Origin: Gaiellaceae bacterium
Lineage (GTDB): Bacteria > Actinomycetota > Thermoleophilia > Gaiellales > Gaiellaceae
Assembly (NCBI GenBank): GCA_036501285.1
Contig: DASYAO010000147.1
Coordinates: 1,545-65,544, forward strand
DNA: 64,000 bases
Reading direction: 5' to 3'
Part shown: one piece after another, positions 1-64,000 of the stretch
Numbering within the stretch: position 1 is the stretch's first letter
Layout: each line of letters begins with the position of its first letter
Notes under the pieces: generated by a model
The model's input: the letters and a program-made list of their open reading frames with translations, nothing else
Databases searched by the model: none
Told to the model about the DNA's origin: nothing
Program-made: the position numbers and the translations under genes

Positions 1-3000
1 GTCGTGCACGTCGCTGTGCCGGCCGAGATCGCCACGTTCGTGCACGAGGCGATCGGAGCGCCGCCGTCGAGGAAGCTGACACTGCCGGTGCTCGGTGCCA
101 GCGCAGCCGTGACCGGCGTGACCGTCGCCGTGTAGGTCACCTGCTGCCCCGACGCAGCGACGGCGATCGATGACGTGATGGCAGTCGTCGTCGCCACCGG
201 CTGGACGGTGACACTGCTGTCCGCGTAGTCGTAGACGACGCTGAAGCCCTTGTCGGCGAGGCCGTCGCAACCGCTGACGGGATAGCTGCCGACGTCGCTC
301 GTGCTGGTCGCCGTGGTCGTACACGTGAGCGTTCCCGTGACATTCGCGGCCTCGCTCGACGGCGAGAAGCCAAGCACCGAGCTCGACGCCGAGAGTCCCG
401 CGAGCGTCTTGGTCGGATCCATGCCGTAGACGCTCGTCGTCTTCACCGTTACGGAGAGAAGGGGCGTCGTCATGATGTCGCCGCTGCTCGCGGTTCCCAT
501 GAAGCAGCGCAGAGAGCTGCAGGCGGCGGCGTTGATCGCCGTGATGCCTGTCGGTCCGGCGTTGAGCGCCGTCGTGGGGCCACTCAGCGGATTGCCTTGC
601 TGCGTCCACGTCGCGCCGCCGTCGGTGGTCGTGACGATGGTGCCGATCGCGCCGCCGGCGAAGCAGTTGGACGCGTCGAGGCAGCTGATGCCGGTCAGAG
701 CCTGCGGGCTGTTACTCGCCTGCAGAGCCCAGGTCGAGCCGTCTGTCGTCTTGAGGATGACACCCGGGCTCCCGGCGCCGGCCGCGTAGCACGTCGTCGA
801 CGGGCAACTGACCGCGCTGAGCGCCGTGGTGACACCGCTCGTCTCGGCCGACCAGGTCGAACCGCCGTTCGCCGTTCCGAGGATCGTCCCGCCTCCGCCG
901 ACCGCGGTACACGTCGTTGCGGAAGAGCACGAGACGCCGGTAAGCGACTGCGTCGTCCCGCTGGTGCCCGTCTGCCACGTCGAGCCGTCGGTCGTGAACC
1001 GAGCGGTTCCGGCGGCGCCGACCGCGACGCAGGTCGTCGCGGACGAGCACGAGACGCCTGTGAGACTGCTCGTCGAGTTGCTCGTCTGCGGCAGCCAGGT
1101 CTGGCCGCCGTTCGTCGTCGCGAGAATCACGCCTTGCACGCCGCTCGCGGCGTTCCCGACCGCGAAGCAGGTGCCGACCGACGGGCAGGAGACGGCGTTC
1201 ATCTGCTGCGTCGTCCCACCGCCGGCCTGCTGCGTCCAGCTCGTCAGGTTCGTGGTGCCGAGTGTGACGCCCTGCTTGCCGGCGATGTAGCAGGTCGAGC
1301 CGGCAGGGCAGGCGATGCTCGCGAGGTAGACGCCGCCGCCGTTACCGGTCGTGGGCGTCCACGTCCCGCCGCTCAGGACGTCAACCGTTCCGCCTTGTCC
1401 CGTGGCGATACACGAGTTCGTGGTCTGACACTCGATCCCGCTGAGCGAGTTCGTGGTGTTGCTGACCATCTTCGACCACGTCGTGAGGTCGGTCGTCTCG
1501 ACGATGGCTCCGCCGCGGCCGACTGCGTAGCAGGTGTGCGTGCCGGCGAGGCACGACACGCCGTTCAGAAAGTCACCGCTGCCGGCGTTGCTCGTGTCGA
1601 GCGTCCACGTGGCACCGCCGTCGTTCGTGACGACGATCGGCGGGTCGGTGCCGGTCGGCGGGAAGCCGCCGACGGCAACACAGGTGTTCGCATCCACGCA
1701 CGACGCACCGAAGAGGCCGGCGAACGGATTTGGACCGCCGGAGCCTGGGACGTTGATGCCGGGCGTCGTGACCGGCGTCTTCTGCCAAGTCCAGCTGTCG
1801 CCGCTGTTCGTCGTCTTGAGGATGTGCGCGTAGACGTCGGTCGTGTAGCACGTCGACGTGTTCGGACACGTGAGGCCGTAGATCGGATTCCCGTCGGGGT
1901 TGCCGCCGGGCGAACCCAACGTTGCGCTGCTTGTGGCTCCGACGTACGACCAGGTCTGCCCGCCGTCCGCCGACTTGATCACGATGCCGCGGTCGCCGGC
2001 CGCGTAGCAAACGCTGCTACTCGGACACGTGACCTGCGTCAGCGCTTTGCTCGTCGGGCTTGCGACGGCCGACCACGTGGCGCCGCCGTCTCCTGTCGTC
2101 TTGATCACGCCACCGTCGCCGACCTCGACGCACGAGGTCGTGCTCGTGCACGCGATCGCGAGCATGTCGCTGTTCGACGGAACCCAGGTGGCGCCGCCGT
2201 CCGTCGTCTTGAAGAACGTGTTCACAGCGCCCCAGGAGCCGCCGGGAAGGAATTTCGCGGGCCACGGCGTACCGCCCGACGCCGCACCGACCGCATAGCC
2301 GACCGAGGCGGACGGGAACGAGAGGCCACGCTCAGACGAGTTGCTCGGTGTCTTGGCGCAGTTCCAGCTGTAGTTCGGCGAGAGCGAGCTCGGCGCAGTC
2401 AAGTTCGTCGCACCAAGTGCGATCGCGTAGCCGGTCGCGTAGTTGAGCCAGTCGGGCGCTCCCCAACCGGTCGCCTGGTCCCAGCCGGGCTGCGCCGCGT
2501 CACCGTCCGGCCCGGACGACGGGCTCGCCGTGTTCCCGCACAGGACGTCCCGGAAGTAGCTCGAGGAGTTCGGGCTGTTCCCGAGCTGGTACATCACCGG
2601 CGCCTCGAAGCCGATCTGCGGCCTCACGCCCGGATAGCTCTGGGCGGCGAGGAAGTTCTCGGTCACGGCTTCGAGACCATTGAGCTCCGGTGCAGCCACG
2701 CTCGTGCCGCCGACGCCGCCACTCTGGACGCTTGTCGTGCTTCTGGTCGACACGAACAACACGGATGAGTTCGTATCCGCGACCGCCGAGATGTCGGGAC
2801 CCGCGCGTCCCGGGCACGACGCGCTTGCAGCCACGCCTGCACCCGACTGCCAGGACGGCCGCGCGAAGATGTTCGAGCACCAGCTGCCGCCGGCAGCCCA
2901 GGTGTCCTCGGTGCTGAGCGCAGCCGGCGTCGGGTTGCCCGCCGTGCTGGCCGTGGTCGAGAAGAGGGTCGTGCCGCCGACCGAGACGACGTACGGACTG

Positions 3001-4409
3001 TCGGTCGGGAAGCCGGATTGGTAGGTGCCGTTGTCGCCGGTCGAGAAGTAGAACGTTGTTCCGGCGGCAGCCGCGATCTGGAGGCTGTTCTCGACCGCCA
3101 CGGCGAAGGGATCGGTTGCGCCCCACTCAGCGTCGCCACCGTAGCCCCAGCTGTTCGACACGGAATGAAGCGTCGGGTCGTTGGCCGCGTCTTCGACTGC
3201 GTCCTCGAGGCCGACGTCGCTGCCGTTGCAGCTGCTGCCGTTCGCAAGGCCGCCGCCGGGGATCGTCGTCGTCGAGCAGTCGGCGTCGTAGTACTTCATG
3301 CCGGCATGCGTTGCGATGCCATGCGCCTGCTCGATGTCGAGCGCCGTCTCGACGTTGCTGCCGAAGTTGTCGTTCGTGTTGCCGTTCTCGAGGATCGTCA
3401 TCAGCTGATCGGCGCCGACCTGCTGCTGGGTGCAAGCGCTCGGCGTCGTCGGACTGTTGTTGGTCGCGACGCAGGGCGGTATCACGGTGATCAGCTGGTC
3501 GCCGGTTGTCGCGGCGAACCGCGTCATCGCGGGCTGCGTCTCGCCGGCGCCCCACAGCGTGAAGCCGAGCGTCTGCCCGGTTCCGTCGAAGCCGTGACCG
3601 GAAACGTCGTACATCGACCGGACGTCCGTCGGGAAATAGCCGCCGGAACGCACGTCGACGCAGAGCGGGCTGATCGGGTTGTCGTCGCCCTCGTCGTCGC
3701 CGCAGTCCGCGCCCGCGGGGATCACGTGACGCGAAGTGCTTTTCAGCGTCCCCTTGTCGTTCGCCTTCGAAATCTGCGCGTCGGTGAAGAAGCGGTCGAC
3801 GTTGCTGAGACCGCTGATCGTCTGCAGGCCGAGATTGGTCGGCAGGATCGGATCGGTCGTATTCGAGTAGAAGACGAACGGCTTTACCTTGACGCCGTCG
3901 TACGTGAGCCCAGGGCTGATGTAATCGTTGATCTTGACGTGGAGGGCACGTTCGACCTGTGCGGTGGTCGCTGTCGCGGTCACCGCAAGACGGTCGAGGC
4001 CGACGTGCGTGATGCGAAATCCGCTCGACGAGAGCCAGTGCTCGAGCGCGGAGACCTGCGCGGGCGCCGGCGAGAACCGCGCGTAGAGCTCCGACCTGCT
4101 CAGGTAGACGTGGGTACGTCCCTCGAGCGCGATCAGGTTGTCGAGCGTCTTCGCGTTGGGGATCGGAAGGCCGAAGTTCAGCGACATCTTCGCGGAGGCG
4201 GGTGCGGGCCGCAGGAACGGCGCCTTGCTGCCGCCCACCTCGAGCGGGACCTCTCCCGTGAGCTCGACAGTTCCGGACGCGTGTTCGGCGGGCCACAAGG
4301 CGCGAGGCGCGGCATGCCGCGACGGCGTCGACGTCGTGACGGCGAAGGCGAACAAGCCTCCAACTCCTGTGAGCGCCACGATCAGCGCCGCGACCCGTGT
4401 CCTATTCAT
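1..4409 (-). CDS. Secreted S53 (sedolisin/kumamolisin-type) serine-carboxyl peptidase fused to a multi-blade propeller and MBG-like and Ig-like C-terminal modules. The 3' end runs off the window (at least 1469 codons).
   Basis: Missing from the ORF track because the frame leaves the left edge. Hand translation from ATG 4409 (SD AAGGGGAGGG 7 nt upstream) gives MNRTRVAALIVALTGVGGLFAFAVTTSTPSRHAAP..., a signal peptide. A pro-kumamolisin-like activation region follows. Sedolisin motifs are NVETALDIEQAH (Glu/Asp) and SGGVGGTSVAAPELNG (catalytic Ser, about nt 2660-2710, verified codon by codon). Downstream are TTDGGATW-type blades, VYGMDP...SDVGSYPVSG...VVYDYADSSVTV (MBG-like) and QQVTYTATVTP...GSVSFLDGG (Ig-like). 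The frame is open down to nt 3. Confidence 0.8.
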   Translation of the reverse strand, partial: MNRTRVAALIVALTGVGGLFAFAVTTSTPSRHAAPRALWPAEHASGTVELTGEVPLEVGGSKAPFLRPAPASAKMSLNFGLPIPNAKTLDNLIALEGRTHVYLSRSELYARFSPAPAQVSALEHWLSSSGFRITHVGLDRLAVTATATTAQVERALHVKINDYISPGLTYDGVKVKPFVFYSNTTDPILPTNLGLQTISGLSNVDRFFTDAQISKANDKGTLKSTSRHVIPAGADCGDDEGDDNPISPLCVDVRSGGYFPTDVRSMYDVSGHGFDGTGQTLGFTLWGAGETQPAMTRFAATTGDQLITVIPPCVATNNSPTTPSACTQQQVGADQLMTILENGNTNDNFGSNVETALDIEQAHGIATHAGMKYYDADCSTTTIPGGGLANGSSCNGSDVGLEDAVEDAANDPTLHSVSNSWGYGGDAEWGATDPFAVAVENSLQIAAAAGTTFYFSTGDNGTYQSGFPTDSPYVVSVGGTTLFSTTASTAGNPTPAALSTEDTWAAGGSWCSNIFARPSWQSGAGVAASASCPGRAGPDISAVADTNSSVLFVSTRSTTSVQSGGVGGTSVAAPELNGLEAVTENFLAAQSYPGVRPQIGFEAPVMYQLGNSPNSSSYFRDVLCGNTASPSSGPDGDAAQPGWDQATGWGAPDWLNYATGYAIALGATNLTAPSSLSPNYSWNCAKTPSNSSERGLSFPSASVGYAVGAASGGTPWPAKFLPGGSWGAVNTFFKTTDGGATWVPSNSDMLAIACTSTTSCVEVGDGGVIKTTGDGGATWSAVASPTSKALTQVTCPSSSVCYAAGDRGIVIKSADGGQTWSYVGATSSATLGSPGGNPDGNPIYGLTCPNTSTCYTTDVYAHILKTTNSGDSWTWQKTPVTTPGINVPGSGGPNPFAGLFGASCVDANTCVAVGGFPPTGTDPPIVVTNDGGATWTLDTSNAGSGDFLNGVSCLAGTHTCYAVGRGGAIVETTDLTTWSKMVSNTTNSLSGIECQTTNSCIATGQGGTVDVLSGGTWTPTTGNGGGVYLASIACPAGSTCYIAGKQGVTLGTTNLTSWTQQAGGGTTQQMNAVSCPSVGTCFAVGNAASGVQGVILATTNGGQTWLPQTSNSTSSLTGVSCSSATTCVAVGAAGTARFTTDGSTWQTGTSGTTQSLTGVSCSSATTCTAVGGGGTILGTANGGSTWSAETSGVTTALSAVSCPSTTCYAAGAGSPGVILKTTDGSTWALQASNSPQALTGISCLDASNCFAGGAIGTIVTTTDGGATWTQQGNPLSGPTTALNAGPTGITAINAAACSSLRCFMGTASSGDIMTTPLLSVTVKTTSVYGMDPTKTLAGLSASSSVLGFSPSSEAANVTGTLTCTTTATSTSDVGSYPVSGCDGLADKGFSVVYDYADSSVTVQPVATTTAITSSIAVAASGQQVTYTATVTPVTAALAPSTGSVSFLDGGAPIASCTNVAISAGTATCT
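500..2260 (-). repeat. 13-14 tandem propeller-blade repeats of about 40-45 aa, each with a Cys pair and a BNR/Ycf48-like T-T-D-G-G-x-T-W motif, inside the S53 gene
   Basis: Hand translation shows recurring units such as LTGVSCSSATTCVAVGAAGTARFTTDGSTWQTGTSGTTQS, LTGVSCSSATTCTAVGGGGTILGTANGGSTWSAETSGVTTA and LSAVSCPSTTCYAAGAGSPGVILKTTDGSTW. Counting TW-ending motifs gives 13 clear blades. Confidence 0.6.
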
Positions 4410-4657
4410 GCCCAGACCCTCCCCTTGTCGTGATGAATGTTCGATCGCGGACGCGGCTCCGCACGAGCCGCGATCAACCGGCTACTTCTGTTCGAGCCCT
4501 GCTTCCGTCAGCGAGGCATCGCTCCGTTCGCGGGCGAGCGAACTTGGAACAAAGAGCAGCGCAAGGAGGATGGACGCGGTGACGGCAAGCCGCATGGATG
4601 GACAGCATCGAACAAACTGCCCACCCATGTCAATGGGCCGGCCGGTCCCGAGAACGG

Positions 4658-5734
4658 CTAACCGGTCGCGATGAAGCCGAAGAGGCCGTGCGTCTCGCCG
4701 GACGGCCCAGCGAGGAAGTAGAGGCTGTTCGTCGGCCCGGAGGACGCGCCGTTGCCGAAGCCGAGCGCCCACAGCCCGTCGATCGTGATCGGCGTGCCGC
4801 CTGCGACCCGAAGCTGGCCCTTGTAGACCCACTTGCCGCTCGCGAGCTGCTGATAGGCGCTGATGCGCCCGTTGCCGAAGTTCCCGACCAGGAGGTCGCC
4901 GCTGAAGGCGCCGAAGTTCGACGGTGCGAGGGCGAGGCCCCAGGGGGTATTGAGCGGAGCGTGAGCGTTGCCCTTCGAGGCGACCCGGGTCACGAGTGCG
5001 CCGTCCGGCGTGAACTCGTCGACGTAGCCGAGCCCGCCGCCCGGGACGCTGTCCGCCTTCGCCTTGTCCTGTTCGGCGTAGGTGACGAACAGGTTGTTGC
5101 CGAGCGCCTGGATCCCGAACGGCGCCCAGCCCTTCGGGAGCTTCGGATCGCTGAAGGCGAGCGACACCGGCTTGAACCCGGCGTCGTAGGCGTCGACGCG
5201 GCCATTATGGAAATCGGCTGCGTAGAGACGGTCGTTCGTCGTCGCGAGACCGGTGTACTCGGCGTGCCCTGCCGAGTTGTCGACGGCGACGATCGCGGCC
5301 GTGCCGTTCACGGTCGGCGTCCACCCGAGGATCTGTCCCGCTTCGTTCGCGAAGAGGAACCGCGACGCCCCGCTGACGCCGTTCTGGCTGACGGCGAAGT
5401 CGGTGGTGCTCGTGTTCGCAACCATCCCTGTCGGTCCGCCCGGCACGGTGACGGTCAGCGCGGTCTTCGAGCCGACGCCGCTGTAGAGCGTCGAGCTGTT
5501 CGTCTTGTTGTCCGAGGCCCACCAGGGCGACGTCGCGCTCGCGCTGAGCCCCCAGCCGTTGACGAGCGACGCATCGCCGAGCGGCGCCGAAACGGCCGCG
5601 CTGTCGGAGACGAGTGGATAGACGTTGTACGCGACGAGAGTTCCCGATGTCGCGCCGGCCGCGGCCAGCACGAGCGAAGTGGCAGTCGCGATCACGCTGC
5701 ATGCGAGAAGCATGCGCCAAGACACCGATCCCAT
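4658..5734 (-). CDS. Secreted TIGR03118-family protein (NHL-like beta-propeller, function unknown)
   Basis: The ORF track frame is 4658..5839. I prefer ATG 5734, which has SD GGGGTGAGGAA directly upstream and starts a signal peptide, MGSVSWRMLLACSVIATATSLVLAAAG. Family-typical strings are LVSDSAAVSAPLGDASLVNGWGLSASATSPWWASDNKTNSSTLYSG and LYAADFHNGRVDAYD. Confidence 0.65.
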   Translation of the reverse strand: MGSVSWRMLLACSVIATATSLVLAAAGATSGTLVAYNVYPLVSDSAAVSAPLGDASLVNGWGLSASATSPWWASDNKTNSSTLYSGVGSKTALTVTVPGGPTGMVANTSTTDFAVSQNGVSGASRFLFANEAGQILGWTPTVNGTAAIVAVDNSAGHAEYTGLATTNDRLYAADFHNGRVDAYDAGFKPVSLAFSDPKLPKGWAPFGIQALGNNLFVTYAEQDKAKADSVPGGGLGYVDEFTPDGALVTRVASKGNAHAPLNTPWGLALAPSNFGAFSGDLLVGNFGNGRISAYQQLASGKWVYKGQLRVAGGTPITIDGLWALGFGNGASSGPTNSLYFLAGPSGETHGLFGFIATG

Positions 5735-5804
5735 TTCCTCACCCCCGAAGCTGAAGACTGTTTGTCGTGTGCCACTACGGGGCGCGACCGGCGATCGGTT
5801 TTCT

Positions 5805-7163
5805 CTAGACGATCTGCTCCCAGGCTTCGGTGAACACATCGCCGAGAATCCGGACGATTTCCTCGAACTCCGCGACTCCGGCGACGAGCGGCGGCGAGAT
5901 CTGCACGACCGGGTCGCCGCGGTCGTCGGAGCGGCAGATCAGCCCGCGCTCGAACAAGCGCCCCGACAGGAAGCCGCGAAGCAACGTTTCCGACTCCTCC
6001 TCGGTGAAGCTCTCGCGCGTCTCGCGGTTCTTGACGAGCTCGATGGCCCAGAAGTAGCCGCAACCGCGGAGGTCACCCACGATCGGCAGGTCGAGCAGCG
6101 TCGCGAGGATCTCGCGCACGCGCGACTCGTTCTCGCGCACGTTTTCGACCACGCGCTCGCGCTTCATGATCTCGAGGTTCTTCAGTGCGATCGCCGCCTG
6201 CACCGGATGGCCGCCGAAAGTGATCCCGTGCGAGTACATCGCGCTCCCGTCGAGGAACGGCTCGATCACCCGGTCGCTCGCGATCACCGCCCCGATTGCC
6301 GCGTACGCCGACGACATCCCCTTCGCGCAGGTGATCAGGTCGGGCTGGATGTCATAGCGCTCGGAGCCGAACCAGTGGCCGAGCCTGCCGAAGCCCGTGA
6401 TCACCTCGTCGGCGCAAAGCAGGATTCCGAAGCGATCGCAGATCTCGCGGACGCCCGCGAAGTACCCCTCAGGCGGCGTGTAGGCGCCACCGGCGTTCTG
6501 CACCGGCTCCATGATCACCATCGCCACCGTCTCGGGCCCCGCCTGCTCGATCGCGCTCTCGAGATCGTCGAGCAGGAACGCGACGAACTCAGCCTCGCTC
6601 TCGTCGGGGGGCCGGTGGTAGCGATTCGTGTTGCGCACGTGGATCGCGTCGGGAACGAGCGGCTCGAACGGCGCCCGCAGGGCGGCGATGCCGTTGATCG
6701 AGAGCGCGCCGAGCGTTGTTCCGTGGTACGCGACGCGCCGTCCGACCGCCTTCCAGCGGCGCTCGCCGCGCGAGGAGTGATACTGGCGCGCGAGCTTCCA
6801 GGCCGACTCGACCGCCTCGGAGCCGCCGTTGACGAAGAAGACGCGGTTGAGATCGCCGGGCGCAAGCGATGCGAGCTCGGCCGCGAGCTCGATCGCGCGC
6901 GGATGAGCGTACGACCAGTTCGTGTAGAACGGCAGCTCGCGCATCTGCTCGTGCGCCGCGCGGCCGACCTCGTCGCCGTACGAGTAGCCGATCTGCACCG
7001 CGAAGAGACCGGCGAGGCCGTCGAGGTATCGCTTGCCGTTCGAGTCCTCGAGGTAGCACCCGTCGCCGCGCACGATGATCGGCACGTCCGCGTCCTTGTA
7101 CGCGCTCATGCGCGCGAAGTGGAGCCAGAGATGGTCCTTTGCGGCTTGCTGGAGATCGATCAC
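5805..7163 (-). CDS. Class III (omega-type) pyridoxal-phosphate aminotransferase
   Basis: 452 aa. Motifs: MIDLQQAAKDHLWLHF..., FFVNGGSEAVESAWKLAR, ADEVITGFGRLGHWFG and ITCAKGMSSAYAAIGAV (PLP lysine context). The start overlaps the upstream stop by 4 nt (7160-7163). Confidence 0.85.
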   Translation of the reverse strand: MIDLQQAAKDHLWLHFARMSAYKDADVPIIVRGDGCYLEDSNGKRYLDGLAGLFAVQIGYSYGDEVGRAAHEQMRELPFYTNWSYAHPRAIELAAELASLAPGDLNRVFFVNGGSEAVESAWKLARQYHSSRGERRWKAVGRRVAYHGTTLGALSINGIAALRAPFEPLVPDAIHVRNTNRYHRPPDESEAEFVAFLLDDLESAIEQAGPETVAMVIMEPVQNAGGAYTPPEGYFAGVREICDRFGILLCADEVITGFGRLGHWFGSERYDIQPDLITCAKGMSSAYAAIGAVIASDRVIEPFLDGSAMYSHGITFGGHPVQAAIALKNLEIMKRERVVENVRENESRVREILATLLDLPIVGDLRGCGYFWAIELVKNRETRESFTEEESETLLRGFLSGRLFERGLICRSDDRGDPVVQISPPLVAGVAEFEEIVRILGDVFTEAWEQIV

Positions 7164-8014
7164 GCGAGCAGCCTACGCGCCTGGTCGTAGTAGGGCTTGT
7201 CGACGAACTCGCCGTCGACGGTGATCGCGCCCTGGCCGGCTGCGATCGCCGCCTCGTACTCGGCAACCACGCGCCGTGCCCGCTCGAGCTCCGCCTCGGT
7301 CGGCGTGAAGACCTCGTTCAGAATCGGCACCTGATTCGGGTGGATGCACGGCGAGCCGCGCAGGCCGAGCGCGCGCGACCGCACGGCCTCGCCGCGGAAT
7401 GCGTCGGGGTCGGCGAGCTGGGCAATCGTCGAGACGAGCCCAAGCGGCAACACGCCCGCCGCGACGGCGGCGTTCACGACGTGGAAGCTCGCGATCACGT
7501 TGCCGTCGTCGCCCGCAGCCATGCCGGTCTCGAGCGTGTAGTCGGACGAGCCGAGGCCGACGCCGACGATGCGCGGATGCGCGGACGCGATCTCAGCCGC
7601 GACGAGCACTCCCTTGGCGGTTTCGATGCGCGCGACGAACGCGGTGTGGCCGAGCGCGAGCCCGCGCTCGGTCTCGACGTCGGCGACGACATCGGCGATC
7701 GCGCGGACGTGCTCGGCCGAGTCGACCTTCGGCAGGAAAAGCGCGCAGACGTCCGGTCCGACCGCCTCCTCGATGTCGCGCACCGCAAGCCGCCACGGCC
7801 GGTTGATCCGCACGAGGACGTCGGCGCCGTCCTGGCCGACGACCTTCGCCGCCTCGGCAACGTGGCTGCGTGCACGCTCTTTCTCCGACGGTGCGACCGC
7901 GTCCTCGAGGTCGAGGATGATCGCGTCGGCTCCGCGCGTATGCGCCTTCTCGACGAACCGGTCGGCAGTAGCCGGGACGTAGAGCAGCGAGCGCCAGCGT
8001 GGCAGTCGGGTCAA
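7160..8014 (-). CDS. HpcH/HpaI aldolase / citrate-lyase beta (CitE)-like acyl-CoA lyase
   Basis: 284 aa. MTRLPRWRSLLYVPATADRFVEKAHTRGADAIILDLEDAV is the canonical CitE N-terminus. There is a 4-nt overlap with the CoA-transferase stop. Confidence 0.8.
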   Translation of the reverse strand: MTRLPRWRSLLYVPATADRFVEKAHTRGADAIILDLEDAVAPSEKERARSHVAEAAKVVGQDGADVLVRINRPWRLAVRDIEEAVGPDVCALFLPKVDSAEHVRAIADVVADVETERGLALGHTAFVARIETAKGVLVAAEIASAHPRIVGVGLGSSDYTLETGMAAGDDGNVIASFHVVNAAVAAGVLPLGLVSTIAQLADPDAFRGEAVRSRALGLRGSPCIHPNQVPILNEVFTPTEAELERARRVVAEYEAAIAAGQGAITVDGEFVDKPYYDQARRLLA

Positions 8015-9222
8015 ACGACGCCCTCGCGGGCGAGCTCGGCCGCGTCGAGGCCGAGCTCCGCGTAGACCTCGGCGTTGTGCTCTCCGAGCTTCGGGGCACG
8101 GAGCCGAATCGCGCCCGGCGTGCGCGACAGCCGGGGCACGACGTTCGTCAGCACCGTCCCGTCCTCCATCTGCACAACGCTCTCGCGTGCCCGGTAGTGC
8201 TCGTCTTCGAGGATGTCGACGATGTCGTAGACCGGGCCGACCGTGAGCCGGTGCTGCTCGGCGAGCTCCATCATCTCGTCGCGCGTGCGCGCGGCGAACT
8301 CCTCGGCGAGCGCCACGCCGAGCGCTGCGCGGTTCTCGTGACGCGCCGTCGCCGTCGCAAAGCGCTCGTCGTCGAGCAGGTCGAGCCGCCCGAGCGCCGT
8401 GAAGAAACGAAGAGCGGTCTCATCGGTCGCCGCCGAGACCGCAACCCAGTGACCGTCGGCCGTCTCGAAGACGCCGCGCACCGACGAGATGCCCGGCGAG
8501 TCGCCACGCGTGCGGCGCCGACCGTCGTGCGCATAGACGGTCGCATCGGCGCCCATGATCGAGAAGAGCGGCTCGAAGAGGGAGACGTCGACCACCTGAC
8601 CTTCGCCGCCGTTGACGCGAACCTCCCACAATGCCGCGAGCGCGGCCATCGCTGCGTAAGTGCCCGCGACGGTGTCGGCGAGCGAGAGCGGAGCCGGATG
8701 CGGCGGGCCGCCCTTCGGCCCGTTCAGGAACGTGAAGCCCGCGAACGCCTCGGCGAGCGTCCCGAAGCCGGGGTTCGTCGCGCGCGGCCCGGTCTGTCCC
8801 CAACCGGAGATGCGGACGACGACCAGTTTCGGGTTGCGCTCGAGGAGCGCCTCCGGTCCGCCGACGAGCCGCTCGAGCACGCGCGGCGCGAAGTTCTCGA
8901 CGAGCATGTCTGCGCCTTCGGCGAGCGAGAGCAGGATCTCGCGACCCCGCTCGTGCGCGAAGTCGAGCGTGATGCTGCGCTTGTTGCGCGCGTAGGTCCG
9001 CCAGTGCGCATCCGAGCCGCCGGAATGCCGGAACGGGTCGCCGGCACCCGGCCGCTCGACCTTGATCACATCGGCGCCGAGGTCGCCGAGTAGCACGCCG
9101 AGCTGTGCGCCCGAGACGAGCCGAGTCAGGTCGAGCACGCGAACGCCTGTGAGAGGACCTGCTTCGCCCTGCGCGTAGCGCTTCTGCGGCAGCGCCGCCG
9201 TCGGTGAGCTCGAGATCGTCAC
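8011..9222 (-). CDS. Family III (CaiB/BaiF) CoA-transferase
   Basis: Motif: GPLTGVRVLDLTRLVSGAQLGVLLGDLGADVIKVERPGAGDPFRH. The longest ORF starts at 9291. I prefer GTG 9222, which forms a GTGA overlap with the ABC ATPase stop (9219-9221) and gives about 403 aa, typical for the family. Confidence 0.75.
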   Translation of the reverse strand: MTISSSPTAALPQKRYAQGEAGPLTGVRVLDLTRLVSGAQLGVLLGDLGADVIKVERPGAGDPFRHSGGSDAHWRTYARNKRSITLDFAHERGREILLSLAEGADMLVENFAPRVLERLVGGPEALLERNPKLVVVRISGWGQTGPRATNPGFGTLAEAFAGFTFLNGPKGGPPHPAPLSLADTVAGTYAAMAALAALWEVRVNGGEGQVVDVSLFEPLFSIMGADATVYAHDGRRRTRGDSPGISSVRGVFETADGHWVAVSAATDETALRFFTALGRLDLLDDERFATATARHENRAALGVALAEEFAARTRDEMMELAEQHRLTVGPVYDIVDILEDEHYRARESVVQMEDGTVLTNVVPRLSRTPGAIRLRAPKLGEHNAEVYAELGLDAAELAREGVV

Positions 9223-10046
9223 GATCCCACAGGCACGACTGCCGGCGCCTGCTCGGCGGGTCTCGAGTGCGGCGCCGCGATCGGAATGCACATCGGAACG
9301 CCCGACGTCGGGTGCTCGAGGATGTGCGCGTCGATCCCGAAGACCTCGCGGATCAGGCTCGCACTCAGCACGTCCCTCGGGTCGCCCTGTGCGACCAGCT
9401 TGCCGTTCCGCAGCGCGAACAGCCGCTGCGAATACTCACATGCCATGTTGATGTCGTGCAGCACCATGACGATCGTCTTGCCTTCCGTCGCGTGCAGGTG
9501 TTTGAGCAGCTCGAGCACTTCGAGCTGATACGCGATGTCGAGGAACGTCGTCGGCTCGTCGAGCAGGATCAGGTCGGTTCCCTGCGCGAGCACGAGCGCG
9601 ATCCACACGCGTTGCCGCTGACCGCCGGAGAGGTGGTCGACCGGACGGTCGCGCAGATCTGACGTCGCCGTCACCTCGAGAGCCCAGTTGATCGCTTCGC
9701 GGTCCTCGGCGCGCATACCGCCGATCGACCGCCGCTGCGGGAAACGGCCGTAGGCGACGAGCTCCTCGACGGTGATCGACTCGGGAGAGATCAGCACCTG
9801 CGGCAGGATCGCGAGCCGTCGAGCGACCTCCTTCGTCGTGTACGAGCTGATCGCCTTGCCGTCGAGGACCACCTCACCGCCTTTCGGCCGCAGCAGCCGG
9901 GCGAGCGCGCGGAGGAGCGTCGACTTGCCGGAGCCGTTTGGGCCGATCAGGGCGCTGATCTGTCCGTCGGGCACGTCGATCGAGAGATCGGTGGCGACGA
10001 CGAGTTCGTCGTACTGGAGGGCGAGGTTGGAAGCGGAGAGGCGCAT
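9219..10046 (-). CDS. Iron-siderophore/cobalamin-type (FecE/FepC-like) ABC transporter ATP-binding protein
   Basis: 275 aa. Walker A GPNGSGKST, signature LSGGQRQR, Walker B LILLDEPT. SD AAGGAG is upstream of ATG 10046. Confidence 0.85.
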   Translation of the reverse strand: MRLSASNLALQYDELVVATDLSIDVPDGQISALIGPNGSGKSTLLRALARLLRPKGGEVVLDGKAISSYTTKEVARRLAILPQVLISPESITVEELVAYGRFPQRRSIGGMRAEDREAINWALEVTATSDLRDRPVDHLSGGQRQRVWIALVLAQGTDLILLDEPTTFLDIAYQLEVLELLKHLHATEGKTIVMVLHDINMACEYSQRLFALRNGKLVAQGDPRDVLSASLIREVFGIDAHILEHPTSGVPMCIPIAAPHSRPAEQAPAVVPVGS

Positions 10047-10060
10047 TCACTGCTCCTTCG

Positions 10061-11086
10061 CTAGAGCGACCGGGTGAGGAGGTAGACGAAGTATGGAGCG
10101 CCGATAACAGCGGTGACCATCCCGGCGGGAAGCTCGATCGGAGGATCCGCGCCACGTCCGATCGCGTCGGCGACGAGCAGCATCAGCGAGCCGAGGAGCG
10201 CGGCCGTCGGCAGCAGGACGGCGTGACGCGAGCCGACGAGCCGCCGCGCCATGTGAGGCGCGATCAGGCCGATGAAGAGCAGCGAGCCGGCGACGGCAAC
10301 GCAGGCGCTGGCGAGCAGGACGGCCAGAGCGAGGGCGATGCGGCGGGTGCGCTCGACCGAGAGCCCGAGGCCGCTCGCCATGTCGTCGCCGAGCCCGAGC
10401 ACGTCGAGCTTGTGGGCGTAGAAAACGAGCAGTGGCAGGATGACGGCGATCCAGGGCAGGATCTGGTAGACGGCGTTCATGTCGATCGCCGCGAGCGAGC
10501 CCGTCAACCAGACGAGCGCGTGCCCGATTCCATTCGCCTGGACGAGCAGCACGTAGCGGATGATCGACTCGCAGAGCGCGCTGACCGCGATTCCCACGAG
10601 CGCCAGGCGGACCGGCGTCGTGCCGCCGTTCTTGTAGGCAGCGAGGTAGACGATCACCATCGCGATGATGCCGCCCGCGAACGCGGCGACGGGAAGATAC
10701 GAGACCGCGGCGAGCGGATAAGCCCAGAGCAGAAAGACCGTGCCGAGGGCAGCGCCCTTGACGACGCCGATGATGTCGGGCGCCGCGAGTGGATTGCGCG
10801 TTACGCCCTGGATCACGCCGCCGGAGATCGCGAGCGCGCTGCCGACGAGGATCGCGATCAGCACGCGTGGCAGCTCGTAGGTGCGGATCGTCCGGATCTG
10901 GTCTGCTGTGCCGTGCCCGAAGAGCGCCTCGATCGCATGCGGCTCGAGCACACGGACCGCGCCGACGCCGAGCGTCAGGAACGCGGTGAGCAGGCAGAGC
11001 CCGGACAGCGTCACGATCACGACGGCGGGGCGCCGTGCGTGCACGCGGACGGCGACCCCGGGGGCGGCGACGGGAGTAGCCGTCAT
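10061..11086 (-). CDS. FecCD-family ABC permease (second of two)
   Basis: The real start is taken as ATG 11086 (MTATPVAAPG...), which forms an ATGA overlap with the upstream permease stop. The 133 Arg-rich codons upstream in the track ORF are read-through. Motifs: VTRNPLAAPDIIGV and GLIAPHMARRLVG. Confidence 0.8.
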   Translation of the reverse strand: MTATPVAAPGVAVRVHARRPAVVIVTLSGLCLLTAFLTLGVGAVRVLEPHAIEALFGHGTADQIRTIRTYELPRVLIAILVGSALAISGGVIQGVTRNPLAAPDIIGVVKGAALGTVFLLWAYPLAAVSYLPVAAFAGGIIAMVIVYLAAYKNGGTTPVRLALVGIAVSALCESIIRYVLLVQANGIGHALVWLTGSLAAIDMNAVYQILPWIAVILPLLVFYAHKLDVLGLGDDMASGLGLSVERTRRIALALAVLLASACVAVAGSLLFIGLIAPHMARRLVGSRHAVLLPTAALLGSLMLLVADAIGRGADPPIELPAGMVTAVIGAPYFVYLLTRSL

Positions 11087-12126
11087 CCGGCGATCTTCTC
11101 CCTTCGCGCCAGCAGGATGAAGAGCGTCGCGCCGATCGGCGCAACGACGACGCCGGCGGGGACCTCGGTATGCGAGGTGAGGTGCCGCGCGAGGATGTCG
11201 GCGTAGAGCAGCAGCGCAGCCCCGGCGACTGCGGATACCGGCAAAACGGCGAAATGGTTCTGGCCGACGATCCGGCGGACGATGTTCGGCACGATCAGCG
11301 CCAGGAACGCGACGGGGCCGGCGACTCCGACGGCTGCACCGGCGAGCAGCACGACACAGACGAGCGAGACGAAGCGGATGCGCCCGACGTTCTGACCGAG
11401 ACCCCGCGCGACGTCGTCTCCGAGCGCGAGGATGTTCAGCGGACGCGCAAGCAGCATCGCGAGCACGATCCCGGCGACCATCCACGGGTACGCCGTGTGG
11501 ATGTCGGCCCAGCGCGCGTACGTGACTCCGCCGACAAGCCAGAAGAAGAAGAGGTCGGCGTTCTGCGTGAACGCGATCAAGACGCCCTGCATCACCGCGT
11601 ACAACAAGAGCGAGATCGTCACTCCGGCGAGCGCGAGCCGCACCGGGGACAGGCCACCGCGTCCGTAGCGAGCGATCCCGAAGACCATCAGCGCCGCGAT
11701 GCCGCCACCGCCGAATGACAGGAACAGCTGGTTGATGCCCCCGAGGCTCGGCACGATCGTGGTGGCGAGCGCGACCGTGACGGCGGAGCCGCTCGTGACG
11801 CCGAGCACGTCGGGCGCGCCGAGCGGGTTCCGCGTCACCGACTGCATGATCGCGCCCGAGAGAGCGAGCGTCGCACCCGCGAGCACCGCGAGCAACGCCC
11901 GCGGCAAACGAATCAGGTGCACGATCAGCTGCTGCGTGTTGTGGCCCTGCGCGAAGGTGCCCCTCACGAGCGCTCCGAAGCCGATCTGCTCGGGCCCGAT
12001 CGAGACGCTCCAGATGAACCCGCCGATCGCGAGCGCGGTGAACACCACGAAGGCGATCGGGCCTCTGAGGCGCCGCGCGAGCGCGGCCGAAGCCGCGCCC
12101 GCGCCGGATGCCGGGACTGCCGTCAC
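11083..12126 (-). CDS. FecCD-family ABC permease (first of two)
   Basis: Motifs: SVTRNPLGAPDVLGV, LALIVPNIVRRIVG and EVPAGVVVAPIGATLFILL. The preferred start is GTG 12126 (VTAVPASGAG...), just after the SBP stop TAG at 12134. The track start 12213 lies inside the SBP gene. Confidence 0.75.
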   Translation of the reverse strand: MTAVPASGAGAASAALARRLRGPIAFVVFTALAIGGFIWSVSIGPEQIGFGALVRGTFAQGHNTQQLIVHLIRLPRALLAVLAGATLALSGAIMQSVTRNPLGAPDVLGVTSGSAVTVALATTIVPSLGGINQLFLSFGGGGIAALMVFGIARYGRGGLSPVRLALAGVTISLLLYAVMQGVLIAFTQNADLFFFWLVGGVTYARWADIHTAYPWMVAGIVLAMLLARPLNILALGDDVARGLGQNVGRIRFVSLVCVVLLAGAAVGVAGPVAFLALIVPNIVRRIVGQNHFAVLPVSAVAGAALLLYADILARHLTSHTEVPAGVVVAPIGATLFILLARREKIAG

Positions 12127-12133
12127 CTCACAC

Positions 12134-13165
12134 CTAGGTGCTGATGTTCGGCAACGCGATCGAGACGAACTTGTGGTAGAGCAGGTGGACGGCCTGCTGG
12201 CAGATGAGCTCACCCGCCTGGAGCCCGCGTGCCTTCGACCAGAGGTTGACGTTGACCGAATAGACCTGGTGGTTCTTCACAGCGTTCAGCGTCGGGAAGA
12301 GCTGGTCCTGCGCCCAGACGCTGTAGAGGGGCCCAGGCGGCGTGTCCGCGTGGAAGATGATGTCCGGGTTGTTGTTGAGGAGATCCTCCTCGGACATCAC
12401 GATGTACGGGTTGCCCAGGTTCGTCGAGTTCGTCGGCAGGATGTTCGCGTCCGGGATCCCGATTGCCTGAAGCAGGCTAGGCGTGTAGGCGAGGTTCGAG
12501 TGGACATTCCAGATCTTGTTCGTGTCGACCACGAACATCGCCTTGCGCGTCTCGCCTTTGCCGTTCGTCGCCTTCGTCACGGCGGCCTTCATCCGGGCGA
12601 TGATCATCTTGTCCTGCTCGACGCGGCGAACCATCGCGCCGCACTTGTTCACTGCCTGCCCGATGACGATTGCCGCGTGCAGGTTCGGCAGATACGCCTC
12701 CTTGAGGCTGTCGAGTGCGATCGTCGGCGCAATCTGCTGCAGCTGGTTGTAGATGTTCGCGTCGCGTGACGGATCGGCGATGATCAGGTCCGGGTGCAGC
12801 GATGCAATCGTTTCGAGGTTCGGTGCCGACCGAAGCCCGACCGACGTGTATTGGCCGAGCTTCGCCCGAACCGGGGCGATGATCTCGGATGAATTGTTGT
12901 CGTCGGCGACGCCGACAGGCTTGACGCCGACCTGAACAAGGTCGTCGACGAACGAGAACTCGAGCGCGACGACGCGCGTCGGCGTCCCGTGGAGCGTCAC
13001 AGACCCGAGCGTGCCGTTGACCGTGCGTGTGGCGGTGCGCGCAGCTCCACACGTCGGATCGAACTTCTTCGCCGCAGCCTGCGTGCTCGTTCCGCTTGTG
13101 GCACCCGCGGACGCGACTGCCGCGAGAGCGGCGAGCACGGCCGGGGCCACCAACCACTTCTTCAC
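12134..13165 (-). CDS. Peripla_BP_2 (FhuD/FepB-like) substrate-binding protein of the Fec-type importer
   Basis: GTG 13165 is preceded by AAGGAGGA 8 nt upstream. The signal peptide VKKWLVAPAVLAALAAVASAG has no lipobox Cys. The body contains TPTRVVALEFSFVDDLVQVGVKPVGVADD and HPDLIIAD. Confidence 0.8.
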   Translation of the reverse strand: MKKWLVAPAVLAALAAVASAGATSGTSTQAAAKKFDPTCGAARTATRTVNGTLGSVTLHGTPTRVVALEFSFVDDLVQVGVKPVGVADDNNSSEIIAPVRAKLGQYTSVGLRSAPNLETIASLHPDLIIADPSRDANIYNQLQQIAPTIALDSLKEAYLPNLHAAIVIGQAVNKCGAMVRRVEQDKMIIARMKAAVTKATNGKGETRKAMFVVDTNKIWNVHSNLAYTPSLLQAIGIPDANILPTNSTNLGNPYIVMSEEDLLNNNPDIIFHADTPPGPLYSVWAQDQLFPTLNAVKNHQVYSVNVNLWSKARGLQAGELICQQAVHLLYHKFVSIALPNIST

Positions 13166-13184
13166 GACACCATCCTCCTTGTTG

Positions 13185-13805
13185 TCATGCGGATTCCACC
13201 TCTGCCGGTCCGGTGCCAGGGAGCGCATGCAGCTGCGCTCCTTTCGCCGGCACCTCGGCATGCTCGTCGCCGCCGTGCAGCTCGAAGACCTTCGCCTCGA
13301 ACTCCTCGAGCAGCGTCTCGCAGCGCCGAAGCCAATCGCGGGCTTCCTGGGCGTTGGGGGCCCCGAACCAGTCCCGCTCCTGCGCCTGGTCGAACCAGGT
13401 GCAGATCTTTTCGAACTCCATCCGGATCTCTTCCGCCTCCTCGTAGCTGTAGTTGCGGCGGAAGTGCTCGAACTCGATTTCCTTCACGAAGTCGACCTCG
13501 CAGTTCTCGACGATCTCCGCGTAGTGCTTCGCGGTCTGGTCGACGAAGAGCTGGATCACCTTCTGCTCCTCCTCGGGCGTGAGCTCGCCGAGCGGAAGGA
13601 GGTGATACGTCCCGTTGCCCTCGTCGATGCGCGCGAGCACGCTGTCGAGCTCCGCGCGCAGCTCGTCGGTATCGGGCAGGACGCAGACGGAGTCCTGCAG
13701 GTAGACAGCGCCGGCCTTCTTCAGGCTGCGCCACACGGCGACGCGACCCGCAGTCGGTTTCGCAGGCATCCGGTAGACGAGCTGGAGGAAGCGCTGCGGT
13801 GCCAT
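13185..13805 (-). CDS. ChrB N-terminal-domain-like protein (chromate-resistance-regulator-like fold; function here unknown)
   Basis: 206 aa. FLQLVYRMPAKPTAGRVAVWRSLKKAGAVYLQDSVCVLPDT matches the ChrB_N signature as I remember it. No ChrA transporter gene is nearby. Confidence 0.55.
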   Translation of the reverse strand: MAPQRFLQLVYRMPAKPTAGRVAVWRSLKKAGAVYLQDSVCVLPDTDELRAELDSVLARIDEGNGTYHLLPLGELTPEEEQKVIQLFVDQTAKHYAEIVENCEVDFVKEIEFEHFRRNYSYEEAEEIRMEFEKICTWFDQAQERDWFGAPNAQEARDWLRRCETLLEEFEAKVFELHGGDEHAEVPAKGAQLHALPGTGPAEVESA

Positions 13806-13812
13806 CGCGTCG

Positions 13813-14037
13813 TTACCTGTGTCGCGCCGCTCCGACGGCGCCGCCGATGATGCTCATGGTGACGACGAGGAGAATCCCAAGGCCTGCGAGCAGCGAGATC
13901 GCCGTGTCGGAGAGCTTCGTCTCCGCGACGAGCACGGCGCCGGCCGCGAGTACAGCAGCGACGCCGGCCGCGATCTTCCAGTCCTCCCCGACGATGAAAT
14001 CCCACCAGAAGCGGCCGAAGCCGACGATGAATTTCAC
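13813..14037 (-). CDS. 74-aa two-helix membrane protein
   Basis: Hidden in the C-terminus of the spurious track ORF 13813..14586. GTG 14037 is preceded by GGAGGAGG 7 nt upstream and overlaps the upstream TAG by 1 nt. Hand translation: VKFIVGFGRFWWDFIVGEDWKIAAGVAAVLAAGAVLVAETKLSDTAISLLAGLGILLVVTMSIIGGAVGAARHR. Confidence 0.55.
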   Translation of the reverse strand: MKFIVGFGRFWWDFIVGEDWKIAAGVAAVLAAGAVLVAETKLSDTAISLLAGLGILLVVTMSIIGGAVGAARHR

Positions 14038-14837
14038 TACGCGACCTCCTCCGGGACGAGCGGCCGCGACACGACCTTCCCCTTGCCGTACGGGGTGAGG
14101 ATGCGGATCGCGAGCACCGAGAATGCGATCCACGCCGCGAGGACGGCGAGCAGCGTCACGTCGCCGCCGGGCCACTCGACGCTCGAGCTGCCGTGCTTGA
14201 AGACGCCGAGCCCTTCGATCGCCCAGAACGTGCCGAACGTCGAGAGCAGCAAGCCGACCGCGAACTTGATCGTGTTCTCGGGCACGCGGGAGAGCGGCTT
14301 GTGCAGCGCGAATCCGGCCACGAGCACGATCGCGCCGCCGGCCGATGCCCCCGCGATCGCGGTCGGCATCGAGTGCGCGTTGAGGCCGAAGGTGATCACG
14401 ATGAAGATCACCTCGAGCCCCTCGAGGAAGACGCCCTTGAAGCTGACGACGAAGCCGAACCAGTCGAGCCCCGCCTTCGTCTCGGCGCCGGCGCGGCGCG
14501 CGGCCTCGGTCTCCTCGCGGAACGTCTCCTCCTCGTCGTGCAGCGACTTGAGCCCGGAGGAGCGGAGGATCGCCTTGCGCAGCCACTGGAGGCCGAAGAC
14601 GAGGAGCAAGCTGCCGACGACGAACTGGAGCGCGCTCTTCGGGAACCAGTTGATCAGAGCGTAGCCGGAGAAGGCGGCGACGCCCGCCAGCAGCACGAGC
14701 GCGCTCACGGTGCCGGCGATGGTCGAGCGCCAGCCGCGGGTCAGGCCCATGGCGAGCACGATCGTGAATGCCTCGACGAACTCCACTGCCGAGGCCAGAA
14801 GGGTCGATGCGGCAAGTCCGGTAGTGCCCCAGGTCAA
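14037..14837 (-). CDS. Polytopic membrane protein with internal two-fold repeat (COG4280-like)
   Basis: TTG 14837 is preceded by GAGGGGGAA 6 nt upstream. No other in-frame ATG, GTG or TTG lies between it and the amidohydrolase stop. Repeat motifs are AVEFVEAFTIVLAMGLTRGWRS and VFLEGLEVIFIVITFG. The track ORF (to 15440) is Arg-rich read-through. Confidence 0.65.
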   Translation of the reverse strand: MTWGTTGLAASTLLASAVEFVEAFTIVLAMGLTRGWRSTIAGTVSALVLLAGVAAFSGYALINWFPKSALQFVVGSLLLVFGLQWLRKAILRSSGLKSLHDEEETFREETEAARRAGAETKAGLDWFGFVVSFKGVFLEGLEVIFIVITFGLNAHSMPTAIAGASAGGAIVLVAGFALHKPLSRVPENTIKFAVGLLLSTFGTFWAIEGLGVFKHGSSSVEWPGGDVTLLAVLAAWIAFSVLAIRILTPYGKGKVVSRPLVPEEVA

Positions 14838-14852
14838 GGTCGGTTCCCCCTC

Positions 14853-14912
14853 GATGAAACGGTGGTTACTTGTGGCGAAGGTTATAAACGAACCTTCGCC
14901 ACATGTCCAGCG
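14853..14912 (-). promoter_or_regulatory. Copy A of a conserved 60-bp promoter/leader element: -35 TGGACA (14904-14909), 17-nt spacer, -10 TATAAC (14881-14886), then conserved leader ACAAGTAACCnnCGTTTCATC
   Basis: Ungapped hand alignment with 29305..29364 gives 48/60 identical positions. Both copies end 14-15 nt before the start codon of a minus-strand gene. Copy A also carries a perfect 13-bp inverted repeat, TGTGGCGAAGGTT-N7-AACCTTCGCCACA (14871-14903), across the -10 box. Confidence 0.6.
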
Positions 14913-14932
14913 TGAATTTCTGGTGACGCGAC

Positions 14933-16354
14933 TCAGGCCGCGAACGTGACCCGGCCGCCACAGACAGTCAGGCGGACCTGACCGTCGAGCAGGCAGTCGG
15001 GGTCGGCGGCGATAGCGACTAGGTCGGCCTCGAAGCCCGCGCGGATCGCGCCGCGCCGAGTCTCGTTTCCGCCCGCGTAGGCGCCGCCGCGTGTGTAGCA
15101 GTCGACCGCCTCGGCGACCGTGATCGCCTCGGCGTCGCGCTCGACCGCTGCGCGGATCTCGGCGAGCGGGTCGAGCGGAACGAGGTTGTCGTCGCGCCAG
15201 TCCGAGCCGAGCGCGACATGGGCGCCTGCGTCGAGCAGCGAACGGAGCGGCAGGTCGACAGCCTCCGGATCGCCGGTGTTTCGCGGGTCCTCGAGCGTGT
15301 CCCACGGCTGCGCTTCGACGACGAGGCCGAGCCGGGCGACGCGGTGGATGTCGGCGCGCCGAAGCGAACGGGCGTGCACGATCCGGTGTCTCGGGCCACC
15401 CGGCGCGAGGGGCTCGAAGAGATCGAGCGTCTCCGCGCACACTGCATCGTCGAGCGAGTGCACGGATACCGGCACGCCCGCGTCGTGCGCCTCGCGGATC
15501 CAGGCAGCCGCGGTCGCACGGCCGGGGTAGCGGTACGTGACGCCGGCGAAGAGCTTCAGTCCTTCGACACGCGAGGGGCGCTCGTTGAGGAACTCGTGGC
15601 GGCGATGGAGCGACGGCCGCACCGAAACACGCGCCGGGAGGTCGGTTTCGTCGTACAGCGTCGCGTCCGTGTAGCTCCGCTCCCAGCGTACGAGCGGCGA
15701 CTCCGGCTCGCTCGGGTACGTGGCGATGTCATGCACCTCCGTGATCCCGAGGCCGGGAAGCTCTCGGAGCGCCGCCCGCAACTCGCCCCACCGCCGGTGG
15801 CGATCGACCTCGGGCACGACGTCGTGAGTCGCCATCGCCCGGGTCGCTGCATCGTGAAGCAGTCCGGCGTCGGGGTCGATCCGGCCGCCGATCGGGTCGC
15901 CGACGACATCGAGCCTCATCAGGGCCATCGCGCGCGTGTTCACGACCCCGAGCGAGCCGTCGTCGCAAACAAGGAACGCCGGTGCGTCGCCGCACGCCGC
16001 ATCGAGCTCCTGGAGGGTTGGCAGCTCCGCGTCGCGAAGGCGGCCGCGCGACCAGCCGCCGCCGAGGAGCCAGAACCCCGGATCGATCCTCGCCGCAGCC
16101 GCACGCACGGCCTCGAGGGCGGCTTCGCGGTGGTCGGCCGCCGCCCAACGGACCTGCCAGAGCGCCTCACCGGCCCAGCCGAGATGGGTGTGCGTGTCGA
16201 TGAAGCCCGGGAGGAGCATCGCCCCGCCGAGGTCGAGGTCCCGTTCGGCGGGGCCGTCTTCGAGCGCGACGATCCGGCCACCGTCGACGAGCACGGATCC
16301 TCGTCTCCCGTCCGGCCAGAGGCGGGCGTTCCGCAGGAGCAGCGATCCGGTCAT
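14933..16354 (-). CDS. Amidohydrolase-3 (YtcJ-like) metal-dependent hydrolase
   Basis: ATG 16354 (MTGSLLLRNARLWPDG...) forms an ATGA overlap with the aconitase stop. Motifs: LLPGFIDTHTHLGWAG, VHSLDD and ALGSDW. The upstream 435 codons of track ORF 14933..17659 are out-of-gene read-through. Confidence 0.8.
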   Translation of the reverse strand: MTGSLLLRNARLWPDGRRGSVLVDGGRIVALEDGPAERDLDLGGAMLLPGFIDTHTHLGWAGEALWQVRWAAADHREAALEAVRAAAARIDPGFWLLGGGWSRGRLRDAELPTLQELDAACGDAPAFLVCDDGSLGVVNTRAMALMRLDVVGDPIGGRIDPDAGLLHDAATRAMATHDVVPEVDRHRRWGELRAALRELPGLGITEVHDIATYPSEPESPLVRWERSYTDATLYDETDLPARVSVRPSLHRRHEFLNERPSRVEGLKLFAGVTYRYPGRATAAAWIREAHDAGVPVSVHSLDDAVCAETLDLFEPLAPGGPRHRIVHARSLRRADIHRVARLGLVVEAQPWDTLEDPRNTGDPEAVDLPLRSLLDAGAHVALGSDWRDDNLVPLDPLAEIRAAVERDAEAITVAEAVDCYTRGGAYAGGNETRRGAIRAGFEADLVAIAADPDCLLDGQVRLTVCGGRVTFAA

Positions 16355-18759
16355 CCGGCGAGCAACGTCCGGGCCACGAGCGGCAGCACGCCGCCGTGGC
16401 GATAGACGAGCGCCTCGCGCGCCGTGTCGAGGCGTACGCGGACGCGGAAGCTCGCAGCGCCGGCGGTCACCGTCGCCCCCCCATCGCCGATCGCGCGGAT
16501 GTCGAAGATCTCCTCGCCCGTCAGGCCGAGGTCGTCCGGCGGCAGCTCGAGTGGCAGGACGCCCATCGCGACGAGGTTCGCCCGGTGGATGCGTTCGAAG
16601 GAACGCGCGAGCACCGCTCGAACGCCGAGCAGGGCCGGCGCCTTCGCCGCCCAGTCGCGCGATGAGCCGGCGCCGTACGAATCGCCGGCGAGCACGAGCT
16701 GCGGGGTATCGGCCGCCCGGTAGCTCGCTGCCGTGGCGAAGATCGAGTCGATCTCGCCGCCGCGGGTGTAGTCGCGCGTGAGGCCGCCCTCGACGCCGTC
16801 GAGCAACTCGTTCCGCAGACGGAGGTTCGCGAAGGCGCCGCGCGTCATCACCTCGTGGTTGCCGCGTCGCGACGCGTACGTGTCGAGCGCGCGCGGCTCG
16901 ACGCCTCGTTCGAGCAGGTAGCGGCCCGCGACGCTGTCGGGCGGGATCGCGCCGGCAGGCGAGATGTGGTCGGTCGAAACGCCGTCGCCGAGCTTGACGA
17001 GCACCCTGGCCCCTGCGATGTCCGCGAGCGGCGGCGGCTCGGGCGCCAGTCCGTCGAAGTACGGCGGGCGTCGCAGGTACGTCGACGAGTCGTCCCACGC
17101 AAACGCCGCTCCCGGAGGCGGTGCGAGCGCCTGCCAGCGCGGATCGCCGGCGAACACGTCTGCGTACGCGTGCTCGAAGAGGTCCCGCCCGAGCGTCCGC
17201 TCGACGGTCGCCTCGATCTCGGCGGCCGAGGGCCAGATGTCGCGCAGGAAGACGTCGGCCTGCAGCGGTTCCTCGACAAGGTCGACGTCGATGCGACCGG
17301 CGAGGGCGTAGGCGACGACGAGGGGCGGCGAGGCGAGGTAGGCCGAGCTCACGTCCGGGTGGATGCGGCCGTCGAAGTTGCGGTTGCCCGAGAGGACCGC
17401 GACGGCGTGCGAGTCGACCGGCTGCGGCAGCGGGCCCGAAGCGCCGATGCACGTCATGCAGCCGTAGCCCGCGAGGTGGAAGCCGAGCGCGTCCAGATAC
17501 CGCGTGAGGCCGGCGCGATCGAGGTAGTCGGTGACGACGCGCGAGCCCGGCGACAGGCTCGTCTTCACCCAGGGACGAGAGGCGAGCCCGCGCTCGACGG
17601 CGTTCCGCGCGAGCAACCCCGCCGCAACCATCACCGCGGGGTTCGACGTGTTCGTGCACGACGTGATCGCGGCGATCACGACCTTGCCCTCGTCAACCGT
17701 CTCCTTCACGCGCGCAAGCGGGATTCGCTCGTGCGGGCGGCGCGGGCCCGCGATGGATGGATCGACCGATGCGAGATCGATCTCGACGACCGAGGCGTAA
17801 CGGAGCGTTCGCTCCGGGTCGTGGAAGAGACCCTGCGCCCTGGCATGCGCCTCGACCAGCTCGACATGTGCCGGCGACCTTCCCGTGAGCTTCAAGTAAC
17901 GGAGCGTCGCGTCGTCGATCGGAAAGAAGGCACACGTCGATCCGAACTCGGGGCTCATGTTCGCCATCGTCAGCCGGTCGGCGACGGGCATCCCGGCCAC
18001 CCCGGGGCCGAAGAACTCGACGAACGCGCCGACGACGCCCTCGCCGCGCAAGCGCTCCGTGATCGTCAGCGCAAGGTCGGTCGCTGTCGCGCCCTCGCGC
18101 AGCGCGCCGTCAACGCGAACTCCGACCACCCGCGGGAGCTGGATCGCGACCGGCTCCCCGAGCAGGGCCGCCTCCGCCTCGATGCCCCCGATGCCCCAGC
18201 CGAGCACACCGAGGCCGTTCACCATCGTCGTGTGCGAGTCCGTGCCGAGGCAAAGCTCGGAGTGCGTGACGCCGCCGGTCGTCACCACGACACGCGCGAG
18301 ATGCTCGACGTTGACCTGGTGCATGATCCCCTTCCCGGGCGGGACGATCGCGAGGCGCCCGAACGCCTCCTCGCCCCAGCGCAGGAAGCGGTAGCGCTCG
18401 GCGTTGAGCTCGTACTCGCGCTCGACGTTGCGCTCGAGAGCGTCCGGGCGGCCGGTGAAGACCGCGTTCACCGAGTGGTCGACCACGAGCTCGGCCGGGA
18501 GCGCAGCGTCGACGCGCCGCGGGTCGCCGCCGGCGTCGAGCACCGCGTCACGAAGCGCAGCGAGGTCGACGAGGAGCGGCACGCCATTCGTGTCGTGCAT
18601 GAAGATGCGGCTCGGCCGCAGGTCGACGACCGCGCAGGTCTCGGCGCGGGCGACCGCTTCGGCTTGGCGCGCGTCACCGCCCGCGAGCACGTTCTCGAGG
18701 ACGATCCGGAGCGTGATCGGAAGGTCGTCGGCCGCGAGGCCAAGGCACCTGGTTCGCAT
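16351..18759 (-). CDS. acnA: Aconitate hydratase A-family protein (short, 802 aa)
   Basis: Motifs: LPITLRIVLENVLAG, GTDSHTTMVNGLG, IAAITSCTNTSNP, GYGCMTCIGASGP and SGNRNFDGRIHP. All three Fe-S cysteines are present. It is about 90 aa shorter than E. coli AcnA, and the N-terminus cannot be extended because gntR starts 23 bp away. Confidence 0.85.
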   Translation of the reverse strand: MRTRCLGLAADDLPITLRIVLENVLAGGDARQAEAVARAETCAVVDLRPSRIFMHDTNGVPLLVDLAALRDAVLDAGGDPRRVDAALPAELVVDHSVNAVFTGRPDALERNVEREYELNAERYRFLRWGEEAFGRLAIVPPGKGIMHQVNVEHLARVVVTTGGVTHSELCLGTDSHTTMVNGLGVLGWGIGGIEAEAALLGEPVAIQLPRVVGVRVDGALREGATATDLALTITERLRGEGVVGAFVEFFGPGVAGMPVADRLTMANMSPEFGSTCAFFPIDDATLRYLKLTGRSPAHVELVEAHARAQGLFHDPERTLRYASVVEIDLASVDPSIAGPRRPHERIPLARVKETVDEGKVVIAAITSCTNTSNPAVMVAAGLLARNAVERGLASRPWVKTSLSPGSRVVTDYLDRAGLTRYLDALGFHLAGYGCMTCIGASGPLPQPVDSHAVAVLSGNRNFDGRIHPDVSSAYLASPPLVVAYALAGRIDVDLVEEPLQADVFLRDIWPSAAEIEATVERTLGRDLFEHAYADVFAGDPRWQALAPPPGAAFAWDDSSTYLRRPPYFDGLAPEPPPLADIAGARVLVKLGDGVSTDHISPAGAIPPDSVAGRYLLERGVEPRALDTYASRRGNHEVMTRGAFANLRLRNELLDGVEGGLTRDYTRGGEIDSIFATAASYRAADTPQLVLAGDSYGAGSSRDWAAKAPALLGVRAVLARSFERIHRANLVAMGVLPLELPPDDLGLTGEEIFDIRAIGDGGATVTAGAASFRVRVRLDTAREALVYRHGGVLPLVARTLLAG

Positions 18760-18765
18760 CGCCGT

Positions 18766-18777
18766 AGCCTATAGGCT
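18766..18777. promoter_or_regulatory. Perfect 12-bp palindrome AGCCTATAGGCT in the 23-bp acn/gntR divergent gap. It gives TAGGCT (-10-like, TAnnnT) on both strands.
   Basis: Plus strand: TAGGCT (18772-18777), then 5 nt, then ATG 18783. Minus strand: TAGGCT (complement of 18766-18771), then 6 nt, then ATG 18759. There is no SD on either side. Confidence 0.5.
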
Positions 18778-18782
18778 GTAAG

Positions 18783-19466
18783 ATGCAGGTGTCGATGTCG
18801 AGCGCCGCCGCCGTTCCGTTCCTGACCAAGGCCGAGCTCGCTTACGCGCGGGTGCGGGAGCTGGTTCTGACCGGTGCGCTGGAGCCGGGCTCGACGCTCA
18901 ACCAGGAGATGCTCGCCCGCGAGCTCGGGATCAGCACGACGCCGCTCCGCGAGGCGCTCGGGCGGCTCGAGTCGGAAGGCCTCGTCGAGCTCGGCGCCCA
19001 TCGCGACGCGCGCGTGTCGCCGCTGACGGCCGAGGAGGCGCGCGACCTGCTCGAGCTGCGGCTCTCCCTCGACCCGCTCGCCGCGCGGCTCGCCGCCGAA
19101 CGGCGAACAGATGCCGACCTCGAAGCCCTCGACTCGGCTGCCGCAGAACTGAGGCCGCTCGACCACGACCCCGACGTCGCGACCCTCGCCACGCATCGCC
19201 GCTTCCACGCCGCGATCTATCACGCGTCGCACAACGAGCTCCTGATCGAGACGCTCGACGGGCTCTGGGACCGTGCTGACCGCTATCGCCGGCTCGCGCT
19301 CGACATCACACCGAAGCCTGAGCGCCGTGTGCGCGTCGCAAAGGAGCACGCGGGTCTCGTCCTCGCGATCCGGCGAGGTCTCCCGGATGTCGCAGCCGAG
19401 CTGATGCGCAAGCACATCGATCGCGGCCTCGGCGCACGCGCACTCAGGCAGCTCGGAGACGTCTGA
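18783..19466 (+). CDS. GntR-family (FadR/FCD subfamily) transcriptional regulator
   Basis: 227 aa. The winged HTH is LNQEMLARELGISTTPLREALGRLESEGLV. The helical C-terminal FCD-like domain contains HRRFHAAIYHASHNELL. Confidence 0.85.
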   Translation: MQVSMSSAAAVPFLTKAELAYARVRELVLTGALEPGSTLNQEMLARELGISTTPLREALGRLESEGLVELGAHRDARVSPLTAEEARDLLELRLSLDPLAARLAAERRTDADLEALDSAAAELRPLDHDPDVATLATHRRFHAAIYHASHNELLIETLDGLWDRADRYRRLALDITPKPERRVRVAKEHAGLVLAIRRGLPDVAAELMRKHIDRGLGARALRQLGDV

Positions 19467-20920
19467 TGCGTGCTGTCGCAGAAGCCGTTCTCGGCCTGCT
19501 TCCGCGCGACGTCGCTTACGGCGACGTGCGCGTCGTCCGCAAGACGCACGAGCTCGTGCTCGCCGAGCGAAGTGGCCCGGGCGAGCTCGCCCACGAGGAG
19601 TCGATCGGCCTCGGCCTGCGCGTCGTCGTCGGCGGCCAGTGGGGCTTCTCCGCCACGCATCGCCTGGACGACGCAGGCATCGCCGACGCGGTCGAGCGTG
19701 CGGTTGTGCAGGCGCGAAGCGCGGCCGGCCGCGGCGAGATCCCGCTGGGTGAGCCGGTCACGACGCAGGACCGCTGGGAGACCCCGCTCGAGGTCGACCC
19801 ATTCGGAGTCCCCGTCTCCACAAAGCTCGACCTCCTCGCCGCAGTCGTAGCCGAGGCGGAATCGGCCGGCCCGCTGCTGACGCGCGTCGAGGCGTCGATG
19901 GACTTCTTCCGCGACGACAAGATCTTTGCGAACACCGAGGGAGCGCTGATCGAACAGGTGATTACCGAGAGCGGCGCGGGTCTGCTCGTGCTCGCCGGTG
20001 ACGGCAACGACGTGCAGCGGCGCTCGTTCCCGAACTCGATCCCGCGCAACATCCGGGGACAGCGCGGCGAGTTCGCAACTGCCGGTTACGAGCACATCGC
20101 GAAGCTCGGCCTCGTCGAGAACGCCGCGCGCGTCGCCGACGAAGCCGTCCAGCTCTTGACGGCGAAGCCGTGCCCGGCAGAGATGACGACGATGATCGCG
20201 ACGGGCGTGCAGCTCGCGATGGTGCTGCACGAGTCGAGCGGCCATCCGATGGAAGCCGACCGCGCCCTCGGCTGGGAGGCGAGCCTTGCCGGCGGCACGT
20301 ACGCGACGCCCGAGCGGCGCGGAAGCTTTCGCTGGGGCTCGCCGATCTGCAACGTCTACGCGGACGCGACGATCCCGGGCGCACTCGGAAGCTTCGGCTA
20401 CGACGACGAGGGCGTGCGCGCGCAGCGCGTGCAGCTCGTTCGAGACGGGATCTTCCTCGGCTACATGGCCGGCCGGGAGTCGGGCGGTCAACTCGACGTG
20501 CCGTCGACGGGCTCGGCGCGCGCGGAGAGCTGGCAACGCGTGCCGCTCGTCCGGATGACGAACCTGTGCATGGAACCGGGTGACTCCTCGCTCGAGGAGA
20601 TGATCGCCGACACGAAGGGCGGCGTGCTCCTCGACGTGAATCGCGGCTTCTCCGTCGACGACCAGCGCATGTCGTTTCGCTTCACGACGGAGATCGGCTG
20701 GGAGATCAAGAACGGCAAGCGCGGCGCGCCGCTCAAGAACTGTTCGTACTCGAGCATCACGCCCGAGTTCTGGGCGAGCTGCGATGCGCTCGGCAACGAA
20801 GACGAATTCTCCGTCTACGGCGTGCCCTCGTGCAACAAGGGCGAGCCGCTGCAGGTCGCGCACGTCGGGCACGGCACGGTGCCGGCGCGCTTCCGCAACG
20901 TGCAGGTGGGGACCAGGTGA
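19466..20920 (+). CDS. tldD: TldD-family metalloprotease
   Basis: 484 aa. It has the HESSGHPME zinc motif and GSFGYDDEGV. The ATG overlaps the gntR TGA by 1 nt. Confidence 0.8.
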   Translation: MRAVAEAVLGLLPRDVAYGDVRVVRKTHELVLAERSGPGELAHEESIGLGLRVVVGGQWGFSATHRLDDAGIADAVERAVVQARSAAGRGEIPLGEPVTTQDRWETPLEVDPFGVPVSTKLDLLAAVVAEAESAGPLLTRVEASMDFFRDDKIFANTEGALIEQVITESGAGLLVLAGDGNDVQRRSFPNSIPRNIRGQRGEFATAGYEHIAKLGLVENAARVADEAVQLLTAKPCPAEMTTMIATGVQLAMVLHESSGHPMEADRALGWEASLAGGTYATPERRGSFRWGSPICNVYADATIPGALGSFGYDDEGVRAQRVQLVRDGIFLGYMAGRESGGQLDVPSTGSARAESWQRVPLVRMTNLCMEPGDSSLEEMIADTKGGVLLDVNRGFSVDDQRMSFRFTTEIGWEIKNGKRGAPLKNCSYSSITPEFWASCDALGNEDEFSVYGVPSCNKGEPLQVAHVGHGTVPARFRNVQVGTR

Positions 20921-22233
20921 CGATCGAGCGAGCCGCCGTGGAGGCGGCGCTCGACCGGCTCGGGCGTGGCGCACGGCTCGACGTGTCGGCGGAGCGGGTC
21001 GGTCTCCTTCGATTCGCAGAGTCGCGCGTCGTCTTCCAGCACGACGAGGAGCGGCTTCGCGTGCGCGCGCGCGTCACACGCGACGGCCGCACCGCGTCCG
21101 GGATGCTCGAGACGCTCGAGCCGGCTTTCGTCGGGGCGCTCGCGGACCGGCTCGAGGACGGGCTCGCGTCGCTGCCGAAACGCGACCTCGCACCGGCGAC
21201 CGCCCAGCTCGGCGGCGTGGCCTCGCGACCGGTCGCTTCGGAGGCGACGCTGCGAGCAGGCGCACCCGACCGTTACCGCGCATTCGAGGAGATCCGCGCA
21301 GGTCTCGGCGACGGCTTTGCTCTCGGCGGCTCGATCCGCCACGACATTGCCGAGCGCGTCGTCTCCGACAGTGACGGGCTCTACCGGAACGAGGTGTTGA
21401 CGAAGGCGACGTTGCAGGCGATCGCCGACCGCGACGGCCGCACCGCGAGCGTTCGGCGCGTGCACCGTGACTCGGCGGCGATCCGCGTCGACGACGTCGC
21501 GAGCGTGCTGCGCGAAGAGTTGCGCGAGCTCCCCATAGCGGAGTCGGTCAGCGGCCCGTTTCGCGCCGTACTCCGGCCGCAGGCGGCGCTGACGCTGATC
21601 GCCACCTACGGCTACTGGTCGCTCGGCGCGGCCGGGTTCGACGAACGGCGCACAGCCGTGGCAGGCAAGCTGGACGAACGCGTCGCCGGACAGCTCGTCA
21701 CGCTCGTCGACGACGGCAACGACCCCGACGGCCTGCCGAGCGGGTTCGATCCCGAGGGGACGCCGAAGCAACGCGTGCCGCTGCTCGAGCGCGGCGTCGT
21801 GGCCGGAGTCGTCTCCAACGTCGCCTGGTCGCACGTCACGGGCGGCGTCTCGACCGGGCACGGTGTACCCGACGGCTGGCGCTTCGGCGGCGATCCGGCG
21901 CCGTCGCACCTGCTGCTCGGGGCCGGCGACGCGAGCGAGGAGCAGCTCGTGGAGGCATGCGGCGACGGGCTCGTGATCAGCCGGCTCGACTACCTGCGCG
22001 TGCTCCATCCGAAGGAGACGCTCGTCACCGGCACGACGCGGGACGCGACCTATCGGATCGAGAACGGACGCATCGTCGCCTGGTACCCGCGTGTGCGGCT
22101 CACCTTTCGGATCGACGAAGTGCTCGCCGCGATCGTCGGCGTAGGCGCCGAGCGGGAGCGTGGCGACATCGTCTTCATGGAGAGCGTCGTCGTGCCACCG
22201 CTGCTCGTCGAAGCGGGCCCATTGACACTTTGA
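20917..22233 (+). CDS. pmbA: PmbA/TldE-family protease partner
   Basis: GTG 20917 forms a GTGA overlap with the tldD stop. The protein starts VTIERAAVEAALDRLG... and is 438 aa, with a TldD/PmbA-family C-terminal region (LVISRLDYLRVLHPKETLVTGTTRDATYRIENG). Confidence 0.75.
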   Translation: MTIERAAVEAALDRLGRGARLDVSAERVGLLRFAESRVVFQHDEERLRVRARVTRDGRTASGMLETLEPAFVGALADRLEDGLASLPKRDLAPATAQLGGVASRPVASEATLRAGAPDRYRAFEEIRAGLGDGFALGGSIRHDIAERVVSDSDGLYRNEVLTKATLQAIADRDGRTASVRRVHRDSAAIRVDDVASVLREELRELPIAESVSGPFRAVLRPQAALTLIATYGYWSLGAAGFDERRTAVAGKLDERVAGQLVTLVDDGNDPDGLPSGFDPEGTPKQRVPLLERGVVAGVVSNVAWSHVTGGVSTGHGVPDGWRFGGDPAPSHLLLGAGDASEEQLVEACGDGLVISRLDYLRVLHPKETLVTGTTRDATYRIENGRIVAWYPRVRLTFRIDEVLAAIVGVGAERERGDIVFMESVVVPPLLVEAGPLTL

Positions 22234-23072
22234 GCCGCTGGCGGACCGTCGACGACATCGTCGCCGCCCGCGACCGCAGGAGCGCGGAGATCGAGGCGCT
22301 CAACGCCAATGCGCCTGCGATGGCGGCGGTGCACGACGGCGTGCGGTTGCGCGACGGTTTGACCGCGGACGTGTACGTGCCGCCCAGCAAGACGGTGGCG
22401 GTCTACGTGCACGCGCACGGCGGCGCCTGGAACCGGGGCAGCGCACGCGACTGCCGCAAGCGCGCGATGCAGGTCGCCGAAGCAGGCTTTCTCGTCGTCA
22501 ACCTCGACTACCGGCTCGCGCCTGAAAACCCGTTCCCAGCGGCGGTCGCGGACGTCGTCTTCGCGGTGGGCTGGGCGGCGCGCGAGTATGGGCTGCCGGT
22601 CGCGCTCGGCGGAGAATCCGCCGGCGCGAATCTCGCCGCGGTGGCGGCCACCGTCGTGAGTCCGGCTGCGCTCCTACTCGTCTCCGGCATCTACGACGTC
22701 GACGCACTGCTGCGCGAGGGCACATCCGACACCGAGTTGATCGTCCGCGCCTATCTCGGGCAGGCGGGACAACCTGCCGACCCGCTCGTCAGCCCGCTCC
22801 GCGCGCCGAACCTGCATGCTTTTCCGCCGGCGTACGTCGTCTGCGGCGACGCCGACCCGCTGCTGCCGCAGTCGCTCGCGTTCGCCGGCGCGCTCCGCGC
22901 GGTCGCGCTACGCGTCGTTCCCGGCGCGGGCCACGGCTTCAACCGGCTGCCGGAGTTCTTCGGCGAGGTCGAGCGCTACCGCACCTGGCTCGCGAACGCG
23001 TCGACGTCCTCCGGCAGCGTGTCCCAGGAGCACATGAACCGGCAGACGCCGCGCCCGGCGTCCCAGACGTAG
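22230..23072 (+). CDS. Alpha/beta-hydrolase fold-3 (HSL-type) esterase/lipase
   Basis: Oxyanion motif HAHGGAW, nucleophile elbow GESAGANL, catalytic His in PGAGHGF. The start is uncertain: TTG 22230 overlaps the pmbA stop, and the alternative is ATG 22320. The 3' end overlaps the convergent aldolase gene by 97 nt. Confidence 0.7.
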   Translation: MSRWRTVDDIVAARDRRSAEIEALNANAPAMAAVHDGVRLRDGLTADVYVPPSKTVAVYVHAHGGAWNRGSARDCRKRAMQVAEAGFLVVNLDYRLAPENPFPAAVADVVFAVGWAAREYGLPVALGGESAGANLAAVAATVVSPAALLLVSGIYDVDALLREGTSDTELIVRAYLGQAGQPADPLVSPLRAPNLHAFPPAYVVCGDADPLLPQSLAFAGALRAVALRVVPGAGHGFNRLPEFFGEVERYRTWLANASTSSGSVSQEHMNRQTPRPASQT

Positions 23073-23947
23073 GCCGGAGGCCCGCCGGCCCGCGCGAAGA
23101 CGGCGTTCGACTCGACCGGGTGCGCGACCTCGACTTCGAGCCGCGACCCAAACCGTTTCGCCATCTCGTTTGCGTGGCGTGCGTTCTCGAGCCATAGGTC
23201 GTCTTCGAGCAGCGCGATCAGCTGTGCCGAGATGAAGCGCTGCTTCGAGGCGAGCTGCCCGAGCCGCTTCCGCGTGTACGCGAAGCCCTCGGCGAGCTCG
23301 CCGTCGCAGAAGACGACCGCTTCACCGAAGGCGAGGCCGTTCTTCGTGCCGCCGAACGAGACGACGTCGACGCCGGCATCGGTCGTCAACGTGCGCAGCG
23401 ACTCGCCGAGCGCCGCGGCGGCGTTCGCGAGCCGGGCGCCGTCGACGTGCACGTACATCCCGAGCGCGTGCGCCGCATCAGCGATCTCGCGCGTTTGCAC
23501 ACGCGTATAGACGGTGCCGAGCTCGCTCGCCTGCGTGATCGAGACGACCCGCGGCTGGACGGCGTGCTCGTCGCCTCGCCGGTGCTCCCAGCGCGCGACG
23601 TCGTCGGCGGTAAGCTTGCCGTGCTCGGTTGCGACGGTAAGCAGCTTCACGCCCGCAAGCTGCTCGGGCGCGCCGCACTCGTCGACGTGGATGTGCGCGA
23701 CGTCGGTGCAGACCACGGCCTCGTGTCGCGTCGCGAGTGCAGCGAGAGCCGCAACGTTCGCGCCGCTGCCGTTGAAGACCGGGAACGTCCTTGCGTCGGG
23801 CCCGAAGTGGCCGCAGCAGACCTCTTCCAGCTGCTGCGTCCAGCCGTCGTCGCCGTACGCGCCGGCATGCCCGCTGTTTGCGGCAGCGATCGCGTCGAGG
23901 ACGCGCGGATGTGCGGGAGCGTGGTTGTCGGAGACGAAGTCGGTCAT
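22976..23947 (-). CDS. ltaE: Low-specificity L-threonine aldolase (beta-eliminating lyase family)
   Basis: MTDFVSDNHAPAHPRVLDAI..., then SFGGTKNG (PLP Lys) and VCRFMCSWDTLPEDVDAF. ATG 23947 is chosen because the track start 24010 lies inside the rpiR gene. Confidence 0.8.
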   Translation of the reverse strand: MTDFVSDNHAPAHPRVLDAIAAANSGHAGAYGDDGWTQQLEEVCCGHFGPDARTFPVFNGSGANVAALAALATRHEAVVCTDVAHIHVDECGAPEQLAGVKLLTVATEHGKLTADDVARWEHRRGDEHAVQPRVVSITQASELGTVYTRVQTREIADAAHALGMYVHVDGARLANAAAALGESLRTLTTDAGVDVVSFGGTKNGLAFGEAVVFCDGELAEGFAYTRKRLGQLASKQRFISAQLIALLEDDLWLENARHANEMAKRFGSRLEVEVAHPVESNAVFARAGGPPAYVWDAGRGVCRFMCSWDTLPEDVDAFASQVR

Positions 23948-23978
23948 TGCGCCGGAAGCCCGCGCAGCTGGAACGAGC

Positions 23979-24836
23979 TTACGGGAGGGCTTCGGGGATC
24001 GGCGCGACACGCAGTTGCTTGCGCAGCTCGTTCAACTCCGCGAGCGCCCCGAGCGAGCGGCTGCGGTCTCGCGCGGCGATCGCGAGCAGGAGCGCTTCGA
24101 GGATTGCGACCGTCGCAGCGCTGCTCGTGAGGGAGCCGCCGCGGCTGCGCGGCGTCGTCAGCGCGACGTCGATGCGGTCGGCGAGCCTGCCGCGGAGCGT
24201 GTCCGTCAGCAGCACGACCGGAAGCCCAAGGTCGTTAGCGCGGCGGAGTGTCACCTCGGAGGCGCGGTCGAGGCGCTCGTAGGAGATCAGGACGAGCACG
24301 TCGCCGCGGCGCACGCCGAGCAGCTCGTCTGCGAGCAGCAGTCCGCTCTCGGTGATCGCCCTTGCGGCCCGGCCGAAGCGCTCGAGACGAAGGGCGAAGT
24401 ACTCGACGAGCGGCCCGGACGGGCCGAGCCCGTAGGCGACGATGCGGTCGGCGGCGACAAGGATGTCGACAGCCTGGTCGAAGTCGGCACGCGGGATCGC
24501 GCGGGCCGCCCCGAGCAGCCCAAGCTCGAGGTCGATGACGTGGCCGAGGGGATCTTCGCCCGCGTCTTCGAGACTTTGACCGAGCCGCACCGCCGGCGTC
24601 GCGCGTGCGCGCAACCCGTCGATCAGCTCGCGACGGAGCTCGGGAATGCCCGAGTAGCCGAGCGCCTTGACCGCCCGCACGACCGTTGCGTCGCTCGTTC
24701 CGAGCCGCGCCGCGATCTCTGCAGCGGAAAGAAACGCGGCTTCTTCGAGGTGGTCTGCGTAGAACTCGGCGACGGCCCGTTCCTTCGGGCTCAGCTCGCG
24801 TGATGTAGCGCGGGCGACAATCCCTTGCGCAGACAT
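23979..24836 (-). CDS. MurR/RpiR-family regulator (HTH_6 + SIS domain)
   Basis: ATG 24836 gives MSAQGIVARATSRELSPKERAVAEFYADHLEEAAFLSAAEIAARLGTSDATVVRAVKALGYSG. The SIS-like part contains RIVAYGLGPSG. The long Arg-rich N-terminus of track ORF 23979..25910 is spurious. Confidence 0.8.
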   Translation of the reverse strand: MSAQGIVARATSRELSPKERAVAEFYADHLEEAAFLSAAEIAARLGTSDATVVRAVKALGYSGIPELRRELIDGLRARATPAVRLGQSLEDAGEDPLGHVIDLELGLLGAARAIPRADFDQAVDILVAADRIVAYGLGPSGPLVEYFALRLERFGRAARAITESGLLLADELLGVRRGDVLVLISYERLDRASEVTLRRANDLGLPVVLLTDTLRGRLADRIDVALTTPRSRGGSLTSSAATVAILEALLLAIAARDRSRSLGALAELNELRKQLRVAPIPEALP

Positions 24837-24846
24837 GTAGTAATCG

Positions 24847-24855
24847 CTACAGTAG
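24847..24855. promoter_or_regulatory. 9-bp palindrome CTACAGTAG in the 24-bp rpiR/C45 divergent gap. It gives TACAGT / TACTGT (-10-like) on the two strands.
   Basis: Plus strand: TACAGT (24848-24853), then 7 nt, then GTG 24861. Minus strand: TACTGT, then 12 nt, then ATG 24836. There is no SD on either side. The gap is unusually AT-rich for this sequence. Confidence 0.4.
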
Positions 24856-24860
24856 CAGAC

Positions 24861-25946
24861 GTGTTCCCACTCGTCGAGGTCGACGCTGCAGATCCACTCG
24901 AGCGTGGCCGCCAGTACGGCGAGCAGGCGCGCGAGCAGATCGCGGTCTCGATCGACTTCTACCGTGGTGAGTTCGAGCTCAAGTCCGGGCTTGCGTGGGA
25001 CGAGGTCAGGCGGCGCGCGCCGCAATGGGTGCCCGTGATCGAGCCGTTCCACCCGGACGCGCTCGAGGAGGTGCGCGGCGTCGCAGACAGCTCCGGCTTC
25101 GAGTTCGAGGAGATCCTCGCGCTGAACGGCCGCGGCGAGCTTCGCTCCGGCAACCCGTTCGACACCGACGGCTGCACGTCGTTCGCGCTCATGCCCGAAG
25201 CCTCGGGCGACGGCCACGTCTACTGCGGGCAGACGTGGGACTGGCGCGTCGGCACGAAAGAGTCGGTCGTGATGCTCTGCATCAAGCAGGATCCGAAGCC
25301 GAAGATCGTGATGCAGGTCGAGGCCGGCCAGATCGGCCGGCACGGCGCGAACTCCGCCGGGATCGGCCTGAACGCGAACGGGCTCGAGGCGAAGTTCGGG
25401 TTCGGGCTCGGAGTGCCGGCGCCGTACATCCGGCGCCGCATCCTCGACTCGGACACGTTGAACGGGGCGCTGCACTCGGTGATGGAGGCAAAGCAGGCGC
25501 TCTGCTCGAACCTCCTCTTCACGCATCGCGACGGCTACTGCGTCGACCTCGAGACGACGCCCGAGCGCCACGGCGTGATGGAGGCGACCGACGGGATGCT
25601 CGTGCATGCGAATGCGTTCCTCGCGTACATACCGCCGCAGATCGCCGACAGCTACCGCCCGGGCTCGTTCGACTCGCTCTTCCGTGTACCGCGCGTCGAA
25701 GGCCATCTGCGCCGCGCGCGCGACGCGGGCTCGACGAACGAGACGCGCGAGGTCATCTCCGATGCGCTGTCCGACCACTTCGCCTATCCGAACTCGGTCT
25801 GCACTCACCCCGATCCGCGCGACGGCCGCCGCTGGGAGACGGTTGCGGCCGCGTACGCCGATCTCACCTCCGGCGAATACCTCGTCTCGCCGGGCAACCC
25901 GTGCGAGCACGGCTTCGAACCGCTCCCCTGGAATCTGTATTCATGA
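24861..25946 (+). CDS. Peptidase C45 / acyl-CoA:6-aminopenicillanic-acid acyltransferase-family protein (paralogue 1)
   Basis: VFPLVEVDAADPLERGRQYGEQ... The putative autoprocessing/nucleophile site is TDG-CTSFAL. Also GQTWDW and GANSAGIGLNANGL. GTG 24861 is preferred over the track start 24825, which would overlap the rpiR start. Confidence 0.75.
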   Translation: MFPLVEVDAADPLERGRQYGEQAREQIAVSIDFYRGEFELKSGLAWDEVRRRAPQWVPVIEPFHPDALEEVRGVADSSGFEFEEILALNGRGELRSGNPFDTDGCTSFALMPEASGDGHVYCGQTWDWRVGTKESVVMLCIKQDPKPKIVMQVEAGQIGRHGANSAGIGLNANGLEAKFGFGLGVPAPYIRRRILDSDTLNGALHSVMEAKQALCSNLLFTHRDGYCVDLETTPERHGVMEATDGMLVHANAFLAYIPPQIADSYRPGSFDSLFRVPRVEGHLRRARDAGSTNETREVISDALSDHFAYPNSVCTHPDPRDGRRWETVAAAYADLTSGEYLVSPGNPCEHGFEPLPWNLYS

Positions 25947-27082
25947 GGATGCCGCTCGTCGAGATCGCGGGAGCCCCGCGCGAGCGAGGCCGCCAGTACG
26001 GCGAGCAGGCGCGCGCGCAGATCGAGCGGTCGGTCGCGTGGTACAGCGAGCAGTTCACGGCCACCGCGTCGCTCTCCTGGGACGTCGTGTGCACGAACGC
26101 GCGCCGCTGGGAGCCGTTCGTCGAGGCCTACCTCCCCGACGCGGTCGAGGAGATGCAGGGCATCGCCGAGGGATCGGGCTTCAGCTACGAGGAGATCCTC
26201 GCGCTCAACGGGCGCGGCGAGCTCTCGTCGGGCAACCCGTTCGCCGACGACGCGAACGAGGAGTGCTCGTCGTACTCGATCCTGCCGGAGGCGGCCGGCG
26301 ACGGCCACGCCTATTGCGGACAGAACTGGGACTGGCGCTCGGCGATCCTCGACACAGTCGTGATGCTGCGCATCGAGCAGCCCGGTCTGCCGACGATCGT
26401 GATGCAGGTCGAGGCGGGACAGGTCGGGAGGCAGGGTGCGAACTCCGCCGGCATCGGTCTCAACGCGAACGGTCTCGGCGCGCGCTTCGGCTCGGCCCTC
26501 GGGATGCCTCAGCCCTACATCCGGCGCCGGATCCTCAACTCCTGGGACATGAACGAGGCGCTCGAGGCGGTCTTCCGCTCGCAGCAGGCGCTCTGCACGA
26601 ACCTCTTGCTCTCGCACCGCGACGGCTTCGCGATCGACCTGGAGACGACGCCCGGCCGGCACGGCTGGGGCTATCCGGCGAACGGCGTGCTCGTACACAC
26701 GAATCACTTCCGCTACTTCGTGCCGAAGCAGATCGAGGCGACATACCGCTACGTCTCGCCCGATTCGATCTATCGCGCCGAGCGCATCGAGCGCGTCCTT
26801 TCGCACACACGCGAGGCGGAGACCGGCGAGGCGATGCGTGCGCTGATCCGTGAGGCGATGTCGGATCACTTCGGCTTTCCGAGCGCCGTATGCAACCACG
26901 CGGACCCAGACGATCCCTGGTACGACCGTAACGAGACGGTCGCCTCGTCGATCGTCGACCTGACGACCGGCGAATACCGGATCGCGCACGGCAACCCGTG
27001 CACGAACGACTACGAGCTGCTGCCGTGGAACCTCTACGACAGCGCGACGCAGCCGCAGCCGGCAGCAGCAGCCGCGGCATAG
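25943..27082 (+). CDS. Peptidase C45 / acyltransferase-family protein (paralogue 2, tandem)
   Basis: ATG 25943 forms an ATGA overlap with paralogue 1. MRMPLVEIAGAPRERGRQYGEQ..., NEE-CSSYSI, GQNWDW and GANSAGIGLNANGL. By eye it is about 55-60% identical to paralogue 1. The N-terminal 316 codons of track ORF 24995..27082 are spurious. Confidence 0.75.
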   Translation: MRMPLVEIAGAPRERGRQYGEQARAQIERSVAWYSEQFTATASLSWDVVCTNARRWEPFVEAYLPDAVEEMQGIAEGSGFSYEEILALNGRGELSSGNPFADDANEECSSYSILPEAAGDGHAYCGQNWDWRSAILDTVVMLRIEQPGLPTIVMQVEAGQVGRQGANSAGIGLNANGLGARFGSALGMPQPYIRRRILNSWDMNEALEAVFRSQQALCTNLLLSHRDGFAIDLETTPGRHGWGYPANGVLVHTNHFRYFVPKQIEATYRYVSPDSIYRAERIERVLSHTREAETGEAMRALIREAMSDHFGFPSAVCNHADPDDPWYDRNETVASSIVDLTTGEYRIAHGNPCTNDYELLPWNLYDSATQPQPAAAAAA

Positions 27083-27083
27083 C

Positions 27084-28217
27084 GTGAAGATCGTCGTCGT
27101 CGGGGCGGGCTTTGCCGGCCTCGCGGCCGCGCACGTGCTGACCGACCGCGGCGCTGAGGTCGTCGTCTTCGAGGCGCGCGATCGCGTCGGCGGACGGGTC
27201 CGCTCGCATACGCTCGCGAACGGCTGCGTCGTCGAGCTCGGCGGCGAGTTCATCCTTCCGGGGCACGACACGGTGCGCCGCCTTGCGAACGAGCTCGGCC
27301 TCCGCCTCTACGAGAAGGGCACCGCGTACGGGAACCGCGAGCCGCGCGGTGGCCTGCCGGTCACCCGCGAAGAGGTGACCGCCGCGATTGCAAGCGTCGC
27401 GGCGCACGCGAGCTCCCAGCCGCTTCCGGTCGCGCTCGGGCGGGCCGGCGTTCCCGAGGCTGCGCGCGAGGCGATCCTCGCGCGGATCGAGGTGACGACG
27501 GCGTATCCGGCCGACGACCAGCCGAGCTCCGTGCTCGCCGAAAGCGGTACTGCGTTCGGGGATTTCGTAACGCACGGCATCGAGGGCGGCAACGAGCGCC
27601 TCGCGGCCGAGCTCGCGCGAACGCTCGACGTGCGGCTTGGCCGGCGCATCGAACATGTGCGCCACTCCGAGCGCGGTGTCGAGGTTGCCGATACGCAGGC
27701 CGACGCGTGCGTGCTCGCAATTCCTGTAGACGGGTTGCCGGAGTTCGATCCGCCGCTGCCCGGGTGGAAGCAGCGCGCGCAAGCCGCCGTGCGCTACGGC
27801 AGCACCGGCAAGCTCTTTCTGCCGCTCGCGCAGGCGGCACCGCCGAGCGCGACCCTTTCCGTGCCGGGGCGCTTCTGGACGTACACCCAGCTCGCGCCGA
27901 GTGGCGACCCGCTGCCGGTCGCGTGCTCGTTCGGCAGGCCCGGCGAGGATTGGCCGGCCGAGGTGCGCGCGCTCCGTCCCGACCTCGCATACGACGACGG
28001 CGCCATACCGGTGCAGTCGCATTGGCCTGCCGCGTACTCGGCGCGGTCCCTCGGGTCACGCCTCGACGACGACGCGCTCGCGCTTCCCGTCGGCCGGCTC
28101 GCCTTCGCGGGCGAGCACACCGCGGGCAACTGGAACGCGCTGATGGAAGGCGCGCTTCGGAGCGGTGAGCGCGCCGCCGCGGACGTCTACGCAGCGGCGT
28201 CGCGGATCGCCAGGTAG
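27084..28217 (+). CDS. FAD-dependent amine oxidase (monoamine/polyamine oxidase-like)
   Basis: GTG 27084 gives MKIVVVGAGFAGLAAAHVLTDRGAEVVVFEARDRVGGR, a dinucleotide-binding fold plus the amine-oxidase motif. The C-terminal region contains LAFAGEHT. Confidence 0.8.
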   Translation: MKIVVVGAGFAGLAAAHVLTDRGAEVVVFEARDRVGGRVRSHTLANGCVVELGGEFILPGHDTVRRLANELGLRLYEKGTAYGNREPRGGLPVTREEVTAAIASVAAHASSQPLPVALGRAGVPEAAREAILARIEVTTAYPADDQPSSVLAESGTAFGDFVTHGIEGGNERLAAELARTLDVRLGRRIEHVRHSERGVEVADTQADACVLAIPVDGLPEFDPPLPGWKQRAQAAVRYGSTGKLFLPLAQAAPPSATLSVPGRFWTYTQLAPSGDPLPVACSFGRPGEDWPAEVRALRPDLAYDDGAIPVQSHWPAAYSARSLGSRLDDDALALPVGRLAFAGEHTAGNWNALMEGALRSGERAAADVYAAASRIAR

Positions 28218-29290
28218 CGCTGGTTGAAGACGTAGGGCTGCGTGTCCTTCTTCGCGTAGACGCCGTGCGTGAACGCGCGTGAACGGACACCCTTCTGCAC
28301 GCGTTCGCAGACGACGAAATCCTGCTCGTTGACGAGCTCGTTGAAGTCGACGATCTCCGACATGTCGAAGTCCGGAGCGTCGAGCACCTCGGGCCGGAAG
28401 AGATACTCGGTGACGACGGTCGTCTGCTCGGGCCCACGCGGGTGCAGACACGTCGCCACAACGCTCGTCGGGCTGATGTCGAGGAACATGTTCGGGAAGA
28501 CGGCGATCGAATAGATCGAGGTCGCCTCGTGGGGCTCGAAGCCGGGCATCACGGGGAGCGCGGATGTGCCCGAATGCGTGAAGCTCGTGCCGTTGTCGGC
28601 GATCACGACGCCGCCGTCGTCGCGCCCGTCCTCGAGTACGTCGCCACGCTTGTACGCCGGGACGATCGCGACGAGCTCGGGGTGCACCGTCGGGCAGTGG
28701 AGGCACTCGTTGTAGTTCTCGACGTTGATCTTCCAGTTTGCCCAGACGTCGACGAGGGTGCGATGGCCGACGCGTAACTCGCCGAGCGGGCCGAAGCGCT
28801 CGAGCGGCAGCGGTTCTTCAGGCTCGGCCGCGAGCGTGTCGAGCAGCGGCTCGGGATGCTCGGAGAGGTTTGCGAAGAGGAAACCAGCCCAGACGTCGAC
28901 CGTCACCGGCCAGAGACCGAGTGAGGCGCGGTCGACCTCGTCTTCCGCGACCATCGGCGTCCCGATCAGGCTGCCCTCGAGCGAGTAGGTCCAGGCGTGG
29001 TACGGGCACTTGATCGCGCCGCGCGCGTGCCCGGCGCCGAGCTCGCAGAGCCGCGAGCCGCGGTGGCGGCAGACGTTGTAGAAGCCGCGCAGGCCGCCCT
29101 CCTTGCCGCGAACGACGACGATGCTCTCGCCCGCGATGTCGTAGGCGACGTAGTCACCGGGCTCGGCGAGCTCGTCGGCGCGGCCCAGGTAGTACCAGCG
29201 GCGGAAGAAGATCCGCTCGCGTTCGAGCGCGAAGACCTCGGGACGGTGGTAGTCGCCGCCGGGCAGCGTGGCGCGGAGTTCGGTTGGCAT
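28187..29290 (-). CDS. Rieske [2Fe-2S] non-haem-iron oxygenase alpha subunit (GbcA/CntA/choline-monooxygenase-like)
   Basis: 367 aa. The Rieske motif is CRHRGSRL...CPYHAW. The mononuclear-iron region is NWKINVENYNECLHCPTVHPEL. The 3' end overlaps the convergent amine oxidase gene by 31 nt. Confidence 0.8.
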   Translation of the reverse strand: MPTELRATLPGGDYHRPEVFALERERIFFRRWYYLGRADELAEPGDYVAYDIAGESIVVVRGKEGGLRGFYNVCRHRGSRLCELGAGHARGAIKCPYHAWTYSLEGSLIGTPMVAEDEVDRASLGLWPVTVDVWAGFLFANLSEHPEPLLDTLAAEPEEPLPLERFGPLGELRVGHRTLVDVWANWKINVENYNECLHCPTVHPELVAIVPAYKRGDVLEDGRDDGGVVIADNGTSFTHSGTSALPVMPGFEPHEATSIYSIAVFPNMFLDISPTSVVATCLHPRGPEQTTVVTEYLFRPEVLDAPDFDMSEIVDFNELVNEQDFVVCERVQKGVRSRAFTHGVYAKKDTQPYVFNQRYLAIRDAAA

Positions 29291-29304
29291 CTTCGGGGGC
29301 CGGG

Positions 29305-29364
29305 GATGAAACGACGGTTACTTGTAGCACCGGTTATAAAGGAACGCACGCCGCCTGTCCAGCG
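29305..29364 (-). promoter_or_regulatory. Copy B of the conserved 60-bp promoter/leader element: -35 TGGACA (29356-29361), 17-nt spacer, -10 TATAAC (29333-29338), conserved leader
   Basis: 48/60 identity with 14853..14912 by hand alignment. It ends 14 nt upstream of the Rieske ATG at 29290. Confidence 0.6.
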
Positions 29365-29441
29365 CCAAGCCCTCTTACCCGGCGGCCTTGATCGCCGCGA
29401 CGACCGCGCTCGGGTTCGCCAGGTTCACCGTCGTGCCGACT

Positions 29442-29474
29442 GAGCTGCGCGTGGCGCGAGGCCGCGCGCAGCTC
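29442..29474 (-). terminator. GC-rich hairpin downstream of the glycan operon
   Basis: GAGCTGCGCG ... CGCGCAGCTC forms a perfect 10-bp stem, extendable to 13 bp with one G-U pair. It starts 23 nt after the stop at 29497. There is no clear U-tract. Confidence 0.55.
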
Positions 29475-29496
29475 AGCTTCGTCACTCGTGAGTTCG

Positions 29497-31122
29497 CTAG
29501 CCGAGGCTCATCTTTTCGATTCCGAGGTAGGTGCGCGCCGCCCAGGAAACGGGGTCAGCCGCGAAGTCGTGCTGGATCGCTCGGTTGTCCAGGGCGTTGT
29601 CGAGTGCGGCCATGATCATCGACTGGTCGAGTACGAGGTAGCGGTGCCCGACCGCGCCGGTCGTCGGGTTGACGGCGTCGAAGAAACCGTCGGCGCCGTA
29701 GACGCCCGGGTAGAGCGACTGGAGCTTCTCGATGTTGGCGTAGGCCGCTTGCGGCGCCACGTCGAGTGCGAGGAACGAGGCGTGTGGAGTCACGACGTCC
29801 TCGGTTGCGCAGCCGTGACATTGCGACAGTCCTTCGTTCGGATGACTCGAGTCGGCGCCGGTGCCGTAGTACGGGAACGTCAGGCCCTCAACTCCGTAGC
29901 CGCCGTAGCCGCCGGTGTCGTCGGGTGTGCTCGAGGGCGACATGCCCCACACCGGGTAGCCGAGCTGATTGGTCGCGTACTTCATCTGCGCCTCGACGGT
30001 GCGCTCGTCGGCGAGACCGAAGCTCTGAGTGCCCCATGAAGTCTCGGGGACGACGAGGTTCGGCATCAGCCCTTCGAACATCCCGCCGCTATAGGTGGGA
30101 ATGAAGCTGAGGTCAGTGCCGGGATAGACGTAGTGTCCCTCCCAAACCGGGAACTGCTGACCCGACTGCGGGTCCGTGTAGGTCACCCATGTCCCCGGCA
30201 TCGGCCACTGGCCCTGCCAGGAGAAGTCGGGATCGGTGCTCTGGCAATCGGCAAACGGCGCCGGCGGCGGCAGCTCGCGCCAACTCCGCCACCAGACGTT
30301 TCCCGGCATCTGGTGCAGTCCCATGCCGATGTACGCCGAGATCCGCGGATCGCTATAGAAGGCACCGTTGTGGTAGTAGTGCGTCCAGTTGTCGCCCTGA
30401 TCGGGCGGCGACCCGACGTAGTAGCCGCCGAACATCTGGCCTGTCGGCTGGTTGCCGGGAACAGCCGGGTTCACGTTGCAGTGCGTCTCGGGCCCGTTGT
30501 CGTAGAAGATCCCGAAGTTCATCGGGCTGATCAGGCTGTCGACGAGGTGCCGGAGCTCCGGCATCGCCTGCCGCACGACGATCAGGCCGGACGCGTACCA
30601 GCCGTTGTCGACGTTCGAGACGAAGAAGCAGTTGTCGAACGACGGCGTCGTCTCGGAGCAGTCGGGCTGTCCTGGGTTCTGCAGGACCTGGCCGTTCGTC
30701 GTGTCGTACCACTGATAGAGGAAGCCGTCGTAGCGCTTCAGATGCTGGACCTCGGTGAGCGTCGCCTCGATCTTCGCACGTGCCTGCGGACGGCTGATCA
30801 GATGAAGATCGTCGGCTGCGACGACGGCCCAGAGATAGACGCCGATGTTGGCCGCCGAGGTGTAGTGGCCGGAGCTCGTCGGCGTCGACGAGCCGCCGGC
30901 GAACGTCACATTGTCCATCGGCAGGTTGGTGGCGGGGTCGACGTCGACGTCGTAGAACTTCCAGGTGTCGCCGGCGATCGCAAGCAGCTTCGCGTGCTGG
31001 CTCGCGGTCAGCCCTTGATAGCTCGCGACCCCACTGGGCGGGTCGGCCCAGGATTGAAGCGGGGTAAACGTGAGCGCGGCAATCATCATCGCCGCAACGA
31101 GAAGGACAGCGCGTCCATTCAT
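29497..31122 (-). CDS. Secreted glucoamylase-like (alpha/alpha)6-barrel protein (GH144 / DUF3131-like, putative beta-glucan hydrolase)
   Basis: 541 aa. The signal peptide is MNGRAVLLVAAMMIAALTFTPLQSWA. YTSAANIGVYLWAVVAADDL, FFVSNVDNGWYASGL and LVLDQSMIMAALDNAL resemble the putative-glucoamylase family. SD AAGGGAGG is present, and there is an ATGA overlap with the upstream ATPase. Confidence 0.5.
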   Translation of the reverse strand: MNGRAVLLVAAMMIAALTFTPLQSWADPPSGVASYQGLTASQHAKLLAIAGDTWKFYDVDVDPATNLPMDNVTFAGGSSTPTSSGHYTSAANIGVYLWAVVAADDLHLISRPQARAKIEATLTEVQHLKRYDGFLYQWYDTTNGQVLQNPGQPDCSETTPSFDNCFFVSNVDNGWYASGLIVVRQAMPELRHLVDSLISPMNFGIFYDNGPETHCNVNPAVPGNQPTGQMFGGYYVGSPPDQGDNWTHYYHNGAFYSDPRISAYIGMGLHQMPGNVWWRSWRELPPPAPFADCQSTDPDFSWQGQWPMPGTWVTYTDPQSGQQFPVWEGHYVYPGTDLSFIPTYSGGMFEGLMPNLVVPETSWGTQSFGLADERTVEAQMKYATNQLGYPVWGMSPSSTPDDTGGYGGYGVEGLTFPYYGTGADSSHPNEGLSQCHGCATEDVVTPHASFLALDVAPQAAYANIEKLQSLYPGVYGADGFFDAVNPTTGAVGHRYLVLDQSMIMAALDNALDNRAIQHDFAADPVSWAARTYLGIEKMSLG

Positions 31123-32009
31123 CGTGGAACCTCCCTTGTGTTCGATGCGTGAGCGCGCACGTGTGGCCGCCGGCGTGTCGCCTCCACTTCGTCGGACGAC
31201 TGACGTTCGTCCGCGAACGGGTTCGGTATCGCGGCGAGCAGCTCTCTCGTATAGCTGTCACGCGGGTGCTGGAGCACCTCCTTCGTCGGTCCGTGCTCGA
31301 CGATGCGACCCCGGTTCAGCACGAGCAGCTCGTCGGTGACTACGCGAGCGCTCAAGAGATCGTGGGTGATGTACAGAAGGCTGACGCCCATCTCCTCGCG
31401 CAGCTGCGCAAGCAGGGTGAGGATGCCGGCGCGGAGCGAGACGTCAAGCATCGACACGGGCTCGTCGGCGACGATCAGCTGCGGACGACAGGCAAGCGCC
31501 CGTGCGATCACGACTCGCTGCCGCTGGCCACCGGAGAGCTGGTGCGGCAGCTTCTCCTCGAACTGCTCGACGGGCGTCAGGCCGACCGTGTCGAGGAGCT
31601 CGCGCACGCGCTTGCGGGCGTCGCTGTCGCGCAGGCCCAGGTAGTTCGCGACGGGCCGGCTGATCGTGTACGAGATGGTGTGCAGCGGATTCAGCGCCGC
31701 GTACGGATCCTGGAAGACGATCTGCACCTGCGAGCGGAGGCGACGCAATCCATTCGCCCGAAGCCGGTCGACGCGGACGTTGCCGAAGTGGATCTCACCG
31801 CGGTCCGGCTTCTCGAGGCCGGTGACGAGTTTCGCAATCGTGCTCTTGCCGCTGCCGCTCGCACCGACGAGTCCGAGCGACGAGCCCGGTTCGAGCACGA
31901 ACGAGACATGGTCGACTGCGTGCACGGGTGACTCGCCGCGACGACGCGCCGGGTAGAGCTTGTCGACGTCCTCGACGGCGAGCCTCGTGTCAGCGTGGTC
32001 AGACGGCAC
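31119..32009 (-). CDS. Opp/Dpp-type ABC transporter ATP-binding protein (OppF-like)
   Basis: Walker A GASGSGKST, signature LSGGQRQR, Walker B LIVADEPVSMLD. GTG 32009 (SD GGGAGGG 5 nt upstream) is preferred and overlaps the OppD-like stop by 11 nt. Confidence 0.8.
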   Translation of the reverse strand: MPSDHADTRLAVEDVDKLYPARRRGESPVHAVDHVSFVLEPGSSLGLVGASGSGKSTIAKLVTGLEKPDRGEIHFGNVRVDRLRANGLRRLRSQVQIVFQDPYAALNPLHTISYTISRPVANYLGLRDSDARKRVRELLDTVGLTPVEQFEEKLPHQLSGGQRQRVVIARALACRPQLIVADEPVSMLDVSLRAGILTLLAQLREEMGVSLLYITHDLLSARVVTDELLVLNRGRIVEHGPTKEVLQHPRDSYTRELLAAIPNPFADERQSSDEVEATRRRPHVRAHASNTREVPR

Positions 32010-32997
32010 TCGCGCCCTCCCGCGCCAGTCGCTGGGCGACGTGACAGGCGACGAGCGCATCATCCGCGTCCGGTAGCGGGTCGAGCGGCGGATCGACCTC
32101 GTCGCAGATTCGCTCGCGCCACGGGCACCGCGGCGCGTACGGGCAGTAGTCGATCGGACGGGTCAGATCGGGCGGCGTGCCGGGAATCCCTTCGAGGTGG
32201 ATCTCGTCGGCGCGCGGATCGTCGTAGCAGTCGAGCAACGCGCGCGTGTACGGATGCCGCGCCTCGATCCGCATCTGCTCCGCCGGCTGATCCTCGACGA
32301 TCTCGCCCGCGTACATGACGAGTACGCGATCGGTCGCGTCGAGCACGAGACCAAGGTCGTGGCTGATCAGGAGCGCGGTGAAGCCGATCTCGCGCTGCAG
32401 CTCCTGGATCGTGTCGATCACGGCGTGCTGCACGATCACGTCGAGCGCCGTCGTCGGTTCGTCGAAGACGACAAGCCGCGGGTCGAGCGCGAGTGCGAGC
32501 GCGATCGCGACGCGCTGGCGCATGCCTCCCGACAGCTCGTGCGGGAAACGGTGCAGCGTCTGTGACTCGAGATGGACGAGCTCGAGAAGCTCGGACGCGC
32601 GGCGCTCGACCACTTCGCCGGCGACGCGGGCGTGCGCGCGCATCACGTCGGCGAAGTGACCCTCGATCGTCCGCACGGGGTTGAGGGCGTTCATCCCGCT
32701 CTGGAGCACGATTGCGAAACCGGCGCGGCGCTTGCGCCGAAGCTCCTCGCCTTCGAGGCGAGTGATCTCGTCGCCGTCGAACCAGATCTCGCCGGATTCG
32801 AGCCGCGCAGGCGGTCGCAGCAGCCGCACGAGCGCGTAGCCGAGCGTGGACTTGCCGCAGCCGGATTCGCCGACGAGACCGACGAGCTCGCCCCGGTCGA
32901 GTGCGAGATTCACGTTTCGAACCGACCAGACGCGGGTGCCACCCGGCGGTTCGTAGACCACGTTGACGCCGCGGGCCTCGAGCAGCGGCACCGTCAT
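31999..32997 (-). CDS. Opp/Dpp-type ABC transporter ATP-binding protein (OppD-like)
   Basis: ATG 32997 forms an ATGA overlap. MTVPLLEARGVNVVYE..., GESGCGKST, LSGGMRQR and the C-terminal oligopeptide-type extension CPYAPRCPWRERIC. The upstream part of track ORF 31999..33864 is spurious. Confidence 0.8.
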   Translation of the reverse strand: MTVPLLEARGVNVVYEPPGGTRVWSVRNVNLALDRGELVGLVGESGCGKSTLGYALVRLLRPPARLESGEIWFDGDEITRLEGEELRRKRRAGFAIVLQSGMNALNPVRTIEGHFADVMRAHARVAGEVVERRASELLELVHLESQTLHRFPHELSGGMRQRVAIALALALDPRLVVFDEPTTALDVIVQHAVIDTIQELQREIGFTALLISHDLGLVLDATDRVLVMYAGEIVEDQPAEQMRIEARHPYTRALLDCYDDPRADEIHLEGIPGTPPDLTRPIDYCPYAPRCPWRERICDEVDPPLDPLPDADDALVACHVAQRLAREGASAV

Positions 32998-33938
32998 GCC
33001 TCCCTGAGGCGCGGGTTCGAGAGCGCGTCGACACCGAAATTGACGAGCGAGAGCGAGGTTGCGAGAAGGGCGACGCAAAGACCGGGCGCGAAGATCTCGA
33101 CCCACTGCCCCGTCAGCAGCGCGTTCCCGTTCTGGGCCCAGTAGAGCATCGTTCCCCAGCTGATCGTGTTCGGGTTGCCGAGCCCGAGGAACTCGAGTCC
33201 CGCCTCGCCGAGTACGGCCGCGGTCGCGGCGGCGAAGAAGCTCGCGGCGATCAGCGAGGTCATGTTCGGCAGGATCTCTCGGAAGACGATGCGGGGCAGC
33301 CGCTCGCCGGAGAAGAGTGCCGAGGCGACAAAGTCGCGGTTGCGAAGCGTCTGCGTCTGGCTGCGCATGACGCGTGCTCCGGTCGCCCAGCCTGTGACGA
33401 CGACGACGAGGATGATCACGCCTACGCCTTTGTTCGGCAGATAGGCGGCGAGCACGATCATCAGCGGCAGCGCCGGGATCACGAGCGCCAGGTTCGTGAC
33501 GAAGCCGAGGAACTCGTCGACGACCCCGCGGAGGTAGCCGGCGATCATCCCCACGACGATCGCGATCGCAGTTGCGGCAGCGCCGGCTGCGAGCGCGACG
33601 AGGAGCGAGACGCGAGTGCCGTAGAGGAGCTGCGAAAGGACGTCCTGGCCCGAACCCGTCGTGCCGAGCAGGTGCGCCCCGCTCGGTCCTTGCGAGGCCT
33701 GGAAGTCGGCCCGCGACGGCGAGTACGGGACGATCAGCGGTGCGATCACCGCGACGAGCGCGAACAGGCCGAGGATCGCGAGACCGATGCGCGCCTTCCC
33801 GTTTGCCGCGAGCGTGGCGAGCCCGCGCACGAAGACGCGCAGGCGACGGGCCGAGGCAAGCCACGACGGCGCCGGCCTGACAGCTGCAGCGGCGCCGGGG
33901 TCGGGCGGGGGCTCCGGTGGCTGATAGACGGAGCTCAC
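32994..33938 (-). CDS. Opp/Dpp-type ABC permease (OppC-like)
   Basis: 314 aa, multi-TM. Contains FVASALFSGERLPRIVFREILPN (EAA-loop region). There is a GTGA overlap with the upstream permease. Confidence 0.8.
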   Translation of the reverse strand: MSSVYQPPEPPPDPGAAAAVRPAPSWLASARRLRVFVRGLATLAANGKARIGLAILGLFALVAVIAPLIVPYSPSRADFQASQGPSGAHLLGTTGSGQDVLSQLLYGTRVSLLVALAAGAAATAIAIVVGMIAGYLRGVVDEFLGFVTNLALVIPALPLMIVLAAYLPNKGVGVIILVVVVTGWATGARVMRSQTQTLRNRDFVASALFSGERLPRIVFREILPNMTSLIAASFFAAATAAVLGEAGLEFLGLGNPNTISWGTMLYWAQNGNALLTGQWVEIFAPGLCVALLATSLSLVNFGVDALSNPRLREA

Positions 33939-34915
33939 CGTCGCACCCTCGGGTCGAGCCAGCCGTAGAGCATGTCGACGGCGAAGTTCGCCGCGAGCAC
34001 GCTGATCGTGATCACGAGGAAGAGCGCCTGCATCAACGGGTAGTCCTGATTCACGACCGCCGTGTAGAGCAGGTGGCCGATACCCGGGTACCCGTAAACG
34101 ACCTCCGTCAGGATCGAGCCGCTGACGACGAACCCGAGCGCGAGCCCGAATACGGTCAGGTTCGGGAGGATCGCGTTGCGGGCCGCGTAGCGCAGCGCGA
34201 TCCGCCGCTCGGGCAATCCGTTCGCCTGGGCAAAGGTGATGTAGTCCTCACCGAGGGTGTTGATCATGTTGTTTCGCATTCCCAGCACCCAGCCGCCGAG
34301 TCCTGAGACGAGGATCGTGATCGCAGGCAGCAAGCTGTGGTGGATCGCGTCGCCGAGAAAGCCGAAGCTCCAGTTCGGCGAGGCGCTGTTGCCGTAGCCG
34401 CCTGAGATCGGGAACCAGCCGAGCTTGAAGCCGAAGACGAAGAGCAGCAACAGCGCCGTCCAGAAGTACGGGAACGCCGACGTGAACGTCGAGCCGACGG
34501 TGGCGGCGGTGTCGAGCATCGTGCCGCGGCGCCACGCCGCGGCCACGCCGATCAGCGTCCCGACGACGAACGCCAGGAGAGTGACGACGCCGACGAGGAC
34601 GAGCGTCCAGGGAAGCGCCGCCCCGATCACGCTCGACACCGACTCCGGGAAATAGCTGTACGAGACGCCGAAATGGCCCCGCACGATGTCGTGCAGGTAC
34701 TGCCAGTACTGCGACCAGATGGTGCCGTGCGGCACGCCGAGTGTGACCTCGATCGCCTTCCGTTCGGCCGGGTCGACAGCGCCCACCCCTTGGAACTTGG
34801 CGAGTGCCGCGTCGGCCGGCGAGCCCGGCATCAAGCGTGGGATGCCGAAGTTGAGCGTGATCGCCGCCCAGAGCGTGACGAGCAGGATCAGAACTCGGCG
34901 CGCCGCGTACTTCAT
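33935..34915 (-). CDS. Opp/Dpp-type ABC permease (OppB-like)
   Basis: 326 aa. MKYAARRVLILLVTLWAAITLNFGIPRLMPGSP is the canonical OppB/DppB N-terminus. Confidence 0.85.
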   Translation of the reverse strand: MKYAARRVLILLVTLWAAITLNFGIPRLMPGSPADAALAKFQGVGAVDPAERKAIEVTLGVPHGTIWSQYWQYLHDIVRGHFGVSYSYFPESVSSVIGAALPWTLVLVGVVTLLAFVVGTLIGVAAAWRRGTMLDTAATVGSTFTSAFPYFWTALLLLFVFGFKLGWFPISGGYGNSASPNWSFGFLGDAIHHSLLPAITILVSGLGGWVLGMRNNMINTLGEDYITFAQANGLPERRIALRYAARNAILPNLTVFGLALGFVVSGSILTEVVYGYPGIGHLLYTAVVNQDYPLMQALFLVITISVLAANFAVDMLYGWLDPRVRR

Positions 34916-34916
34916 G

Positions 34917-36575
34917 TCAGGTCGCTGCCTTCAGGTGGGTGACGATCTCGAGCGGCGCCTCGTTGTAGGGGATCGGCGGCGCGTACGGATCGGAAGCCGA
35001 CGGCCATCCCGTGAACGACTTGGTCGAGTACTCGCCCCAGTTGGCACCGTAGAAGAGCGCGATCACGGGCACCTGCTGGTACATGATCCGCTCGAGCCCC
35101 GCCGCGTCCTGCATCTGCTTCGTCTTCGAGGTCGTCGAGCGGAACTCCGCGAGCAGCTTGTCGGTCTGCTGGTTCTTCCAGCGTTCGAAGTTCGACGCGG
35201 CCGGCTTGCCGACCGGTGCGGTCAGGCTCGACGAGAGCAGGTTGCTCAGGTCGATGTACGGGCTCCCCGTGCCGCCGAATCCACCGAGCGCGGTGTCGTA
35301 GCTGCCGTTCTGCAGCGAGCTGAAGTACTCGGCGTACTGCGGCGTCTGCAGCGACACGTTGATTCCGGCCTGGCGCAGCTGCTGCTGGATCACCTGTGCG
35401 CCCTGTAGCCAGTCGGTGAAACCGCTGACGGTCGTCAGCGAGAAGCTGACTTGCTTGCCATTCGGCCCGATCAGCTTGCTCCCATGCTTGTGATAACCGG
35501 CCTTCGCGAACATCGCCTGTGCTTTGGACGCGTTGTAGGCGACGTCGCCCTGCGAGGGCAGCGACGACGAGAGCCATTGCTTCAGGTTCGGCAACAGCAA
35601 CCCGCTCTGGCTCGCCGCCTGCACGTAGCCGTCCTCCGCCTTCGTCGCGATCTCGTTGCGGTTGAGCGCATAGGAGAGTCCCTGGCGGAACGCGAGCGAG
35701 TTGAACGGGGCCTTTGTCAGGTTCAGGTAGAGCGTGATCGTTCCGCCCGGCGGGAACCAGAACGCGTTGTGCGCCGAGTCGTTCGAGACCCAGGTCTTCC
35801 TCACGTTTGGGATGAACAAGGTCGCCCAGTCGTACGCGCCCCTCGAGAGCTGGAGCTGCGAGGTCTGGTTGCCGGTCAGCGCCGGGAACACGAGCTCGGA
35901 CGCGGCGACTTTGTTCGCCTGCCAGTAGTTCGGGTTCTTCTTCAGCGTGTACTGATTCGGGTTGAACGAGTCGAGCAGGTACGGGCCGGTCACGACCGGA
36001 TCGGGATTCGTGTCCGTCGTCGGGTTCGAGATCCCCGCCCAGATGTGCTTCGGCACGATCAGGGTCGAGGCGACCTGTTGCGCGAACGGCACATCAGCCG
36101 TCTTGAACGTGAACGTGACGGTCCGGCCCTTTGCCGAAACGGACCCGACGTGCTGCCAGATCCCGGTCGAATCGAGGCCCGCGTTCTTCTTCAGCAGGTC
36201 GAACGTGAAGACGACGTCGGCCGCCGTGAACGACTTGCCGTCACTCCACTTGACACCTCTGCGGATCGTGAACTGCAGCGTCTTCGGGTTGACGAAGCGG
36301 TGACCGGTCGCGAGGAACGGCGTGTAGGCGCCGTTCAACGGATTCACGAACTCGAGCGGCTCGTACATGTAGTAGACGCCGGTGCGCTTGCTGCCCGAAT
36401 ACGGGTTGAAGTTGCGCTGCAGCGTCGGCGAGCCGTTGTCGACTCCGATCGTCAGGGTGTTCCCGCTCACCGCGTGCTTGCTTGGCGATGAACCGGCGGC
36501 GAGCGCGCCTGCGACGATCGCGAGCGCGACAACCACCGTCACCGCAGTCACGTTGCGTATGCGACTGCGCCTCAT
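34917..36575 (-). CDS. Family-5 (peptide/oligosaccharide) extracellular substrate-binding protein
   Basis: 552 aa. The N-terminal hydrophobic segment has no Cys. Motifs: LTIGVDNGSPTLQRNFNPY, GVKWSDGKSFTAADVVFTF and GPYLLDSFNPNQYTLKKNPNYW. SD AAGGAGG is present. Confidence 0.85.
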   Translation of the reverse strand: MRRSRIRNVTAVTVVVALAIVAGALAAGSSPSKHAVSGNTLTIGVDNGSPTLQRNFNPYSGSKRTGVYYMYEPLEFVNPLNGAYTPFLATGHRFVNPKTLQFTIRRGVKWSDGKSFTAADVVFTFDLLKKNAGLDSTGIWQHVGSVSAKGRTVTFTFKTADVPFAQQVASTLIVPKHIWAGISNPTTDTNPDPVVTGPYLLDSFNPNQYTLKKNPNYWQANKVAASELVFPALTGNQTSQLQLSRGAYDWATLFIPNVRKTWVSNDSAHNAFWFPPGGTITLYLNLTKAPFNSLAFRQGLSYALNRNEIATKAEDGYVQAASQSGLLLPNLKQWLSSSLPSQGDVAYNASKAQAMFAKAGYHKHGSKLIGPNGKQVSFSLTTVSGFTDWLQGAQVIQQQLRQAGINVSLQTPQYAEYFSSLQNGSYDTALGGFGGTGSPYIDLSNLLSSSLTAPVGKPAASNFERWKNQQTDKLLAEFRSTTSKTKQMQDAAGLERIMYQQVPVIALFYGANWGEYSTKSFTGWPSASDPYAPPIPYNEAPLEIVTHLKAAT

Positions 36576-38425
36576 CAGTTACCTCCTTTTCCGTTGTCTC
36601 CGATCCCGATGCGAGGCTCCAGCCGCACCCGGGCAACACCGGGCATCGGAAGTTCGAATTCGAGCTCGACCACGCCCTGATCGAGCTCGATCACTCCAAG
36701 CTCTTGCTCATCGAGACGGTCGGCGCGCCGCAGCGCCTGCCACTGCTCCGGCGACGGCCAGTCGATGTCCGCGGGGACGTGGCGGACGATGTTCGAGTGC
36801 CGGCTGTCGATTCGTGCGAGCCGGCCGTCGTACGCGAGTGCGTCGAGCCCCGCGACGCGAAGTTGCACCTTTCGGTCGAGGGCTCGCTTACCCGATACGT
36901 CCCGCCCGTTGAGCGCTCCGTTCCAGACGAGTACGTCGACACGCCCGTTCTCGCGCGCGGCCCACGACTCGACAAGCGCGTCGGCGCCGTCGCCGCCGAC
37001 GTGTGTCGTGAGCAACTCGTCGCCGAGTTCGGCCGCGAGTCGAATCGCCCAGTAGCGCGGCTTTCGCAGATTGCCGACCGTCAGCAGCCCGAAGCCGCCG
37101 TGGAGCAGTCGGCGCGGACGGCCGAGTTCCTCGAAGTGGTCGCTGATCACCCAGTAGGCGAGCGCGTCGAGCCGTCCCTGCGCCGCCTTCAGGCCACGCA
37201 GCACGAACGGCGCCCCGTACGGGGTGTCGTGGAGCGGCGCGAAGTGGGTCGCGCCGTCGCCCCACTCCGTCCACCAGATCTCGATCTGCTCGAGCCCGTG
37301 GCGGCGCAGCGCGGCCCGCAGGTCGAGCGGGACGTTGCCGTACGTGTGCGTCGAGAGGAAGTCGAGCGGCGTGCCGGTCTCGGCGACGAACGCGACGAAA
37401 TCCTCGACCCACTCCGTCGCCGCCGTCGCCGGGCCTCCGACGAGAAGCCGTTCGTCGACCGCCTTGATCGCGCGCGCCGTCTCTTCGTAGAGCCGGAAGT
37501 ACTCCGCTTGCGTACCCGTCCAGAAGACGCGCAGGTTCGGCTCGTTCCAGACCTCGAAGCCGAACCGCGCAACCTCGTCGATTCCGTAGCGCTCGACGAG
37601 ATGGGATGCGAGCCGGCTGCAGAGCTCGGCCCAGACAGACCAGTCGCGCGGCGGCGAGATGATGCCGCGGTAGTCGAAGACGGTCGCGGTCGGATCGCCG
37701 GCAAGCGCCCGCGGCATGAATGAGAGCTCGACGACAGGCCGCAGCCCGAGTCCGAGCAGCTCGTCGTAGACGACGTCGACGCGGCTGAAGTCGTAGTCGG
37801 GGCTCCCGTCTTTCCAGGAGAAGACGGCGAGGTCGTCATGCAGGATCGCGTGCGCGCGAACGCGCTCGACGCCGAGCTCGCTCCGAGCCTGCCCAAGCGC
37901 GTCGCGAAACTCGGCGCCCACCCGATTGCCGAATCCGTCCTCTTTCTCGCCGAGCTGCGAGAGACGCTCAGAGCCGATGAGCCGCCAGACGCGCTCGAGC
38001 GAGCCGGCGGGCTCACCCGCGTCGACGGCCACCGTGACGGGCTCCGACGGACCGGAAAGCGCCGCCGATTCGACGATCGCCGAGCGCGGGCCCGGCTCGA
38101 GACTCGCGTCAACGACGGCGGCGAGCGCGTAGCGGTAAGTCGTGCCGATGGCGACGTCGGTGTCGGCGTACGGAGGCGCGGGTACCGCGGGCACGTCGCT
38201 GCCGCCGTGGTCGAGCGCCGCGAAACCGTCGCCGGCGTCGCGGTAGATGATGTATCCGGCCGCGCCGTCGACCGGAGACCAGCGGAGGGTCACCTGGCCC
38301 GCGCCTGCTTCGGCCGTCAGCGACTGCGGCGGGTCGAGGACTAGATTCGCGTGCCCATGGTCGGAGCGCAGGCCCGCCTTCTGCTCCCACTCGGAGCGCG
38401 CTCCGCCAACGCTCGTGCTACTCAT
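36575..38425 (-). CDS. GH39-like glycoside hydrolase (beta-xylosidase-like) with N-terminal FN3-like domain
   Basis: FEVWNEPNL is the acid/base Glu context and IWWTEWG is the nucleophile Glu context. The N-terminal LTAEAGAGQVTLRWSPVDGAAGYIIYRD is FN3-like. ATG 38425 overlaps the lacI-family stop by 8 nt. No signal peptide. Confidence 0.7.
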   Translation of the reverse strand: MSSTSVGGARSEWEQKAGLRSDHGHANLVLDPPQSLTAEAGAGQVTLRWSPVDGAAGYIIYRDAGDGFAALDHGGSDVPAVPAPPYADTDVAIGTTYRYALAAVVDASLEPGPRSAIVESAALSGPSEPVTVAVDAGEPAGSLERVWRLIGSERLSQLGEKEDGFGNRVGAEFRDALGQARSELGVERVRAHAILHDDLAVFSWKDGSPDYDFSRVDVVYDELLGLGLRPVVELSFMPRALAGDPTATVFDYRGIISPPRDWSVWAELCSRLASHLVERYGIDEVARFGFEVWNEPNLRVFWTGTQAEYFRLYEETARAIKAVDERLLVGGPATAATEWVEDFVAFVAETGTPLDFLSTHTYGNVPLDLRAALRRHGLEQIEIWWTEWGDGATHFAPLHDTPYGAPFVLRGLKAAQGRLDALAYWVISDHFEELGRPRRLLHGGFGLLTVGNLRKPRYWAIRLAAELGDELLTTHVGGDGADALVESWAARENGRVDVLVWNGALNGRDVSGKRALDRKVQLRVAGLDALAYDGRLARIDSRHSNIVRHVPADIDWPSPEQWQALRRADRLDEQELGVIELDQGVVELEFELPMPGVARVRLEPRIGIGDNGKGGN

Positions 38426-39458
38426 CGCCGTTCTCCGTGCAGCCGCAGCTCTTGCGAACAATGAGGCCGGCCGGCAGCGCGAGCATCACGGGCTCGACAT
38501 CCGGCTGCTCGATCCGGCGCGACAGGAGCTGGGCACACTTCTCGCCGATCGCGCGCATCGGCTGGCGCGCAGTGGTCAGCGCGGGCGTGACATGACGGGC
38601 GAGCGGGATGTCGTCGAAACCGGCGAGCGCGACGTCACCCGGTACGTCGAGTCCCGCATGGGCTAGCGCGCGCATCGCCCCGACCGCCATCTGGTCGTTG
38701 CCGACGACGAGCGCCCGCGGCGGACGATGCCGTTTGCTGAGGAGCTGCTCGACGGCGTTCTCGCCTCCGCTCTCCGTGAAGTCGCCGCCGACCTCGGGTT
38801 GCTTGGGAGCGTCGAGGCCGGCATCGCCGAGTGCGCGCCGGTAACCGTTGAAACGAGCGCGAGCCTCCGCCGAGCGCTTCGGTCCCGCGACGAACGCGAC
38901 GTCGCCGAAGCCGTGCTCGAGCAAGTGCTCGGTCACCGCGCGCGCCCCGCCGAAGTTGTCGACGCAGATCGAGTCGACGTCAACCGATCCGCGACCGGCC
39001 GCGAAACAAGCGACCGGAACCCGAGCCGCCAACCGGCGCAGATCGGTCGCCGACAAGCTTCCCGCCATCACCGCAAGCCCGTCGACCTTCGTCGCCAACT
39101 CGAACACTTGCCCATGGCCCGAGACCGAATGCGTCGACGCCAGCAGAATCGCATCCCCTGCACGGCGCGCAGCGCGCTCGGCGCCGCGCACGATCTCATG
39201 CGAGTAAAACGGCGTCACTCCGTCCGACGTAGCGGACTCCTCCAGGTCGCAGAAGACGAATCCGAGGACTCCGAGCCGCTTCCGCGCCAGCCCGCGAGCC
39301 GCACCGTTCGCGACGTAACCGAGCCGCTCGATCACTGCACCGACGCGCTCTCGCGTCAGCTCGGAAACGCCGTTCTGACCGTGCAGGACTCGAGACACGG
39401 AGGCGATCGAAACACCCGCCTCGCGCGCAACCTCGTAGATCGTCACGCGACCACCCAT
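38418..39458 (-). CDS. LacI-family transcriptional regulator
   Basis: The HTH is VTIYEVAREAGVSIASVSRVLHG, followed by a periplasmic-binding-protein-like sugar-binding core. ATG 39458 places the HTH at the usual position. The longest ORF starts at GTG 39488. Confidence 0.8.
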   Translation of the reverse strand: MGGRVTIYEVAREAGVSIASVSRVLHGQNGVSELTRERVGAVIERLGYVANGAARGLARKRLGVLGFVFCDLEESATSDGVTPFYSHEIVRGAERAARRAGDAILLASTHSVSGHGQVFELATKVDGLAVMAGSLSATDLRRLAARVPVACFAAGRGSVDVDSICVDNFGGARAVTEHLLEHGFGDVAFVAGPKRSAEARARFNGYRRALGDAGLDAPKQPEVGGDFTESGGENAVEQLLSKRHRPPRALVVGNDQMAVGAMRALAHAGLDVPGDVALAGFDDIPLARHVTPALTTARQPMRAIGEKCAQLLSRRIEQPDVEPVMLALPAGLIVRKSCGCTENGDE

Positions 39459-39600
39459 CAACGTAAGCGCTTTCTCGACGGGTGTCACCGATCACTCAGC
39501 ACGCGAAACACAGGTCCCGCCTGGTCTCCTTTTGGGCCTACCTACCCAGAGGCAGAGCCGATCCACGGCGACGTCGGTGGCGAGCTCTGACCAGATCTCG

Positions 39601-39638
39601 GAACGGATTGACCGTTCTAGCCAGCCCCGAGGGGCTGG
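39601..39638 (-). terminator. Two adjacent hairpins 11 nt downstream of the giant ORF stop
   Basis: The first is CCAGCCC-CUCG-GGGCUGG (39621-39638). The second is GAACGG-UCAAU-CCGUUC (39601-39617). Neither has a U-tract. The second could instead be an operator for the downstream LacI operon. Confidence 0.4.
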
Positions 39639-39649
39639 CGGAGGCGGCG

Positions 39650-42600
39650 CTAGATCGAGACGGTGACGCTCTTCGACTGGTTGCTCGTGAGGCCGAGCAG
39701 CGGCTCGGTCTGCGCCGCCGTGAGCGCGTGCTTGCCCGACGTGAGCGTCGTCACCGTCTCCGTCCAGGCCCCACCGACGCAACCCACGGCGCTGCCCACA
39801 GTCGCGGCGCCCTGGTACAGCTGCACCTTGTCACCGGCCGCGCAGGTTCCGTTCAACGTGACCTTCCCGCCGCTCGGCGTTCCGGCGACGATCGTCGGCG
39901 CACCCGGCACCGCGACGCCGTTGACGGTGATGCTCGAGCTCGCGACGCTGACGAGCGTCGAGACCGGGTCGACCTCGGTCGCGTAGAAGACGTGCGTCCC
40001 TGACGAGAGGTTGACCGCAAACGACCAGGTGCCGCTGGCGAGCGTGATCTTGACCTTGCCGATCAGCGAGCCGTCCTCGTAGATGGAAACGGTGTCTCCG
40101 ACGGTGCCCGTGCCGTTAAGGGTGAATGACAGCGGCGTGTTCGCGGGCGCTGTGACGGTCGGCTGAGGCGTCGGCTTGAAGACGTTGACGACGAAGCTCC
40201 TCGAGGGCCTGCTCGCAATGCCGGTGATGCGATCGGTGTCGACGGCGGTCAGCGTGTGCGCGCCGAGCCCGTTCAGCGTCACCTGCAGCGTCCAGTTGCC
40301 GAGGGCGCTCACGATCGCCGTTCCGATCTTCGTCGCGCCGTCGTAGACGGTGATGACCTCGCCGGCCGTGCCGGTCCCCGTCAGCGTCGTCATCGACAGG
40401 GTGTTGACGGGCCCGTTGATCGTCGGCGCCGGCGGCGGGGTCGGCTGGACGTAGAAGGGCGTCATCACGAAGAACTCGTCGCGATCGCCACCCGGCCCGA
40501 AGTCCGGGTCGAGATCGAGGCTGTACGACGCGATCCACGGGCTCGGCGAGACGAGACCCTGCGCCGAGCCGAAGACCGAGAACTGCCGCGCCCACTGGGT
40601 CATCAGCTGCGCGACGAGATCGCCCTCGTGCTCGACGTTGCCGATTCCGTGGATGAGCTGGCCGCCGGCAAGGAGGCACTTGTTGTCGTTGCCGGGGCCG
40701 TCGCAGCTGACCAGGTTGTCGCCGGTGCCGACGGTGACCGTGTCGTCGCCGCTCTGGGCGAAGACGACGTTGCTGCCGTTGCCGGCCGTGATCGTGTCGT
40801 TGCCGCCGGAGATGTCGGTGTTGTGCTGATTGTCGAGCGCGCCGGGCAGGTCGCCCCACCAGCCGCGGTCGTCGACGTCGTGCGGATGCGAGGCCATGTC
40901 GACGACGGCGTTGAGGATGTCGTCGGCATCGGGCTTCGCGTGGGCCCACGGCGGCGTCGGCGGACCGTTCGGAGGCAGCACCTCGTTGGTCGCGACGTCC
41001 GCGAGGTTGTCGCCCCAGACGAGGTTGTTCCCGTCGCCGAGCGTGATCGTGTCGCTACCGAGCGTGACGTTGTCGCCGGGCGCATGGTCGGGTCCGAACG
41101 GCGGGCCGAACGGCGGACCAAAGGCAGGCCAGAGCCAATTGCCGGACCCAGGCGGGCCGCAGCAGGGCCACGGCCACGGACCGGGCCACGGGCCATGCGG
41201 CCCGCACGGGCAGAGCCACGGCCCCGGCCAGACGAGCGGTGCGGGGCTGCCGTCCGGGTTCTGGAACAGCGGCTTGCCGCCGAGCGAGATCGTGACCGAC
41301 GGCGTCTCGACGAGGTAGTCGTCGCCGACGACCAGGTTGTTGCCGCTCGCAGTGTGGCGGAAGAAGTAGGAAATCGTGTCGTCGCCGACGTTCAGATTGT
41401 CGACGTGGTACGTGAGCTCGGTCGCCGGCTTGCCGTTCTTCTGCACGACCGTCGAGATCTGGTCGAGCAGATGGTGCTGGTCGGTCACGAGCTCGCGTCC
41501 GACGAGCAGCAGACCGTCACTGGCGGTGTCGAGCGCGTCGACGATCGCGTCGGACTCGTCGGCGAGCCCGACGTTCGTGAGGATGTTCGGCGCCAGGATG
41601 CTCAGGTCGTCGCCGACGATCGTATTGGACCCGTCTCCGAATGAGATCGAGTCGTCCCCGATGTTGAGGGTCGCATCGACGACCGTGTTCGTCAGGGGCG
41701 GCGCCGGCGTGCCGTCGGTGGCGACCTCGGCCACTTCGATACCGGCAGTGAGCACTGCGAATTCCGCCGTCGCCGTCAGCAGCGTCGCCGCCATCTGCAG
41801 CCCGGTGAGAACGGTCGCGGGGTTCGTCAGGTCGACCGTCTGCGAGAACTCGGTCAGATCGTCGCCGACGATCAGGTTCGTCCCGTTGCCGGCGGCGATC
41901 GTGTCGTTGCCGTCGAGCTGGCCGAGATGGTTCGCGATGTCGGGGACGAAGCTCGCGACCGGCGCCCACTGCGTGCCGCCGGCGCCCGGGATGTAGTTGG
42001 CGGACGGCAGCCCGGCCTCGTCACCTGTCAGCTGCGGGAGGATCGCGTTGAAGGCGTCGACGTCGTCATTCGGCACGACGGACGTCCACGGGAACACGAC
42101 ATTCCCGCTCAGGCCGTCGGCGGCGCCGAACGGACCGCCCGGGCTCTGCAGGAGCAGGCCGTTGGCGACGTTCGGTGCGTTGCCGTCGGAGGTGTCGATC
42201 GTCGCGTTGTCGCCGACGACGGTGTTGTTGCCGTCGCCGACCGTGAGGACATCGTCGCCGGTGCCACCGGACAGGAAGCTGTTGCCGCTGCCGTCGACGA
42301 GGAGGTCGTTGCCGCCCTCACCGAAGAGTTGGTCGTTGCCCTCGCCGCCGTAGAGCTGGTCGTTCCCGTCGGCAGCGAGCTGGATGGTGAGCAGATCGAG
42401 GTTCCACGAGCCGTCGGGGTTGAGGACCGGCATGCCGTTCGCGTACTGGACGGCGAGGAGGAGCAGGCTGGCAGCATCGAGCTGCTGCTCGAGCGCGACG
42501 GTCGGAATCGGATTCGTCCAGCTCGGCGGCGGGCCGGTGAAGGTCAGCGGGATCGTCGCGGTGACCGTGCCGACTTCGAGCAGCTGGATGTTGTTCTGCG

Positions 42601-45600
42601 GCGCCGCGATCGTGCCGGTCGGCAGCGGCTCCGGGCCGCCGCGCGGGGTGACGACGCCGAGGTCGCCGATCAGGATGTCGTTGCCGGCCTCGCCGTAGAG
42701 CGTGTCGTTGCCGAGGTCGCCGTGGAGTTCGTCGTCGGCCGGCCCGCCCCAGATCGTGTCGTTGTCGTTGCCGCCGTAGATCAGGTCGTTGCCGGCTCCG
42801 GTCGGATCGGTGGACGAGGTGATCGTCGGGACGCCGGCGGCCGAGAAGTCGACCTCGCCGTTGTCGCCGACGAGCAGGTCGTCGCCGTCGTCGCCGTAGA
42901 TCGTGTCGCCGGCCGTGCCGCCGAAGACGATGTCGTTCCCGTTGTTGCCATGGATGATGTCGCCGCCACCGTCCGCGGGGTTGGTCGTGAACGCGCGGGT
43001 CACCGACTGGTTCAGGACGCCGTAGCCGGACGCCACCGCTGAGCCGAAGTCGACCTCACCGTTGTCGCCGAAGATCAGGTCGTTGCCGTCGGCGCCGTTG
43101 ATCACGTCATTGGCGTAGCCGCCCAGGATCACATCGTTGCCCGCGCCGCCGTCGATCACGTCGTTGCCGCCGTCGGTCGAGTTCGTCGTCAGGGTGGAGA
43201 CGAGGGTTCCGAGCAGGTTCCCGGCATCCGACCGGTGGACGATGCCGTCGTCGCCGAGGATGACGTCGTTGCCCGGGCCGCCCTGGATCGTGTCGCCAAG
43301 CGGGCCGCCGAGGATGATGTTGTTGCCCGTGCCTCCGGTGATCTTGTCCGCGCCGCCGATGCCCGGGTTCAGCGTGAAGATGTCGAAGTCGCCGGACTTG
43401 CCGCCCTCGTCGACTTGGCCGTTGTCGCCGAGGATGATGTTCGTGCCGGCCGGCGTGAGGATGGTGTCGCCGCCGGTGCCGCCGAGGATGATGTTCGAGC
43501 CGCCGAGCGCGGTGATCGAGTCGCCCGCGCCGGTCGTGCCGTCGGCGTCGGCCGTCTGCACCTCGAAGACGTTCTCGGCCGCTGTGCCGTCGCGGAAGAC
43601 CGTGCCGTTGTCGCCGAGGACGATCGAGAAGCCCGAGCCGAGCGTGATCTGATCTGAGCCGAACCCGCCGAGGATGACGTTGTGCGTGCCGTTCAGGTTG
43701 TCGAGACCGGCCGTGATCACGTCGTTCCCGCCGAGTCCCGGCTGCGTCGTGAGGATGTCGTTCTCGGTCGTGCTGTTCAGCGTCACCATGCCGTTGTCGC
43801 CGAGGATGATGTTGTTGCTGCCGCCGTTGGCCGAGATGTTGTCGGCCCCGACGCCGCCGAGGATCACGTTCGTGCCACCGTTGGAGATGACCGTGTCGTT
43901 GTCGCCGGTGGGCGACGTCGTGTCGGTCGTGGCGACCTGGGTGATCTGCGCCAGCGTGCCGAACCCGATGCTGCCGCCGACGCGGCGGACGATGCCGTTG
44001 TCGCCGAGCACGACGTTCGTGCCTGAGCCGATCGTGATCCGGTCGGCGCCGACTCCACCGATGATGATGTTGCTCGTCAGGTTGGTGTTGCTGTCGGTGC
44101 CGGCCGTGATCAGGTCGTTGCCGCCGAGCGGGCCGGTACACGTCACGTCGTTCGGGTCGTCGGCACACGGCGTCGAGAAGATGTCGTTGTTGCTGGCGTT
44201 GTTCAGGTTCACGACGCCGTTGTCGCCCAGGATGATGTTCTGGCTGCCACCCAGCGCCTGGATCGAATCGGCGCCGACACCGCCCAGAATCACGTTCGTG
44301 CCGCCGTTCGAGACGATCGTGTCGTTGCCGCCGGTCGCGCTTGTCGTGTCGAGCGTGTAGAGCTGGACGACATCGGTGATCTGCCCGAAGCCGATGTTGC
44401 CGGCCTTCCGATGGATGAACCCGTTGTCGCCGAGCACGATGTTGTCGCCGGAGCCGATCGTGATCTGATCGGCGCCGAAGCCGCCGACGATGATGTTCGT
44501 CGTCGCGTTCTTGTTGTCGGTGCCGGCCGTGATCACGTCGTTGCCGCCGAGGGACAGTTCGGTCGAGGAGATGTCGTTCGCGACGGCGTTGTTCAGGTTC
44601 ACGATGCCGTTGTCGCCGAGGATGATGTTCTGGCTGCCACCCAGCGCCTGGATCGAGTCGGCGCCGACACCGCCGAGGATCACATTCGTGCCGCCGTTCG
44701 AGATGATCGTGTCGTTCGCCCGCGCCAGGTCGACGACGTCGAGCGTGTAGATCTGGACGACGTCCGCGATCGTGCCGAAGCCGATGTTCCCGGCGTTGCG
44801 GTGGACGAAGCCGTTGTCGCCGAGCACGATGTTGTCGCCGGACCCGATCGTGACCTTGTCCGCGCCGAAGCCCCCGATGATGATGTTCGTGGTCGCGTTC
44901 TGGTTGTCGGTGCCGGCCGTGATCACGTCGTCGTCGCCGAGCGACAGATCTGTCGAGTAGATGTCGTTCGAACCGGTGTTGTTGAGGTTCACGACGCCGT
45001 TGTCGCCCAGGATGATGTTCTGGCTGCCGCCCAGCGCCTGGATCGAATCGGCGCCGACGCCGCCCAGGATCACGTTGGTGCCGCCGTTCGAGACGATCGT
45101 GTCGTTGCCGCCCGTGAAGCTCGTCGGGTCGGTCGTGTTGATCTCGATCACGTCGGCGATCGTGCCGAAGCCGATGTTCCCGGCGTTGCGGTGGACAAGA
45201 CCGTTGTCGCCGAGCACGATGTTGTCGCCCGACCCGATCGTGATCTGGTCGCTGCCGACACCACCGATGATGATGTTGACCGTCGCCTTGGCGTTGTCGG
45301 TGCCCGCCGTGATCACGTCGTTACCGCCGAGCGGGCTCGAACAGGTGAACGTCCCGTCGCCGCACGGGCTGGAGAAGATGTCGTTCGACCCGGCGTTGTT
45401 CAGGTTCACGACGCCGTTGTCGCCCAGGATGATGTTCTCGCTGCCGCCCAGCGCCTGGATCCCGTCGGCGCCGACGCCGCCCAGGATCACGTTCGTGCCG
45501 CCGTTCGAGACGATCGTGTCGCCGTCGCCCGTCGAGCCCAGAACGTCGGTCGTGAACACCTCGACGATCTGGGCGATCGTGCCGAAGCCGATTTCGCCGC

Positions 45601-48600
45601 CGACCCGCTCGACGCGTCCGTTGTCGCCGAGCATGACGTTGTCGCCGGAGCCGAGGGTGATCGAGTCCATTCCGACGCCGCCGATGATCACGTTGCTGCT
45701 CGCGTTCGCATTGTCGACACCGGCCGCGATCACATCGTTGCCGCCAAGCGGAGTCGTGCAGGTGAACGTCCCGTCGGCGCACGGCACCGAGTAGATGTCG
45801 TTGTTGCCGGCGTTGTTCAGGTTCACGACGCCGTTGTCGCCCAGGATGATGTTCTGGCTGCCGCCCAGCGCCTGGATCCCGTCGGCGCCGACGCCGCCCA
45901 GGATCACGTTCGTGCCGCCGTTCGAGACGATCGTGTCGTCGCCGCCTGTCGCGCTCGTCGTATCGAGAGTCGTCACGGAGACGATGTCTGCGAGGCTGCC
46001 GAAGCCGATCTTGCCGCCGGTACGGCTGATGTAGCCGTTGTCGCCGAGCACGACATTGTCGCCGGAGCCGATCGTGATCTTGTCGTTGCCGAAGCCGCCC
46101 ACGATCACATTGCTCGTCGCGTCTTCATTGTCGATGCCGGCCGTGATCGTGTCGTCGCCGCCGAGTGAAAGCTCGGTCGAGAAGATGTCGTTCGAGCCGG
46201 CGTTGTTCAGGTTCACGACGCCGTTGTCGCCCAGGATGATGTTCTGGCTACCGCCGTTGGCGGAGATGAAGTCGCCCGCGACCCCGCCCAGGATCACGTT
46301 GTCGCCGGCGGCGCTCGTGATGCAGTCGACGGCGCCCGTCGCCGATGTCGTGTCGGTCGTGAAGACGCTGAGGATCGTCTCGCTCGGCGCCGGGCCGCGG
46401 TCGACCTCGCCGTTGTCGCCGAGGATCACGGCGTCGCCGGTGCCGGCCGTCAGCGTGTCGGAGCCGAAGCCGCCGATGACGATCGAGACGCCGTCGCCGG
46501 CGGTGATCGTGTCGTTGCCGCCCTGGTCGATCGCGATCGACTTGATGTCGTTCGGGCCGCTGACGTTGTTGAGCGCGACGCTGCCGTTGTCGCCGAGCAG
46601 CACGTCATAGCCGGAGCTGCCGACGATCGTGTCGCCCGCGGCGCCGCCGATGATCACGTCGTTCCCCGTGCCGCCATCGACGGTGTCGGGGGCGCCGAGG
46701 CTCGGGAAGGTCGATGTGACGAAGATCGGGATCCCCGCGGCTGCGAGTACCGCGCCGCTGTCACCGAGCTCGACGTTGTTGCCGGGGGTCCCGGCGAGCG
46801 TGACGCCCGGCTGCTGGTCGCCGTAGACGGAGTCGCTCGCGCCTTCGCCGATCAGGATGTCGCTGCCGCCGTTGCCGACGATCGTGTCGGTGCCGTCGAT
46901 CCCTTGCGAGACGCTCAGGACGACGAAGTTGTTCGACACGGGGATGTTCGAGTCGTCGCCAAGGCCGCCGCCGCCGCGGATCGCCTCGACGCCGGCCGTC
47001 GAGCCGATCGTGACGTTGCCCTGGTCGTCGAAGGTGACCGCCGACGGGTTGTCGACGAAGTCGATCCGGCCGCGGTCGCCGACCAGGATGTCGTTCCCCT
47101 TGCCGCCGGTGAGCGTGTCGTTGCCCGCGCCGCCGAAGACAACGAGCGGCAGCGACGACCCGGAGCCGTCGAAGACGTCGTCGTCGGCCGGAGCGGTCTG
47201 CGGGAACGTGAAGGTCTGGCTGTAGATGTGGGTGATCTGCACGAGCACGAGGGCCTGGAGCGTGGGCGCCGCGCCGCTGAAGACGATCGTCCCGTCGTTC
47301 GCGATCGTGGCCGCGACCGGCGAGCCGTTGACCGTCACCAGGAGCCCGTCGCCCGCCGAGTACGGGTTCGTAAGCTTGTGGCTCGTGCCGTCGTAGACGA
47401 ACTCCTGCGTCGTCTTGTGCTTGTCGTTCACCGTGACGTAGTCGCCGGCAGCCGGGCTGATCGTCAGCGCGACCGCGTTCAGCGACGGGATCAGGGTGTA
47501 CTCGTCGGACGAGAGCAGCGTGCCGTCGAGCGACGCCGTGACGACGTCGGCCGTCGTGTTGTAGTTGCCATAGAAGACCGGCTGGGTAAGCGCCTGGTAG
47601 CTCTCGTACGCGCCCTGGAGGTCGGCGACGAAGAAGCCACCCTTGGTCGAGTCGAGGTTCGCCGTGACCTTGTCGTCGCCGAGACCGGTGTTGAGCGTGG
47701 TGATCTCGGTCACGCCCGGCGTCGAGTGGACGCCGTTGACGGTGACCGTGTCGGCGCCGAAGCCGGTCCAGAAGGTGATGCCGCCGCCGAGATCGCCGCC
47801 ATGGCTTGCACCGAAGGTGATCGCCGCGGGAGCGAGGCCGGTGACGCCGCCGGTTTCGAGATCGATCGTCGGGCAGGTCGTCCCCACGTGTGCCTCGACC
47901 GTCGCGCAGGTTGCCGCGCCCTCGTCGCTGACCATCAGCGACTGGCCCGTACCGGCGCCCTCGTCGATCGCGAGCGTGCCGAGGATGCCGTCGGTGACGC
48001 CCGTCAGGTGGTCGGGCAGGTCGCCGACGCTCGCGTTCGCCTGCGATGAGACGTAGACGTGATCGTTGCCGCCGCCGGTGTTGAGGTTCGTCGTCGTGCC
48101 CGCGGTCGTGCTCTGGACGTTGAAGACGTCGTTGCCGTTGCCGAGATCGACGTCGAGGGTGTTGGCGCCGTAGTACTGGATTCCGCTCTCCTGGTTCGAG
48201 ACCGTGGCGGTGCCCTTCGTGAGACCGGATGTGTCGATGTAGGCGATCGAGGCCTTCGCGAACGCTCCCCGGAAGACGATCTGGTACGAGCTGCCGTGCT
48301 GCTCGACGGCGACGTTGTCGGTGAAGGGCAGCGCCGGGTTCGTGTTGTTCGGGTTGAGGATCGCGCTCACCGAGGCCAGCAAGGCCGACGCGGAGATGCC
48401 AACCGGGAGCGGGCCGGTGATGTAGTCCTGGAGCACGCCCTGCGAGTTGGGCAGGACGAAGTGGAGCTCGAAGCTGCCGGCGAGGTTGCCGGTCGCATCC
48501 GGCGTCAGGTCGATCGTCTGGACGTTGTCGAGACTCGGCGAGCGCGTGCCGTCGTCGACGAGAGCCGTCTGCACGCTCGCGGTCGCGCCGACCGCCGCCT

Positions 48601-51600
48601 TGAGCGTGCTGCCTGCGATCGCCGTGCCGACGCCTTGCAGCTTGCTGAGGTCGAGGGAGTACCCGACGCCGCCGACGACGACCTCGAACGCGTTGTTCGT
48701 ACCGCTGACCGTGATCCCCGAGATCCCGAAGACCTTCTGGAGCGCTGCCTGCACGTCCGGGGCCGTCGGGTTCGGCGAGAGCGTCGCGTCGCCGAAGCCC
48801 GGCGCGGTGATCACGAACGGCTGGGTCTGGCCCGCCGGCAGCGTGAGTGTCCACGTGCGCACCCACTGGAGCTGGTCGAAGTGCTTGCCCGCGCCGTCGC
48901 CTGCGAACACGATGGTGTAGGTCACCTGGTTACTCGCCGAAGTCGCGGTGACCGAAATGCCCGTGAGGCCGTAGAGCGTGTCGAGCGCCTGCGCCATGGC
49001 GGCGGCCGACGCCGCGAGGGCGGCCGGCGTGAGCGACGTGGGATACGTGAGCGTGACCGTGCTGGTGCTGCCGAGGTCGGGCGCCAGCAGCTCGAAGTTG
49101 CCGCTCGCGGCAGTGATGGTGACCGTCTGCTCCTCGGCCACCGTCGGCATCCCGAGACCGGTCAGCGTCGTGTCGGTCAACGTGCCGGTGGTCGAGCTCG
49201 GATCCTTCGAATCGTCGACGACGAGCGTGTCGTTTCCGGTGCCGGTGTCGATCGTGAGGAGGCCGGCGATCCGGTCGACGTTGCCGCCGTCACCGACAGT
49301 CACGGTGTCGCTGCCCGAGCCGGTGTCGACCGTCGTGTGGCCGGAGACGGTCTCGACGTTGATCGAGTTGTTGCCGTTGCCGGAGACGACCGACGTCGTC
49401 GCCTGACTCGTGCCGTCGATCGTGAAGGTGTTGTTGCCCTTCCCGAGATAGATGTTGACCGATTCGAGCGCCGAGTAGCTGATCCCGCCGGGGATGCTGA
49501 GGCCGCCGATTACGGTGTCGCCGCCCATGCCGAGTCCGGTGATCGTGCTCTCCGTCAGCGTCCCGTTGAGGTTGTTCGGATCGGCGGTGTCGTAGACGTT
49601 CAGCGTGTCGACCTGTTGCGTCTCGTTCACCGTGGTGTTCGGGTTGAGGGGAGCGACGTGGTACGGGTCGCCGGCGCTCGGGGTCTCGGGCTGGCCGTTC
49701 TGGTCGACGTCCCAGCCGGTCGTGAACGTGACCTGGGTCCCGGAGACGAGCGGCAGGTAAGTCGAGGTGACGCCCGCGGCGAGCCCATTCGTCAGGTCGC
49801 CGATCGTGCCGCCGCCGTTCCCCGTCGTCGAGAACGAGTCGGTGCCGGTGCCGCCCGTGAGAGCCCACTGGTCGGTCGAGCCGCCCGCGGTCGTGAAGCG
49901 GTACGACGCGAGCGTCCAGTCGAGGCCGCATTCGGTCGTCTCCGTCGGCGCCATCACGCAGGCGGGCGTGCCGCTGACGATGCCCTGGCCACCGCCGACC
50001 TCGGTGTTCGTCTTCGGGACGATCGTGAAGCTCACGTCGAAGGGGTTGCCGGGCCGCGAGAGCAGCAGGTCGCTGTCGCCGAGGAGGCCGGAGCGGAGCT
50101 GCGCGTTGAACGCGCCGGGAATCTGCTCGAGCAGCGCCTCGGCGAGGAGCGAGGCGATGTCGTTCGCCGTCGTGACCTCGACTGAGTAGGTGTGGCCGTC
50201 GACCGTCAGCTCCCACGTGTCGCCGAGGTTCGGCACACCTGAGAAGGCGACGTCGGCGGAGACCCACTTGAGCGCCGAGGCCGCGGCCGACACGACCGGC
50301 GTGCCGTAGAAGATCGCCTGACCGCTCAGCTGCTTCCCGTCGAACGTGAGGTTCACCGGGATGCCGGTCGCGCTCTCGAGCGACAGGATGTCCTGCGAGA
50401 CCGAGCCGACGTTGAGTGTCTCGCCGGCGGCCGAGCCGTCGAGGAACTCGACGGTGTACGAGTAGCTGTTCATCCGCGGGTCGAAGCCGGGGCGCTCGCC
50501 GTCCGTCGCGCTCACGTTCGTCGCGTTGAGGTCGGTGATCGTCGCGTCGCCCGCGTCGTTCGTGCCCGGGCCGTTCGTGCCCGCGCATGGCGTCCCGCCG
50601 ACGGCGCAGGTGAGCGTCCCGTCCGCGAGCGGAAGGTTCGTCTCACCCGGAAGCATCAGCGGGCTCGTCAGGAGCGACTGCGTCTGCGCCGAGTTGCCAC
50701 CGACGATCGTCACCGGGCCGCGGATCTGGTCGGTGGTGTTCGGGAGCGGCGGGAAGGAGAGCGCGTCGCCGCCGTCGACCGTGAAGTCGGGAACGCCGAC
50801 CACCGTGACCGACTGGAACTCGTCCCAGTCGGTCGAGTCGAACACGAGCTGCGGCGTGACGGTGGCGCCGCCCTGGCTGTCGGTCGTGATCGAGAACCTG
50901 GCGGCGACCTGGCCGCCGCCGACGCGGCTGATCGTGATCACGCGACCGGAGCTGCCGACGTTGTAGGTCTTGACGTCGATCTTCGACGCGATCGCCTGAG
51001 CGATCGAGGCCAGGGTGTCGCCGTAGATCGCGGTGTACGAGTAGACGTGGCTCGAGTCGAGGGTGAGCGTCCAGGTCTCGTTCATCGCCGGGAGACCGCC
51101 GAGTCCGACCGAGATCGAGGACGCATCGACCGATGCCGTCGCCGCGCCCTCGGTCGAGACCGTCAGGTACACCGAGGTCGGCTTGCCGTCCCGGCGCGAA
51201 ACCGAGATCACCGGTGCGGTCGAAGTGCCGCCGACGCCGGCGTTGTAGACGCCGGGTGCCGGCATCCCCTCGAGCTCGTTCGCGACGTCCTGCAGGCTGT
51301 CGCCGCTCTGGACGGTGTACGAGTACGCCGTCCCGTCGACGTTGAGCGTCCAGACCTCGTTCAGCGCCGGCGTCCCGCTGAGTGTCACGGACGAGCTCGT
51401 GTCGGTCCCGGTCACTGTCGCCGTGCCCTGGGTGTCGCCCGTGATCTGGAAGCCCGCCCGGAAGCTGCCGCTCTTCGCGTGGACGACGAGCGTCTCGGTC
51501 GTCGTGTTGACCGTGATCGTGTAGTCCGCGGTCGGAATCTTCGCCGCGAGCGCGTTCAGGATCGTCGTCAGCGTATCGCCGTCCTGGACGGTGTAGGAGT

Positions 51601-54600
51601 AGGAGGCGGAGCCGAGCGTGATCGTCCAGACCTCGCCGGTCTTCGGCGTTCCGGCGAGCTCGAACACCGCTTGCGGCGTGCTGACGCCCACCTGGATGAA
51701 GTCGTTCTGGCCGAAGTTCGAGTTCGGGTCGAAGGCCTCGGCCGAGTCGTAGGTCGGGGTCGCCTGCGGGACGACGTCGATCGTCACGGTCTGACTTCCC
51801 GTCAGCGGCGCGGTGAGCACGACCTGGTAGGTGCCGCTGTCCGGCGCCTTCGTGAGCTGCGTCTGGTACGCCGGGTCGTCGCTCAGGTTGTTCGCGATCT
51901 CGAACCGGCTCGTGATATCCGGCGCCGTCGACCAGCCCGGGCCGGCGATCGTGAAGAGCTGCCGCTCCGGGTCGTAGCCCGAGATCGTCGCCTGCTCGCC
52001 GACGCCGGTGCCGCTGACGATCGTCACCTCGGAGCCGACGAAGCTGAACTGGTTCGGATTCGTCGGATGGCCCTGGAGCGAGACGAACAGCTGGTAGTTC
52101 ATCCCGGTCGGGACCTGCTGGATGCCGTTGGTCTTGAACGTGTTGCGGACGCCGGCGGTGCAGAAGAACCCGAAGATCAGCTGGCCGCCGTCGGTGCACT
52201 GATCCCACGTGACGTTCGCCGCGACCTCGAGCTTGTAGGTGCCGGGCTGCGTGAAGACGTAGTCGATCAGCGGATCGGTGAGCGGATCAAGAGCGTTGCT
52301 CGGCTTGCCGACGTTGATGTTCGCGCCGAAGCTCGACCAGGTATCGGTGCACGTGCGTGAGCCGCCGGAGAGGTTGCAGGTGCTCGTCGCAAGCAGGTTG
52401 TTGTTCGCGTCGAAGAGCTCCAGCACCGGCAGCGCCGTGAAGCCGAGCGACTGGTTCTGCGAGAAGATCGGCGCGAGGAACGGGAAAAGCGAGACGAGCC
52501 AGGCGAACGCCGGATTGACGGCCGCAACATTGATGGCGCCCGTGACGTCGCTCGCGTCCGCGAGGTGGAACGAGCCCTCAGCGGAGCCGTTGCGCTCGGC
52601 GAGCGTGAAGACGAACGGGTCGACCTTCGACTCGTCGGTGAGCGTGAGCGTTCCGTCGGTCGTCCCGACGGCGTCGACGGCCGACTTGCCGGTGAGGAAC
52701 GCCGTGTGCACGAGGCTCGCGATTCCCTGCGCGATCGTGCCGAGCGTGCGGAGAGCCTCCTCGCTCGTCGGCAGCGGCAGCACCTGGTACGTGTACGTCG
52801 CGCCGTCGATCGTGAGCACCCAATTCTCGTTGTCGACGTAGGAGCCGGTCAGGTCTACGGTCGCTGTCTGGTAGTGGCCGCGAGTGTCCTCCGTCGCGCC
52901 CGAGTCGAGGCTCGAGGCGATGCGGAGCTCGGTCACCGAGATCAGGGCCGGGGCGGCCGGCGTCTTGAAGACGAGGTCGTCTCCGCCCGTGCCGGCCGAG
53001 ACCATGAAGTCCGAGTGGAGCTTCGCGAGCAGCGCCGCGATCGGGTTCGGTGCGGCTTCGGTCGTCGTGACGGTGTACGGCGTGCCGCCGACGGTCACCG
53101 TCCAGGTCTGGCCGGAAACGAATCCGGGCAGGCCCGGCTGGAGCTGCACGTCCTGCGTCCAGACGATGCTCGGCGTTCCGCTGACCGTGGCATTCGGCGC
53201 GTTCGGGTTGCGGGTGACCGCAAAGCTCGTGTTCAGCGTGCCGCCGGCGACCTTCGTCACATAAAGCGTCGAGCCGCTCGAGAAGGCGGTGTAGCCGGAG
53301 GCCGCGTCGATGGCGAGCGCGAGCGCGTGCGCGATCGTCGCGGTGGTGTCGCCCGCCACCGGGTAGTGGTACGGCGTTCCGTCGACCGTGACCGTCCAGA
53401 TGTCATCTGCATTGATGGCGGCAGCGCTGAGGGCCAGCGTGGTCGTCGCCGCGTTCGAGACGCTTGCGGTACCACCGGAGACGGCTCCCGCGCTCGTCGT
53501 GAAGCTCGCGCCTCCCACTGCGGTGATCGTGATCACGGCGTTGGCGCCGACCTGGCTGACGATCGTCGACGACTTGAGCTGTGACTGGAGCGCGGCCGCG
53601 ATTGTGTCGAGCGTGTCGCCGGTGCTGCCGTCGTCGACGGTATAGGTCGCTGACCCGGTGACCCCGCCGGTGACCGACACCGACCACGTGTCACCGGCGA
53701 CGGCATTGCCGGAGAGCGTCTCGACCAGAGCGGCCTGGTTCGCCGGCAGCTGCTCGACGACCTCGAGCGCGACCGTGATGCTGCCCGTGCCCTTGGTGCC
53801 GGTGATCGTCAGCGTGCCGTTGCTGTTCGTGACCGTGAAGTCCCCTGTGAAGTCAGCCGCGAGCGCGGATGCCGTTGTCGCGGTTTCTGTCTCGGTCGTC
53901 GCGCCGCTCTGGCTCAGCGTCAGCGTCAGCTGGTCGCCCGAGGCCACCGACGGCAACGCGTACGTGCCGCCCGAGGAGATCGAACCGTTATGGGCAGTCA
54001 CGGTGAGCGAGGCGCTGATTGCACTCCCACCGAGCTTGACGATCACGAGCGTCGGCATGCCCGGCGCGAGCGCGACTGTGTAAGCGGAGCCGATCGCGTT
54101 CGCGATCGTCGTGGCGTCGGCGCCCGCATTCGCGCCCGTCGCCGTGTACGGCGTCCCGTCGAGGGTCAGCGTGACGCTGTCGCCCACATACTGCTCGAGC
54201 GATACGACCTGCGCGGTCGCGGGACCGGGCGTGGCCGTGCCGCCGGCCGTAGGCGAGATGACGATCGTAAAGTCCGGCCCACTCGCGCGAGTGACCGTAA
54301 CGGAGTCACCGTCGACCTTCGCCGTGAACCCGCTCACGCCGTTGATCGCGCTCGCGAGGTTCTGAGTGACAGCGCCCGCATCGGCGGCGCCCGCGATGTT
54401 GTTCAGGGTCGCAATCGGTCCGTTCGTATCGGAGAGCGTCGCCGTCCACGTGTCGGCCGAGCCCGAGGTGACCGTGATCGTGTGCGAGAACGCGGTGCCG
54501 GTGCTCGCCGCGCCGGACGCCTTGACCGCGATCGTGCCGGTGAACGGCGTCTGGCTCGAGACCGTCAGCGCCGCGCCGACCGAGTTGACCGTGTAGCCCG

Positions 54601-57600
54601 TGCCGTGGAACGCGGCCTTGAGCGCGGTCGCGAGATCGGTCCCGCTCGTATCCGCGGCGGGTGCGGAGAAGGTCAGCGCAGTGCCGCCCGCGGCCGGCGT
54701 CAGCGAGACCGTCCACTGCTCGCCGACGAGCGGGCTTCCGGGCAGCGCGAAGGTCTCGCTCGTCCACGGGACAGTGGGCACCTCGCCTGCGACGGGCGTG
54801 CCGGTGATCGTCGCGTAGCCCTGCGGCGCCGAGCCTGCGACCGAGAACGAAACCGGCGTACCGCCGAGGTTCGTCAGCACGATCGAGGTGCCGGAGGGCG
54901 TACCCCCGGCCGCAGCCGCGAGGCACATGGCAAGTCCGGTCAGCGATTCCCCGCCCGGGCCGACCAGGCACTGATGGGCGGTCGAGCCGACGGTGAGCGT
55001 CCAGACCTCACCCGGGTTGGCCGAGCCGGCCAGATCGACCTCGGCGCTCGTGAAGTCAACGGGCGTCGTGTTGTCGGACTGGAGCGGCTCGGTCGAGGTC
55101 GTGATCGTGTCGGCCGCGTGCGCGAGCTGGACGGCGCCCGAGACGGTCTGACCGATCAGGTTGAAGCCGAGCGTCGTGTTCGAGATGTTCAGGTCGGCTC
55201 CGGCGGGGCCCGCGTTCTGGACGGTGACGGTGTACCCCGACACCGGGCCGGTCTGGATCAGGTTCGCGAGCGCCTGGGCGACCGTGGCGAGCGTGTCGTT
55301 CGCGCCGGCCATGTACTGGTAATCGTGGTCGCGGAGACCGAGCGTCCAGATGTCGCCCGCGTGCACGGTGCCTGTGAGGTGCAGGCCGACCTGGGTATAG
55401 AACGGGCCGGTCGCGCCGGTCGAAGAGGAGACGCTCTCGCTCGTCGGGGTCAGCATGTCCTGCGTCACCTGGAACGAGAAGACGTCGAAGCTGCCGTCGC
55501 CGGAGCCCTGGATCTCGGCGTACGGCGTCTGCCAGTCGATCGTGCCGCCGAACTGCGCGTCGCCGGCGCTCGTGTTGAAGAAGTTGTAGAAGTCGGCGCC
55601 GTTCGGCTGGCCGTCCTGGCCGAGCGGCTCGATGCTCTGCGCCGTCCCGAGCGTGTTGTTCGTCGAGTTCGACTGCACCGGGGCAGGAGCGAAGACGAAT
55701 CCGGCGATCAGGTGTCCGGGCGCGGAGACCTGCAGCTGGTAGGTGACGCCGTTCGGGATCGCGTTGGCGTAGAGCCAGCCGGAAACCTCGATGTAGTACT
55801 CGCCCGGCGTCGAGAACGCGTACTGCAGGAAGTCGTCGAGCTCGCTGGCGCTGCCGCCCGCGCCCTGGGAGGTCAGCGAATGGCCGGCCCCCGAGGCGAT
55901 CAGCGTGCCGGTCGAGTCGTAGAGCAGCAGGCGGCTCGCCCAGATCGGCGTGCCGTTCAGGAAGTACTGGCCGTTGTCGACGTCGAAGGTCGCCGGCGTA
56001 CCCGTCGCCTTGATCGCCGCGACCATCGCCGGCGTGACGTCGAACTTGTAGTAGTCGTTCGCGCCCGTTCCGGTCGCGTCGACGGTGATGTGCTGGACGT
56101 CGGTCGCGCCGAGGATGTTCGGATCGGGGTTCAGGCCCCACGTGCCGAGGTCGAGATCCTGGGCGGTCGAGATCGAGTCGTGGAAGTTGATCGAGTTGAT
56201 CTGCGACGTGCCGATCGTGCCGTTGAAGCAGTTGACCGGCGTCGTCGACACGGTGCAACCGGAGTTCGCCAGCTCTTCGACGAAGCCGTCGCCGACGACG
56301 ACGAACCCGGTCGGCTCGATCACGTTGGTCGAACCTGTCGGCTGGACGACGAGCACGTCGCCGGTCGTGTCGTCGGTGACCTCGACGTCCTCGGGAGAGA
56401 CGAGGGTCGAGCTGTTCGCGCCCGCGACCCACGAGTACAGAACCGCGGTTGCCGGGTTGAAGACGCTGCCCTTGTCGAGCGTGATCGTCCAGGTCTCGCC
56501 GATCGGCACGTTCTGATTCGCGTTCAGAGAGACGGCCAGGGTCAGCTTCGACCACGAGCTGCCGAGCGTCCCGAACACCGGCGCGCCGGCCGCTGTGCCG
56601 CCGTTCGGCTGGTAGGCGAGGGTCACCATCAGCTCGGTGTTGTCGCGCCGCTGGACGAGGATGTTGCTGCCAGAGGCTCTCGCGACATAGACGCCGCTCT
56701 GGGAGACGAGCTTGGCGAGGGCGGTCGCGATATCCGAGTTCATCAGCGTCGTCGTCTGCGACGGGCAGCTCTGCGTCGAGTCGAGGCACGGCGGGACGAC
56801 ATAGACGAACGGGGAGCCGTCGAGGTTGAGCGTCCAGGTGTCGCCCGTCGTCGGCGTGCCGGTGATCGGCGCCGTGACGGTGCCCTGATACGCGTGCGTC
56901 GACGCGTTCGAGTCGACCGTGAGCATCCCCGAGTCGCCGGCCGTCCAGGTGGCGTTGAACGCCGGTCCGGTCACGGTGACCTCGTTGCCCGAGACGCTCG
57001 TCTGGAACTGCCCGGTCGGGTCGCCCGCAACCGCGTTGGCGAGGCCGGATGCGACGTCGCCCGGCGTGACGCCGAGGAACGCGCCGCTGTCGGCCGGGTC
57101 GATCGCGTTCGAGATCCGCGAGAAGTGGATGCCCTTCACCGTCGAGCCCGGCGTCGCCCGGACGTAGACGAGCTGGATCATGTTCCAGGGGTGCGTGTCG
57201 TCGAAGGTGAGATCGACCACGGTGCCCCAGGTGAGGCCGTCGGCGGAGATCTGCGTGTCGCCGTCGCTCGTCGCCTCGAAGGTGACCGGCCCGACGGGCT
57301 GCTTCGTGAGGACGACGGCGTAGCTGTCGGATGCCGGCAGGAAACCGGGTTGGTTGGTCGAGACGCCTTCGGAAACGAGCAGCTGGTCTTCGACGCCGCC
57401 CTTGCCGGCGTTCGCGGTCGGGTCATACGGTGCGACGACGACGCTTGCCGTGTCGGCGTCGATCACGTCGACCGCGACGGTCTGCACAGGGATGCCGTCG
57501 TAGGGATCGCCGTCGACGGCGGTCGACCCTTCGACGACCGTGTGCTGGATCGTGACGCTGCGGTCGCCGGTGGCGACGCCGTCGGGTTTCGCCGCGACCG

Positions 57601-60600
57601 TCACGGTCACCGTCTGCGGCATGAACCAGTCGTCCGGCGTGAAGACCAGGGGCGTGCCGCCGAGCTGGCCGTTCAGGAAGATGTTCTGTACGCCTTCGAG
57701 CAGCTGGGACTGGCTCGGCGGCGTCGCGGACGCGGTCACGATCACGTTCTTCGTCGGCGCTTGCGTGAGCACGACCGTGTAGGTGTTGACGACGAGGCTC
57801 TGCAGGGTCGGAGAACCGTTCTCGAAGACCTGCAGCGGCGCGATCTGCGTGATGACGACGCCCGGCGCGTTCGCGTCTCCGACGTTCGCCGAGATGCCGG
57901 ACACCGTCGCGTTCGCGTATGCCGCAGCGTCCGCCGCCGACACGAGCTGTGTAATCAGGCCGCTGTGGCCGTTCAGGCTGTTGCTGACGACCGTGATCGG
58001 CTGGTCGGTGCCGGTGCCGCCGATATCGAAGGTGTCGCTGCCCTGGCCGCCGACGAGCTCGAGGTCGACCGTCGCGCTCGTGCTCTGGACGTAGAAGGTG
58101 TCGTTGCCGGCGCCGCCGTCGACGATCACCTTCTCGACGTTCGTGAAGCTCACGTTGAGGCCGGCGCCGAAGATGCCCTGGTCGGTGATGACGAACGTGT
58201 CGCCGAAGTCGGTGCCGATGACGACGATCGTGTCGAAGCCGCCGCCGCCGTCGATGTGCACGGGGGCGTCGACCGTGTAGCTGATGAAGTCGTTGCCGGT
58301 GCCGCCGTTGATGTTCGTGAACGGCGCGTCCGGATCGTTCGGGTTGACCTTGACGAACGCCTGAACCGTGAACGTGTCGTCGCCGTCCTGGCCGTAGAGG
58401 AAGACGTTCGCGAGGTTGTGGTAGACGGTGAACGTGTCGTCGCCGTTGCCGCCGTAGATCGTCGTGGCGAAGCTGACTCCGTTCGACAGGAAGCCGTCGG
58501 TGGTCTGCGTCGTGGCGAAGTAGTCGGCAGGCAGAAGGCCGTTCTCCGGGTTCGTCCCGTCACGTGCCGAGGCGTAGAGCTGGGCGACCTGGAAGTTGTC
58601 GTTGCCGTCGCCACCGAAGACCGTCGTCGGCACGAGGTTGTCGTCGAGCAGGAAGTTGTCGGTCGCGATGCCACCGAAGACTGTCAGGCCGCCGTTCAGC
58701 GAGCCGTCGTAGTTCACGCGCTCGACGACGCCGGTCAGGATCGGCTGGCCGTTCGCGTCCGTCCCGAACGCCGCGACCATGCCCGTGCCGGCAGCCTGGT
58801 TCGCACGGAAGAGGTAGTACGTCGGCGCGTTCGTCCCGAAGATCTCGAGCTGGTTCACGTCGCTCGTCGTGATCACGTCGGAGACGTTGATCACGGTCTG
58901 CGCGACTCCCGTCGAACCGGCCTCGCCGGTCAACCCGATCTCGTACAGGTCGCTGCCGGTGCCGCCCTGCAAGTTGAGCGTGCCGCCGATGCCGTTGACG
59001 AACGTCTCGTTGCCCGACTGGTCGTAGTTGACCGCGATCAGGTCGTTGCCGTTCCCGCCCTGGATCGTCGCAGTGCCGCCCGTCGAGCGGATGTAGATCG
59101 TGTCGTCGTAGTTGTTCAGCACCGGCGTCTGATCGCCGCCGTAGACGTTGAGGACGCTGCCGACGGGCGTCGAGTCGACGTAGAAGTTGTTCTCGCCGTC
59201 ACTCAGGCGCACGGTCAGGTTCTTGAAGTTCGAGTAGGAGATGCCGGCGGCATCCATGCCGAGCCCGAAGACGCTGCTCTCGTACAGCTGGCCCGCGCGC
59301 GTGCCCGTCTGCGGCGTCAAGTCGTTGCGGTCGTAGAGCTCGAGCGTGTTGTTGCCGCCGGGGCCGCCGTTCAGGCTCAGCAGGCCGCCGCCCTGGATGC
59401 CGTTGAGGGTGCTTCCCACCTTCGGGTCGGAGCCGGCGAGGAACGCCGTCGTCGAGCCGATGCGCACGTCGTTCGTGCCGCCCTGCGCGTTGACGTTGGT
59501 GGTGAACCCGATCGACTGGACCTCGACGTCGTCGTCGCCGCCGCCGGTGTTCACCGTCGTCGTCGTCCCGCTCGCGGTGCTCTCGACGATGAAGGTGTTG
59601 CCGGCGTTGCCGAGGTTCACCGTCAGCGTCTGGAGGCCGCTGTAGTCGAGCATCGAGGTGGGCGAGCCGAAGATGCCGCCGAGCTGGGAGCTCGAGAGGG
59701 CGCCGAAGTTCGACGCCGGATCGGTCGTGTCGTCGACCAGCACGGTCTCGGCGTCGTTTGCGTTGCCGTTGACCGTCAGCGTCGAGTTGATCAGGTTCGC
59801 GTTGCCCTTGACGTTGCTGAACCCGAGCGGCGCCGGCCAGAAGCCCGCCTCGCTGCCGACGTAGACGGTGTCGGGGCCGGCGGTCGAGTCAATCGTCGTC
59901 GGGCCCTGGATCGACCGCACCGCTACCTCGTTGTCGCCGGTGCCCGTGACGACGGTGGTCGAGCCGGTGTGGGCGACGGTGTCGTCGATCGTCGTCTGAT
60001 CGGCGCCGTTGCCGAGGTTGAGCGTGACTGAGCCGAGACCCCAGTAGACGATGTCGCCGGTCACGCCGCCTGCGCCGCTCGTCGACAGGCCGGTGATGGT
60101 CAGCTGGTCGACGGCCTGCGTCTGCTGCACCGGATCGGCGTTCGTGTAGTCGACCTGCTGGCCGCCCGTGTAGAGGATCGGCTCGCTCCCGAGGGTCAGG
60201 TCCGGCGCCCCGGCTGCGTACGTGACCTCGGTGCAGGTGTTGCCCGTGCACGTGTAGTCGGGCTCACCGCGAGCGTGGAGGACCGGGCCGGTGTAGGTGA
60301 CGGTGATGCTCTCGCCGAAGCTCGCGCTGTTCTTGAGTGCTGACTGCGTCGGGTTGAGCACGAGCGTCGTGCCGTTCGCGCCGCCGATCGTGAAATCGGT
60401 GCCCAGCGTCAGCTTCGTCGTGCCGATGAAGACCTGCAGCGTGCCGGCCGCAGGCTTCTCGTTCAGCGTGATCGTCTGCGTGACCGGCTGCGTGGTGCCC
60501 TTCGGCGGGTTCCAGTAGAAGCTCTCGCGCACGGTCTGCGTCGTCTGCGCCGGCGTGTAGACGATCACGTTGCCCTTCGTGTCGAACTGAAGCGCGGAGC

Positions 60601-63600
60601 CGGCGCCGAGGATCGGCTGGCCGGCGACGACCGCCTCGCTGCCGCCGTAGAGCACGATGTCGCCCGCCGCATGCGTCGCCGCGCGCTCGATCTCGAGCTT
60701 CACGGTGACCGTGTTGCACGTCTTGTCGGCGATGCAGGCCGCCGTGACGCCGGCGCCGAGCGTGACCGTGCCGGCGCTCGCGTCGAACGAGTAGTCGTTC
60801 GGGTCATTCGGCAGGAGGTAGATGTTCGTGCCGTCGTAGACGAGCACGAAGACCTGGTCGTCGGCCTCGAGCGTCTGGTTGCCGGTCAGCGTCAGGACTG
60901 CGCCCGCGAGGCTCGTCAGCGTGAAGGACGGTGCGGTGAACGACGAGGCGCCGATCGCGACGAACGAGCCGTCCGCCTGCTCGAGGTCGTAGACCTGCTG
61001 GCCACGGTCTGCGATCTCGGCCTGGCCGGGCTGGAACGTGAACGGCGTGTTGCCCGTGTAGACCGGGTTGCCGTTCTCGTCGACGACCGGCTCGCCGCCG
61101 AGCTCCTCGACGTTCGCTCCGCGCTGCTCGACGACCGTGTCGCAGGCCGTGTGCAGCATCGGAGCCGTCGTCGTGTACGTGATGATGTTGCCGTTCGGGT
61201 CGAGCAGCGGCCGGCACGTGAACAGGTCGACCTCGGGATCGCCGATCGTGTGGAGCATCGGCTGACCGGTGAGCGGGTCGAGCACGGGCTCGCCGCCGAA
61301 GTAGTGCTCGGCCGTCATCGTCTCGCTGCCGCCCGGCAGGCCGTCGGAGTTCAGCACGGGCCGGCCGTTCTGAAGCGTGTCGACCGGAATCGTGTAGCTC
61401 GTCAGGTTCGCCGAGATGTCGTCCGCCGAGCCCGTGTCGTCGATGATCAGCTTGTCCTGGCCCGAGGTCACGCTCGAGATCGAGTCCGCGGTCTGCAGGA
61501 ACGGCTTCAGCTGCGACTCGAAGATCGGCACGAGCGAGACCGAGTTGGTCGGGAAGATCCGGTTCAGCGGATCCGGGGTCGAGGGGTCCGCGGTCTCGCG
61601 GCCGGACGGGTCGATGAAGAGCTTGCTCGGGTTGTCGGCCGGGGTGAAGTCGGTCGTGTAGGCCTTCGTGTTGATCGCGCGCACCTGCACCTCGTCGATC
61701 CCCCACGTCACGTCGTCGTTGTTCAGCTGGCCGACGAAGCCGAGTGTCTCGCTCGACGTCTGCGCCATGAACTGGAAGCTGTACGAATGCCAGCTCGTGT
61801 CGTTCACCGGCTTGTTGAAGCCGTGGACGAGGTCGGTCGAGTTGAAGGTCGGCGTTGCCGAGGCGCTCAGGTAGACGCCGAGCGTGACGTTGTTCGCATC
61901 GCCGTACTGCGACAGGAGGTTCGCGTACGAGAAGTCGACCTGGTAGATCGCGCCCGGCACGAGCCCGGTGATCGTCTGGCTCATCGTCGGCGTCGCGCCC
62001 GGGAAGTTGTCGAGGAGGTAATAAGCGCTCCCGCTCACGCCGCCTGTCGACTGCCAGCCGCCGGCAGCGGCGATGACCGATGTCGTCCAGCCGCCGCCGT
62101 TCGTGCCGCCGCCGGTGCCGTTGGCCGGCACCTGAGTCGCGAAGTTGCCGTCGGCGAGCAGGTTTGCGCCCATCGACTGGAAGACCTGGTCGAACGCCGG
62201 GTCGACGTACACCTGCTGAGCGCCCGTCGCGCCCTTTGTCGACGGCAGGATCACCGGCAGGTTTGCGACGTGCGTCGTCGGGTCGGTCGCGAGCGTCGTC
62301 TCGTTGCCCTTGGTGTCCATGTAGATGTTGACCGCGCCCGTCGCGCCGAACGCCAGCAGCCTGATGTCCTGGACACCGGTCGACGGGTCGGTCGTGACGT
62401 TCCCGAGCGTGTCGATGTAGAGCGGCGTCGACCCGTTCGTCGTCGAGATGTCTTCGATCGCGATCGGCGGCTTGGTCGTCGTCGGATTGCCGTTCGCGTC
62501 GAGGTAGAGCGGCACGGCCCCGGTCGGCGGGTTGGACGTGAACACCTGGATGTCCTGGATCCCGGTCGCGTTGCTCGTCGTCGGCTTGCCGCCAGCGTCG
62601 AGGTAGAGCAGAACGGCGCCCGTCGTGCCCGCGGGCTCGACCAGGATGTCCTGGGTGCCGGTGTTCAGGATCGTCGGATTGCCGGCGCCGTCGAGGAAGA
62701 GCGGCACCGCATTCGGAGTGCCGGAGGACACGATCGTGATCGTTCCGTCGCCCGCCTGAATCCCGTACTGCTGGATGCCCGACAGCTGGATGCCGAGGAG
62801 CTGCTCGCCGACGACCTGCTGGCCCTGCTGCTGCACGCCGTACTCCGGCACGCCCTCCTGCTGGACGTTGACCTGGACGAGATTGCCGCTGCCGACGGCG
62901 AATGTGATCGTGCGCGTCGTGTCCTTGCCGCCGTTGGTGGCGTCGGTCGCGGTGCTCGAGAAGGTGAGCGTGCTCAGCACTTGCTCGTAGGCGGCAAGCG
63001 ACGCGATGCCGGAGAGCTCGAGCGAGCCGCCGTTGTAGGTCTTCCCGATCGGAACGCCGGGCGCGATCGTCACGTCGAGGACGTCGCCGGCGAGGAAGCC
63101 GTCGGTGATGCTGACGTTGGCGCCGCCGATCGTGCCGCTGACCGGATCGGCGATCGTGACACCGGCTCCGATGGTGATCGTCCCCGGCGTCGCGGTGATC
63201 CCGGTGAGCTTCGTCGAGTTGCCGCCGGCGGCGACGGCGATCGACGCCTCGTCGACGACGCCGGCCTCGACGTCGATCGTGCCGTTGGGCTCGTTCGGGT
63301 CGGTGCAGGTCGTGCCGACGATGCAGAGGATCGGAACGAAGTTGCCCTGGTAGTACGGCTGCCCGTCCGGTGACGTTCCGAGCTGCTGGCCCTGGACGAC
63401 GAGGATCGCGTTGCTCGGGTTCAGGAAGAAGTTGACGAGCGTCTTCTGCGGGTCGGGTAGAGCCGCGATGCCCTGCTGGGTGAGCGCCGGCGAGTTGGTC
63501 GTGAGCGCGTCGGCGCCGTCGATCGTGAGACGGCTCAGGATCCCGCTCAGGTCGGCCGCGCTCGACGAGACGGTCGTCGTGTCGGTACCGGCGCCGCCGA

Positions 63601-63991
63601 GGATCGTCGTCGGCGCGCCGATGCCCTTGATCGTGAAGTTGTCGTCGCCCGTGCCGCCGTCGAGCTCGACGGTCGGCGCTGCGAGCGTGCCGGTGGCGTC
63701 CTCGGTGCAGACCTGGTTCGAGATCGTGGTTCCCTTGCAGAGCGCCGTGTCGTCGACCGTGAAGTTGGCGGCCTGGTTCGAGAAGCGCAGGTCGACGTGC
63801 TCGATCCCCTGCAGCTCGACCCCGAAGTACGGGTTCCCCTCGACGTCGGTCTGGCCGGCGGGGTTGATCCCGAGGCCCGTGCTCTCGAGGCTCAGGTAGG
63901 TGTCGGTGAGGTTCCCGTCGGGGACGAAGATCGGCGTGCCGTCGGGCTGCTCCTGGCCGCTGTCGGTCATGCGCGGCACCTGGCGCTCCAC
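39650..63991 (-). CDS. Giant (at least 8,113 aa) mosaic repeat protein, probably a surface or extracellular beta-helix/beta-roll adhesin-like protein. The 5' end may lie beyond the window.
   Basis: The frame is uninterrupted from TAG 39650 to the window edge. Codons at 63992-64000 are also open, so 63991 is only the first in-window start (GTG). Coding-like composition, in-frame repeats and recognisable modules (Ig-like, PPC-like, jelly-roll, GGxGxD turns) run throughout. Confidence 0.85.
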   Translation of the reverse strand: MERQVPRMTDSGQEQPDGTPIFVPDGNLTDTYLSLESTGLGINPAGQTDVEGNPYFGVELQGIEHVDLRFSNQAANFTVDDTALCKGTTISNQVCTEDATGTLAAPTVELDGGTGDDNFTIKGIGAPTTILGGAGTDTTTVSSSAADLSGILSRLTIDGADALTTNSPALTQQGIAALPDPQKTLVNFFLNPSNAILVVQGQQLGTSPDGQPYYQGNFVPILCIVGTTCTDPNEPNGTIDVEAGVVDEASIAVAAGGNSTKLTGITATPGTITIGAGVTIADPVSGTIGGANVSITDGFLAGDVLDVTIAPGVPIGKTYNGGSLELSGIASLAAYEQVLSTLTFSSTATDATNGGKDTTRTITFAVGSGNLVQVNVQQEGVPEYGVQQQGQQVVGEQLLGIQLSGIQQYGIQAGDGTITIVSSGTPNAVPLFLDGAGNPTILNTGTQDILVEPAGTTGAVLLYLDAGGKPTTSNATGIQDIQVFTSNPPTGAVPLYLDANGNPTTTKPPIAIEDISTTNGSTPLYIDTLGNVTTDPSTGVQDIRLLAFGATGAVNIYMDTKGNETTLATDPTTHVANLPVILPSTKGATGAQQVYVDPAFDQVFQSMGANLLADGNFATQVPANGTGGGTNGGGWTTSVIAAAGGWQSTGGVSGSAYYLLDNFPGATPTMSQTITGLVPGAIYQVDFSYANLLSQYGDANNVTLGVYLSASATPTFNSTDLVHGFNKPVNDTSWHSYSFQFMAQTSSETLGFVGQLNNDDVTWGIDEVQVRAINTKAYTTDFTPADNPSKLFIDPSGRETADPSTPDPLNRIFPTNSVSLVPIFESQLKPFLQTADSISSVTSGQDKLIIDDTGSADDISANLTSYTIPVDTLQNGRPVLNSDGLPGGSETMTAEHYFGGEPVLDPLTGQPMLHTIGDPEVDLFTCRPLLDPNGNIITYTTTAPMLHTACDTVVEQRGANVEELGGEPVVDENGNPVYTGNTPFTFQPGQAEIADRGQQVYDLEQADGSFVAIGASSFTAPSFTLTSLAGAVLTLTGNQTLEADDQVFVLVYDGTNIYLLPNDPNDYSFDASAGTVTLGAGVTAACIADKTCNTVTVKLEIERAATHAAGDIVLYGGSEAVVAGQPILGAGSALQFDTKGNVIVYTPAQTTQTVRESFYWNPPKGTTQPVTQTITLNEKPAAGTLQVFIGTTKLTLGTDFTIGGANGTTLVLNPTQSALKNSASFGESITVTYTGPVLHARGEPDYTCTGNTCTEVTYAAGAPDLTLGSEPILYTGGQQVDYTNADPVQQTQAVDQLTITGLSTSGAGGVTGDIVYWGLGSVTLNLGNGADQTTIDDTVAHTGSTTVVTGTGDNEVAVRSIQGPTTIDSTAGPDTVYVGSEAGFWPAPLGFSNVKGNANLINSTLTVNGNANDAETVLVDDTTDPASNFGALSSSQLGGIFGSPTSMLDYSGLQTLTVNLGNAGNTFIVESTASGTTTTVNTGGGDDDVEVQSIGFTTNVNAQGGTNDVRIGSTTAFLAGSDPKVGSTLNGIQGGGLLSLNGGPGGNNTLELYDRNDLTPQTGTRAGQLYESSVFGLGMDAAGISYSNFKNLTVRLSDGENNFYVDSTPVGSVLNVYGGDQTPVLNNYDDTIYIRSTGGTATIQGGNGNDLIAVNYDQSGNETFVNGIGGTLNLQGGTGSDLYEIGLTGEAGSTGVAQTVINVSDVITTSDVNQLEIFGTNAPTYYLFRANQAAGTGMVAAFGTDANGQPILTGVVERVNYDGSLNGGLTVFGGIATDNFLLDDNLVPTTVFGGDGNDNFQVAQLYASARDGTNPENGLLPADYFATTQTTDGFLSNGVSFATTIYGGNGDDTFTVYHNLANVFLYGQDGDDTFTVQAFVKVNPNDPDAPFTNINGGTGNDFISYTVDAPVHIDGGGGFDTIVVIGTDFGDTFVITDQGIFGAGLNVSFTNVEKVIVDGGAGNDTFYVQSTSATVDLELVGGQGSDTFDIGGTGTDQPITVVSNSLNGHSGLITQLVSAADAAAYANATVSGISANVGDANAPGVVITQIAPLQVFENGSPTLQSLVVNTYTVVLTQAPTKNVIVTASATPPSQSQLLEGVQNIFLNGQLGGTPLVFTPDDWFMPQTVTVTVAAKPDGVATGDRSVTIQHTVVEGSTAVDGDPYDGIPVQTVAVDVIDADTASVVVAPYDPTANAGKGGVEDQLLVSEGVSTNQPGFLPASDSYAVVLTKQPVGPVTFEATSDGDTQISADGLTWGTVVDLTFDDTHPWNMIQLVYVRATPGSTVKGIHFSRISNAIDPADSGAFLGVTPGDVASGLANAVAGDPTGQFQTSVSGNEVTVTGPAFNATWTAGDSGMLTVDSNASTHAYQGTVTAPITGTPTTGDTWTLNLDGSPFVYVVPPCLDSTQSCPSQTTTLMNSDIATALAKLVSQSGVYVARASGSNILVQRRDNTELMVTLAYQPNGGTAAGAPVFGTLGSSWSKLTLAVSLNANQNVPIGETWTITLDKGSVFNPATAVLYSWVAGANSSTLVSPEDVEVTDDTTGDVLVVQPTGSTNVIEPTGFVVVGDGFVEELANSGCTVSTTPVNCFNGTIGTSQINSINFHDSISTAQDLDLGTWGLNPDPNILGATDVQHITVDATGTGANDYYKFDVTPAMVAAIKATGTPATFDVDNGQYFLNGTPIWASRLLLYDSTGTLIASGAGHSLTSQGAGGSASELDDFLQYAFSTPGEYYIEVSGWLYANAIPNGVTYQLQVSAPGHLIAGFVFAPAPVQSNSTNNTLGTAQSIEPLGQDGQPNGADFYNFFNTSAGDAQFGGTIDWQTPYAEIQGSGDGSFDVFSFQVTQDMLTPTSESVSSSTGATGPFYTQVGLHLTGTVHAGDIWTLGLRDHDYQYMAGANDTLATVAQALANLIQTGPVSGYTVTVQNAGPAGADLNISNTTLGFNLIGQTVSGAVQLAHAADTITTSTEPLQSDNTTPVDFTSAEVDLAGSANPGEVWTLTVGSTAHQCLVGPGGESLTGLAMCLAAAAGGTPSGTSIVLTNLGGTPVSFSVAGSAPQGYATITGTPVAGEVPTVPWTSETFALPGSPLVGEQWTVSLTPAAGGTALTFSAPAADTSGTDLATALKAAFHGTGYTVNSVGAALTVSSQTPFTGTIAVKASGAASTGTAFSHTITVTSGSADTWTATLSDTNGPIATLNNIAGAADAGAVTQNLASAINGVSGFTAKVDGDSVTVTRASGPDFTIVISPTAGGTATPGPATAQVVSLEQYVGDSVTLTLDGTPYTATGANAGADATTIANAIGSAYTVALAPGMPTLVIVKLGGSAISASLTVTAHNGSISSGGTYALPSVASGDQLTLTLSQSGATTETETATTASALAADFTGDFTVTNSNGTLTITGTKGTGSITVALEVVEQLPANQAALVETLSGNAVAGDTWSVSVTGGVTGSATYTVDDGSTGDTLDTIAAALQSQLKSSTIVSQVGANAVITITAVGGASFTTSAGAVSGGTASVSNAATTTLALSAAAINADDIWTVTVDGTPYHYPVAGDTTATIAHALALAIDAASGYTAFSSGSTLYVTKVAGGTLNTSFAVTRNPNAPNATVSGTPSIVWTQDVQLQPGLPGFVSGQTWTVTVGGTPYTVTTTEAAPNPIAALLAKLHSDFMVSAGTGGDDLVFKTPAAPALISVTELRIASSLDSGATEDTRGHYQTATVDLTGSYVDNENWVLTIDGATYTYQVLPLPTSEEALRTLGTIAQGIASLVHTAFLTGKSAVDAVGTTDGTLTLTDESKVDPFVFTLAERNGSAEGSFHLADASDVTGAINVAAVNPAFAWLVSLFPFLAPIFSQNQSLGFTALPVLELFDANNNLLATSTCNLSGGSRTCTDTWSSFGANINVGKPSNALDPLTDPLIDYVFTQPGTYKLEVAANVTWDQCTDGGQLIFGFFCTAGVRNTFKTNGIQQVPTGMNYQLFVSLQGHPTNPNQFSFVGSEVTIVSGTGVGEQATISGYDPERQLFTIAGPGWSTAPDITSRFEIANNLSDDPAYQTQLTKAPDSGTYQVVLTAPLTGSQTVTIDVVPQATPTYDSAEAFDPNSNFGQNDFIQVGVSTPQAVFELAGTPKTGEVWTITLGSASYSYTVQDGDTLTTILNALAAKIPTADYTITVNTTTETLVVHAKSGSFRAGFQITGDTQGTATVTGTDTSSSVTLSGTPALNEVWTLNVDGTAYSYTVQSGDSLQDVANELEGMPAPGVYNAGVGGTSTAPVISVSRRDGKPTSVYLTVSTEGAATASVDASSISVGLGGLPAMNETWTLTLDSSHVYSYTAIYGDTLASIAQAIASKIDVKTYNVGSSGRVITISRVGGGQVAARFSITTDSQGGATVTPQLVFDSTDWDEFQSVTVVGVPDFTVDGGDALSFPPLPNTTDQIRGPVTIVGGNSAQTQSLLTSPLMLPGETNLPLADGTLTCAVGGTPCAGTNGPGTNDAGDATITDLNATNVSATDGERPGFDPRMNSYSYTVEFLDGSAAGETLNVGSVSQDILSLESATGIPVNLTFDGKQLSGQAIFYGTPVVSAAASALKWVSADVAFSGVPNLGDTWELTVDGHTYSVEVTTANDIASLLAEALLEQIPGAFNAQLRSGLLGDSDLLLSRPGNPFDVSFTIVPKTNTEVGGGQGIVSGTPACVMAPTETTECGLDWTLASYRFTTAGGSTDQWALTGGTGTDSFSTTGNGGGTIGDLTNGLAAGVTSTYLPLVSGTQVTFTTGWDVDQNGQPETPSAGDPYHVAPLNPNTTVNETQQVDTLNVYDTADPNNLNGTLTESTITGLGMGGDTVIGGLSIPGGISYSALESVNIYLGKGNNTFTIDGTSQATTSVVSGNGNNSINVETVSGHTTVDTGSGSDTVTVGDGGNVDRIAGLLTIDTGTGNDTLVVDDSKDPSSTTGTLTDTTLTGLGMPTVAEEQTVTITAASGNFELLAPDLGSTSTVTLTYPTSLTPAALAASAAAMAQALDTLYGLTGISVTATSASNQVTYTIVFAGDGAGKHFDQLQWVRTWTLTLPAGQTQPFVITAPGFGDATLSPNPTAPDVQAALQKVFGISGITVSGTNNAFEVVVGGVGYSLDLSKLQGVGTAIAGSTLKAAVGATASVQTALVDDGTRSPSLDNVQTIDLTPDATGNLAGSFELHFVLPNSQGVLQDYITGPLPVGISASALLASVSAILNPNNTNPALPFTDNVAVEQHGSSYQIVFRGAFAKASIAYIDTSGLTKGTATVSNQESGIQYYGANTLDVDLGNGNDVFNVQSTTAGTTTNLNTGGGNDHVYVSSQANASVGDLPDHLTGVTDGILGTLAIDEGAGTGQSLMVSDEGAATCATVEAHVGTTCPTIDLETGGVTGLAPAAITFGASHGGDLGGGITFWTGFGADTVTVNGVHSTPGVTEITTLNTGLGDDKVTANLDSTKGGFFVADLQGAYESYQALTQPVFYGNYNTTADVVTASLDGTLLSSDEYTLIPSLNAVALTISPAAGDYVTVNDKHKTTQEFVYDGTSHKLTNPYSAGDGLLVTVNGSPVAATIANDGTIVFSGAAPTLQALVLVQITHIYSQTFTFPQTAPADDDVFDGSGSSLPLVVFGGAGNDTLTGGKGNDILVGDRGRIDFVDNPSAVTFDDQGNVTIGSTAGVEAIRGGGGLGDDSNIPVSNNFVVLSVSQGIDGTDTIVGNGGSDILIGEGASDSVYGDQQPGVTLAGTPGNNVELGDSGAVLAAAGIPIFVTSTFPSLGAPDTVDGGTGNDVIIGGAAGDTIVGSSGYDVLLGDNGSVALNNVSGPNDIKSIAIDQGGNDTITAGDGVSIVIGGFGSDTLTAGTGDAVILGDNGEVDRGPAPSETILSVFTTDTTSATGAVDCITSAAGDNVILGGVAGDFISANGGSQNIILGDNGVVNLNNAGSNDIFSTELSLGGDDTITAGIDNEDATSNVIVGGFGNDKITIGSGDNVVLGDNGYISRTGGKIGFGSLADIVSVTTLDTTSATGGDDTIVSNGGTNVILGGVGADGIQALGGSQNIILGDNGVVNLNNAGNNDIYSVPCADGTFTCTTPLGGNDVIAAGVDNANASSNVIIGGVGMDSITLGSGDNVMLGDNGRVERVGGEIGFGTIAQIVEVFTTDVLGSTGDGDTIVSNGGTNVILGGVGADGIQALGGSENIILGDNGVVNLNNAGSNDIFSSPCGDGTFTCSSPLGGNDVITAGTDNAKATVNIIIGGVGSDQITIGSGDNIVLGDNGLVHRNAGNIGFGTIADVIEINTTDPTSFTGGNDTIVSNGGTNVILGGVGADSIQALGGSQNIILGDNGVVNLNNTGSNDIYSTDLSLGDDDVITAGTDNQNATTNIIIGGFGADKVTIGSGDNIVLGDNGFVHRNAGNIGFGTIADVVQIYTLDVVDLARANDTIISNGGTNVILGGVGADSIQALGGSQNIILGDNGIVNLNNAVANDISSTELSLGGNDVITAGTDNKNATTNIIVGGFGADQITIGSGDNIVLGDNGFIHRKAGNIGFGQITDVVQLYTLDTTSATGGNDTIVSNGGTNVILGGVGADSIQALGGSQNIILGDNGVVNLNNASNNDIFSTPCADDPNDVTCTGPLGGNDLITAGTDSNTNLTSNIIIGGVGADRITIGSGTNVVLGDNGIVRRVGGSIGFGTLAQITQVATTDTTSPTGDNDTVISNGGTNVILGGVGADNISANGGSNNIILGDNGMVTLNSTTENDILTTQPGLGGNDVITAGLDNLNGTHNVILGGFGSDQITLGSGFSIVLGDNGTVFRDGTAAENVFEVQTADADGTTGAGDSITALGGSNIILGGTGGDTILTPAGTNIILGDNGQVDEGGKSGDFDIFTLNPGIGGADKITGGTGNNIILGGPLGDTIQGGPGNDVILGDDGIVHRSDAGNLLGTLVSTLTTNSTDGGNDVIDGGAGNDVILGGYANDVINGADGNDLIFGDNGEVDFGSAVASGYGVLNQSVTRAFTTNPADGGGDIIHGNNGNDIVFGGTAGDTIYGDDGDDLLVGDNGEVDFSAAGVPTITSSTDPTGAGNDLIYGGNDNDTIWGGPADDELHGDLGNDTLYGEAGNDILIGDLGVVTPRGGPEPLPTGTIAAPQNNIQLLEVGTVTATIPLTFTGPPPSWTNPIPTVALEQQLDAASLLLLAVQYANGMPVLNPDGSWNLDLLTIQLAADGNDQLYGGEGNDQLFGEGGNDLLVDGSGNSFLSGGTGDDVLTVGDGNNTVVGDNATIDTSDGNAPNVANGLLLQSPGGPFGAADGLSGNVVFPWTSVVPNDDVDAFNAILPQLTGDEAGLPSANYIPGAGGTQWAPVASFVPDIANHLGQLDGNDTIAAGNGTNLIVGDDLTEFSQTVDLTNPATVLTGLQMAATLLTATAEFAVLTAGIEVAEVATDGTPAPPLTNTVVDATLNIGDDSISFGDGSNTIVGDDLSILAPNILTNVGLADESDAIVDALDTASDGLLLVGRELVTDQHHLLDQISTVVQKNGKPATELTYHVDNLNVGDDTISYFFRHTASGNNLVVGDDYLVETPSVTISLGGKPLFQNPDGSPAPLVWPGPWLCPCGPHGPWPGPWPWPCCGPPGSGNWLWPAFGPPFGPPFGPDHAPGDNVTLGSDTITLGDGNNLVWGDNLADVATNEVLPPNGPPTPPWAHAKPDADDILNAVVDMASHPHDVDDRGWWGDLPGALDNQHNTDISGGNDTITAGNGSNVVFAQSGDDTVTVGTGDNLVSCDGPGNDNKCLLAGGQLIHGIGNVEHEGDLVAQLMTQWARQFSVFGSAQGLVSPSPWIASYSLDLDPDFGPGGDRDEFFVMTPFYVQPTPPPAPTINGPVNTLSMTTLTGTGTAGEVITVYDGATKIGTAIVSALGNWTLQVTLNGLGAHTLTAVDTDRITGIASRPSRSFVVNVFKPTPQPTVTAPANTPLSFTLNGTGTVGDTVSIYEDGSLIGKVKITLASGTWSFAVNLSSGTHVFYATEVDPVSTLVSVASSSITVNGVAVPGAPTIVAGTPSGGKVTLNGTCAAGDKVQLYQGAATVGSAVGCVGGAWTETVTTLTSGKHALTAAQTEPLLGLTSNQSKSVTVSI
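39653..40440 (-). repeat. Three C-terminal Ig-like (Big-type) domains of about 85-90 aa
   Basis: The three domains are LTGTGTAGEVITVYDGATKIGTAIVSALGNWTLQVTLNGLGAHTLTAVD, LNGTGTVGDTVSIYEDGSLIGKVKITLASGTWSFAVNLSSGTHVFYATE and LNGTCAAGDKVQLYQGAATVGSAVGCVGGAWTETVTTLTSGKHALTAAQ. The protein ends ...SKSVTVSI. Confidence 0.65.
43450..46700 (-). repeat. Eight tandem coding units of 363-426 bp (121-142 aa) built from degenerate RTX-like nonapeptides
   Basis: The landmark gttcaggttcac (or a close variant) recurs at 43775, 44201, 44591, 44981, 45398, 45815, 46205 and 46568. The encoded core is GGNDTIVSN GGTNVILGG VGADSIQAL GGSQNIILG DNGVVNLNN. Confidence 0.8.
50180..56850 (-). repeat. Sixteen copies of a module of about 93 aa (G-[DE]-x-W-T-[LIV]-T-[LV]-D-G ... 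Y-x-Y-T-V-x-x-G-D-T-L-x-x-I-A)
   Basis: The Trp codon of the motif lies at 56836, 56491, 55348, 55003, 54715, 54448, 53686, 53398, 53104, 52822, 51628, 51352, 51073 and 50214. Two W-less copies lie near 54175 and 53935. Spacing in the core array is 240-345 bp. Confidence 0.75.
62170..62720 (-). repeat. Six tandem repeats of about 30 aa (G-A-V-P-L-Y-L-D-A-x-G-N-P-T-T) near the N-terminus of the giant ORF
   Basis: The six copies are AVPLFLDGAGNPT, AVLLYLDAGGKPTT, AVPLYLDANGNPTT, TPLYIDTLGNVTT, AVNIYMDTKGNETT and QQVYVDPAFDQV, read from the track translation. Confidence 0.6.
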
Positions 63992-64000
63992 CAGCTGGCC

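What the first reader, a model, noticed from the sequence alone, without database searches (positions are those of the whole stretch)
14853..14912. A 60-bp promoter-plus-leader element present twice (14853-14912 and 29305-29364) in front of unrelated genes
Ungapped hand alignment of the two minus-strand elements gives 48/60 identities. In sense orientation the shared sequence is CGCTGGACA-nnn-GGCG-nnn-GTTC-n-TTTATAACC-nnn-GC-n-ACAAGTAACC-nn-CGTTTCATC.

Both copies contain TGGACA, a 17-nt spacer and TATAAC, which is a good sigma-70-type promoter and rare in DNA this GC-rich. A conserved 21-nt block follows and would form the 5' end of the mRNA. The elements end 15 and 14 nt before their start codons.
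- Copy A precedes TTG 14837 (COG4280-like membrane protein operon).
- Copy B precedes ATG 29290 (Rieske oxygenase).

Conservation extends into the spacer and the transcribed leader, beyond what a promoter alone needs. That suggests a shared regulator binding site or RNA element, or a recently duplicated regulatory cassette.

Copy A additionally has a perfect 13-bp inverted repeat (14871-14903) across the -10 box. Copy B lacks it, so the two promoters may be differentially repressed.
Basis: seen in the sequence. Interest (0 to 1): 0.6.

Follow-up and report, generated by a model that had tools for sequence, protein, structure and literature searches.

The report
Duplicated promoter-operator module, ChrB_N-linked
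A 60-bp promoter plus repressor-binding site that normally sits in front of a metal-uptake operon has been copied in front of an unrelated oxygenase gene, probably placing both under a poorly known ChrB-like regulator encoded in that operon.

Summary
The two minus-strand 60-mers (14853-14912 and 29305-29364) share 48/60 bases. Their flanks are at random level (25-32%). The next-best 60-mer in the 2.3-Mb MAG matches 34/60.

Copy A is the ancestral promoter region of an operon encoding an OFeT/GDT1-like permease, a small membrane protein, a ChrB_N protein and a Fec-type ABC importer. The same layout recurs before orthologous operons in related Thermoleophilia/Gaiellales-like genomes and soil metagenomes: -35, 17 bp, TATAAC, 11-12 nt, then GTAAC-N4-GTTTC.

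The conserved "leader" block is an imperfect palindrome. WAAC-N4-GTTW boxes occur in 12 of 15 gene-A loci with a neighbouring ChrB_N gene and in 0 of 95 without one. They also lie before ChrB_N genes that have no gene A nearby.

No Rfam family matches and no stable or conserved RNA fold appears. I read the block as a DNA operator, most likely for the operon's own ChrB_N protein; that binding is inferred, not shown.

Copy B is an old recruitment, not a recent one. It is as far from copy A as orthologous elements of other species are. Its functional parts are conserved before a 93%-identical Rieske gene in a soil metagenome contig. More distant Rieske orthologues lack it.

The parts
14853..14912 (-). 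Copy A: the 60-bp promoter-operator module in front of the gene-A operon
   Evidence: Orthologous elements lie before gene-A orthologues in G114, G067, G012, G005, G101, G119, L099, L317 and the metagenome loci L192-L264.
14904..14909 (-). Copy A putative -35 hexamer, TGGACA
   Evidence: Sequence. A -35-like hexamer (TGGACA, TCGACA, TTGACA, TTGCAT or TTGCGT) sits 17 bp before the -10 in every orthologous element.
14881..14886 (-). Copy A putative -10 hexamer, TATAAC; its AAC is also the right half of the conserved GTT-N7-AAC symmetry
   Evidence: The hexamer fails the strict scan because position 6 is C.
14868..14906 (.). Long inverted repeat across the -10 of copy A (16-nt arms, 7-nt gap)
   Evidence: It is partly conserved in type-I relatives: 78% of cells are paired, with no significant covariation. 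It is decayed in copy B and in the sister lineage L317 (7/16 by my hand count on the sequence).
14853..14873 (-). Copy A conserved 21-nt block, ACAAGTAACCACCGTTTCATC. Its core is the imperfect palindrome GTAAC-N4-GTTTC (14856-14869). This is the putative operator, at about +1 to +21.
29305..29364 (-). Copy B: the same module in front of the Rieske oxygenase gene
   Evidence: It is conserved before a 93%-identical Rieske gene in metagenome contig L313.
29356..29361 (-). Copy B putative -35 hexamer, TGGACA
   Evidence: Identical in L313.
29333..29338 (-). Copy B putative -10 hexamer, TATAAC
   Evidence: Identical in L313.
29305..29325 (-). Copy B 21-nt block, ACAAGTAACCGTCGTTTCATC (core GTAAC-N4-GTTTC at 29308-29321)
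   Evidence: A 28-nt run, GCTACAAGTAACCGTCGTTTCATCCC plus flanking bases, is identical in L313, while the rest of the intergenic region does not align.
14037..14837 (-). Gene A: 266-aa membrane protein with weak OFeT_1 and GDT1 hits (COG4280-like); first gene behind copy A
13813..14040 (-). Small 75-aa membrane protein; no family hit
   Evidence: The same small gene follows gene A in relatives.
13185..13805 (-). ChrB_N-only protein (206 aa): candidate repressor acting on both copies, and the only ChrB_N gene in the MAG
   Evidence: PF20229 at E = 3.5e-30. Single copy, and no ChrB_C found.
9219..13261 (-). Fec-type ABC importer: a Peripla_BP_2 binding protein, two putative FecCD-type permeases and an ATPase. 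It continues the copy-A operon.
   Evidence: The binding protein was scanned. The permeases and ATPase were read from translations only. The same gene order in relatives carries FecCD and ABC_tran annotations.
28187..29290 (-). Rieske/Ring_hydroxyl_A oxygenase alpha subunit. It is GbcA-like but scores below that model's cut-off. It is monocistronic and convergent with an amine oxidase gene.

Best explanation
Each copy is a compact promoter-operator module.

A sigma-70-type promoter (TGGACA, 17 bp, TATAAC) would start transcription about 6-8 nt after TATAAC. The conserved block ACAAGTAACC-NN-CGTTTCATC would then cover roughly +1 to +21.

The core of that block, GTAAC-N4-GTTTC, is an imperfect palindrome. 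I read it as the DNA operator of a dimeric repressor. A second symmetric element, GTT-N7-AAC, straddles the -10. In copy A it is extended to 16-nt arms.

Occupancy of these sites would block RNA polymerase binding or promoter escape.

The most likely repressor is the ChrB_N-only protein encoded as the third gene of the copy-A operon. It would autoregulate its own operon (permease, Fec-type importer and downstream enzymes).

Copy B is an old, selectively maintained duplicate of the module. It recruits a GbcA-like Rieske oxygenase into this small regulon.

Shown: the sequence features, their conservation, and their co-occurrence with ChrB_N genes.

Inferred: the transcription start, the binding itself, the identity of the binder, repression as the mode of action, and the signal. 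The signal may be a metal or metal chelate, judging from the operon content and the invariant Cys and Glu residues.
For: 1. The pair is far beyond chance: 48/60 identity with random flanks, and the next-best match in the genome is 34/60.

2. Copy A is orthologously conserved. The same order of -35, 17 bp, TATAAC, 11-12 nt and GTAAC-N4-GTTTC lies before gene-A orthologues in seven or more related genomes and eight high-GC metagenome contigs.

3. The exact box GTAAC-N4-GTT[TA]C occurs in 8 of 8 fetched loci where ChrB_N shares the operon with gene A. It occurs in none of about 95 gene-A loci without ChrB_N. The relaxed box WAAC-N4-GTTW gives 12/15 against 0/95.

4. The box follows ChrB_N rather than gene A.
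- In L102, ChrB_N is the first gene and the perfect palindrome GTAACAGTCGTTAC lies directly before it.
- G012 and L246 have an extra tandem pair of boxes. In G012 it lies directly before ChrB_N; for L246 that position is inferred.
- Short ChrB_N genes have G[AC]AACC-NN-GGTT[GT]C boxes 60-110 nt upstream, with no gene A in the fetched 3.2-kb loci. In G014 the short gene lies divergent from a ChrB_C-like gene.

5. Distant taxa with a ChrB_N gene next to gene A carry related boxes upstream of gene A. These include Pseudonocardiaceae, Arthrobacter and Ktedonobacteria.

6. There is an experimental precedent. Full-length ChrB of Ochrobactrum tritici binds its own promoter in vitro and represses it. 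[quoted passage not shown] R18A and R23A mutants are constitutive (PMC3817168). The ChrB_N proteins here have invariant R21 and R26 with the same 5-residue spacing.

7. Copy B is under purifying selection. Against L313, the -35, the -10 and 28 nt around the box are identical, while the rest of the intergenic region does not align and the upstream neighbour differs.

8. No RNA explanation emerged: no Rfam family and leader fold z-scores near 0 with no common structure.
Against:
- The -10 hexamer lacks T at position 6 and fails the strict scan.
- The ChrB_N model has no helix-turn-helix. It is a Cas2-like beta-alpha-beta-beta-alpha-beta domain followed by three long helices. Its best PDB fold hit is PaaX at E = 2e-3 and TM-score 0.44. 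From my own memory, unchecked, PaaX binds DNA through an N-terminal winged helix. The model shows no such domain, so sequence-specific binding by this protein is not obvious from the fold.
- Co-occurrence could instead mean that ChrB_N is a co-regulated partner of an unlinked regulator.
- Related genomes are not independent, so the Fisher p-value overstates the case.
- Two ChrB_N loci (G066, G073) show differently arranged GTAAC repeats.
- Only two sites exist in this MAG, so no wider regulon supports the motif.
Confidence: 0.6

Rival explanations
1. The block is an operator, but for an unlinked regulator (for example a TetR, GntR or metal-sensing repressor encoded elsewhere). ChrB_N would then be a co-regulated accessory protein, such as a sensor or partner, and not the DNA binder.
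For: The ChrB_N model lacks any helix-turn-helix and resembles the non-HTH part of PaaX and Cas2. AAC-N4-GTT cores are used by several repressor families (my own knowledge, for example Gram-positive LexA and PsrA-type TetR sites). The MAG is only 79% complete, so a regulator gene could be missing.
Against: No transcription-factor gene is consistently linked to the boxes across loci, whereas ChrB_N is. The box variant changes with the ChrB_N subfamily: GTAAC...GTTTC for the long type and GAAACC..GGTTGC for the short type. Boxes sit before ChrB_N genes even where gene A is absent. ChrB itself binds DNA in vitro in O. tritici (PMC3817168).
Confidence: 0.25
2. The conserved block acts at the RNA level as a 5'-leader element, for example a riboswitch-like structure, a translational operator or an sRNA target shared by both mRNAs.
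For: If the predicted promoter is right, the block would be transcribed at the 5' end of both mRNAs. Conservation runs to within 14-15 nt of the start codons. GTTTC can pair with bases next to the Shine-Dalgarno region in copy A (by eye).
Against: No Rfam hit reaches the gathering score. With permissive thresholds there is only a spurious miRNA-hairpin match on the copy-A palindrome. Minimum-free-energy folds of 14 leaders have z-scores between -1.1 and +1.1 and share no structure. The box is a DNA palindrome. In other taxa it lies in the promoter spacer or abuts the -10 (L137, L102), in divergent intergenic regions, or in tandem pairs.
Confidence: 0.1
3. Copy B is a neutral leftover of a local duplication or gene conversion and has no regulatory role. 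Only copy A is functional.
For: Only two copies exist. Copy B has lost the long palindrome. More distant Rieske orthologues use other upstream regions. In relatives the two loci lie only 6 kb apart, which would favour ectopic exchange.
Against: In L313 the -35, the -10 and the box are kept intact, while the spacer and the rest of the intergenic region have diverged and the upstream neighbour differs. Copy B retains all positions that are invariant among the type-I elements.
Confidence: 0.04

Closest known systems
ChrB repressor and chr operator of Ochrobactrum tritici TnOtChr (also Cupriavidus chrB)
   Same: A ChrB_N-domain protein is encoded next to the regulated promoter. [quoted passage not shown] The system is negatively autoregulated. 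A conserved Arg pair lies 5 residues apart near the N-terminus (R18/R23 there, R21/R26 here).
   Different: The protein here has no ChrB_C (rhodanese-like, chromate-sensing) domain, and none was found in the MAG. None of the scanned operon genes is a ChrA chromate exporter; instead the operon encodes a permease and a Fec-type importer. The recurring site is a short GTAAC-N4-GTTTC box just downstream of the -10, not 12-bp arms with a 9-bp linker. In O. tritici the N-terminal half alone was not functional.
PaaX (phenylacetate catabolon repressor; PDB 8a39) and Rv0674 (3kfw)
   Same: These are the best structural matches to the ChrB_N model over about 180 columns, covering a Cas2-like domain plus a helical domain.
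   Different: The match is weak: E = 2e-3 and TM-score 0.44, with no sequence similarity. From my own knowledge, PaaX binds DNA with an N-terminal winged helix that ChrB_N lacks. The PaaX box as I recall it is not present in either copy.
Regulon growth by duplication of a promoter-operator cassette
   Same: A module bounded by the -35 and the operator is copied in front of an unrelated gene, with no coding sequence carried along.
   Different: Here the donor promoter, the recipient gene and the time window of the event can all be traced. The module is absent before 81%- and 59-65%-identical Rieske orthologues and present before a 93%-identical one.
Gram-positive LexA (Cheo) boxes and other AAC-N4-GTT operators
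   Same: They share the core symmetry AAC-N4-GTT.
   Different: The flanks differ: GTAAC/GTTTC here against CGAAC/GTTCG, with 3-4 mismatches, which is no better than shuffled sequence (consensus recalled from memory). The downstream genes are not SOS genes. The sites track ChrB_N.

Membership tests
Sigma-70-type (housekeeping) promoter | -35 hexamer with at least 4/6 matches to TTGACA | tested here: met
   TGGACA (5/6) in both copies. Orthologues have TTGACA, TCGACA, TTGCAT or TTGCGT at the same place.
Sigma-70-type (housekeeping) promoter | Spacer of 16-18 bp | tested here: met
   17 bp in both copies and in the orthologues.
Sigma-70-type (housekeeping) promoter | -10 hexamer with A at position 2 and T at position 6 | tested here: not met
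   TATAAC has C at position 6, so the strict scan reports 0 promoters at both copies. The AAC is conserved as part of the GTT-N7-AAC symmetry.
Sigma-70-type (housekeeping) promoter | Mapped transcription start 5-9 nt downstream of the -10 | not testable with these tools
ChrB-type regulator/operator system | ChrB_N domain protein encoded at the regulated locus | tested here: met
   PF20229 at E = 3.5e-30, 105.5 bits against a cut-off of 23. It is the single copy in the MAG.
ChrB-type regulator/operator system | ChrB_C (effector-sensing) domain in the same protein | tested here: not met
   The 206-aa protein has only ChrB_N. PF09828 was not found in the MAG, although the control genomes also gave no hit.
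ChrB-type regulator/operator system | Imperfect inverted repeat overlapping the -10 of the regulated promoter | tested here: met
   Copy A has 16-nt arms across the -10. Every element has GTT-N7-AAC across the -10. In copy B the outer arms have decayed.
ChrB-type regulator/operator system | N-terminal Arg pair needed for repression (R18/R23 in O. tritici) | tested here: inconclusive
   R21 and R26 are invariant in 24 homologues and have the same spacing. I did not align them directly to the O. tritici sequence.
ChrB-type regulator/operator system | [quoted passage not shown] | not testable with these tools
   Only genomic co-occurrence is available.
ChrB-type regulator/operator system | Control of a chrA chromate-efflux gene | tested here: not met
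   The scanned operon genes are an OFeT/GDT1-like permease, a small membrane protein, ChrB_N and a Peripla_BP_2 binding protein. The remaining genes look like FecCD permeases and an ABC ATPase by translation and by annotation in relatives. The whole MAG was not searched for chrA.
Known cis-regulatory RNA (Rfam family or riboswitch) | Match to a covariance model at the gathering score | tested here: not met
   There were 0 hits in the window. With permissive thresholds there was only a sub-threshold miRNA-hairpin artefact.
Known cis-regulatory RNA (Rfam family or riboswitch) | Stable, conserved secondary structure of the leader | tested here: not met
   z-scores range from -1.1 to +1.1 and the 14 leaders share no common fold.
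Interspersed repeat or mobile element (REP/MITE-like) | Many dispersed copies with terminal repeats | tested here: not met
   There are only two copies in the MAG. Copy A sits at an orthologous position across species.
IdeR/DtxR, Fur, Zur or PaaX boxes | Match to the family consensus better than shuffled sequence gives | tested here: not met
   The best matches have 6-11 mismatches, equal to the shuffles.

The most novel reading that the evidence does not exclude
ChrB_N-only proteins of about 200 aa form an unrecognised family of sequence-specific, autoregulating repressors in Actinomycetota and Chloroflexota. They have a Cas2-like domain plus a helical bundle (a PaaX-like core) and no helix-turn-helix. 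They would recognise AAC-N4-GTT palindromes and control a permease plus Fec-type metal-uptake operon. In this lineage the regulon grew when the whole 60-bp promoter-operator module was copied in front of a Rieske oxygenase gene.
Probability: 0.4. Interest if true: 0.65.

Novelty: new variant of a known kind. Interest (0 to 1): 0.45.

Why it matters
The finding gives a concrete, testable operator (GTAAC-N4-GTTTC) and a candidate cognate protein for a large family annotated as "hypothetical". More than 1,400 homologues scored E <= 1e-5. No paper on this family turned up in the held library.

If ChrB_N binds the box, it would be a DNA-binding regulator built on a Cas2-like/PaaX-core fold without a helix-turn-helix. 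It would control a widespread soil-actinobacterial metal-uptake operon.

The copy-B event is also a clean natural example of regulon growth by duplication of a promoter-operator cassette. The donor, the recipient and the approximate timing are all visible.

As a promoter and operator pair it is otherwise ordinary biology.

Tried and rejected
- **Long degenerate pattern in 60 relatives.** No match with up to 3 mismatches. The element is too diverged for that approach, so I switched to orthologue upstream regions.
- **16-nt box with 1 mismatch in 100 genomes of the genus.** By my rough count of the table, hits are about as frequent as the reversed-pattern control. Only the 0-mismatch hits and hits with matching context were used.
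- **Rfam.** Nothing at gathering or permissive thresholds.
- **Leader RNA folds.** No signal.
- **Covariation in the long palindrome.** Not above shuffles. It is also not kept in the sister lineage L317. I therefore do not treat it as a conserved hairpin or an essential site.
- **Strict promoter scan.** No call, because of the C at position 6 of the -10.
- **IdeR, Fur, Zur, LexA and PaaX consensus boxes (from memory).** No better than shuffled sequence. A KstR-like match in copy B only (TATAACCGGTGCTA, 2 mismatches) is judged to be chance.
- **Sequence search of PDB with the ChrB_N profile.** Nothing.
- **Literature.** Nothing relevant for COG4280, PF20229 or ChrB-like. The PaaX structure paper is not in the library.
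- **The P0125 contig** could not be read because the file was too large.

Full report
**Observation**

Reading both regions on the minus strand confirms the two 60-mers:
- A (14912 to 14853): CGCTGGACATGTGGCGAAGGTTCGTTTATAACCTTCGCCACAAGTAACCACCGTTTCATC
- B (29364 to 29305): CGCTGGACAGGCGGCGTGCGTTCCTTTATAACCGGTGCTACAAGTAACCGTCGTTTCATC

They share 48/60 bases. The 60 nt on either side match at only 16/60 and 19/60.

In the whole MAG (2.31 Mb, 203 contigs, 68% GC, 79% complete), the best other ungapped 60-mer match to copy A is 34/60. The degenerate 36-nt core has 2 matches against 0.00 expected. Only these two sites in the genome carry GTAAC-N4-GTTTC.

The palindrome across the -10 of copy A is real, with 16-nt arms at 94% complementarity. 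Copy B lacks it.

**Genes**

Copy A precedes these genes:
- a 266-aa membrane protein with weak OFeT_1 and GDT1 hits ("gene A")
- a 75-aa membrane protein
- a 206-aa ChrB_N-only protein
- a Fec-type binding protein, two apparent FecCD permeases and an ATPase (the permeases and ATPase were not scanned here, but relatives carry those annotations)

Copy B precedes a single Rieske/Ring_hydroxyl_A oxygenase gene. Its best NCBIfam hit is GbcA, far below the cut-off. The gene converges on an amine oxidase gene.

Contig names of the nearest relatives place the organism among Thermoleophilia/Gaiellales-like Actinomycetota.

**Copy A is an ancestral, conserved promoter region**

Upstream regions of gene-A orthologues carry the same architecture in the same order. 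The orthologues come from the genus (G114, G067, G012, G005, G101, G119), a Gaiellaceae MAG (L099), a sister-lineage contig (L317) and eight high-GC metagenome contigs.

The order is a -35-like hexamer, 17 bp, TATAAC (TAAACT in G067), 11-12 nt, then GTAAC-N4-GTTTCA, followed by the ribosome-binding site and start codon.

Two sequence types exist:
- Type I: TGGACAtgtggcg ... ACAAGTAACC
- Type II: TTGCAT ... TTCGnTGTAAC

Both copies in this genome are type I.

Invariant positions among the type-I elements are the -35 core, GTT-N7-(T)A.AAC across the -10, and GTAACC..CGTTTCA.

The strict sigma-70 scan calls no promoter, because TATAAC ends in C. The promoter assignment therefore rests on conservation and geometry. 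It does not rest on a full consensus match or on a mapped start.

**The "leader" block is a palindromic box that tracks ChrB_N genes**

The exact box occurs in all 8 fetched loci where a ChrB_N gene lies in the gene-A operon. It occurs in none of about 95 gene-A loci without ChrB_N.

With the relaxed form WAAC-N4-GTTW within 200 nt upstream of gene A or ChrB_N, the count is 12/15 against 0/95. The Fisher p-value is about 1e-13 but is overstated, because kin are not independent. Several separate lineages are nevertheless involved.

The box follows ChrB_N rather than gene A:
- In the Gaiellales MAG L102, ChrB_N is the first gene. The perfect palindrome GTAACAGTCGTTAC lies directly in front of it, abutting a TACAAT -10.
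- G012 and L246 have an additional tandem pair of boxes. In G012 it sits immediately before ChrB_N; for L246 I infer the same position.
- A second, short ChrB_N subfamily is present in G014, G011, G023 and G105. G014, G011 and G105 carry G[AC]AACC-NN-GGTT[GT]C boxes (tandem in G014 and G105) 60-110 nt upstream and nowhere else in the 3.2-kb loci. G023 has only the variant GAAACCACGGTCTC. No gene A lies in the fetched loci. In G014 the short gene is divergent from a gene that reads as ChrB_C-like.

Distant taxa with a ChrB_N gene next to gene A carry related boxes upstream of gene A:
- Pseudonocardiaceae: TGTAACAGCTGTTAGG
- Arthrobacter: ATAACAGCCGTTAC
- two Actinomycetota MAGs
- Ktedonobacteria: multiple TGTTACA repeats

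Only 13 of 101 genomes of the genus have any ChrB_N gene. The genomes that carry the element are among them.

**DNA operator or RNA element**

- No Rfam family matches.
- MFE folds of 14 leaders have z-scores near 0 and share no structure.
- The position of the box relative to the -10 varies among taxa: it overlaps the spacer in Arthrobacter, abuts the -10 in L102, and lies 11-12 nt downstream here.
- The box also occurs in tandem and in divergent intergenic regions.

These features fit a protein-binding DNA site better than an RNA element.

**Who binds**

The only published precedent found is full-length ChrB of Ochrobactrum tritici. It binds its own promoter in vitro and represses it. [quoted passage not shown] R18A and R23A mutants are constitutive (PMC3817168).

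An alignment of 24 ChrB_N-only proteins shows these invariant residues: Y11, P14, R21, W25, R26, C102, C162 and several Glu. The R21/R26 spacing equals that of R18/R23.

The AlphaFold model has mean pLDDT 86.6. It shows a beta-alpha-beta-beta-alpha-beta domain followed by three long helices, and no helix-turn-helix. The best PDB fold hits are PaaX (8a39; E = 2e-3, TM-score 0.44 over 184 columns), many Cas2 proteins and Rv0674.

ChrB_N is therefore the best candidate on genomic grounds, with experimental precedent in a relative. The fold itself does not demonstrate DNA binding. I put direct binding by ChrB_N at roughly 50%.

Consensus boxes for IdeR, Fur, Zur, LexA and PaaX, recalled from memory, do not fit.

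**Copy B: an old, maintained recruitment**

Copy B is 44-48/60 identical to every type-I element. Copy A is 47-51/60 identical to the orthologous elements of other species. The duplication is therefore about as old as these species splits, and is not recent.

Rieske orthologues at 59-65% identity in the genus use a different conserved upstream region (tcgcacaatgcaaac...). In G101 the orthologue follows a C45 gene directly. The 81%-identical orthologue in a Gaiellaceae relative also lacks the element and is flanked by a TrwC-type mobile element.

A forest-soil contig (L313) with a 93%-identical Rieske protein does carry copy B. CTGGACA, TATAAC and 28 nt around the box are identical. The promoter spacer has diverged, the rest of the intergenic region does not align, and the upstream neighbour is a different, divergent gene. 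This is a phylogenetic footprint showing that copy B is functional.

In relatives, the Rieske/amine-oxidase/C45 island and the gene-A operon are close neighbours: about 6 kb apart in G101 and in L314. Here they are 14.4 kb apart. A local ectopic copy of the module is therefore plausible.

**The long palindrome of copy A**

It is partly present in several type-I elements (78% of cells paired) but shows no covariation above shuffles. It is lost in copy B and in the sister lineage L317 (7/16 by my hand count on the sequence). I treat it as a lineage-variable extension of the -10-straddling symmetry. It may give copy A tighter repression, but it is not a core feature.

**Verdict**

The finding is real. 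It is a promoter-operator module duplicated within a small regulon. The operator belongs to an uncharacterised ChrB_N-linked system found across Actinomycetota and Chloroflexota.

The mechanism, repression and autoregulation by the operon's ChrB_N protein, is inferred. The signal is unknown. A metal or metal chelate is a guess based on the operon content and the invariant Cys and Glu residues.

Earlier first-reader notes on this window describe the copy-A operon chain and the amine-catabolic island under copy B (e1-3979345, e1-3979347). They agree with what I found.

Noticed in passing
window 40680-47200 (also about 58000-59600): There is a very large repeat-rich coding region. It has 27-nt periodic units nested in 390-426-nt higher-order repeats (7 copies at 61-86% identity to the reference copy), typical of a giant beta-helix or RTX-like surface protein.
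   Followed up: no
L097 (G067:C22:11338-11353): In relative G067, a box AGTAACGTTAGTTTCATC lies 7 nt before the start of an etfB-like gene (product starts MKIAVCIKHVPGG). A TATAACAGATGTTCG sequence lies further upstream. This may be a different extra regulon member in that species.
   Followed up: partly
L187 (G014:C339), L188, L189, L190: Short ChrB_N genes carry GAAACC-NN-GGTTGC-type boxes upstream (tandem in G014 and G105; G023/L189 has only a variant). In G014 the short gene is divergent from a gene that reads as ChrB_C-only, giving a 'split ChrB' arrangement. This is a second ChrB_N subfamily with its own box variant.
   Followed up: partly
window 29333-29346 (copy B only): TATAACCGGTGCTA resembles the KstR-type TnnAACnnGTTnnA palindrome (2 mismatches to the consensus I recall). 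Copy A lacks it. It is probably chance.
   Followed up: partly
window 29439-29477 (minus strand): A 13-bp GC-rich hairpin (GCTGAGCTGCGCG ... CGCGCAGCTCAGT) without a T-run lies 20 nt after the stop of the upstream glycoamylase-like gene. It is a likely I-shaped terminator that insulates copy B from read-through.
   Followed up: no
L314/L315 (Ga0070740_10001570 and related contigs): In a Gaiellaceae relative, the Rieske/amine-oxidase/C45 x2/RpiR island is directly followed by an ABC ATPase and UPF0014 permease pair (FetAB-like) and then the gene-A operon. A TrwC relaxase/helicase mobile element abuts the Rieske gene. G000 has about 9 kb of other genes (GntR-TldD-PmbA, an aconitase paralogue, an amidohydrolase) at the corresponding place.
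   Followed up: partly
G000:C119:5648-5663 (L076) and G105:C58 (L069): A conserved GGCGGCAGCCGC-TGTAAC-N4-GTTCCA-CAGC sequence is shared by two genomes. It has an AAC-N4-GTT core in a different context and its meaning is unknown.
   Followed up: no
G000:C24 about 12457 and C11 about 182: Palindromes of the form TGCAAAAC-N4-GTTTTGCA lie in low-GC intergenic stretches. The C11 site sits beside DnaA-box-like TGTGGAAAA repeats and may be the origin region.
   Followed up: no
window 13188-13805 (ChrB_N protein): Across 24 homologues from two phyla, Cys102, Cys162 and a cluster of Glu residues (E97, E113, E123, E125, E126) in the helical part are invariant. This may be a metal- or redox-sensing site.
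   Followed up: no

Follow-up and report, generated by a model that had tools for sequence, protein, structure and literature searches.

The window analysed here is a 64,000-nucleotide stretch of a metagenome-assembled genome from an uncultured soil Gaiellaceae bacterium (Actinomycetota, Thermoleophilia). It raises the question of whether the enormous reading frame that runs off its right edge is a real gene and, if so, where the protein begins, how it leaves the cell and what it does. The frame is as follows.

39650..64000, minus strand: giant open reading frame (ORF), 5' end cut by the window edge, C-terminal portion of a far longer gene

Between the stop codon TAG at 39650-39652 and the window edge at 64000, it contains 8,116 sense codons and zero stops (the ORF listing gives 39650..63991, 8,113 aa counted from a GTG); over the identical span, stops number 223 and 32 in the two remaining minus-strand frames. 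GC content was 0.94 at third codon positions versus 0.60 at first and 0.50 at second positions, indicating that the giant ORF is a genuine coding frame. An independent JGI assembly matched window positions 23935-44915 at 99.96% identity, with 8 mismatches, and its giant gene, predicted at 8,229 residues, is likewise open at its own contig end. Since both show the same frame, the two assemblies concur on an unbroken reading. Internal DNA repeats of 390-417 nt occur in about six copies and are only 74-79% identical to each other, so repeat collapse is unlikely. The sequence-only proposal of one giant ORF that runs off the window edge is thus upheld. An artefact is very improbable, whether through chimeric assembly or collapse of the repeats, through separate genes being mistaken for a single one, or through pseudogene decay. 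Such an origin is suggested by the short-read metagenome assemblies, with repeats, behind the window sequence and by the orthologous long-read contigs, which are full of frame changes. However, besides the agreement of the two assemblies, the divergence of the repeats and a third-position GC of 0.94 along the entire frame, two orthologues keep the colinear domain order, and the frame is open over the full 21-kb locus in 20 of the 21 family loci checked, complete isolate genomes included. Moreover, the nanopore contigs do not share the positions of their frame changes, and one contig, L007, bridges some of these changes.

The protein does not begin within the window. Three start candidates had been listed there (GTG 63991, GTG 63979 and ATG 63970), and none of them is a start, because homology and coding signal run on upstream. 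The motif GQLV(E/Q)R(Q/T)VPRMT(D/E), equivalent to window residues 1-14, sits 340-630 residues inside homologous fragments (P0003-P0007), which places the true N-terminus outside the window, as had been suspected. In colinear orthologous contigs L001 and L002, the upstream coding signal is uninterrupted over more than 23 kb, and in L007 the stretch immediately upstream of the window-edge equivalent is covered by a single open frame of 2,272 codons. Two orthologous contigs are colinear with the window protein over aa 1-4005 and aa 529-5505 at 33-60% identity, a range that also holds, over the shared parts, for the orthologues used for N-terminus and length. By extrapolation from the colinear orthologues, about 8,600 further codons would lie upstream, and the full protein would have approximately 16,000-17,000 residues, the window ORF being its C-terminal half.

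We found that the N-termini of orthologues L003 and L004 share the segment ...R(F/V)RGAR-(H/Y)LLAAVGL(L/I)G(M/L)AVPYASG-FAAF, which combines a positively charged n-region with a hydrophobic core of 13 residues and small residues at -3 and -1, and is followed by a Pro/Thr/Ala/Ser-rich linker of about 400 residues. The sequence-only reading had stated that there is no recognisable export signal; that statement has to be withdrawn given this signal-peptide-like segment in two orthologues. The window ORF lacks the signal owing to its 5' truncation, and the window's own protein presumably carries a similar segment. In two orthologues, a secreted protein and a lipoprotein are conserved neighbours.

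The orthologues also reveal a core of about 1,000 aa, located outside the window, that defines a family (members P0014-P0085) present in at least 176 species genomes, including diderm phyla (e.g. Burkholderiales, Rhodobacterales and Planctomycetota). This upstream core retains 57-72% identity between phyla and always lies within ORFs longer than 7,000 aa. It gave no Pfam or NCBIfam match, its predicted structure showed no convincing structural homologue (TM 0.10-0.17), and NCBI labels family members only as 'hypothetical protein', 'large repetitive protein' or 'beta strand repeat-containing protein'. The giant-protein family appears to be undescribed so far. The window protein is tied to it by its colinear orthologue, which has the core, and by window aa 1300-2010, a second conserved block with 30-44% identity to members from Verrucomicrobiota, Desulfuromonadales, Burkholderiales and Actinomycetota. 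It differs from the family in that aa 1-1300 and the part beyond about aa 2350 are confined to Gaiellaceae-like relatives.

So high a core identity is unusual for an adhesin shaft and hints at a role beyond a simple 'sticky fibre'. One possibility, to which we give a small but appreciable chance, is a structural part of the envelope or matrix: a giant S-layer-like or sheath protein, or an extracellular scaffold that sequesters Ca2+, with the core mediating self-assembly. Such a part would fit the greater constraint on the core across at least 176 species genomes compared with the usual variable adhesin shaft, the extreme acidity with many predicted Ca2+ sites, and the neighbouring secreted protein and lipoprotein as possible assembly partners. 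However, the gene occurs once per locus and shows lineage-specific variable distal modules and copy-number variation, all typical features of adhesins; neither S-layer (SLH) nor cell-wall-binding domains turned up; and the low TM scores of the core model lend self-assembly no direct support.

The window half comprises the following regions.

62141..64000, minus strand: lineage-restricted region (aa 1-620), homologues in Gaiellaceae-like fragments only; turns of the GGxGxD type, a Q-rich segment and a ~30-aa repeat, 'AVPLYLDxxGNxT', in 5-6 copies (aa ~425-605)
61631..62143, minus strand: DUF642-like jelly-roll, galactose-binding-like (aa ~620-790), below the Pfam threshold
60101..61633, minus strand: aa ~790-1300, no family assigned, kept only in close relatives P0001 and P0002
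57971..60103, minus strand: ~700-aa GxGxD-turn block (aa 1300-2010), conserved across phyla
56876..57973, minus strand: beta-rich domains without a family (aa ~2010-2375)
49976..56875, minus strand: zone of ~85-aa alpha/beta modules (aa 2376-4675), by iterative HMM
47201..49975, minus strand: two further GxGxD solenoid-like stretches (aa 4676-5600), paralogous to aa 1260-1600, with three related 'FEL...ALQ...YxIVF' modules (aa ~4961-5260) between them
42131..47200, minus strand: RTX (HemolysinCabind) beta-roll zone (aa 5601-7290)
43511-46783, minus strand: ~8 super-repeats of 130-140 aa each (aa 5740-6830), mutual identity up to 85%
40451..42130, minus strand: post-RTX region (aa 7291-7850), degenerate RTX-like turns with helical inserts and a final short RTX run (aa ~7730-7765)
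41051-41245, minus strand: W/P/C-rich stretch (aa 7586-7650) in the post-RTX region
39653..40450, minus strand: three Ig-like domains of BapA/Big_3/Big_6 type (aa 7851-8116), C-terminus ...SKSVTVSI

The RTX assignment was borne out by Pfam HemolysinCabind (1e-32), 32 strict GGxGxDxUx motifs and matches to the RTX blocks of CyaA, and the count of about eight super-repeats at aa 5740-6830 was correct. The RTX zone does not lie at the extreme C-terminus, unlike in classical RTX adhesins; about 800 residues come after it. Similarity to BapA/Bap/LapF repeats (30-35% identity) supports the three C-terminal Ig-like domains, for which Pfam Big_6 and Big_3_5 scored slightly under threshold. The proposed jelly-roll drew a Pfam DUF642 (PF04862) match, which is sub-threshold (23.6 bits against a cut-off of 27). 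Pfam and PDB sequence searches gave no confirmation of the labels 'PPC-like' and 'cadherin/Calx-like'; the latter had been applied to aa ~2010-2375, which are conserved in some Verrucomicrobiota and in relatives from 'Bifidobacterium'-labelled metagenome-assembled genomes. That the modules cannot be named holds for most of the protein, but the ~85-aa module and aa 1300-2010 proved to be recurrent families.

For the ~85-aa module, 16 copies of about 93 aa had been counted from the sequence alone, and the iterative HMM gives 17 of about 80-93 aa. Modules start at aa 2379, 2497 (a fragment), 2875, 2990, 3086, 3176, 3270, 3351, 3429, 3526, 3624, 3717, 4115, 4207, 4300 and 4586 (minus strand); interleaved domains without a family occupy aa 2596-2790, 2790-2871, 3806-3995 and 4393-4582. 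The HMM also matches aa 5048-5119, within the 'FEL...ALQ...YxIVF' stretch. The module was found in about 1,000 representative proteins, and its copy number varies between orthologues. Its AF2 model is confident (pLDDT 92.7) and comes closest in structure to surface-decoration domains of phage sheath/nozzle proteins and flagellin.

The window half looks extracellular, judging from its Cys pairs, acidity and RTX beta-rolls. A partner lies within 25 residues for 40 of the 41 Cys residues (random expectation 9.0 +/- 3.5, maximum 23 in 5,000 trials), and D+E number 805 versus 182 K+R. In line with what had been noted for the C-terminus, the 8,116 residues are free of LPXTG-like motifs and of TM-grade hydrophobic segments. 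The aa 1300-2010 block, searched against Pfam and NCBIfam with no match, is probably a Ca2+-bound beta-solenoid; its profile gave a weak, repeated match to PDB 3p4g, a Ca2+-bound beta-solenoid from the M. primoryensis adhesin. In orthologues, a paralogue of this block lies just upstream of the window-edge equivalent.

Downstream, LacI, GH39 and ABC sugar/peptide importer genes were found as described, and the claim that no secretion or anchoring gene follows also held, the 39.6 kb downstream being free of T1SS genes. The ORF is adjoined by one further feature.

39600..39649, minus strand: GC-rich hairpin GCCAGCCCC-TCGG-GGGCTGGC, adjoining the stop codon, without a T-run, read from sequence

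A consensus scan found no T-tailed terminator on the minus strand, and this hairpin is probably the transcription end.

We favour, with moderate confidence, the reading that the ORF encodes the cell-distal, C-terminal half of a giant surface fibre or adhesin that is exported by Sec and stiffened by Ca2+. Export would proceed through the Sec pathway by an N-terminal signal-peptide-like or signal-anchor-like segment, as seen in the orthologues, and the ~400-residue linker would span the wall. A long shaft would follow, made of ~120-aa repeats, the conserved beta-rich core, Ig-like modules and GxGxD solenoid blocks; these parts are seen in the orthologues, and the window shows them only starting with the second solenoid block. 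Once outside the cell, the RTX beta-rolls and solenoids of the highly acidic polypeptide would take up Ca2+, and about 20 local disulfides would help to make it a stiff fibre. The sequence features are observed; Ca2+ binding and stiffness are suggested by analogy with the RTX family. Alpha/beta module strings, the jelly-roll and the three terminal Ig-like domains may provide binding surfaces at the far end. By the same analogy, the role of the protein may be that of an adhesin or cohesin for particles, polymers or other cells.

The protein appears to work like Gram-negative RTX adhesins (LapA of Pseudomonas fluorescens, MpIBP of Marinomonas primoryensis, AhLap, FrhA, SiiE and BapA; PMC12077191), with another export and tethering route. 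It shares with them a single, very acidic polypeptide of megadalton scale, Ca2+-binding RTX beta-rolls with a GxGxD beta-solenoid, small beta-rich extender modules in tandem, Ig-like repeats homologous to BapA/Bap/LapF, various putative ligand-binding domains near the C-terminal end and a possible 'split domain' with an insertion. In contrast, its host is an actinobacterium, most of its modules are unrelated to BIg extenders, it lacks the C-terminal order of RTX followed by a T1SS signal, no T1SS, LapG or LapD genes lie near the ORF, and it is 2-3 times longer than LapA or AhLap. A classical T1SS RTX adhesin of the LapA/MpIBP/SiiE/BapA kind, exported C-terminus-first via ABC-MFP-OMF and held by an N-terminal retention module, is an unlikely alternative. 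The RTX nonapeptide repeats, the weak MpAFP-type solenoid similarity, the BapA-type Ig-like repeats and the occurrence of the family in diderm phyla would suit it, as would the Gram-negative staining of Gaiella occulta (PMC6741124), given which the host may have either envelope type. However, no ABC, MFP or TolC-like gene of such a system was found in the 39.6 kb downstream, or upstream of orthologue starts within 10 kb (L003) and 2.5 kb (L004). In addition, the last RTX run stops about 350 residues before the C-terminus and gives way to the Ig-like domains, orthologue N-termini have a Sec-type signal and PT-rich linker instead of a retention domain, and NCBIfam RTX-toxin models score far under their cut-offs.

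The Sec-exported fibre that we favour also resembles Gram-positive giant extracellular proteins, such as Giant1-5 of Apilactobacillus kunkeei (PMC12863079) and LPXTG megaproteins such as Ebh, in its Sec-type N-terminal signal (here in orthologues) and in a very long, repetitive extracellular chain with presumed aggregation or attachment roles. It differs from them in lacking an LPXTG motif and C-terminal anchor and in the predominance of RTX and GxGxD Ca2+ scaffolds; the sequences are unrelated, with zero Pfam domains in common. Giants described from Omnitrophota and further phyla (bioRxiv 10.1101/2023.11.21.568195) are rich in TM regions and also contain SecA-DEAD-like and enzymatic domains, none of which occur in the window's 8,116 residues; they are likewise longer than 10,000 aa, metagenomic and fragmented by assembly. 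Proteins of at least 10,000 aa are reported to be frequent in Actinobacteriota (bioRxiv 10.1101/2023.11.21.568195), so the size of this one is less exceptional than the sequence-only reading had implied.

The reverse complement of window positions 39650-64000 was translated as a single frame of 8,116 residues followed by TAG (numbered here from the window edge, aa 1, to the C-terminus, aa 8116), with 223 and 32 stops in the other same-strand frames; the ORF listing gave 39650..63991, 8,113 aa with a GTG start. The G+C content of the window is 68%, and the GC of codon positions 1, 2 and 3 in the giant frame was 0.60, 0.50 and 0.94, a coding signature for a high-GC genome, indicating that the frame is a real coding sequence. 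Antisense ORFs within it (e.g. 53990..60031, 2,013 aa) are composition by-products. Nine window proteins have exact matches both in a Gaiellaceae MAG and in a JGI metagenome contig (sample 3300036780, 49,541 bp). The JGI contig differed from window positions 23935-44915 at 8 of 20,981 bases, indicating an independent assembly of the same population. Its giant gene call has 8,229 residues and reaches the contig end, so the unbroken frame is common to two assemblies and continues for at least 113 codons beyond the window. Intragenic DNA repeats with a period of 390-417 nt (about 6 copies) match one another at only 74-79%, making repeat collapse or chimerism unlikely. The single uninterrupted giant ORF described in the sequence-only reading was thus confirmed by one stop-free frame, its GC3 and the agreement of two assemblies.

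We then searched for the true N-terminus. A homology search with aa 1-1300 returned only 13 relatives; the best, with 42-53% identity, were fragments from a Gaiellaceae MAG and from ENA metagenomes. These homologues extend upstream past residue 1, so the start codons proposed inside the window are not starts and the suspected N-terminus outside it is real, in line with the longer JGI call. A motif matching window residues 1-14 (GQLVERQVPRMTDS) lay 340-630 residues inside 5 of the 13 relatives, whose own N-termini differ from one another. A scan of genome contigs with aa 1-400 found no relative, and a metagenome scan gave only two loci, neither from the population of the window. A 93-kb nanopore contig (ENA ERZ26871208 contig_164072) aligned colinearly, at 45-60% identity, with window aa 1-4005, and upstream of its equivalent of the window edge a plus-strand GC3 of ~0.95 was continuous for >23 kb, with frame jumps. 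These jumps are due to sequencing errors; another contig (L007, 85% identical) reads through 6.8 kb of the upstream region in a single open frame of 2,272 codons, and its sole frame change falls within a repeat that has neither a start nor a stop signal close by. Adding the ~25.9 kb of orthologue upstream sequence (~8,600 codons) to the 8,116 codons of the window gives, by extrapolation, a whole protein of ~16,700 residues.

A query combining the upstream repeats of the orthologue with window aa 2371-3300 and aa 7290-8116 recovered two N-terminal fragments, P0087 and P0088; among the matches listed, Ig-repeat adhesins were dominant and there were no mid- or C-terminal orthologues. P0087 (GCA_036511815.1, 3,802 aa, 3' end cut; locus L003 of a Gaiellaceae MAG) was colinear with the orthologous contig from residue 1589 at 51-57%, and the orthologue locus L004 was likewise colinear. 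The two share the N-terminus ...R(F/V)RGAR-(H/Y)LLAAVGL(L/I)G(M/L)AVPYASG-FAAF, which, as read from the sequence, is laid out like a Sec signal peptide with its n-, h- and c-regions and carries Ala at -3 and Gly at -1. This signal-like segment follows, in L004, a GTG start with a GAGGGGG Shine-Dalgarno sequence. In L003 (9800-10060; L004 counterpart 2430-2700) the annotated ATG falls within the conserved segment, indicating that this start call is probably wrong; the sole canonical in-frame start upstream of the ATG is a TTG within the hydrophobic core, and an ATC follows GAGGGGG at about the position of the L004 GTG. The true start of L003 may be non-canonical or mis-sequenced. After the segment, the orthologues carry ~400 Pro/Thr/Ala/Ser-rich residues, then a Big_1 domain and ~120-aa repeats. 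The earlier statement that the protein has no recognisable export signal therefore needs correction, as two orthologues appear to begin with a Sec-type signal in the region beyond the window.

The orthologues in the ENA long-read contigs L001, L002, L004 and L089 showed many frame changes, which split them into dozens of called 'genes', some of them spurious antisense ORFs, others products that end in Arg-rich garbage. Because of such contigs, most of what protein databases contain of this giant family is false fragments whose starts are wrong. In annotation, MAG fragments of such giant genes are routinely mis-called as many 'hypothetical proteins' with false starts.

The sequence speaks directly for an extracellular protein. 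All but one of the 41 cysteines lie within 25 residues of a partner (40 cysteines), compared with a random expectation of 9.0 +/- 3.5 (maximum 23 in 5,000 trials), which is the pattern expected of local disulfides, and acidic residues outnumber basic ones by 805 to 182. No segment of the giant ORF reaches TM-grade hydrophobicity (top 19-residue Kyte-Doolittle mean 1.74), and the L[PA]xT[GAS] motif is absent throughout, up to the C-terminus ...NQSKSVTVSI, in agreement with the earlier view that an LPXTG or TM anchor is missing. A Trp/Pro/Cys/Gly-rich stretch, 'WPGPWLCPCGPHGPWPGPWPWPCCGPPGSGNWLWPAFGPPFGPPFGP' (window 41051-41245, minus strand, aa 7586-7650), holds the protein's only four-cysteine cluster.

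Domain searches identified Pfam HemolysinCabind (RTX) at 1.1e-32, well over the cut-off, with strong matches at aa ~5600-7300 and aa 7730-7765. The giant ORF contains 32 strict GGxGxDxUx motifs, and its PDB sequence matches were CyaA RTX blocks and their relatives only. DUF642 (aa 672-773) and Big_6/Big_3_5 (aa 7870-8116) scored just under their cut-offs. Apart from these and a partial LysM match, Pfam and NCBIfam searches with ten overlapping 900-aa pieces (E up to 1) found nothing, and PDB sequence searches with aa 1-4000, aa 2596-2790, aa 2000-2340 and aa 7840-8116 gave no match. In these Pfam and PDB searches the tentative PPC-like and cadherin/Calx-like labels of the sequence-only reading drew no confirming match, and nothing spoke against them. 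Self-comparison revealed four repeat systems, listed below; the three terminal Ig-like domains showed 30-35% identity to repeats of the adhesins BapA, Bap and LapF.

Repeat systems of the giant ORF (window 39650-64000, minus strand) found by self-comparison
RTX super-repeats: about 8 copies of 130-140 aa, up to 85% identical
aa 2340 to 4700: divergent periodicity of ~93 aa
aa 1260-1600, aa 4780-4950 and aa ~5270: three paralogous GxGxD stretches
C-terminal: three Ig-like repeats

An iterative HMM found 17 copies of an ~85-aa module in the giant ORF. The AlphaFold2 model of this module (16 in-window copies) had a pLDDT of 92.7 and a pTM of 0.84 and consists of three strands, a helix and four strands. 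Foldseek found no match to the model in the PDB at E <= 1e-3; the closest matches (TM 0.58-0.66) were surface-exposed insertion domains of phage tail-sheath and nozzle proteins, and flagellin D2/D3. Among 1.84 billion representatives, the module profile matched 1,026 proteins (400 at E <= 1e-10), with up to 29 copies per protein and lengths of up to 7,829 aa, and ten module-bearing proteins had no Pfam domain except an identical partial match to the start of LysM. These results indicate that the ~85-aa module is a real, recurrent and unnamed repeat domain. We rejected LysM (PF01476) as its identity: only profile positions 1-15/20 match ('YxVxxGDTLxxIA'), no single stretch passes alone, and the predicted fold, with seven strands and one helix, is larger than the ~43-residue beta-alpha-alpha-beta of LysM.

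A run of ten modules (52586-55387) is flanked by aa 2790-2871 (55388-55633) and aa 3806-3995 (52016-52585), which may be the halves of one domain split by this ~930-aa insertion. Comparison with an intact copy (aa 2596-2790) half supported the idea, with the C-terminal half alone aligning (BLASTP E 4e-4).

Downstream of the giant gene are a GC-rich hairpin, then LacI, a GH39 glycosidase and a family-5 solute-binding protein, followed by two permeases and two ATPases that go with the solute-binding protein, a glucoamylase-like protein and unrelated metabolic genes. The 39.6 kb downstream in the window contained no secretion, sortase, usher or glycosyltransferase gene, as the sequence-only reading had reported. 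T1SS genes (ABC transporter, membrane-fusion protein, TolC-like; LapG/LapD) were absent from the same 39.6 kb, and the sequence upstream of the orthologue starts, 10 kb in L003 and 2.5 kb in L004, had none either. Immediately before the giant gene, L003 (7478-9768) and L004 (96-2370) share a conserved pair encoding a secreted protein of ~460 aa that weakly resembles DUF3108 and a lipoprotein of ~297 aa with the lipobox ...AAGC. This pair could be tethering or assembly partners of the giant protein. In L003, the pair is preceded by a MoxR AAA+/DUF58/VWA cluster and a 920-aa PQQ-propeller protein.

For the LacI-family regulator (window 38418-39488, minus strand), three sources give three starts (356, 346 and 342 aa), and the longest ORF would leave a gap of only ~160 nt to the stop of the giant gene. 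Of the eight mismatches that separate the window from the JGI contig, four are clustered in a 100-nt stretch (29890-29990) of the glucoamylase-like gene, and the 5.3 kb of the giant gene common to both assemblies contains a single one (43415).

We next compared the giant protein with known surface systems. Gram-negative RTX adhesins combine a retention domain at the N-terminus, Ig-like extenders in tandem, a ligand-binding region of varied make-up whose split domains project ligand-binding domains, and a C-terminal RTX beta-roll beside a type I secretion signal, with T1SS genes close by (PMC12077191). The giant protein resembles them in its RTX repeats, its putative solenoid, its BapA-type Ig domains and a module number that varies between orthologues, and the possible split domain with its ten-module insertion recalls theirs (PMC12077191). 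Unlike in RTX adhesins, however, the main RTX zone extends to aa ~7290 and a final short run to aa ~7765; the ~350 residues beyond include the three Ig-like domains, and the orthologues L003 and L004 start with the signal-like segment, the PT-rich linker and Big_1 rather than a retention-like domain. As for a long run of BIg extenders, the window has just three BapA-type Ig-like domains, all C-terminal, with further Ig-like modules in the upstream part of the orthologues, and its main repeat is an alpha/beta module different from Ig-like extenders. The giant protein also differs from sortase-anchored Gram-positive surface proteins in lacking an LPXTG-like motif and a hydrophobic segment.

We read the giant protein as working like an RTX adhesin, because the design logic and some parts are common to both, but as exported and tethered differently, because the window and the starts of its orthologues lack the features that define the RTX-adhesin route; adhesion itself we infer. 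The fibre would be stiffened by Ca2+ and stapled by disulfides, with its distal half, the part in the window, bearing binding modules, and export would proceed by a Sec-type entry, the signal for which is seen in the orthologues alone. The RTX-adhesin design of a Ca2+-stiffened megadalton fibre with a variable tip would then also occur with an apparent Sec-type entry route. As Gaiella occulta stains Gram-negative (PMC6741124), the host envelope may be of that kind too, with a T1SS route as an unlikely alternative.

The ~700-residue GxGxD block at aa 1300-2010 aligned over its full length, at 30-44% identity, with giant ORFs from Verrucomicrobiota, Desulfuromonadales, Burkholderiales and several Actinomycetota, and it had no match in Pfam or NCBIfam. 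Its profile gave a sole PDB match, 3p4g, the Ca2+-bound beta-solenoid of the Marinomonas primoryensis adhesin, which was weak (E 0.0023) and covered six short repeated stretches. The 3p4g (MpAFP-type) solenoid is built of tandem ~19-residue xGTGNDxuxuxGGxuxGxux turns, which the block matches weakly in the profile search. This lends some support to the beta-helix-like scaffolds proposed earlier.

In the colinear orthologue L001/L002, a beta-rich core of ~1,000 aa (L002 11072-14170) lies ~9-12 kb upstream of the window-edge equivalent, with the motifs FKWPSWLPI, LSASVTG, GGILKLD, LSELGPL, NDFxAGVEFF and VLFLADIPDQV. The core has 72 homologues, distributed over Planctomycetota, Verrucomicrobiota, Proteobacteria and Actinomycetota; all of them are partial and unnamed and carry no Pfam domain, and the core itself matched neither Pfam nor NCBIfam. 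Species-representative genomes were scanned with a trimmed 361-aa sub-alignment of the core, revealing that it is encoded in 176 of them, with 57-72% identity to the Pirellula query (80 loci kept). The frame was open over the entire locus in 20 of 21 loci checked (21 kb in 18, others shorter), and these open loci encode >7,000 aa, with the core flanked by at least 10 kb on either side. Of the 80 family loci, 45 carry a counterpart of aa 1300-2010 in the region 6-9 kb downstream of the core, with E down to 1e-149. Through colinear orthology and its own aa 1300-2010 block, the window protein appears to belong to this cross-phylum giant family. The AlphaFold2 core model (pLDDT 81.6, pTM 0.50) showed mainly long antiparallel hairpins with one helical insert; homology to large beta-barrels (FimD, LptD) or ApoB was rejected, as Foldseek TM reached just 0.10-0.17.

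We tentatively suggest, while considering it doubtful, that the family, found in at least 176 species from Actinomycetota to Proteobacteria, Planctomycetota, Verrucomicrobiota, Elusimicrobiota and Rokubacteria, is horizontally spread, ranges from >7,000 to perhaps ~17,000 residues, and through its conserved core represents a distinct cell-surface apparatus with lineage-specific distal ends. The core would then be the mechanistic heart, acting in self-assembly, membrane or wall insertion, or a mechanical function, and the family would be more than another adhesin, given such core identity across phyla.

Gaiellaceae are abundant soil and subsurface actinobacteria, almost uncultured, and to our knowledge how their cells meet surfaces has not been described. 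At ~50 kb, the giant gene would take >1% of a genome of ~3 Mb, the size in Gaiella occulta, the only sequenced relative, and must therefore pay for itself. The size had been thought exceptional, but it is not new in itself, since ORFs of at least 10,000 aa are reported to be frequent in Actinobacteriota (bioRxiv 10.1101/2023.11.21.568195) and the sequence was already deposited. What is new is the recognition of the ORF as probably half of a far longer gene with a probable Sec-type entry in its orthologues, a confidently predicted fold for one unnamed module, and evidence for an uncharacterised, apparently deeply conserved cross-phylum family; our literature search found no description of the core family or of Gaiellaceae giant proteins. 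The case thereby exposes the repeat module, the conserved block and, via orthologues, the core.

The core was also present in isolates, namely Solirubrobacter taibaiensis, S. phytolaccae, Oryzobacter telluris, two Microbacterium strains, Rhodobacter flavimaris, Yoonia litorea and Roseobacter sp. GAI101, and genetic testing is possible in cultured carriers (Solirubrobacter, Microbacterium, Oryzobacter, Rhodobacter, Yoonia). The family would pair a single conserved core with lineage-specific export leaders. Two homologues from other phyla, P0058 and P0083, carry a different leader with the motif 'LEPRLLLS' / 'LELRQMLDG', which is typical of large planctomycetal proteins.

Follow-up and report, generated by a model that had tools for sequence, protein, structure and literature searches.

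An eight-unit super-repeat in a giant bacterial protein is predicted to form an RTX-derived beta-solenoid with candidate Ca2+ ligands on one edge

We analysed a tandem array encoded within a giant minus-strand gene in a 64,000-nucleotide stretch of DNA (the window). Our results indicate that the array probably forms a long, probably rigid, RTX-derived beta-solenoid of a giant extracellular protein, in which the Ca2+-ligating Asp residues lie on one edge of the roll only. The odd (GGxGxD) turns would hold one row of Ca2+, which would drive or stabilise folding outside the cell, and the even turns would be tight glycine turns without a canonical Ca2+ site. A Ca2+-stiffened stalk or spacer appears the most likely role, its length shifting by gain or loss of whole units.

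Anatomy of the array

The first-pass annotation had placed an eight-unit head-to-tail super-repeat here, and we find it at the claimed position within a single minus-strand open reading frame. The features of this frame, all on the minus strand, are:

39650..64000, minus strand: giant open reading frame with the array; single open frame, GC3 94%
46598..47152, minus strand: three to four diverged array-type modules leading into the array (anchors VGDRG 5640 and LGDSG 5745; module table)
43433..46597, minus strand: super-repeat array, eight head-to-tail units (TRF, anchors, unit alignments)
46235-46597, minus strand: unit u1, diverged end unit, 121 aa (363 bp)
45845-46234, minus strand: unit u2, core unit, 130 aa (390 bp)
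45428-45844, minus strand: unit u3, core unit with Cys-pair insert, 139 aa (417 bp)
45011-45427, minus strand: unit u4, core unit with Cys-pair insert, 139 aa (417 bp)
44621-45010, minus strand: unit u5, core unit, 130 aa (390 bp)
44231-44620, minus strand: unit u6, core unit, 130 aa (390 bp)
43805-44230, minus strand: unit u7, core unit with Cys-pair insert, 142 aa (426 bp)
43433-43804, minus strand: unit u8, diverged end unit, 124 aa (372 bp)
45749..45784, minus strand: Cys-pair junction insert of unit 3, PCADGTFTCTTP (Cys 6074/6081)
45332..45367, minus strand: Cys-pair junction insert of unit 4, PCGDGTFTCSSP (Cys 6213/6220)
44126..44170, minus strand: Cys-pair junction insert of unit 7, PCADDPNDVTCTGPL (Cys 6612/6621)
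42182..43432, minus strand: canonical RTX modules after the array, Asp in every turn (PF00353 130 bits, 10 stretches)
39653..40465, minus strand: triple Ig-like repeat, the C-terminal end of the protein (Big_3_5 18.6 bits, sub-threshold)

TRF reports a period of 390/417 with 5-6 copies (scores 1489-2173). The units are delimited by LGDNGxVxLN anchors at residues 5802, 5923, 6053, 6192, 6331, 6461, 6591, 6733 and 6857 of the windowed protein (nucleotides 46597, 46234, 45844, 45427, 45010, 44620, 44230, 43804 and 43432). Since these anchors lie a constant 29 nt from the landmarks first proposed, the periods are the same. Both junction types, plain and with a Cys pair, match their quoted sequences exactly; the Cys-pair inserts had been called alternating, and occur in units 3, 4 and 7 only. 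Relatives L001 and P0249 carry equivalent C-x6/8-C loops, and these inserts may be small surface loops closed by a disulfide.

The description of the units as near-identical DNA proved too strong. Core units u2-u7 share 67-81% pairwise identity in protein and 75-86% in codon-aligned DNA, and the end units u1 and u8 reach 64-70% in DNA. The 127-nt segment reported with 7 mismatches has 8, and it is the best-conserved block.

Module plan and relation to canonical RTX repeats

Each 121-142-aa unit is built of two homologous RTX-derived modules, A and B. A module opens with four nonapeptides, successively xxGGxD / xxGGxN / GGxGxD / xGxGxN; these are followed by a GDNG turn, the fifth, with an invariant Asp, and by a closing linker of 12-30 residues that adds two further strands. 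This succession of D / N / D / N turns and GDNG cap recurs in modules A and B of every core unit; the GGxNxIxxG parse proposed earlier is frame-shifted, the canonical register alternating xxGGxD and xxGGxN. Asp in every nonapeptide, the GGxGxD pattern with Ca2+ on both edges, is not found in the array modules.

The RTX-like character of the units holds nonetheless in profile comparisons. With hhalign, module A matches the protein's own canonical RTX modules at 96.5% probability (E 9.3e-10) and module B at 88.8% (E 2.5e-6), the even-turn Asn of the array pairing with Asp, and modules A and B match each other at 97.3%. The canonical modules, whose TRF periods are 27 and 54 bp, follow the same plan of four turns, GDNG cap and linker. 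These alignments indicate that the array modules have a common origin with genuine RTX nonapeptide blocks.

Domain models recover little of this relationship. The gathering threshold of the Pfam family PF00353 (HemolysinCabind) is 23 bits: a single array unit scores 18.0 bits, below threshold, and the full array of 951 aa matches no Pfam family even at E<=10, whereas the adjoining C-terminal flank scores 130.4 bits. The C-terminal half of the protein scores 114.9 bits, its highest-scoring stretch lying outside the array. The only NCBIfam matches on the giant protein were to RTX toxin and serralysin models, partial, far below threshold and in every case outside the array. NCBIfam models of repeat domains in giant secreted proteins include the T1SS-143 repeat; we rejected membership in that family because no such match was returned. 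Searches of PDB chains with one or two units, or with a unit profile, gave chance-level matches only (PduA, PTS IIA; CyaA block V at E 4.9), the profile finding no RTX match at E below 1, so that the unit is not placed by sequence alone in these searches. The array had also been termed Asp-poor, which is correct relative to the adjacent canonical RTX stretch (9.6% versus 14.8% Asp, the array being richer in Asn) and not in an absolute sense.

Predicted structure

Structure prediction returned a beta-roll or solenoid, one of the folds that the first-pass annotation had suggested testing for. The AlphaFold2 model of units 4-6 is all-beta with 12 short strands per unit (pLDDT 90.3, pTM 0.92), a confidence that may be inflated by inclusion of the protein's own shifted repeats in the alignment; residues 11-30 of the model, covering the Cys loop of unit 4, have pLDDT 76-81. 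DSSP assigns six-residue loops to the GGxGxD turns only and 2-residue tight turns to the even positions, and the model thus predicts one Ca2+-type turn and one tight glycine turn per coil of 18-19 residues. At about three coils per module, a unit would contain six coils and the array about 48, corresponding to a rod of about 23 nm given a rise of 4.8 A per coil.

Foldseek against the PDB ranks 3p4g (MpAFP/MpIBP RIV) first (probability 1.0, target-normalised TM 0.51-0.57), followed by CyaA RTX blocks, RTX lipases and serralysins. The leading matches (TM 0.4-0.57) are mostly RTX-type rolls, with weak E-values (best 4.9e-3, none <=1e-3). The model therefore predicts a parallel beta-roll or solenoid of RTX type. 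Asn can ligate Ca2+ via its carbonyl oxygen, so that the even edge may not be 'empty'.

This bears on an alternative that we regard as unlikely, namely a conventional two-edged RTX beta-roll in which the even-turn Asn and a neighbouring Asp (GSGDN) ligate Ca2+ and both edges are loaded. Such a roll would suit the homology to canonical modules, the fourth turn of module A, which reads GDN and so has an adjacent Asp, and the presence of Asp at the even-turn position in about a quarter to 38% of homologues. It is countered by the model, where the even turns are 2-residue tight turns and not six-residue Ca2+ loops, by the best fold match being the one-sided RIV roll, and by the second block of LipA, where the substituted edge carries water instead of Ca2+ (PMC6891781).

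Conservation and unit number

We count 1,322 cluster representatives in the module family, for which Ca-binding RTX-like is the usual annotation; homologues are routinely named 'Ca2+-binding RTX toxin-like protein' and most carry PF00353 matches. The module of four alternating D/N turns, GDNG cap and linker is widespread, unnamed, and found in giant proteins of many phyla; a literature search on 'LGDNG' returned nothing relevant. Across 57 homologues from many phyla, Asp is invariant at the odd turns and in GDNG (53-56 of 55-57), and at the even-turn position Asn accounts for about 50% and Asp for 25-38%. Retention of candidate Ca2+ ligands, a point raised in the first-pass annotation, is partial in the array: Asp is kept at the odd turns and at GDNG, and the even turns of the core units carry Asn.

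This pattern speaks against a Ca2+-independent beta-solenoid merely descended from RTX, held together by a hydrophobic core and Asn ladders. That reading, which we judge improbable, would be in keeping with the sub-threshold Pfam score and the shift from Asp to Asn relative to the canonical flank; if the host is monoderm, it would also have no need of a type I secretion ratchet driven by Ca2+. Each module, however, has three invariant Asp (turns 1, 3 and 5) on one edge, and these are hard to account for without a ligand role.

As the first-pass annotation had expected, unit number varies: relative P0249 has 5 units, the window 8 and relative L001 about 13, with the unit architecture preserved. 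An exact-match DNA scan of metagenome contigs with the array flank, for copy-number variants, gave no match. The junction is a hot spot of lineage-specific inserts, with Cys loops here and 'VSGPGALGD' in a Rokubacteria MAG and in P0250. Such inserts, together with an ice-binding domain as top structural match, could point to a face that binds ice, polysaccharide, mineral or a cell surface, the Cys loops acting as specificity loops and the array being other than a passive stalk. We consider this rather unlikely: the freely varying unit number among relatives is typical of spacers, and, judged by eye, there is no regular row of outward Thr/Asx as in RIV. A one-edged stalk or spacer remains our preferred reading.

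The giant gene and its host

The gene forms one uninterrupted frame from 39650 to past 64000, encoding at least 8,116 aa within the window, with the N-terminus beyond it; the copy on a JGI contig is called at no less than 8,229 aa and runs into the contig end. Plus-strand open reading frames across the array (43674-44360, 44961-45794 and 46038-46610) were rejected as antisense genes and are mirror artefacts, because the minus-strand frame has a GC3 of 94%. An exact-match scan of metagenome contigs with the window end, towards the N-terminus, found no match. The N-terminal 4,100 aa of the windowed protein contain no Pfam or NCBIfam domain except a weak DUF642 match, and the first 400 windowed residues retrieve a single, weak He_PIG protein. 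At the other end, RTX sequence stops at about residue 7273 and some 840 residues follow, closing with the Ig-like repeats, for which P0249 gives clearer Big_6/Big_3_5 matches. Neither an LPXTG motif nor a hydrophobic tail is seen at the C-terminus by eye.

Cysteines in the protein are largely paired, 36 of the 41 falling into 18 pairs spaced 5-24 residues apart; four others cluster at 7597-7614 and residue 5893 is unpaired. This arrangement is an extracellular hallmark, suggesting that the protein is probably extracellular. The flanking genes look actinobacterial, TldD being closest (about 70%) to Kribbella, Pseudonocardiaceae and Streptomyces. The 39 kb downstream encode LacI, GH39, sugar and peptide ABC importers and metabolic enzymes, and contain no type I secretion genes (MFP, TolC). 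To our knowledge, actinobacteria are not expected to secrete RTX proteins by the classical type I route.

A broader picture, which we put forward as doubtful, would be a monoderm actinobacterium with a surface fibre that exceeds 8,200 residues, carries RTX-type coils, is exported without a type I system and shares its whole architecture with a Rokubacteria protein, the module family (about 1,300 clusters) being a distinct class of one-edge Ca2+ solenoid used as a length-tunable stalk. Such a common architecture would imply cross-phylum transfer.

Repeat evolution and soundness of the assembly

Four-fold synonymous identity among core units is 65-70% in the module A turn block and the linker after it, near the roughly 55% expected from codon bias alone. 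It is raised only in the module B turn block and the following GDNG cap and junction (82-86%), a restriction that suggests patchy homogenisation. Because synonymous sites elsewhere are near saturation, we rejected recent tandem amplification, the recent expansion that had been proposed.

Assembly collapse, a risk flagged in the first-pass annotation, is of low concern since no exact repeat exceeds 82 bp and a second assembly agrees with the array at every base: a separate JGI contig differs from window positions 28418-49458 by 7 SNPs and no indel, with zero differences inside the array. An assembly artefact or decaying pseudogene is thus highly improbable. Repeats are a classic source of misassembly, and relatives from long-read-like assemblies are full of frameshifts; here, however, the high-GC3 frame stays open across 8,116 codons, and relatives conserve the unit architecture.

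Comparison with known systems

Region IV of the Marinomonas primoryensis protein MpIBP consists of about 13 repeats of 19 residues. In its structure (PDB 3p4g), this atypical RTX beta-roll binds Ca2+ along one side only (PMC5550230). As in RIV, each 18-19-residue coil of the array has one GxGxD-type Ca2+ turn and one tight GG turn (the coil GGVGADSIQALGGSQNIIL has 19 residues), and the array too sits directly N-terminal to conventional two-sided RTX in a giant protein (PMC5550230); RIV is also the best Foldseek match. The two differ in that RIV coils are uninterrupted, whereas a 12-30-residue non-RTX linker coil follows every two coils of the array, giving rise to A/B modules and 130-aa super-repeats. 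The array also lacks an obvious ice-binding Thr/Asx row by eye and has no sequence similarity to RIV detectable in the PDB profile search, and its host is probably an actinobacterium, unlike the Gram-negative host of RIV with its type I secretion system.

A second parallel is the second RTX block of Serratia marcescens LipA, where the crucial Asp is replaced in alternate nonapeptides and only one edge is Ca2+-loaded (PMC6891781). LipA (2qua) and the Pseudomonas MIS38 lipase (2zvd), both among the fold matches of the array, have such alternate-Asp, one-edge blocks, as short single blocks on type I-secreted enzymes rather than a multi-unit super-repeat. With canonical RTX proteins (PF00353; CyaA, serralysins) the array shares nonapeptide periodicity with a glycine-rich turn and xUx strand, and blocks parted by linkers, as in CyaA. 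It departs from them in its sub-threshold Pfam score, in having Asp in alternate turns only, in blocks of just four to five nonapeptides, against six to eight in canonical blocks (PMC6891781), and in showing no type I secretion context in the 39 kb downstream. Giant RTX adhesins of the LapA, MpIBP and SiiE type are likewise very large, repetitive and, as is probable here, surface-exposed, with RTX near the C-terminus and tandem repeats variable in number; in our protein, BIg extender domains are not the main mass, and the residues after RTX end Ig-like instead of in a terminal secretion signal.

These findings overturn no current understanding. For annotation and structure, they indicate that an extended region can go unrecognised by the Pfam RTX model and yet be an RTX-derived beta-roll, and a dedicated HMM could capture this unnamed, putatively rod-building module. 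An actinobacterial host, if real, would make this a further example of RTX-type coils outside type I secretion, and the differences in unit number provide a usable marker for length variation of a giant surface protein. The array itself escapes Pfam; its novelty is nonetheless reduced, because homologues are routinely annotated as RTX-like and alternate-Asp beta-rolls have already been described. The array is thus predicted, from its model, to be an uncommon, already described variant of the common RTX fold.

The giant gene and its reading frame

The eight head-to-tail units lie inside a giant minus-strand gene, the relevant parts of which, with the adjoining genes, are as follows.

39650..63991, minus: giant open reading frame enclosing the array and extending beyond the window end
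62801-64000, minus: first 400 windowed residues
50801-56863, minus: about twenty modules of ~100 aa each (aa ~2380-4400), motif 'GDxWTLTLDG..Y.Y.V..GDTL..IA..LA'
43433-46597, minus: the array, units u1-u8
41051-41248, minus: Trp/Pro/Gly/Cys-rich low-complexity segment WPGPWLCPCGPHGPWPGPWPWPCCGPPGSGNWLWPAFGPPFGPPFGP (aa 7585-7650)
39653-40465, minus: three Ig-like repeats closing the C-terminus
28187-39488, minus: LacI-GH39-SBP_bac_5-permease-ATPase-glucoamylase-like cluster, directly downstream

Translation from nt 64000 stays open for 8,116 residues, with G, T, A, V, D and N abundant, and the codon-position GC of the giant ORF (0.60/0.50/0.94) indicates that this is the true frame. Plus-strand ORFs across the array (43674-44360, 44961-45794 and 46038-46610; GC3 ~94%) were rejected as genes: they are artefacts that mirror the coding frame with its high GC3.

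Layout, age and assembly of the array

With borders set by 'LGDNGxVxLN' anchors, the units measure 121, 130, 139, 139, 130, 130, 142 and 124 aa (363/390/417/417/390/390/426/372 bp). These lengths bear out the periods of the first-pass annotation, each of whose landmarks is offset by a constant 29 nt from the anchor-based positions. TRF reports periods of 390 and 417 within 43744-46255 (2.9-6 copies, 74-79% matches, scores 1489-2173), as well as 27- and 54-bp periods in the flank at 42206-43525. The plain junctions (STELSLGG, STDLSLGD) and the Cys-pair junctions (SVPCADGTFTCTTPLGG, SSPCGDGTFTCSSPLGG, STPCADDPNDVTCTGPLGG) were found as quoted there, but the Cys-pair form does not alternate with the plain one as had been proposed, and is confined to units 3, 4 and 7.

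The units had also been described as near-identical in DNA, which the codon-aligned identities contradict: 75-86% among the six core units (u2-u7; protein identity 67-81%) and 64-70% for the two end units (u1 and u8). The 127-nt comparison behind that description stands nearly as counted (8 mismatches in place of 7), although the segment is the best-conserved block.

Four-fold synonymous identity between core units (modules A and B are the two halves of each unit)
Module A turn block: 70%
Linker joining modules A and B: 65%
Module B turn block: 82%
GDNG cap and junction following module B: 86%

Codon bias alone would give ~55% (0.43-0.65 by residue type). Compared with this level, the four values point to old unit duplications with one sub-segment patchily homogenised; the proposed recent expansion is not upheld, since the 65-70% of the module A turn block and linker lies near the codon-bias level. 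That the array is an assembly artefact is very unlikely, because a JGI metagenome contig (3300036780, Ga0376652_0001125, 49.5 kb) aligns with window 28418-49458 with zero indels and 7 SNPs, 0 of them inside the array. The longest exact repeat within the array is 82 bp, and this, together with the contig, speaks against the suspected risk of assembly collapse. The gene call for the giant protein on that contig has 8,229 aa and also runs into the contig end.

Relation to RTX repeats

Pfam returned no match on the 951-aa array, and one unit scored 18 bits against PF00353 (threshold 23), while the canonical flank matched that model at 130 bits. NCBIfam RTX matches were weak and all outside the array. 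Profile-to-profile comparison nevertheless upholds the central idea of the first-pass annotation, that these are degenerate RTX-like repeats: module A aligns with this protein's own canonical modules with a probability of 96.5% (E 9e-10) and module B with one of 88.8% (E 2.5e-6). The two modules are themselves homologous (hhalign A vs B, probability 97.3%).

In canonical RTX register, module A reads xLGGNDVIT / AGTD(NxNAT)xNIII / GGFGADxIT / IGSGDNIVL / GDNGFVHRN and module B reads ATGGNDTIV / SNGGTNVIL / GGVGADSIQ / ALGGS(Q)NIIL / GDNGVVNLN, each followed by a linker. At the position of the Ca2+-ligating Asp, successive turns thus have D, N, D and N before the GDNG cap, and both profile alignments place Asn opposite the canonical even-turn Asp. 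A Ca2+-independent solenoid is one less likely rival reading, against which stand the odd-turn and GDNG Asp, invariant (53-56/55-57) in an alignment with 57 homologues. A two-edged Ca2+ roll is another less likely one; across the same alignment the even-turn residue is Asn in ~50% and Asp in 25-38%, the Asp share being in its favour. The module plan extends beyond the array in both directions, spanning aa ~5617 to ~7115, and toward the C-terminus every turn in the flanking modules takes the canonical form, GxGND.

AlphaFold2 modelled units 4-6 (410 aa, 63-row alignment) with pLDDT 90.3 and pTM 0.92. The predicted model has short strands only, 12 per unit, with two strands added by each linker; six-residue loops are restricted to the GGxGxD turns, and the even turns are tight 2-residue turns between longer strands.

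Relatives and variation

In a word-indexed search 99 relatives came up, most of them fragments that carry PF00353 and bear the name 'Ca2+-binding RTX toxin-like protein'. When 1.84 billion cluster representatives were searched exhaustively with a profile, 1,322 proteins reached E<=1e-3, 705 reached E<=1e-10 and 231 reached E<=1e-30; lengths of 2,000-7,700 aa are common among them, with up to 51 matched stretches. Module spacings in relatives are 55-74 aa and alternation in pairs is frequent. By genome scan the unit is present at 39 loci, the best match (55%) being a Rokubacteria MAG; other taxa include Betaproteobacteria, Methylobacterium/Methylorubrum, Pirellulaceae, Anabaena, Verrucomicrobia, Geobacteraceae and Actinomycetes MAGs.

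Three closer relatives, with identity to the window
P0249: ~61% identity; 5 units, namely 3 with Cys pairs (141 aa each) and two ends that are u1-like and u8-like
L001 (ENA ERZ25039522 contig_70746, frameshift-rich and long-read-like): 65% identity (its fragment P0001); ~13 units; junctions 5 Cys, 6 plain, 2 Cys
L002 (Candidatus Rokubacteria MAG, MGCF01000114.1): 55% identity (best segment); junctions dimorphic without Cys (STELDLGD, SIVSGPGALGD)

What varies is thus the number of units and the junction inserts, and copy number does differ among relatives, as had been anticipated (5 and ~13 units against 8 in the window).

In L001, the closest relative, the giant gene is split by frameshifts into dozens of short called genes, which looks like long-read assembly error, not pseudogenisation; such splitting accounts for database homologues appearing as 150-470-aa fragments. 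In the 5.8-billion-protein index all repeat-query matches are <=467 aa, which suggests that this index covers giant proteins poorly or has them in pieces; the first 400 windowed residues gave one weak match in it, a He_PIG-domain protein.

L002 is collinear with the window protein over >4,000 residues (window 39650-53900) at 38-41% identity. Set against the actinobacterial-looking flanking genes, this points to cross-phylum transfer of the giant gene or to mis-binning. The window TldD is 83% identical to a JGI protein and ~70-72% identical to those of Kribbella, Pseudonocardiaceae, Streptomyces and Micromonospora, which makes an uncultured actinobacterium the probable host.

Other regions and neighbouring genes

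The ~100-aa modules are shared with the Rokubacteria homologue and have no matching Pfam or NCBIfam model except a faint LysM fragment. The WPGPWLCPCGPHGPWPGPWPWPCCGPPGSGNWLWPAFGPPFGPPFGP segment is retained in P0249 and in a further relative, P0250; L002 has a His/Trp/Asp-rich stretch instead. Ig-like repeat number varies, from three in the window protein to ten or more in P0249 (residues ~3200-3923), where several are near-identical, with Big_6/Big_3_5 matches. By eye, neither a sortase motif nor a hydrophobic tail was seen at the protein's end.

Across the whole windowed protein, 36/41 cysteines form 18 pairs spaced 5-24 residues apart (for example 88/98, 1089/1095, 2405/2412, 4465/4472 and 7766/7775); four others lie close together at 7597-7614, and 5893 has no partner. 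This pattern fits local disulfide-closed loops and an extracellular location of the protein.

Same-strand downstream genes encode a LacI regulator, GH39, a peptide/sugar ABC importer, a glucoamylase-like protein and metabolic enzymes. The directly adjoining cluster is an operon for the use of sugars or oligosaccharides, and nothing evident ties it to the giant protein. No type I secretion components were seen within the window, which covers the downstream side, upstream lying off it.

Comparison with known folds

The best-supported reading of the array is a Ca2+-stabilised RTX-type solenoid with ligating Asp on one roll edge only, which may serve as a variable-length stalk in a giant extracellular protein; a ligand-binding face is the rival to this role. 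The array's fold variant and its annotation class are both already known. Further work might pay only for the module family, which has no name, and for the setting outside type I secretion. The one-edge RTX variant has direct precedent in the literature, in MpIBP region IV (PMC5550230) and the second RTX block of LipA (PMC6891781), and the top Foldseek match of the model against the PDB is 3p4g, the Ca2+-dependent beta-helical antifreeze domain of M. primoryensis (prob 1.0; TM 0.51-0.57, normalised to target), followed by CyaA RTX blocks and then RTX lipases and serralysins, all with weak E-values (4.9e-3 or worse).
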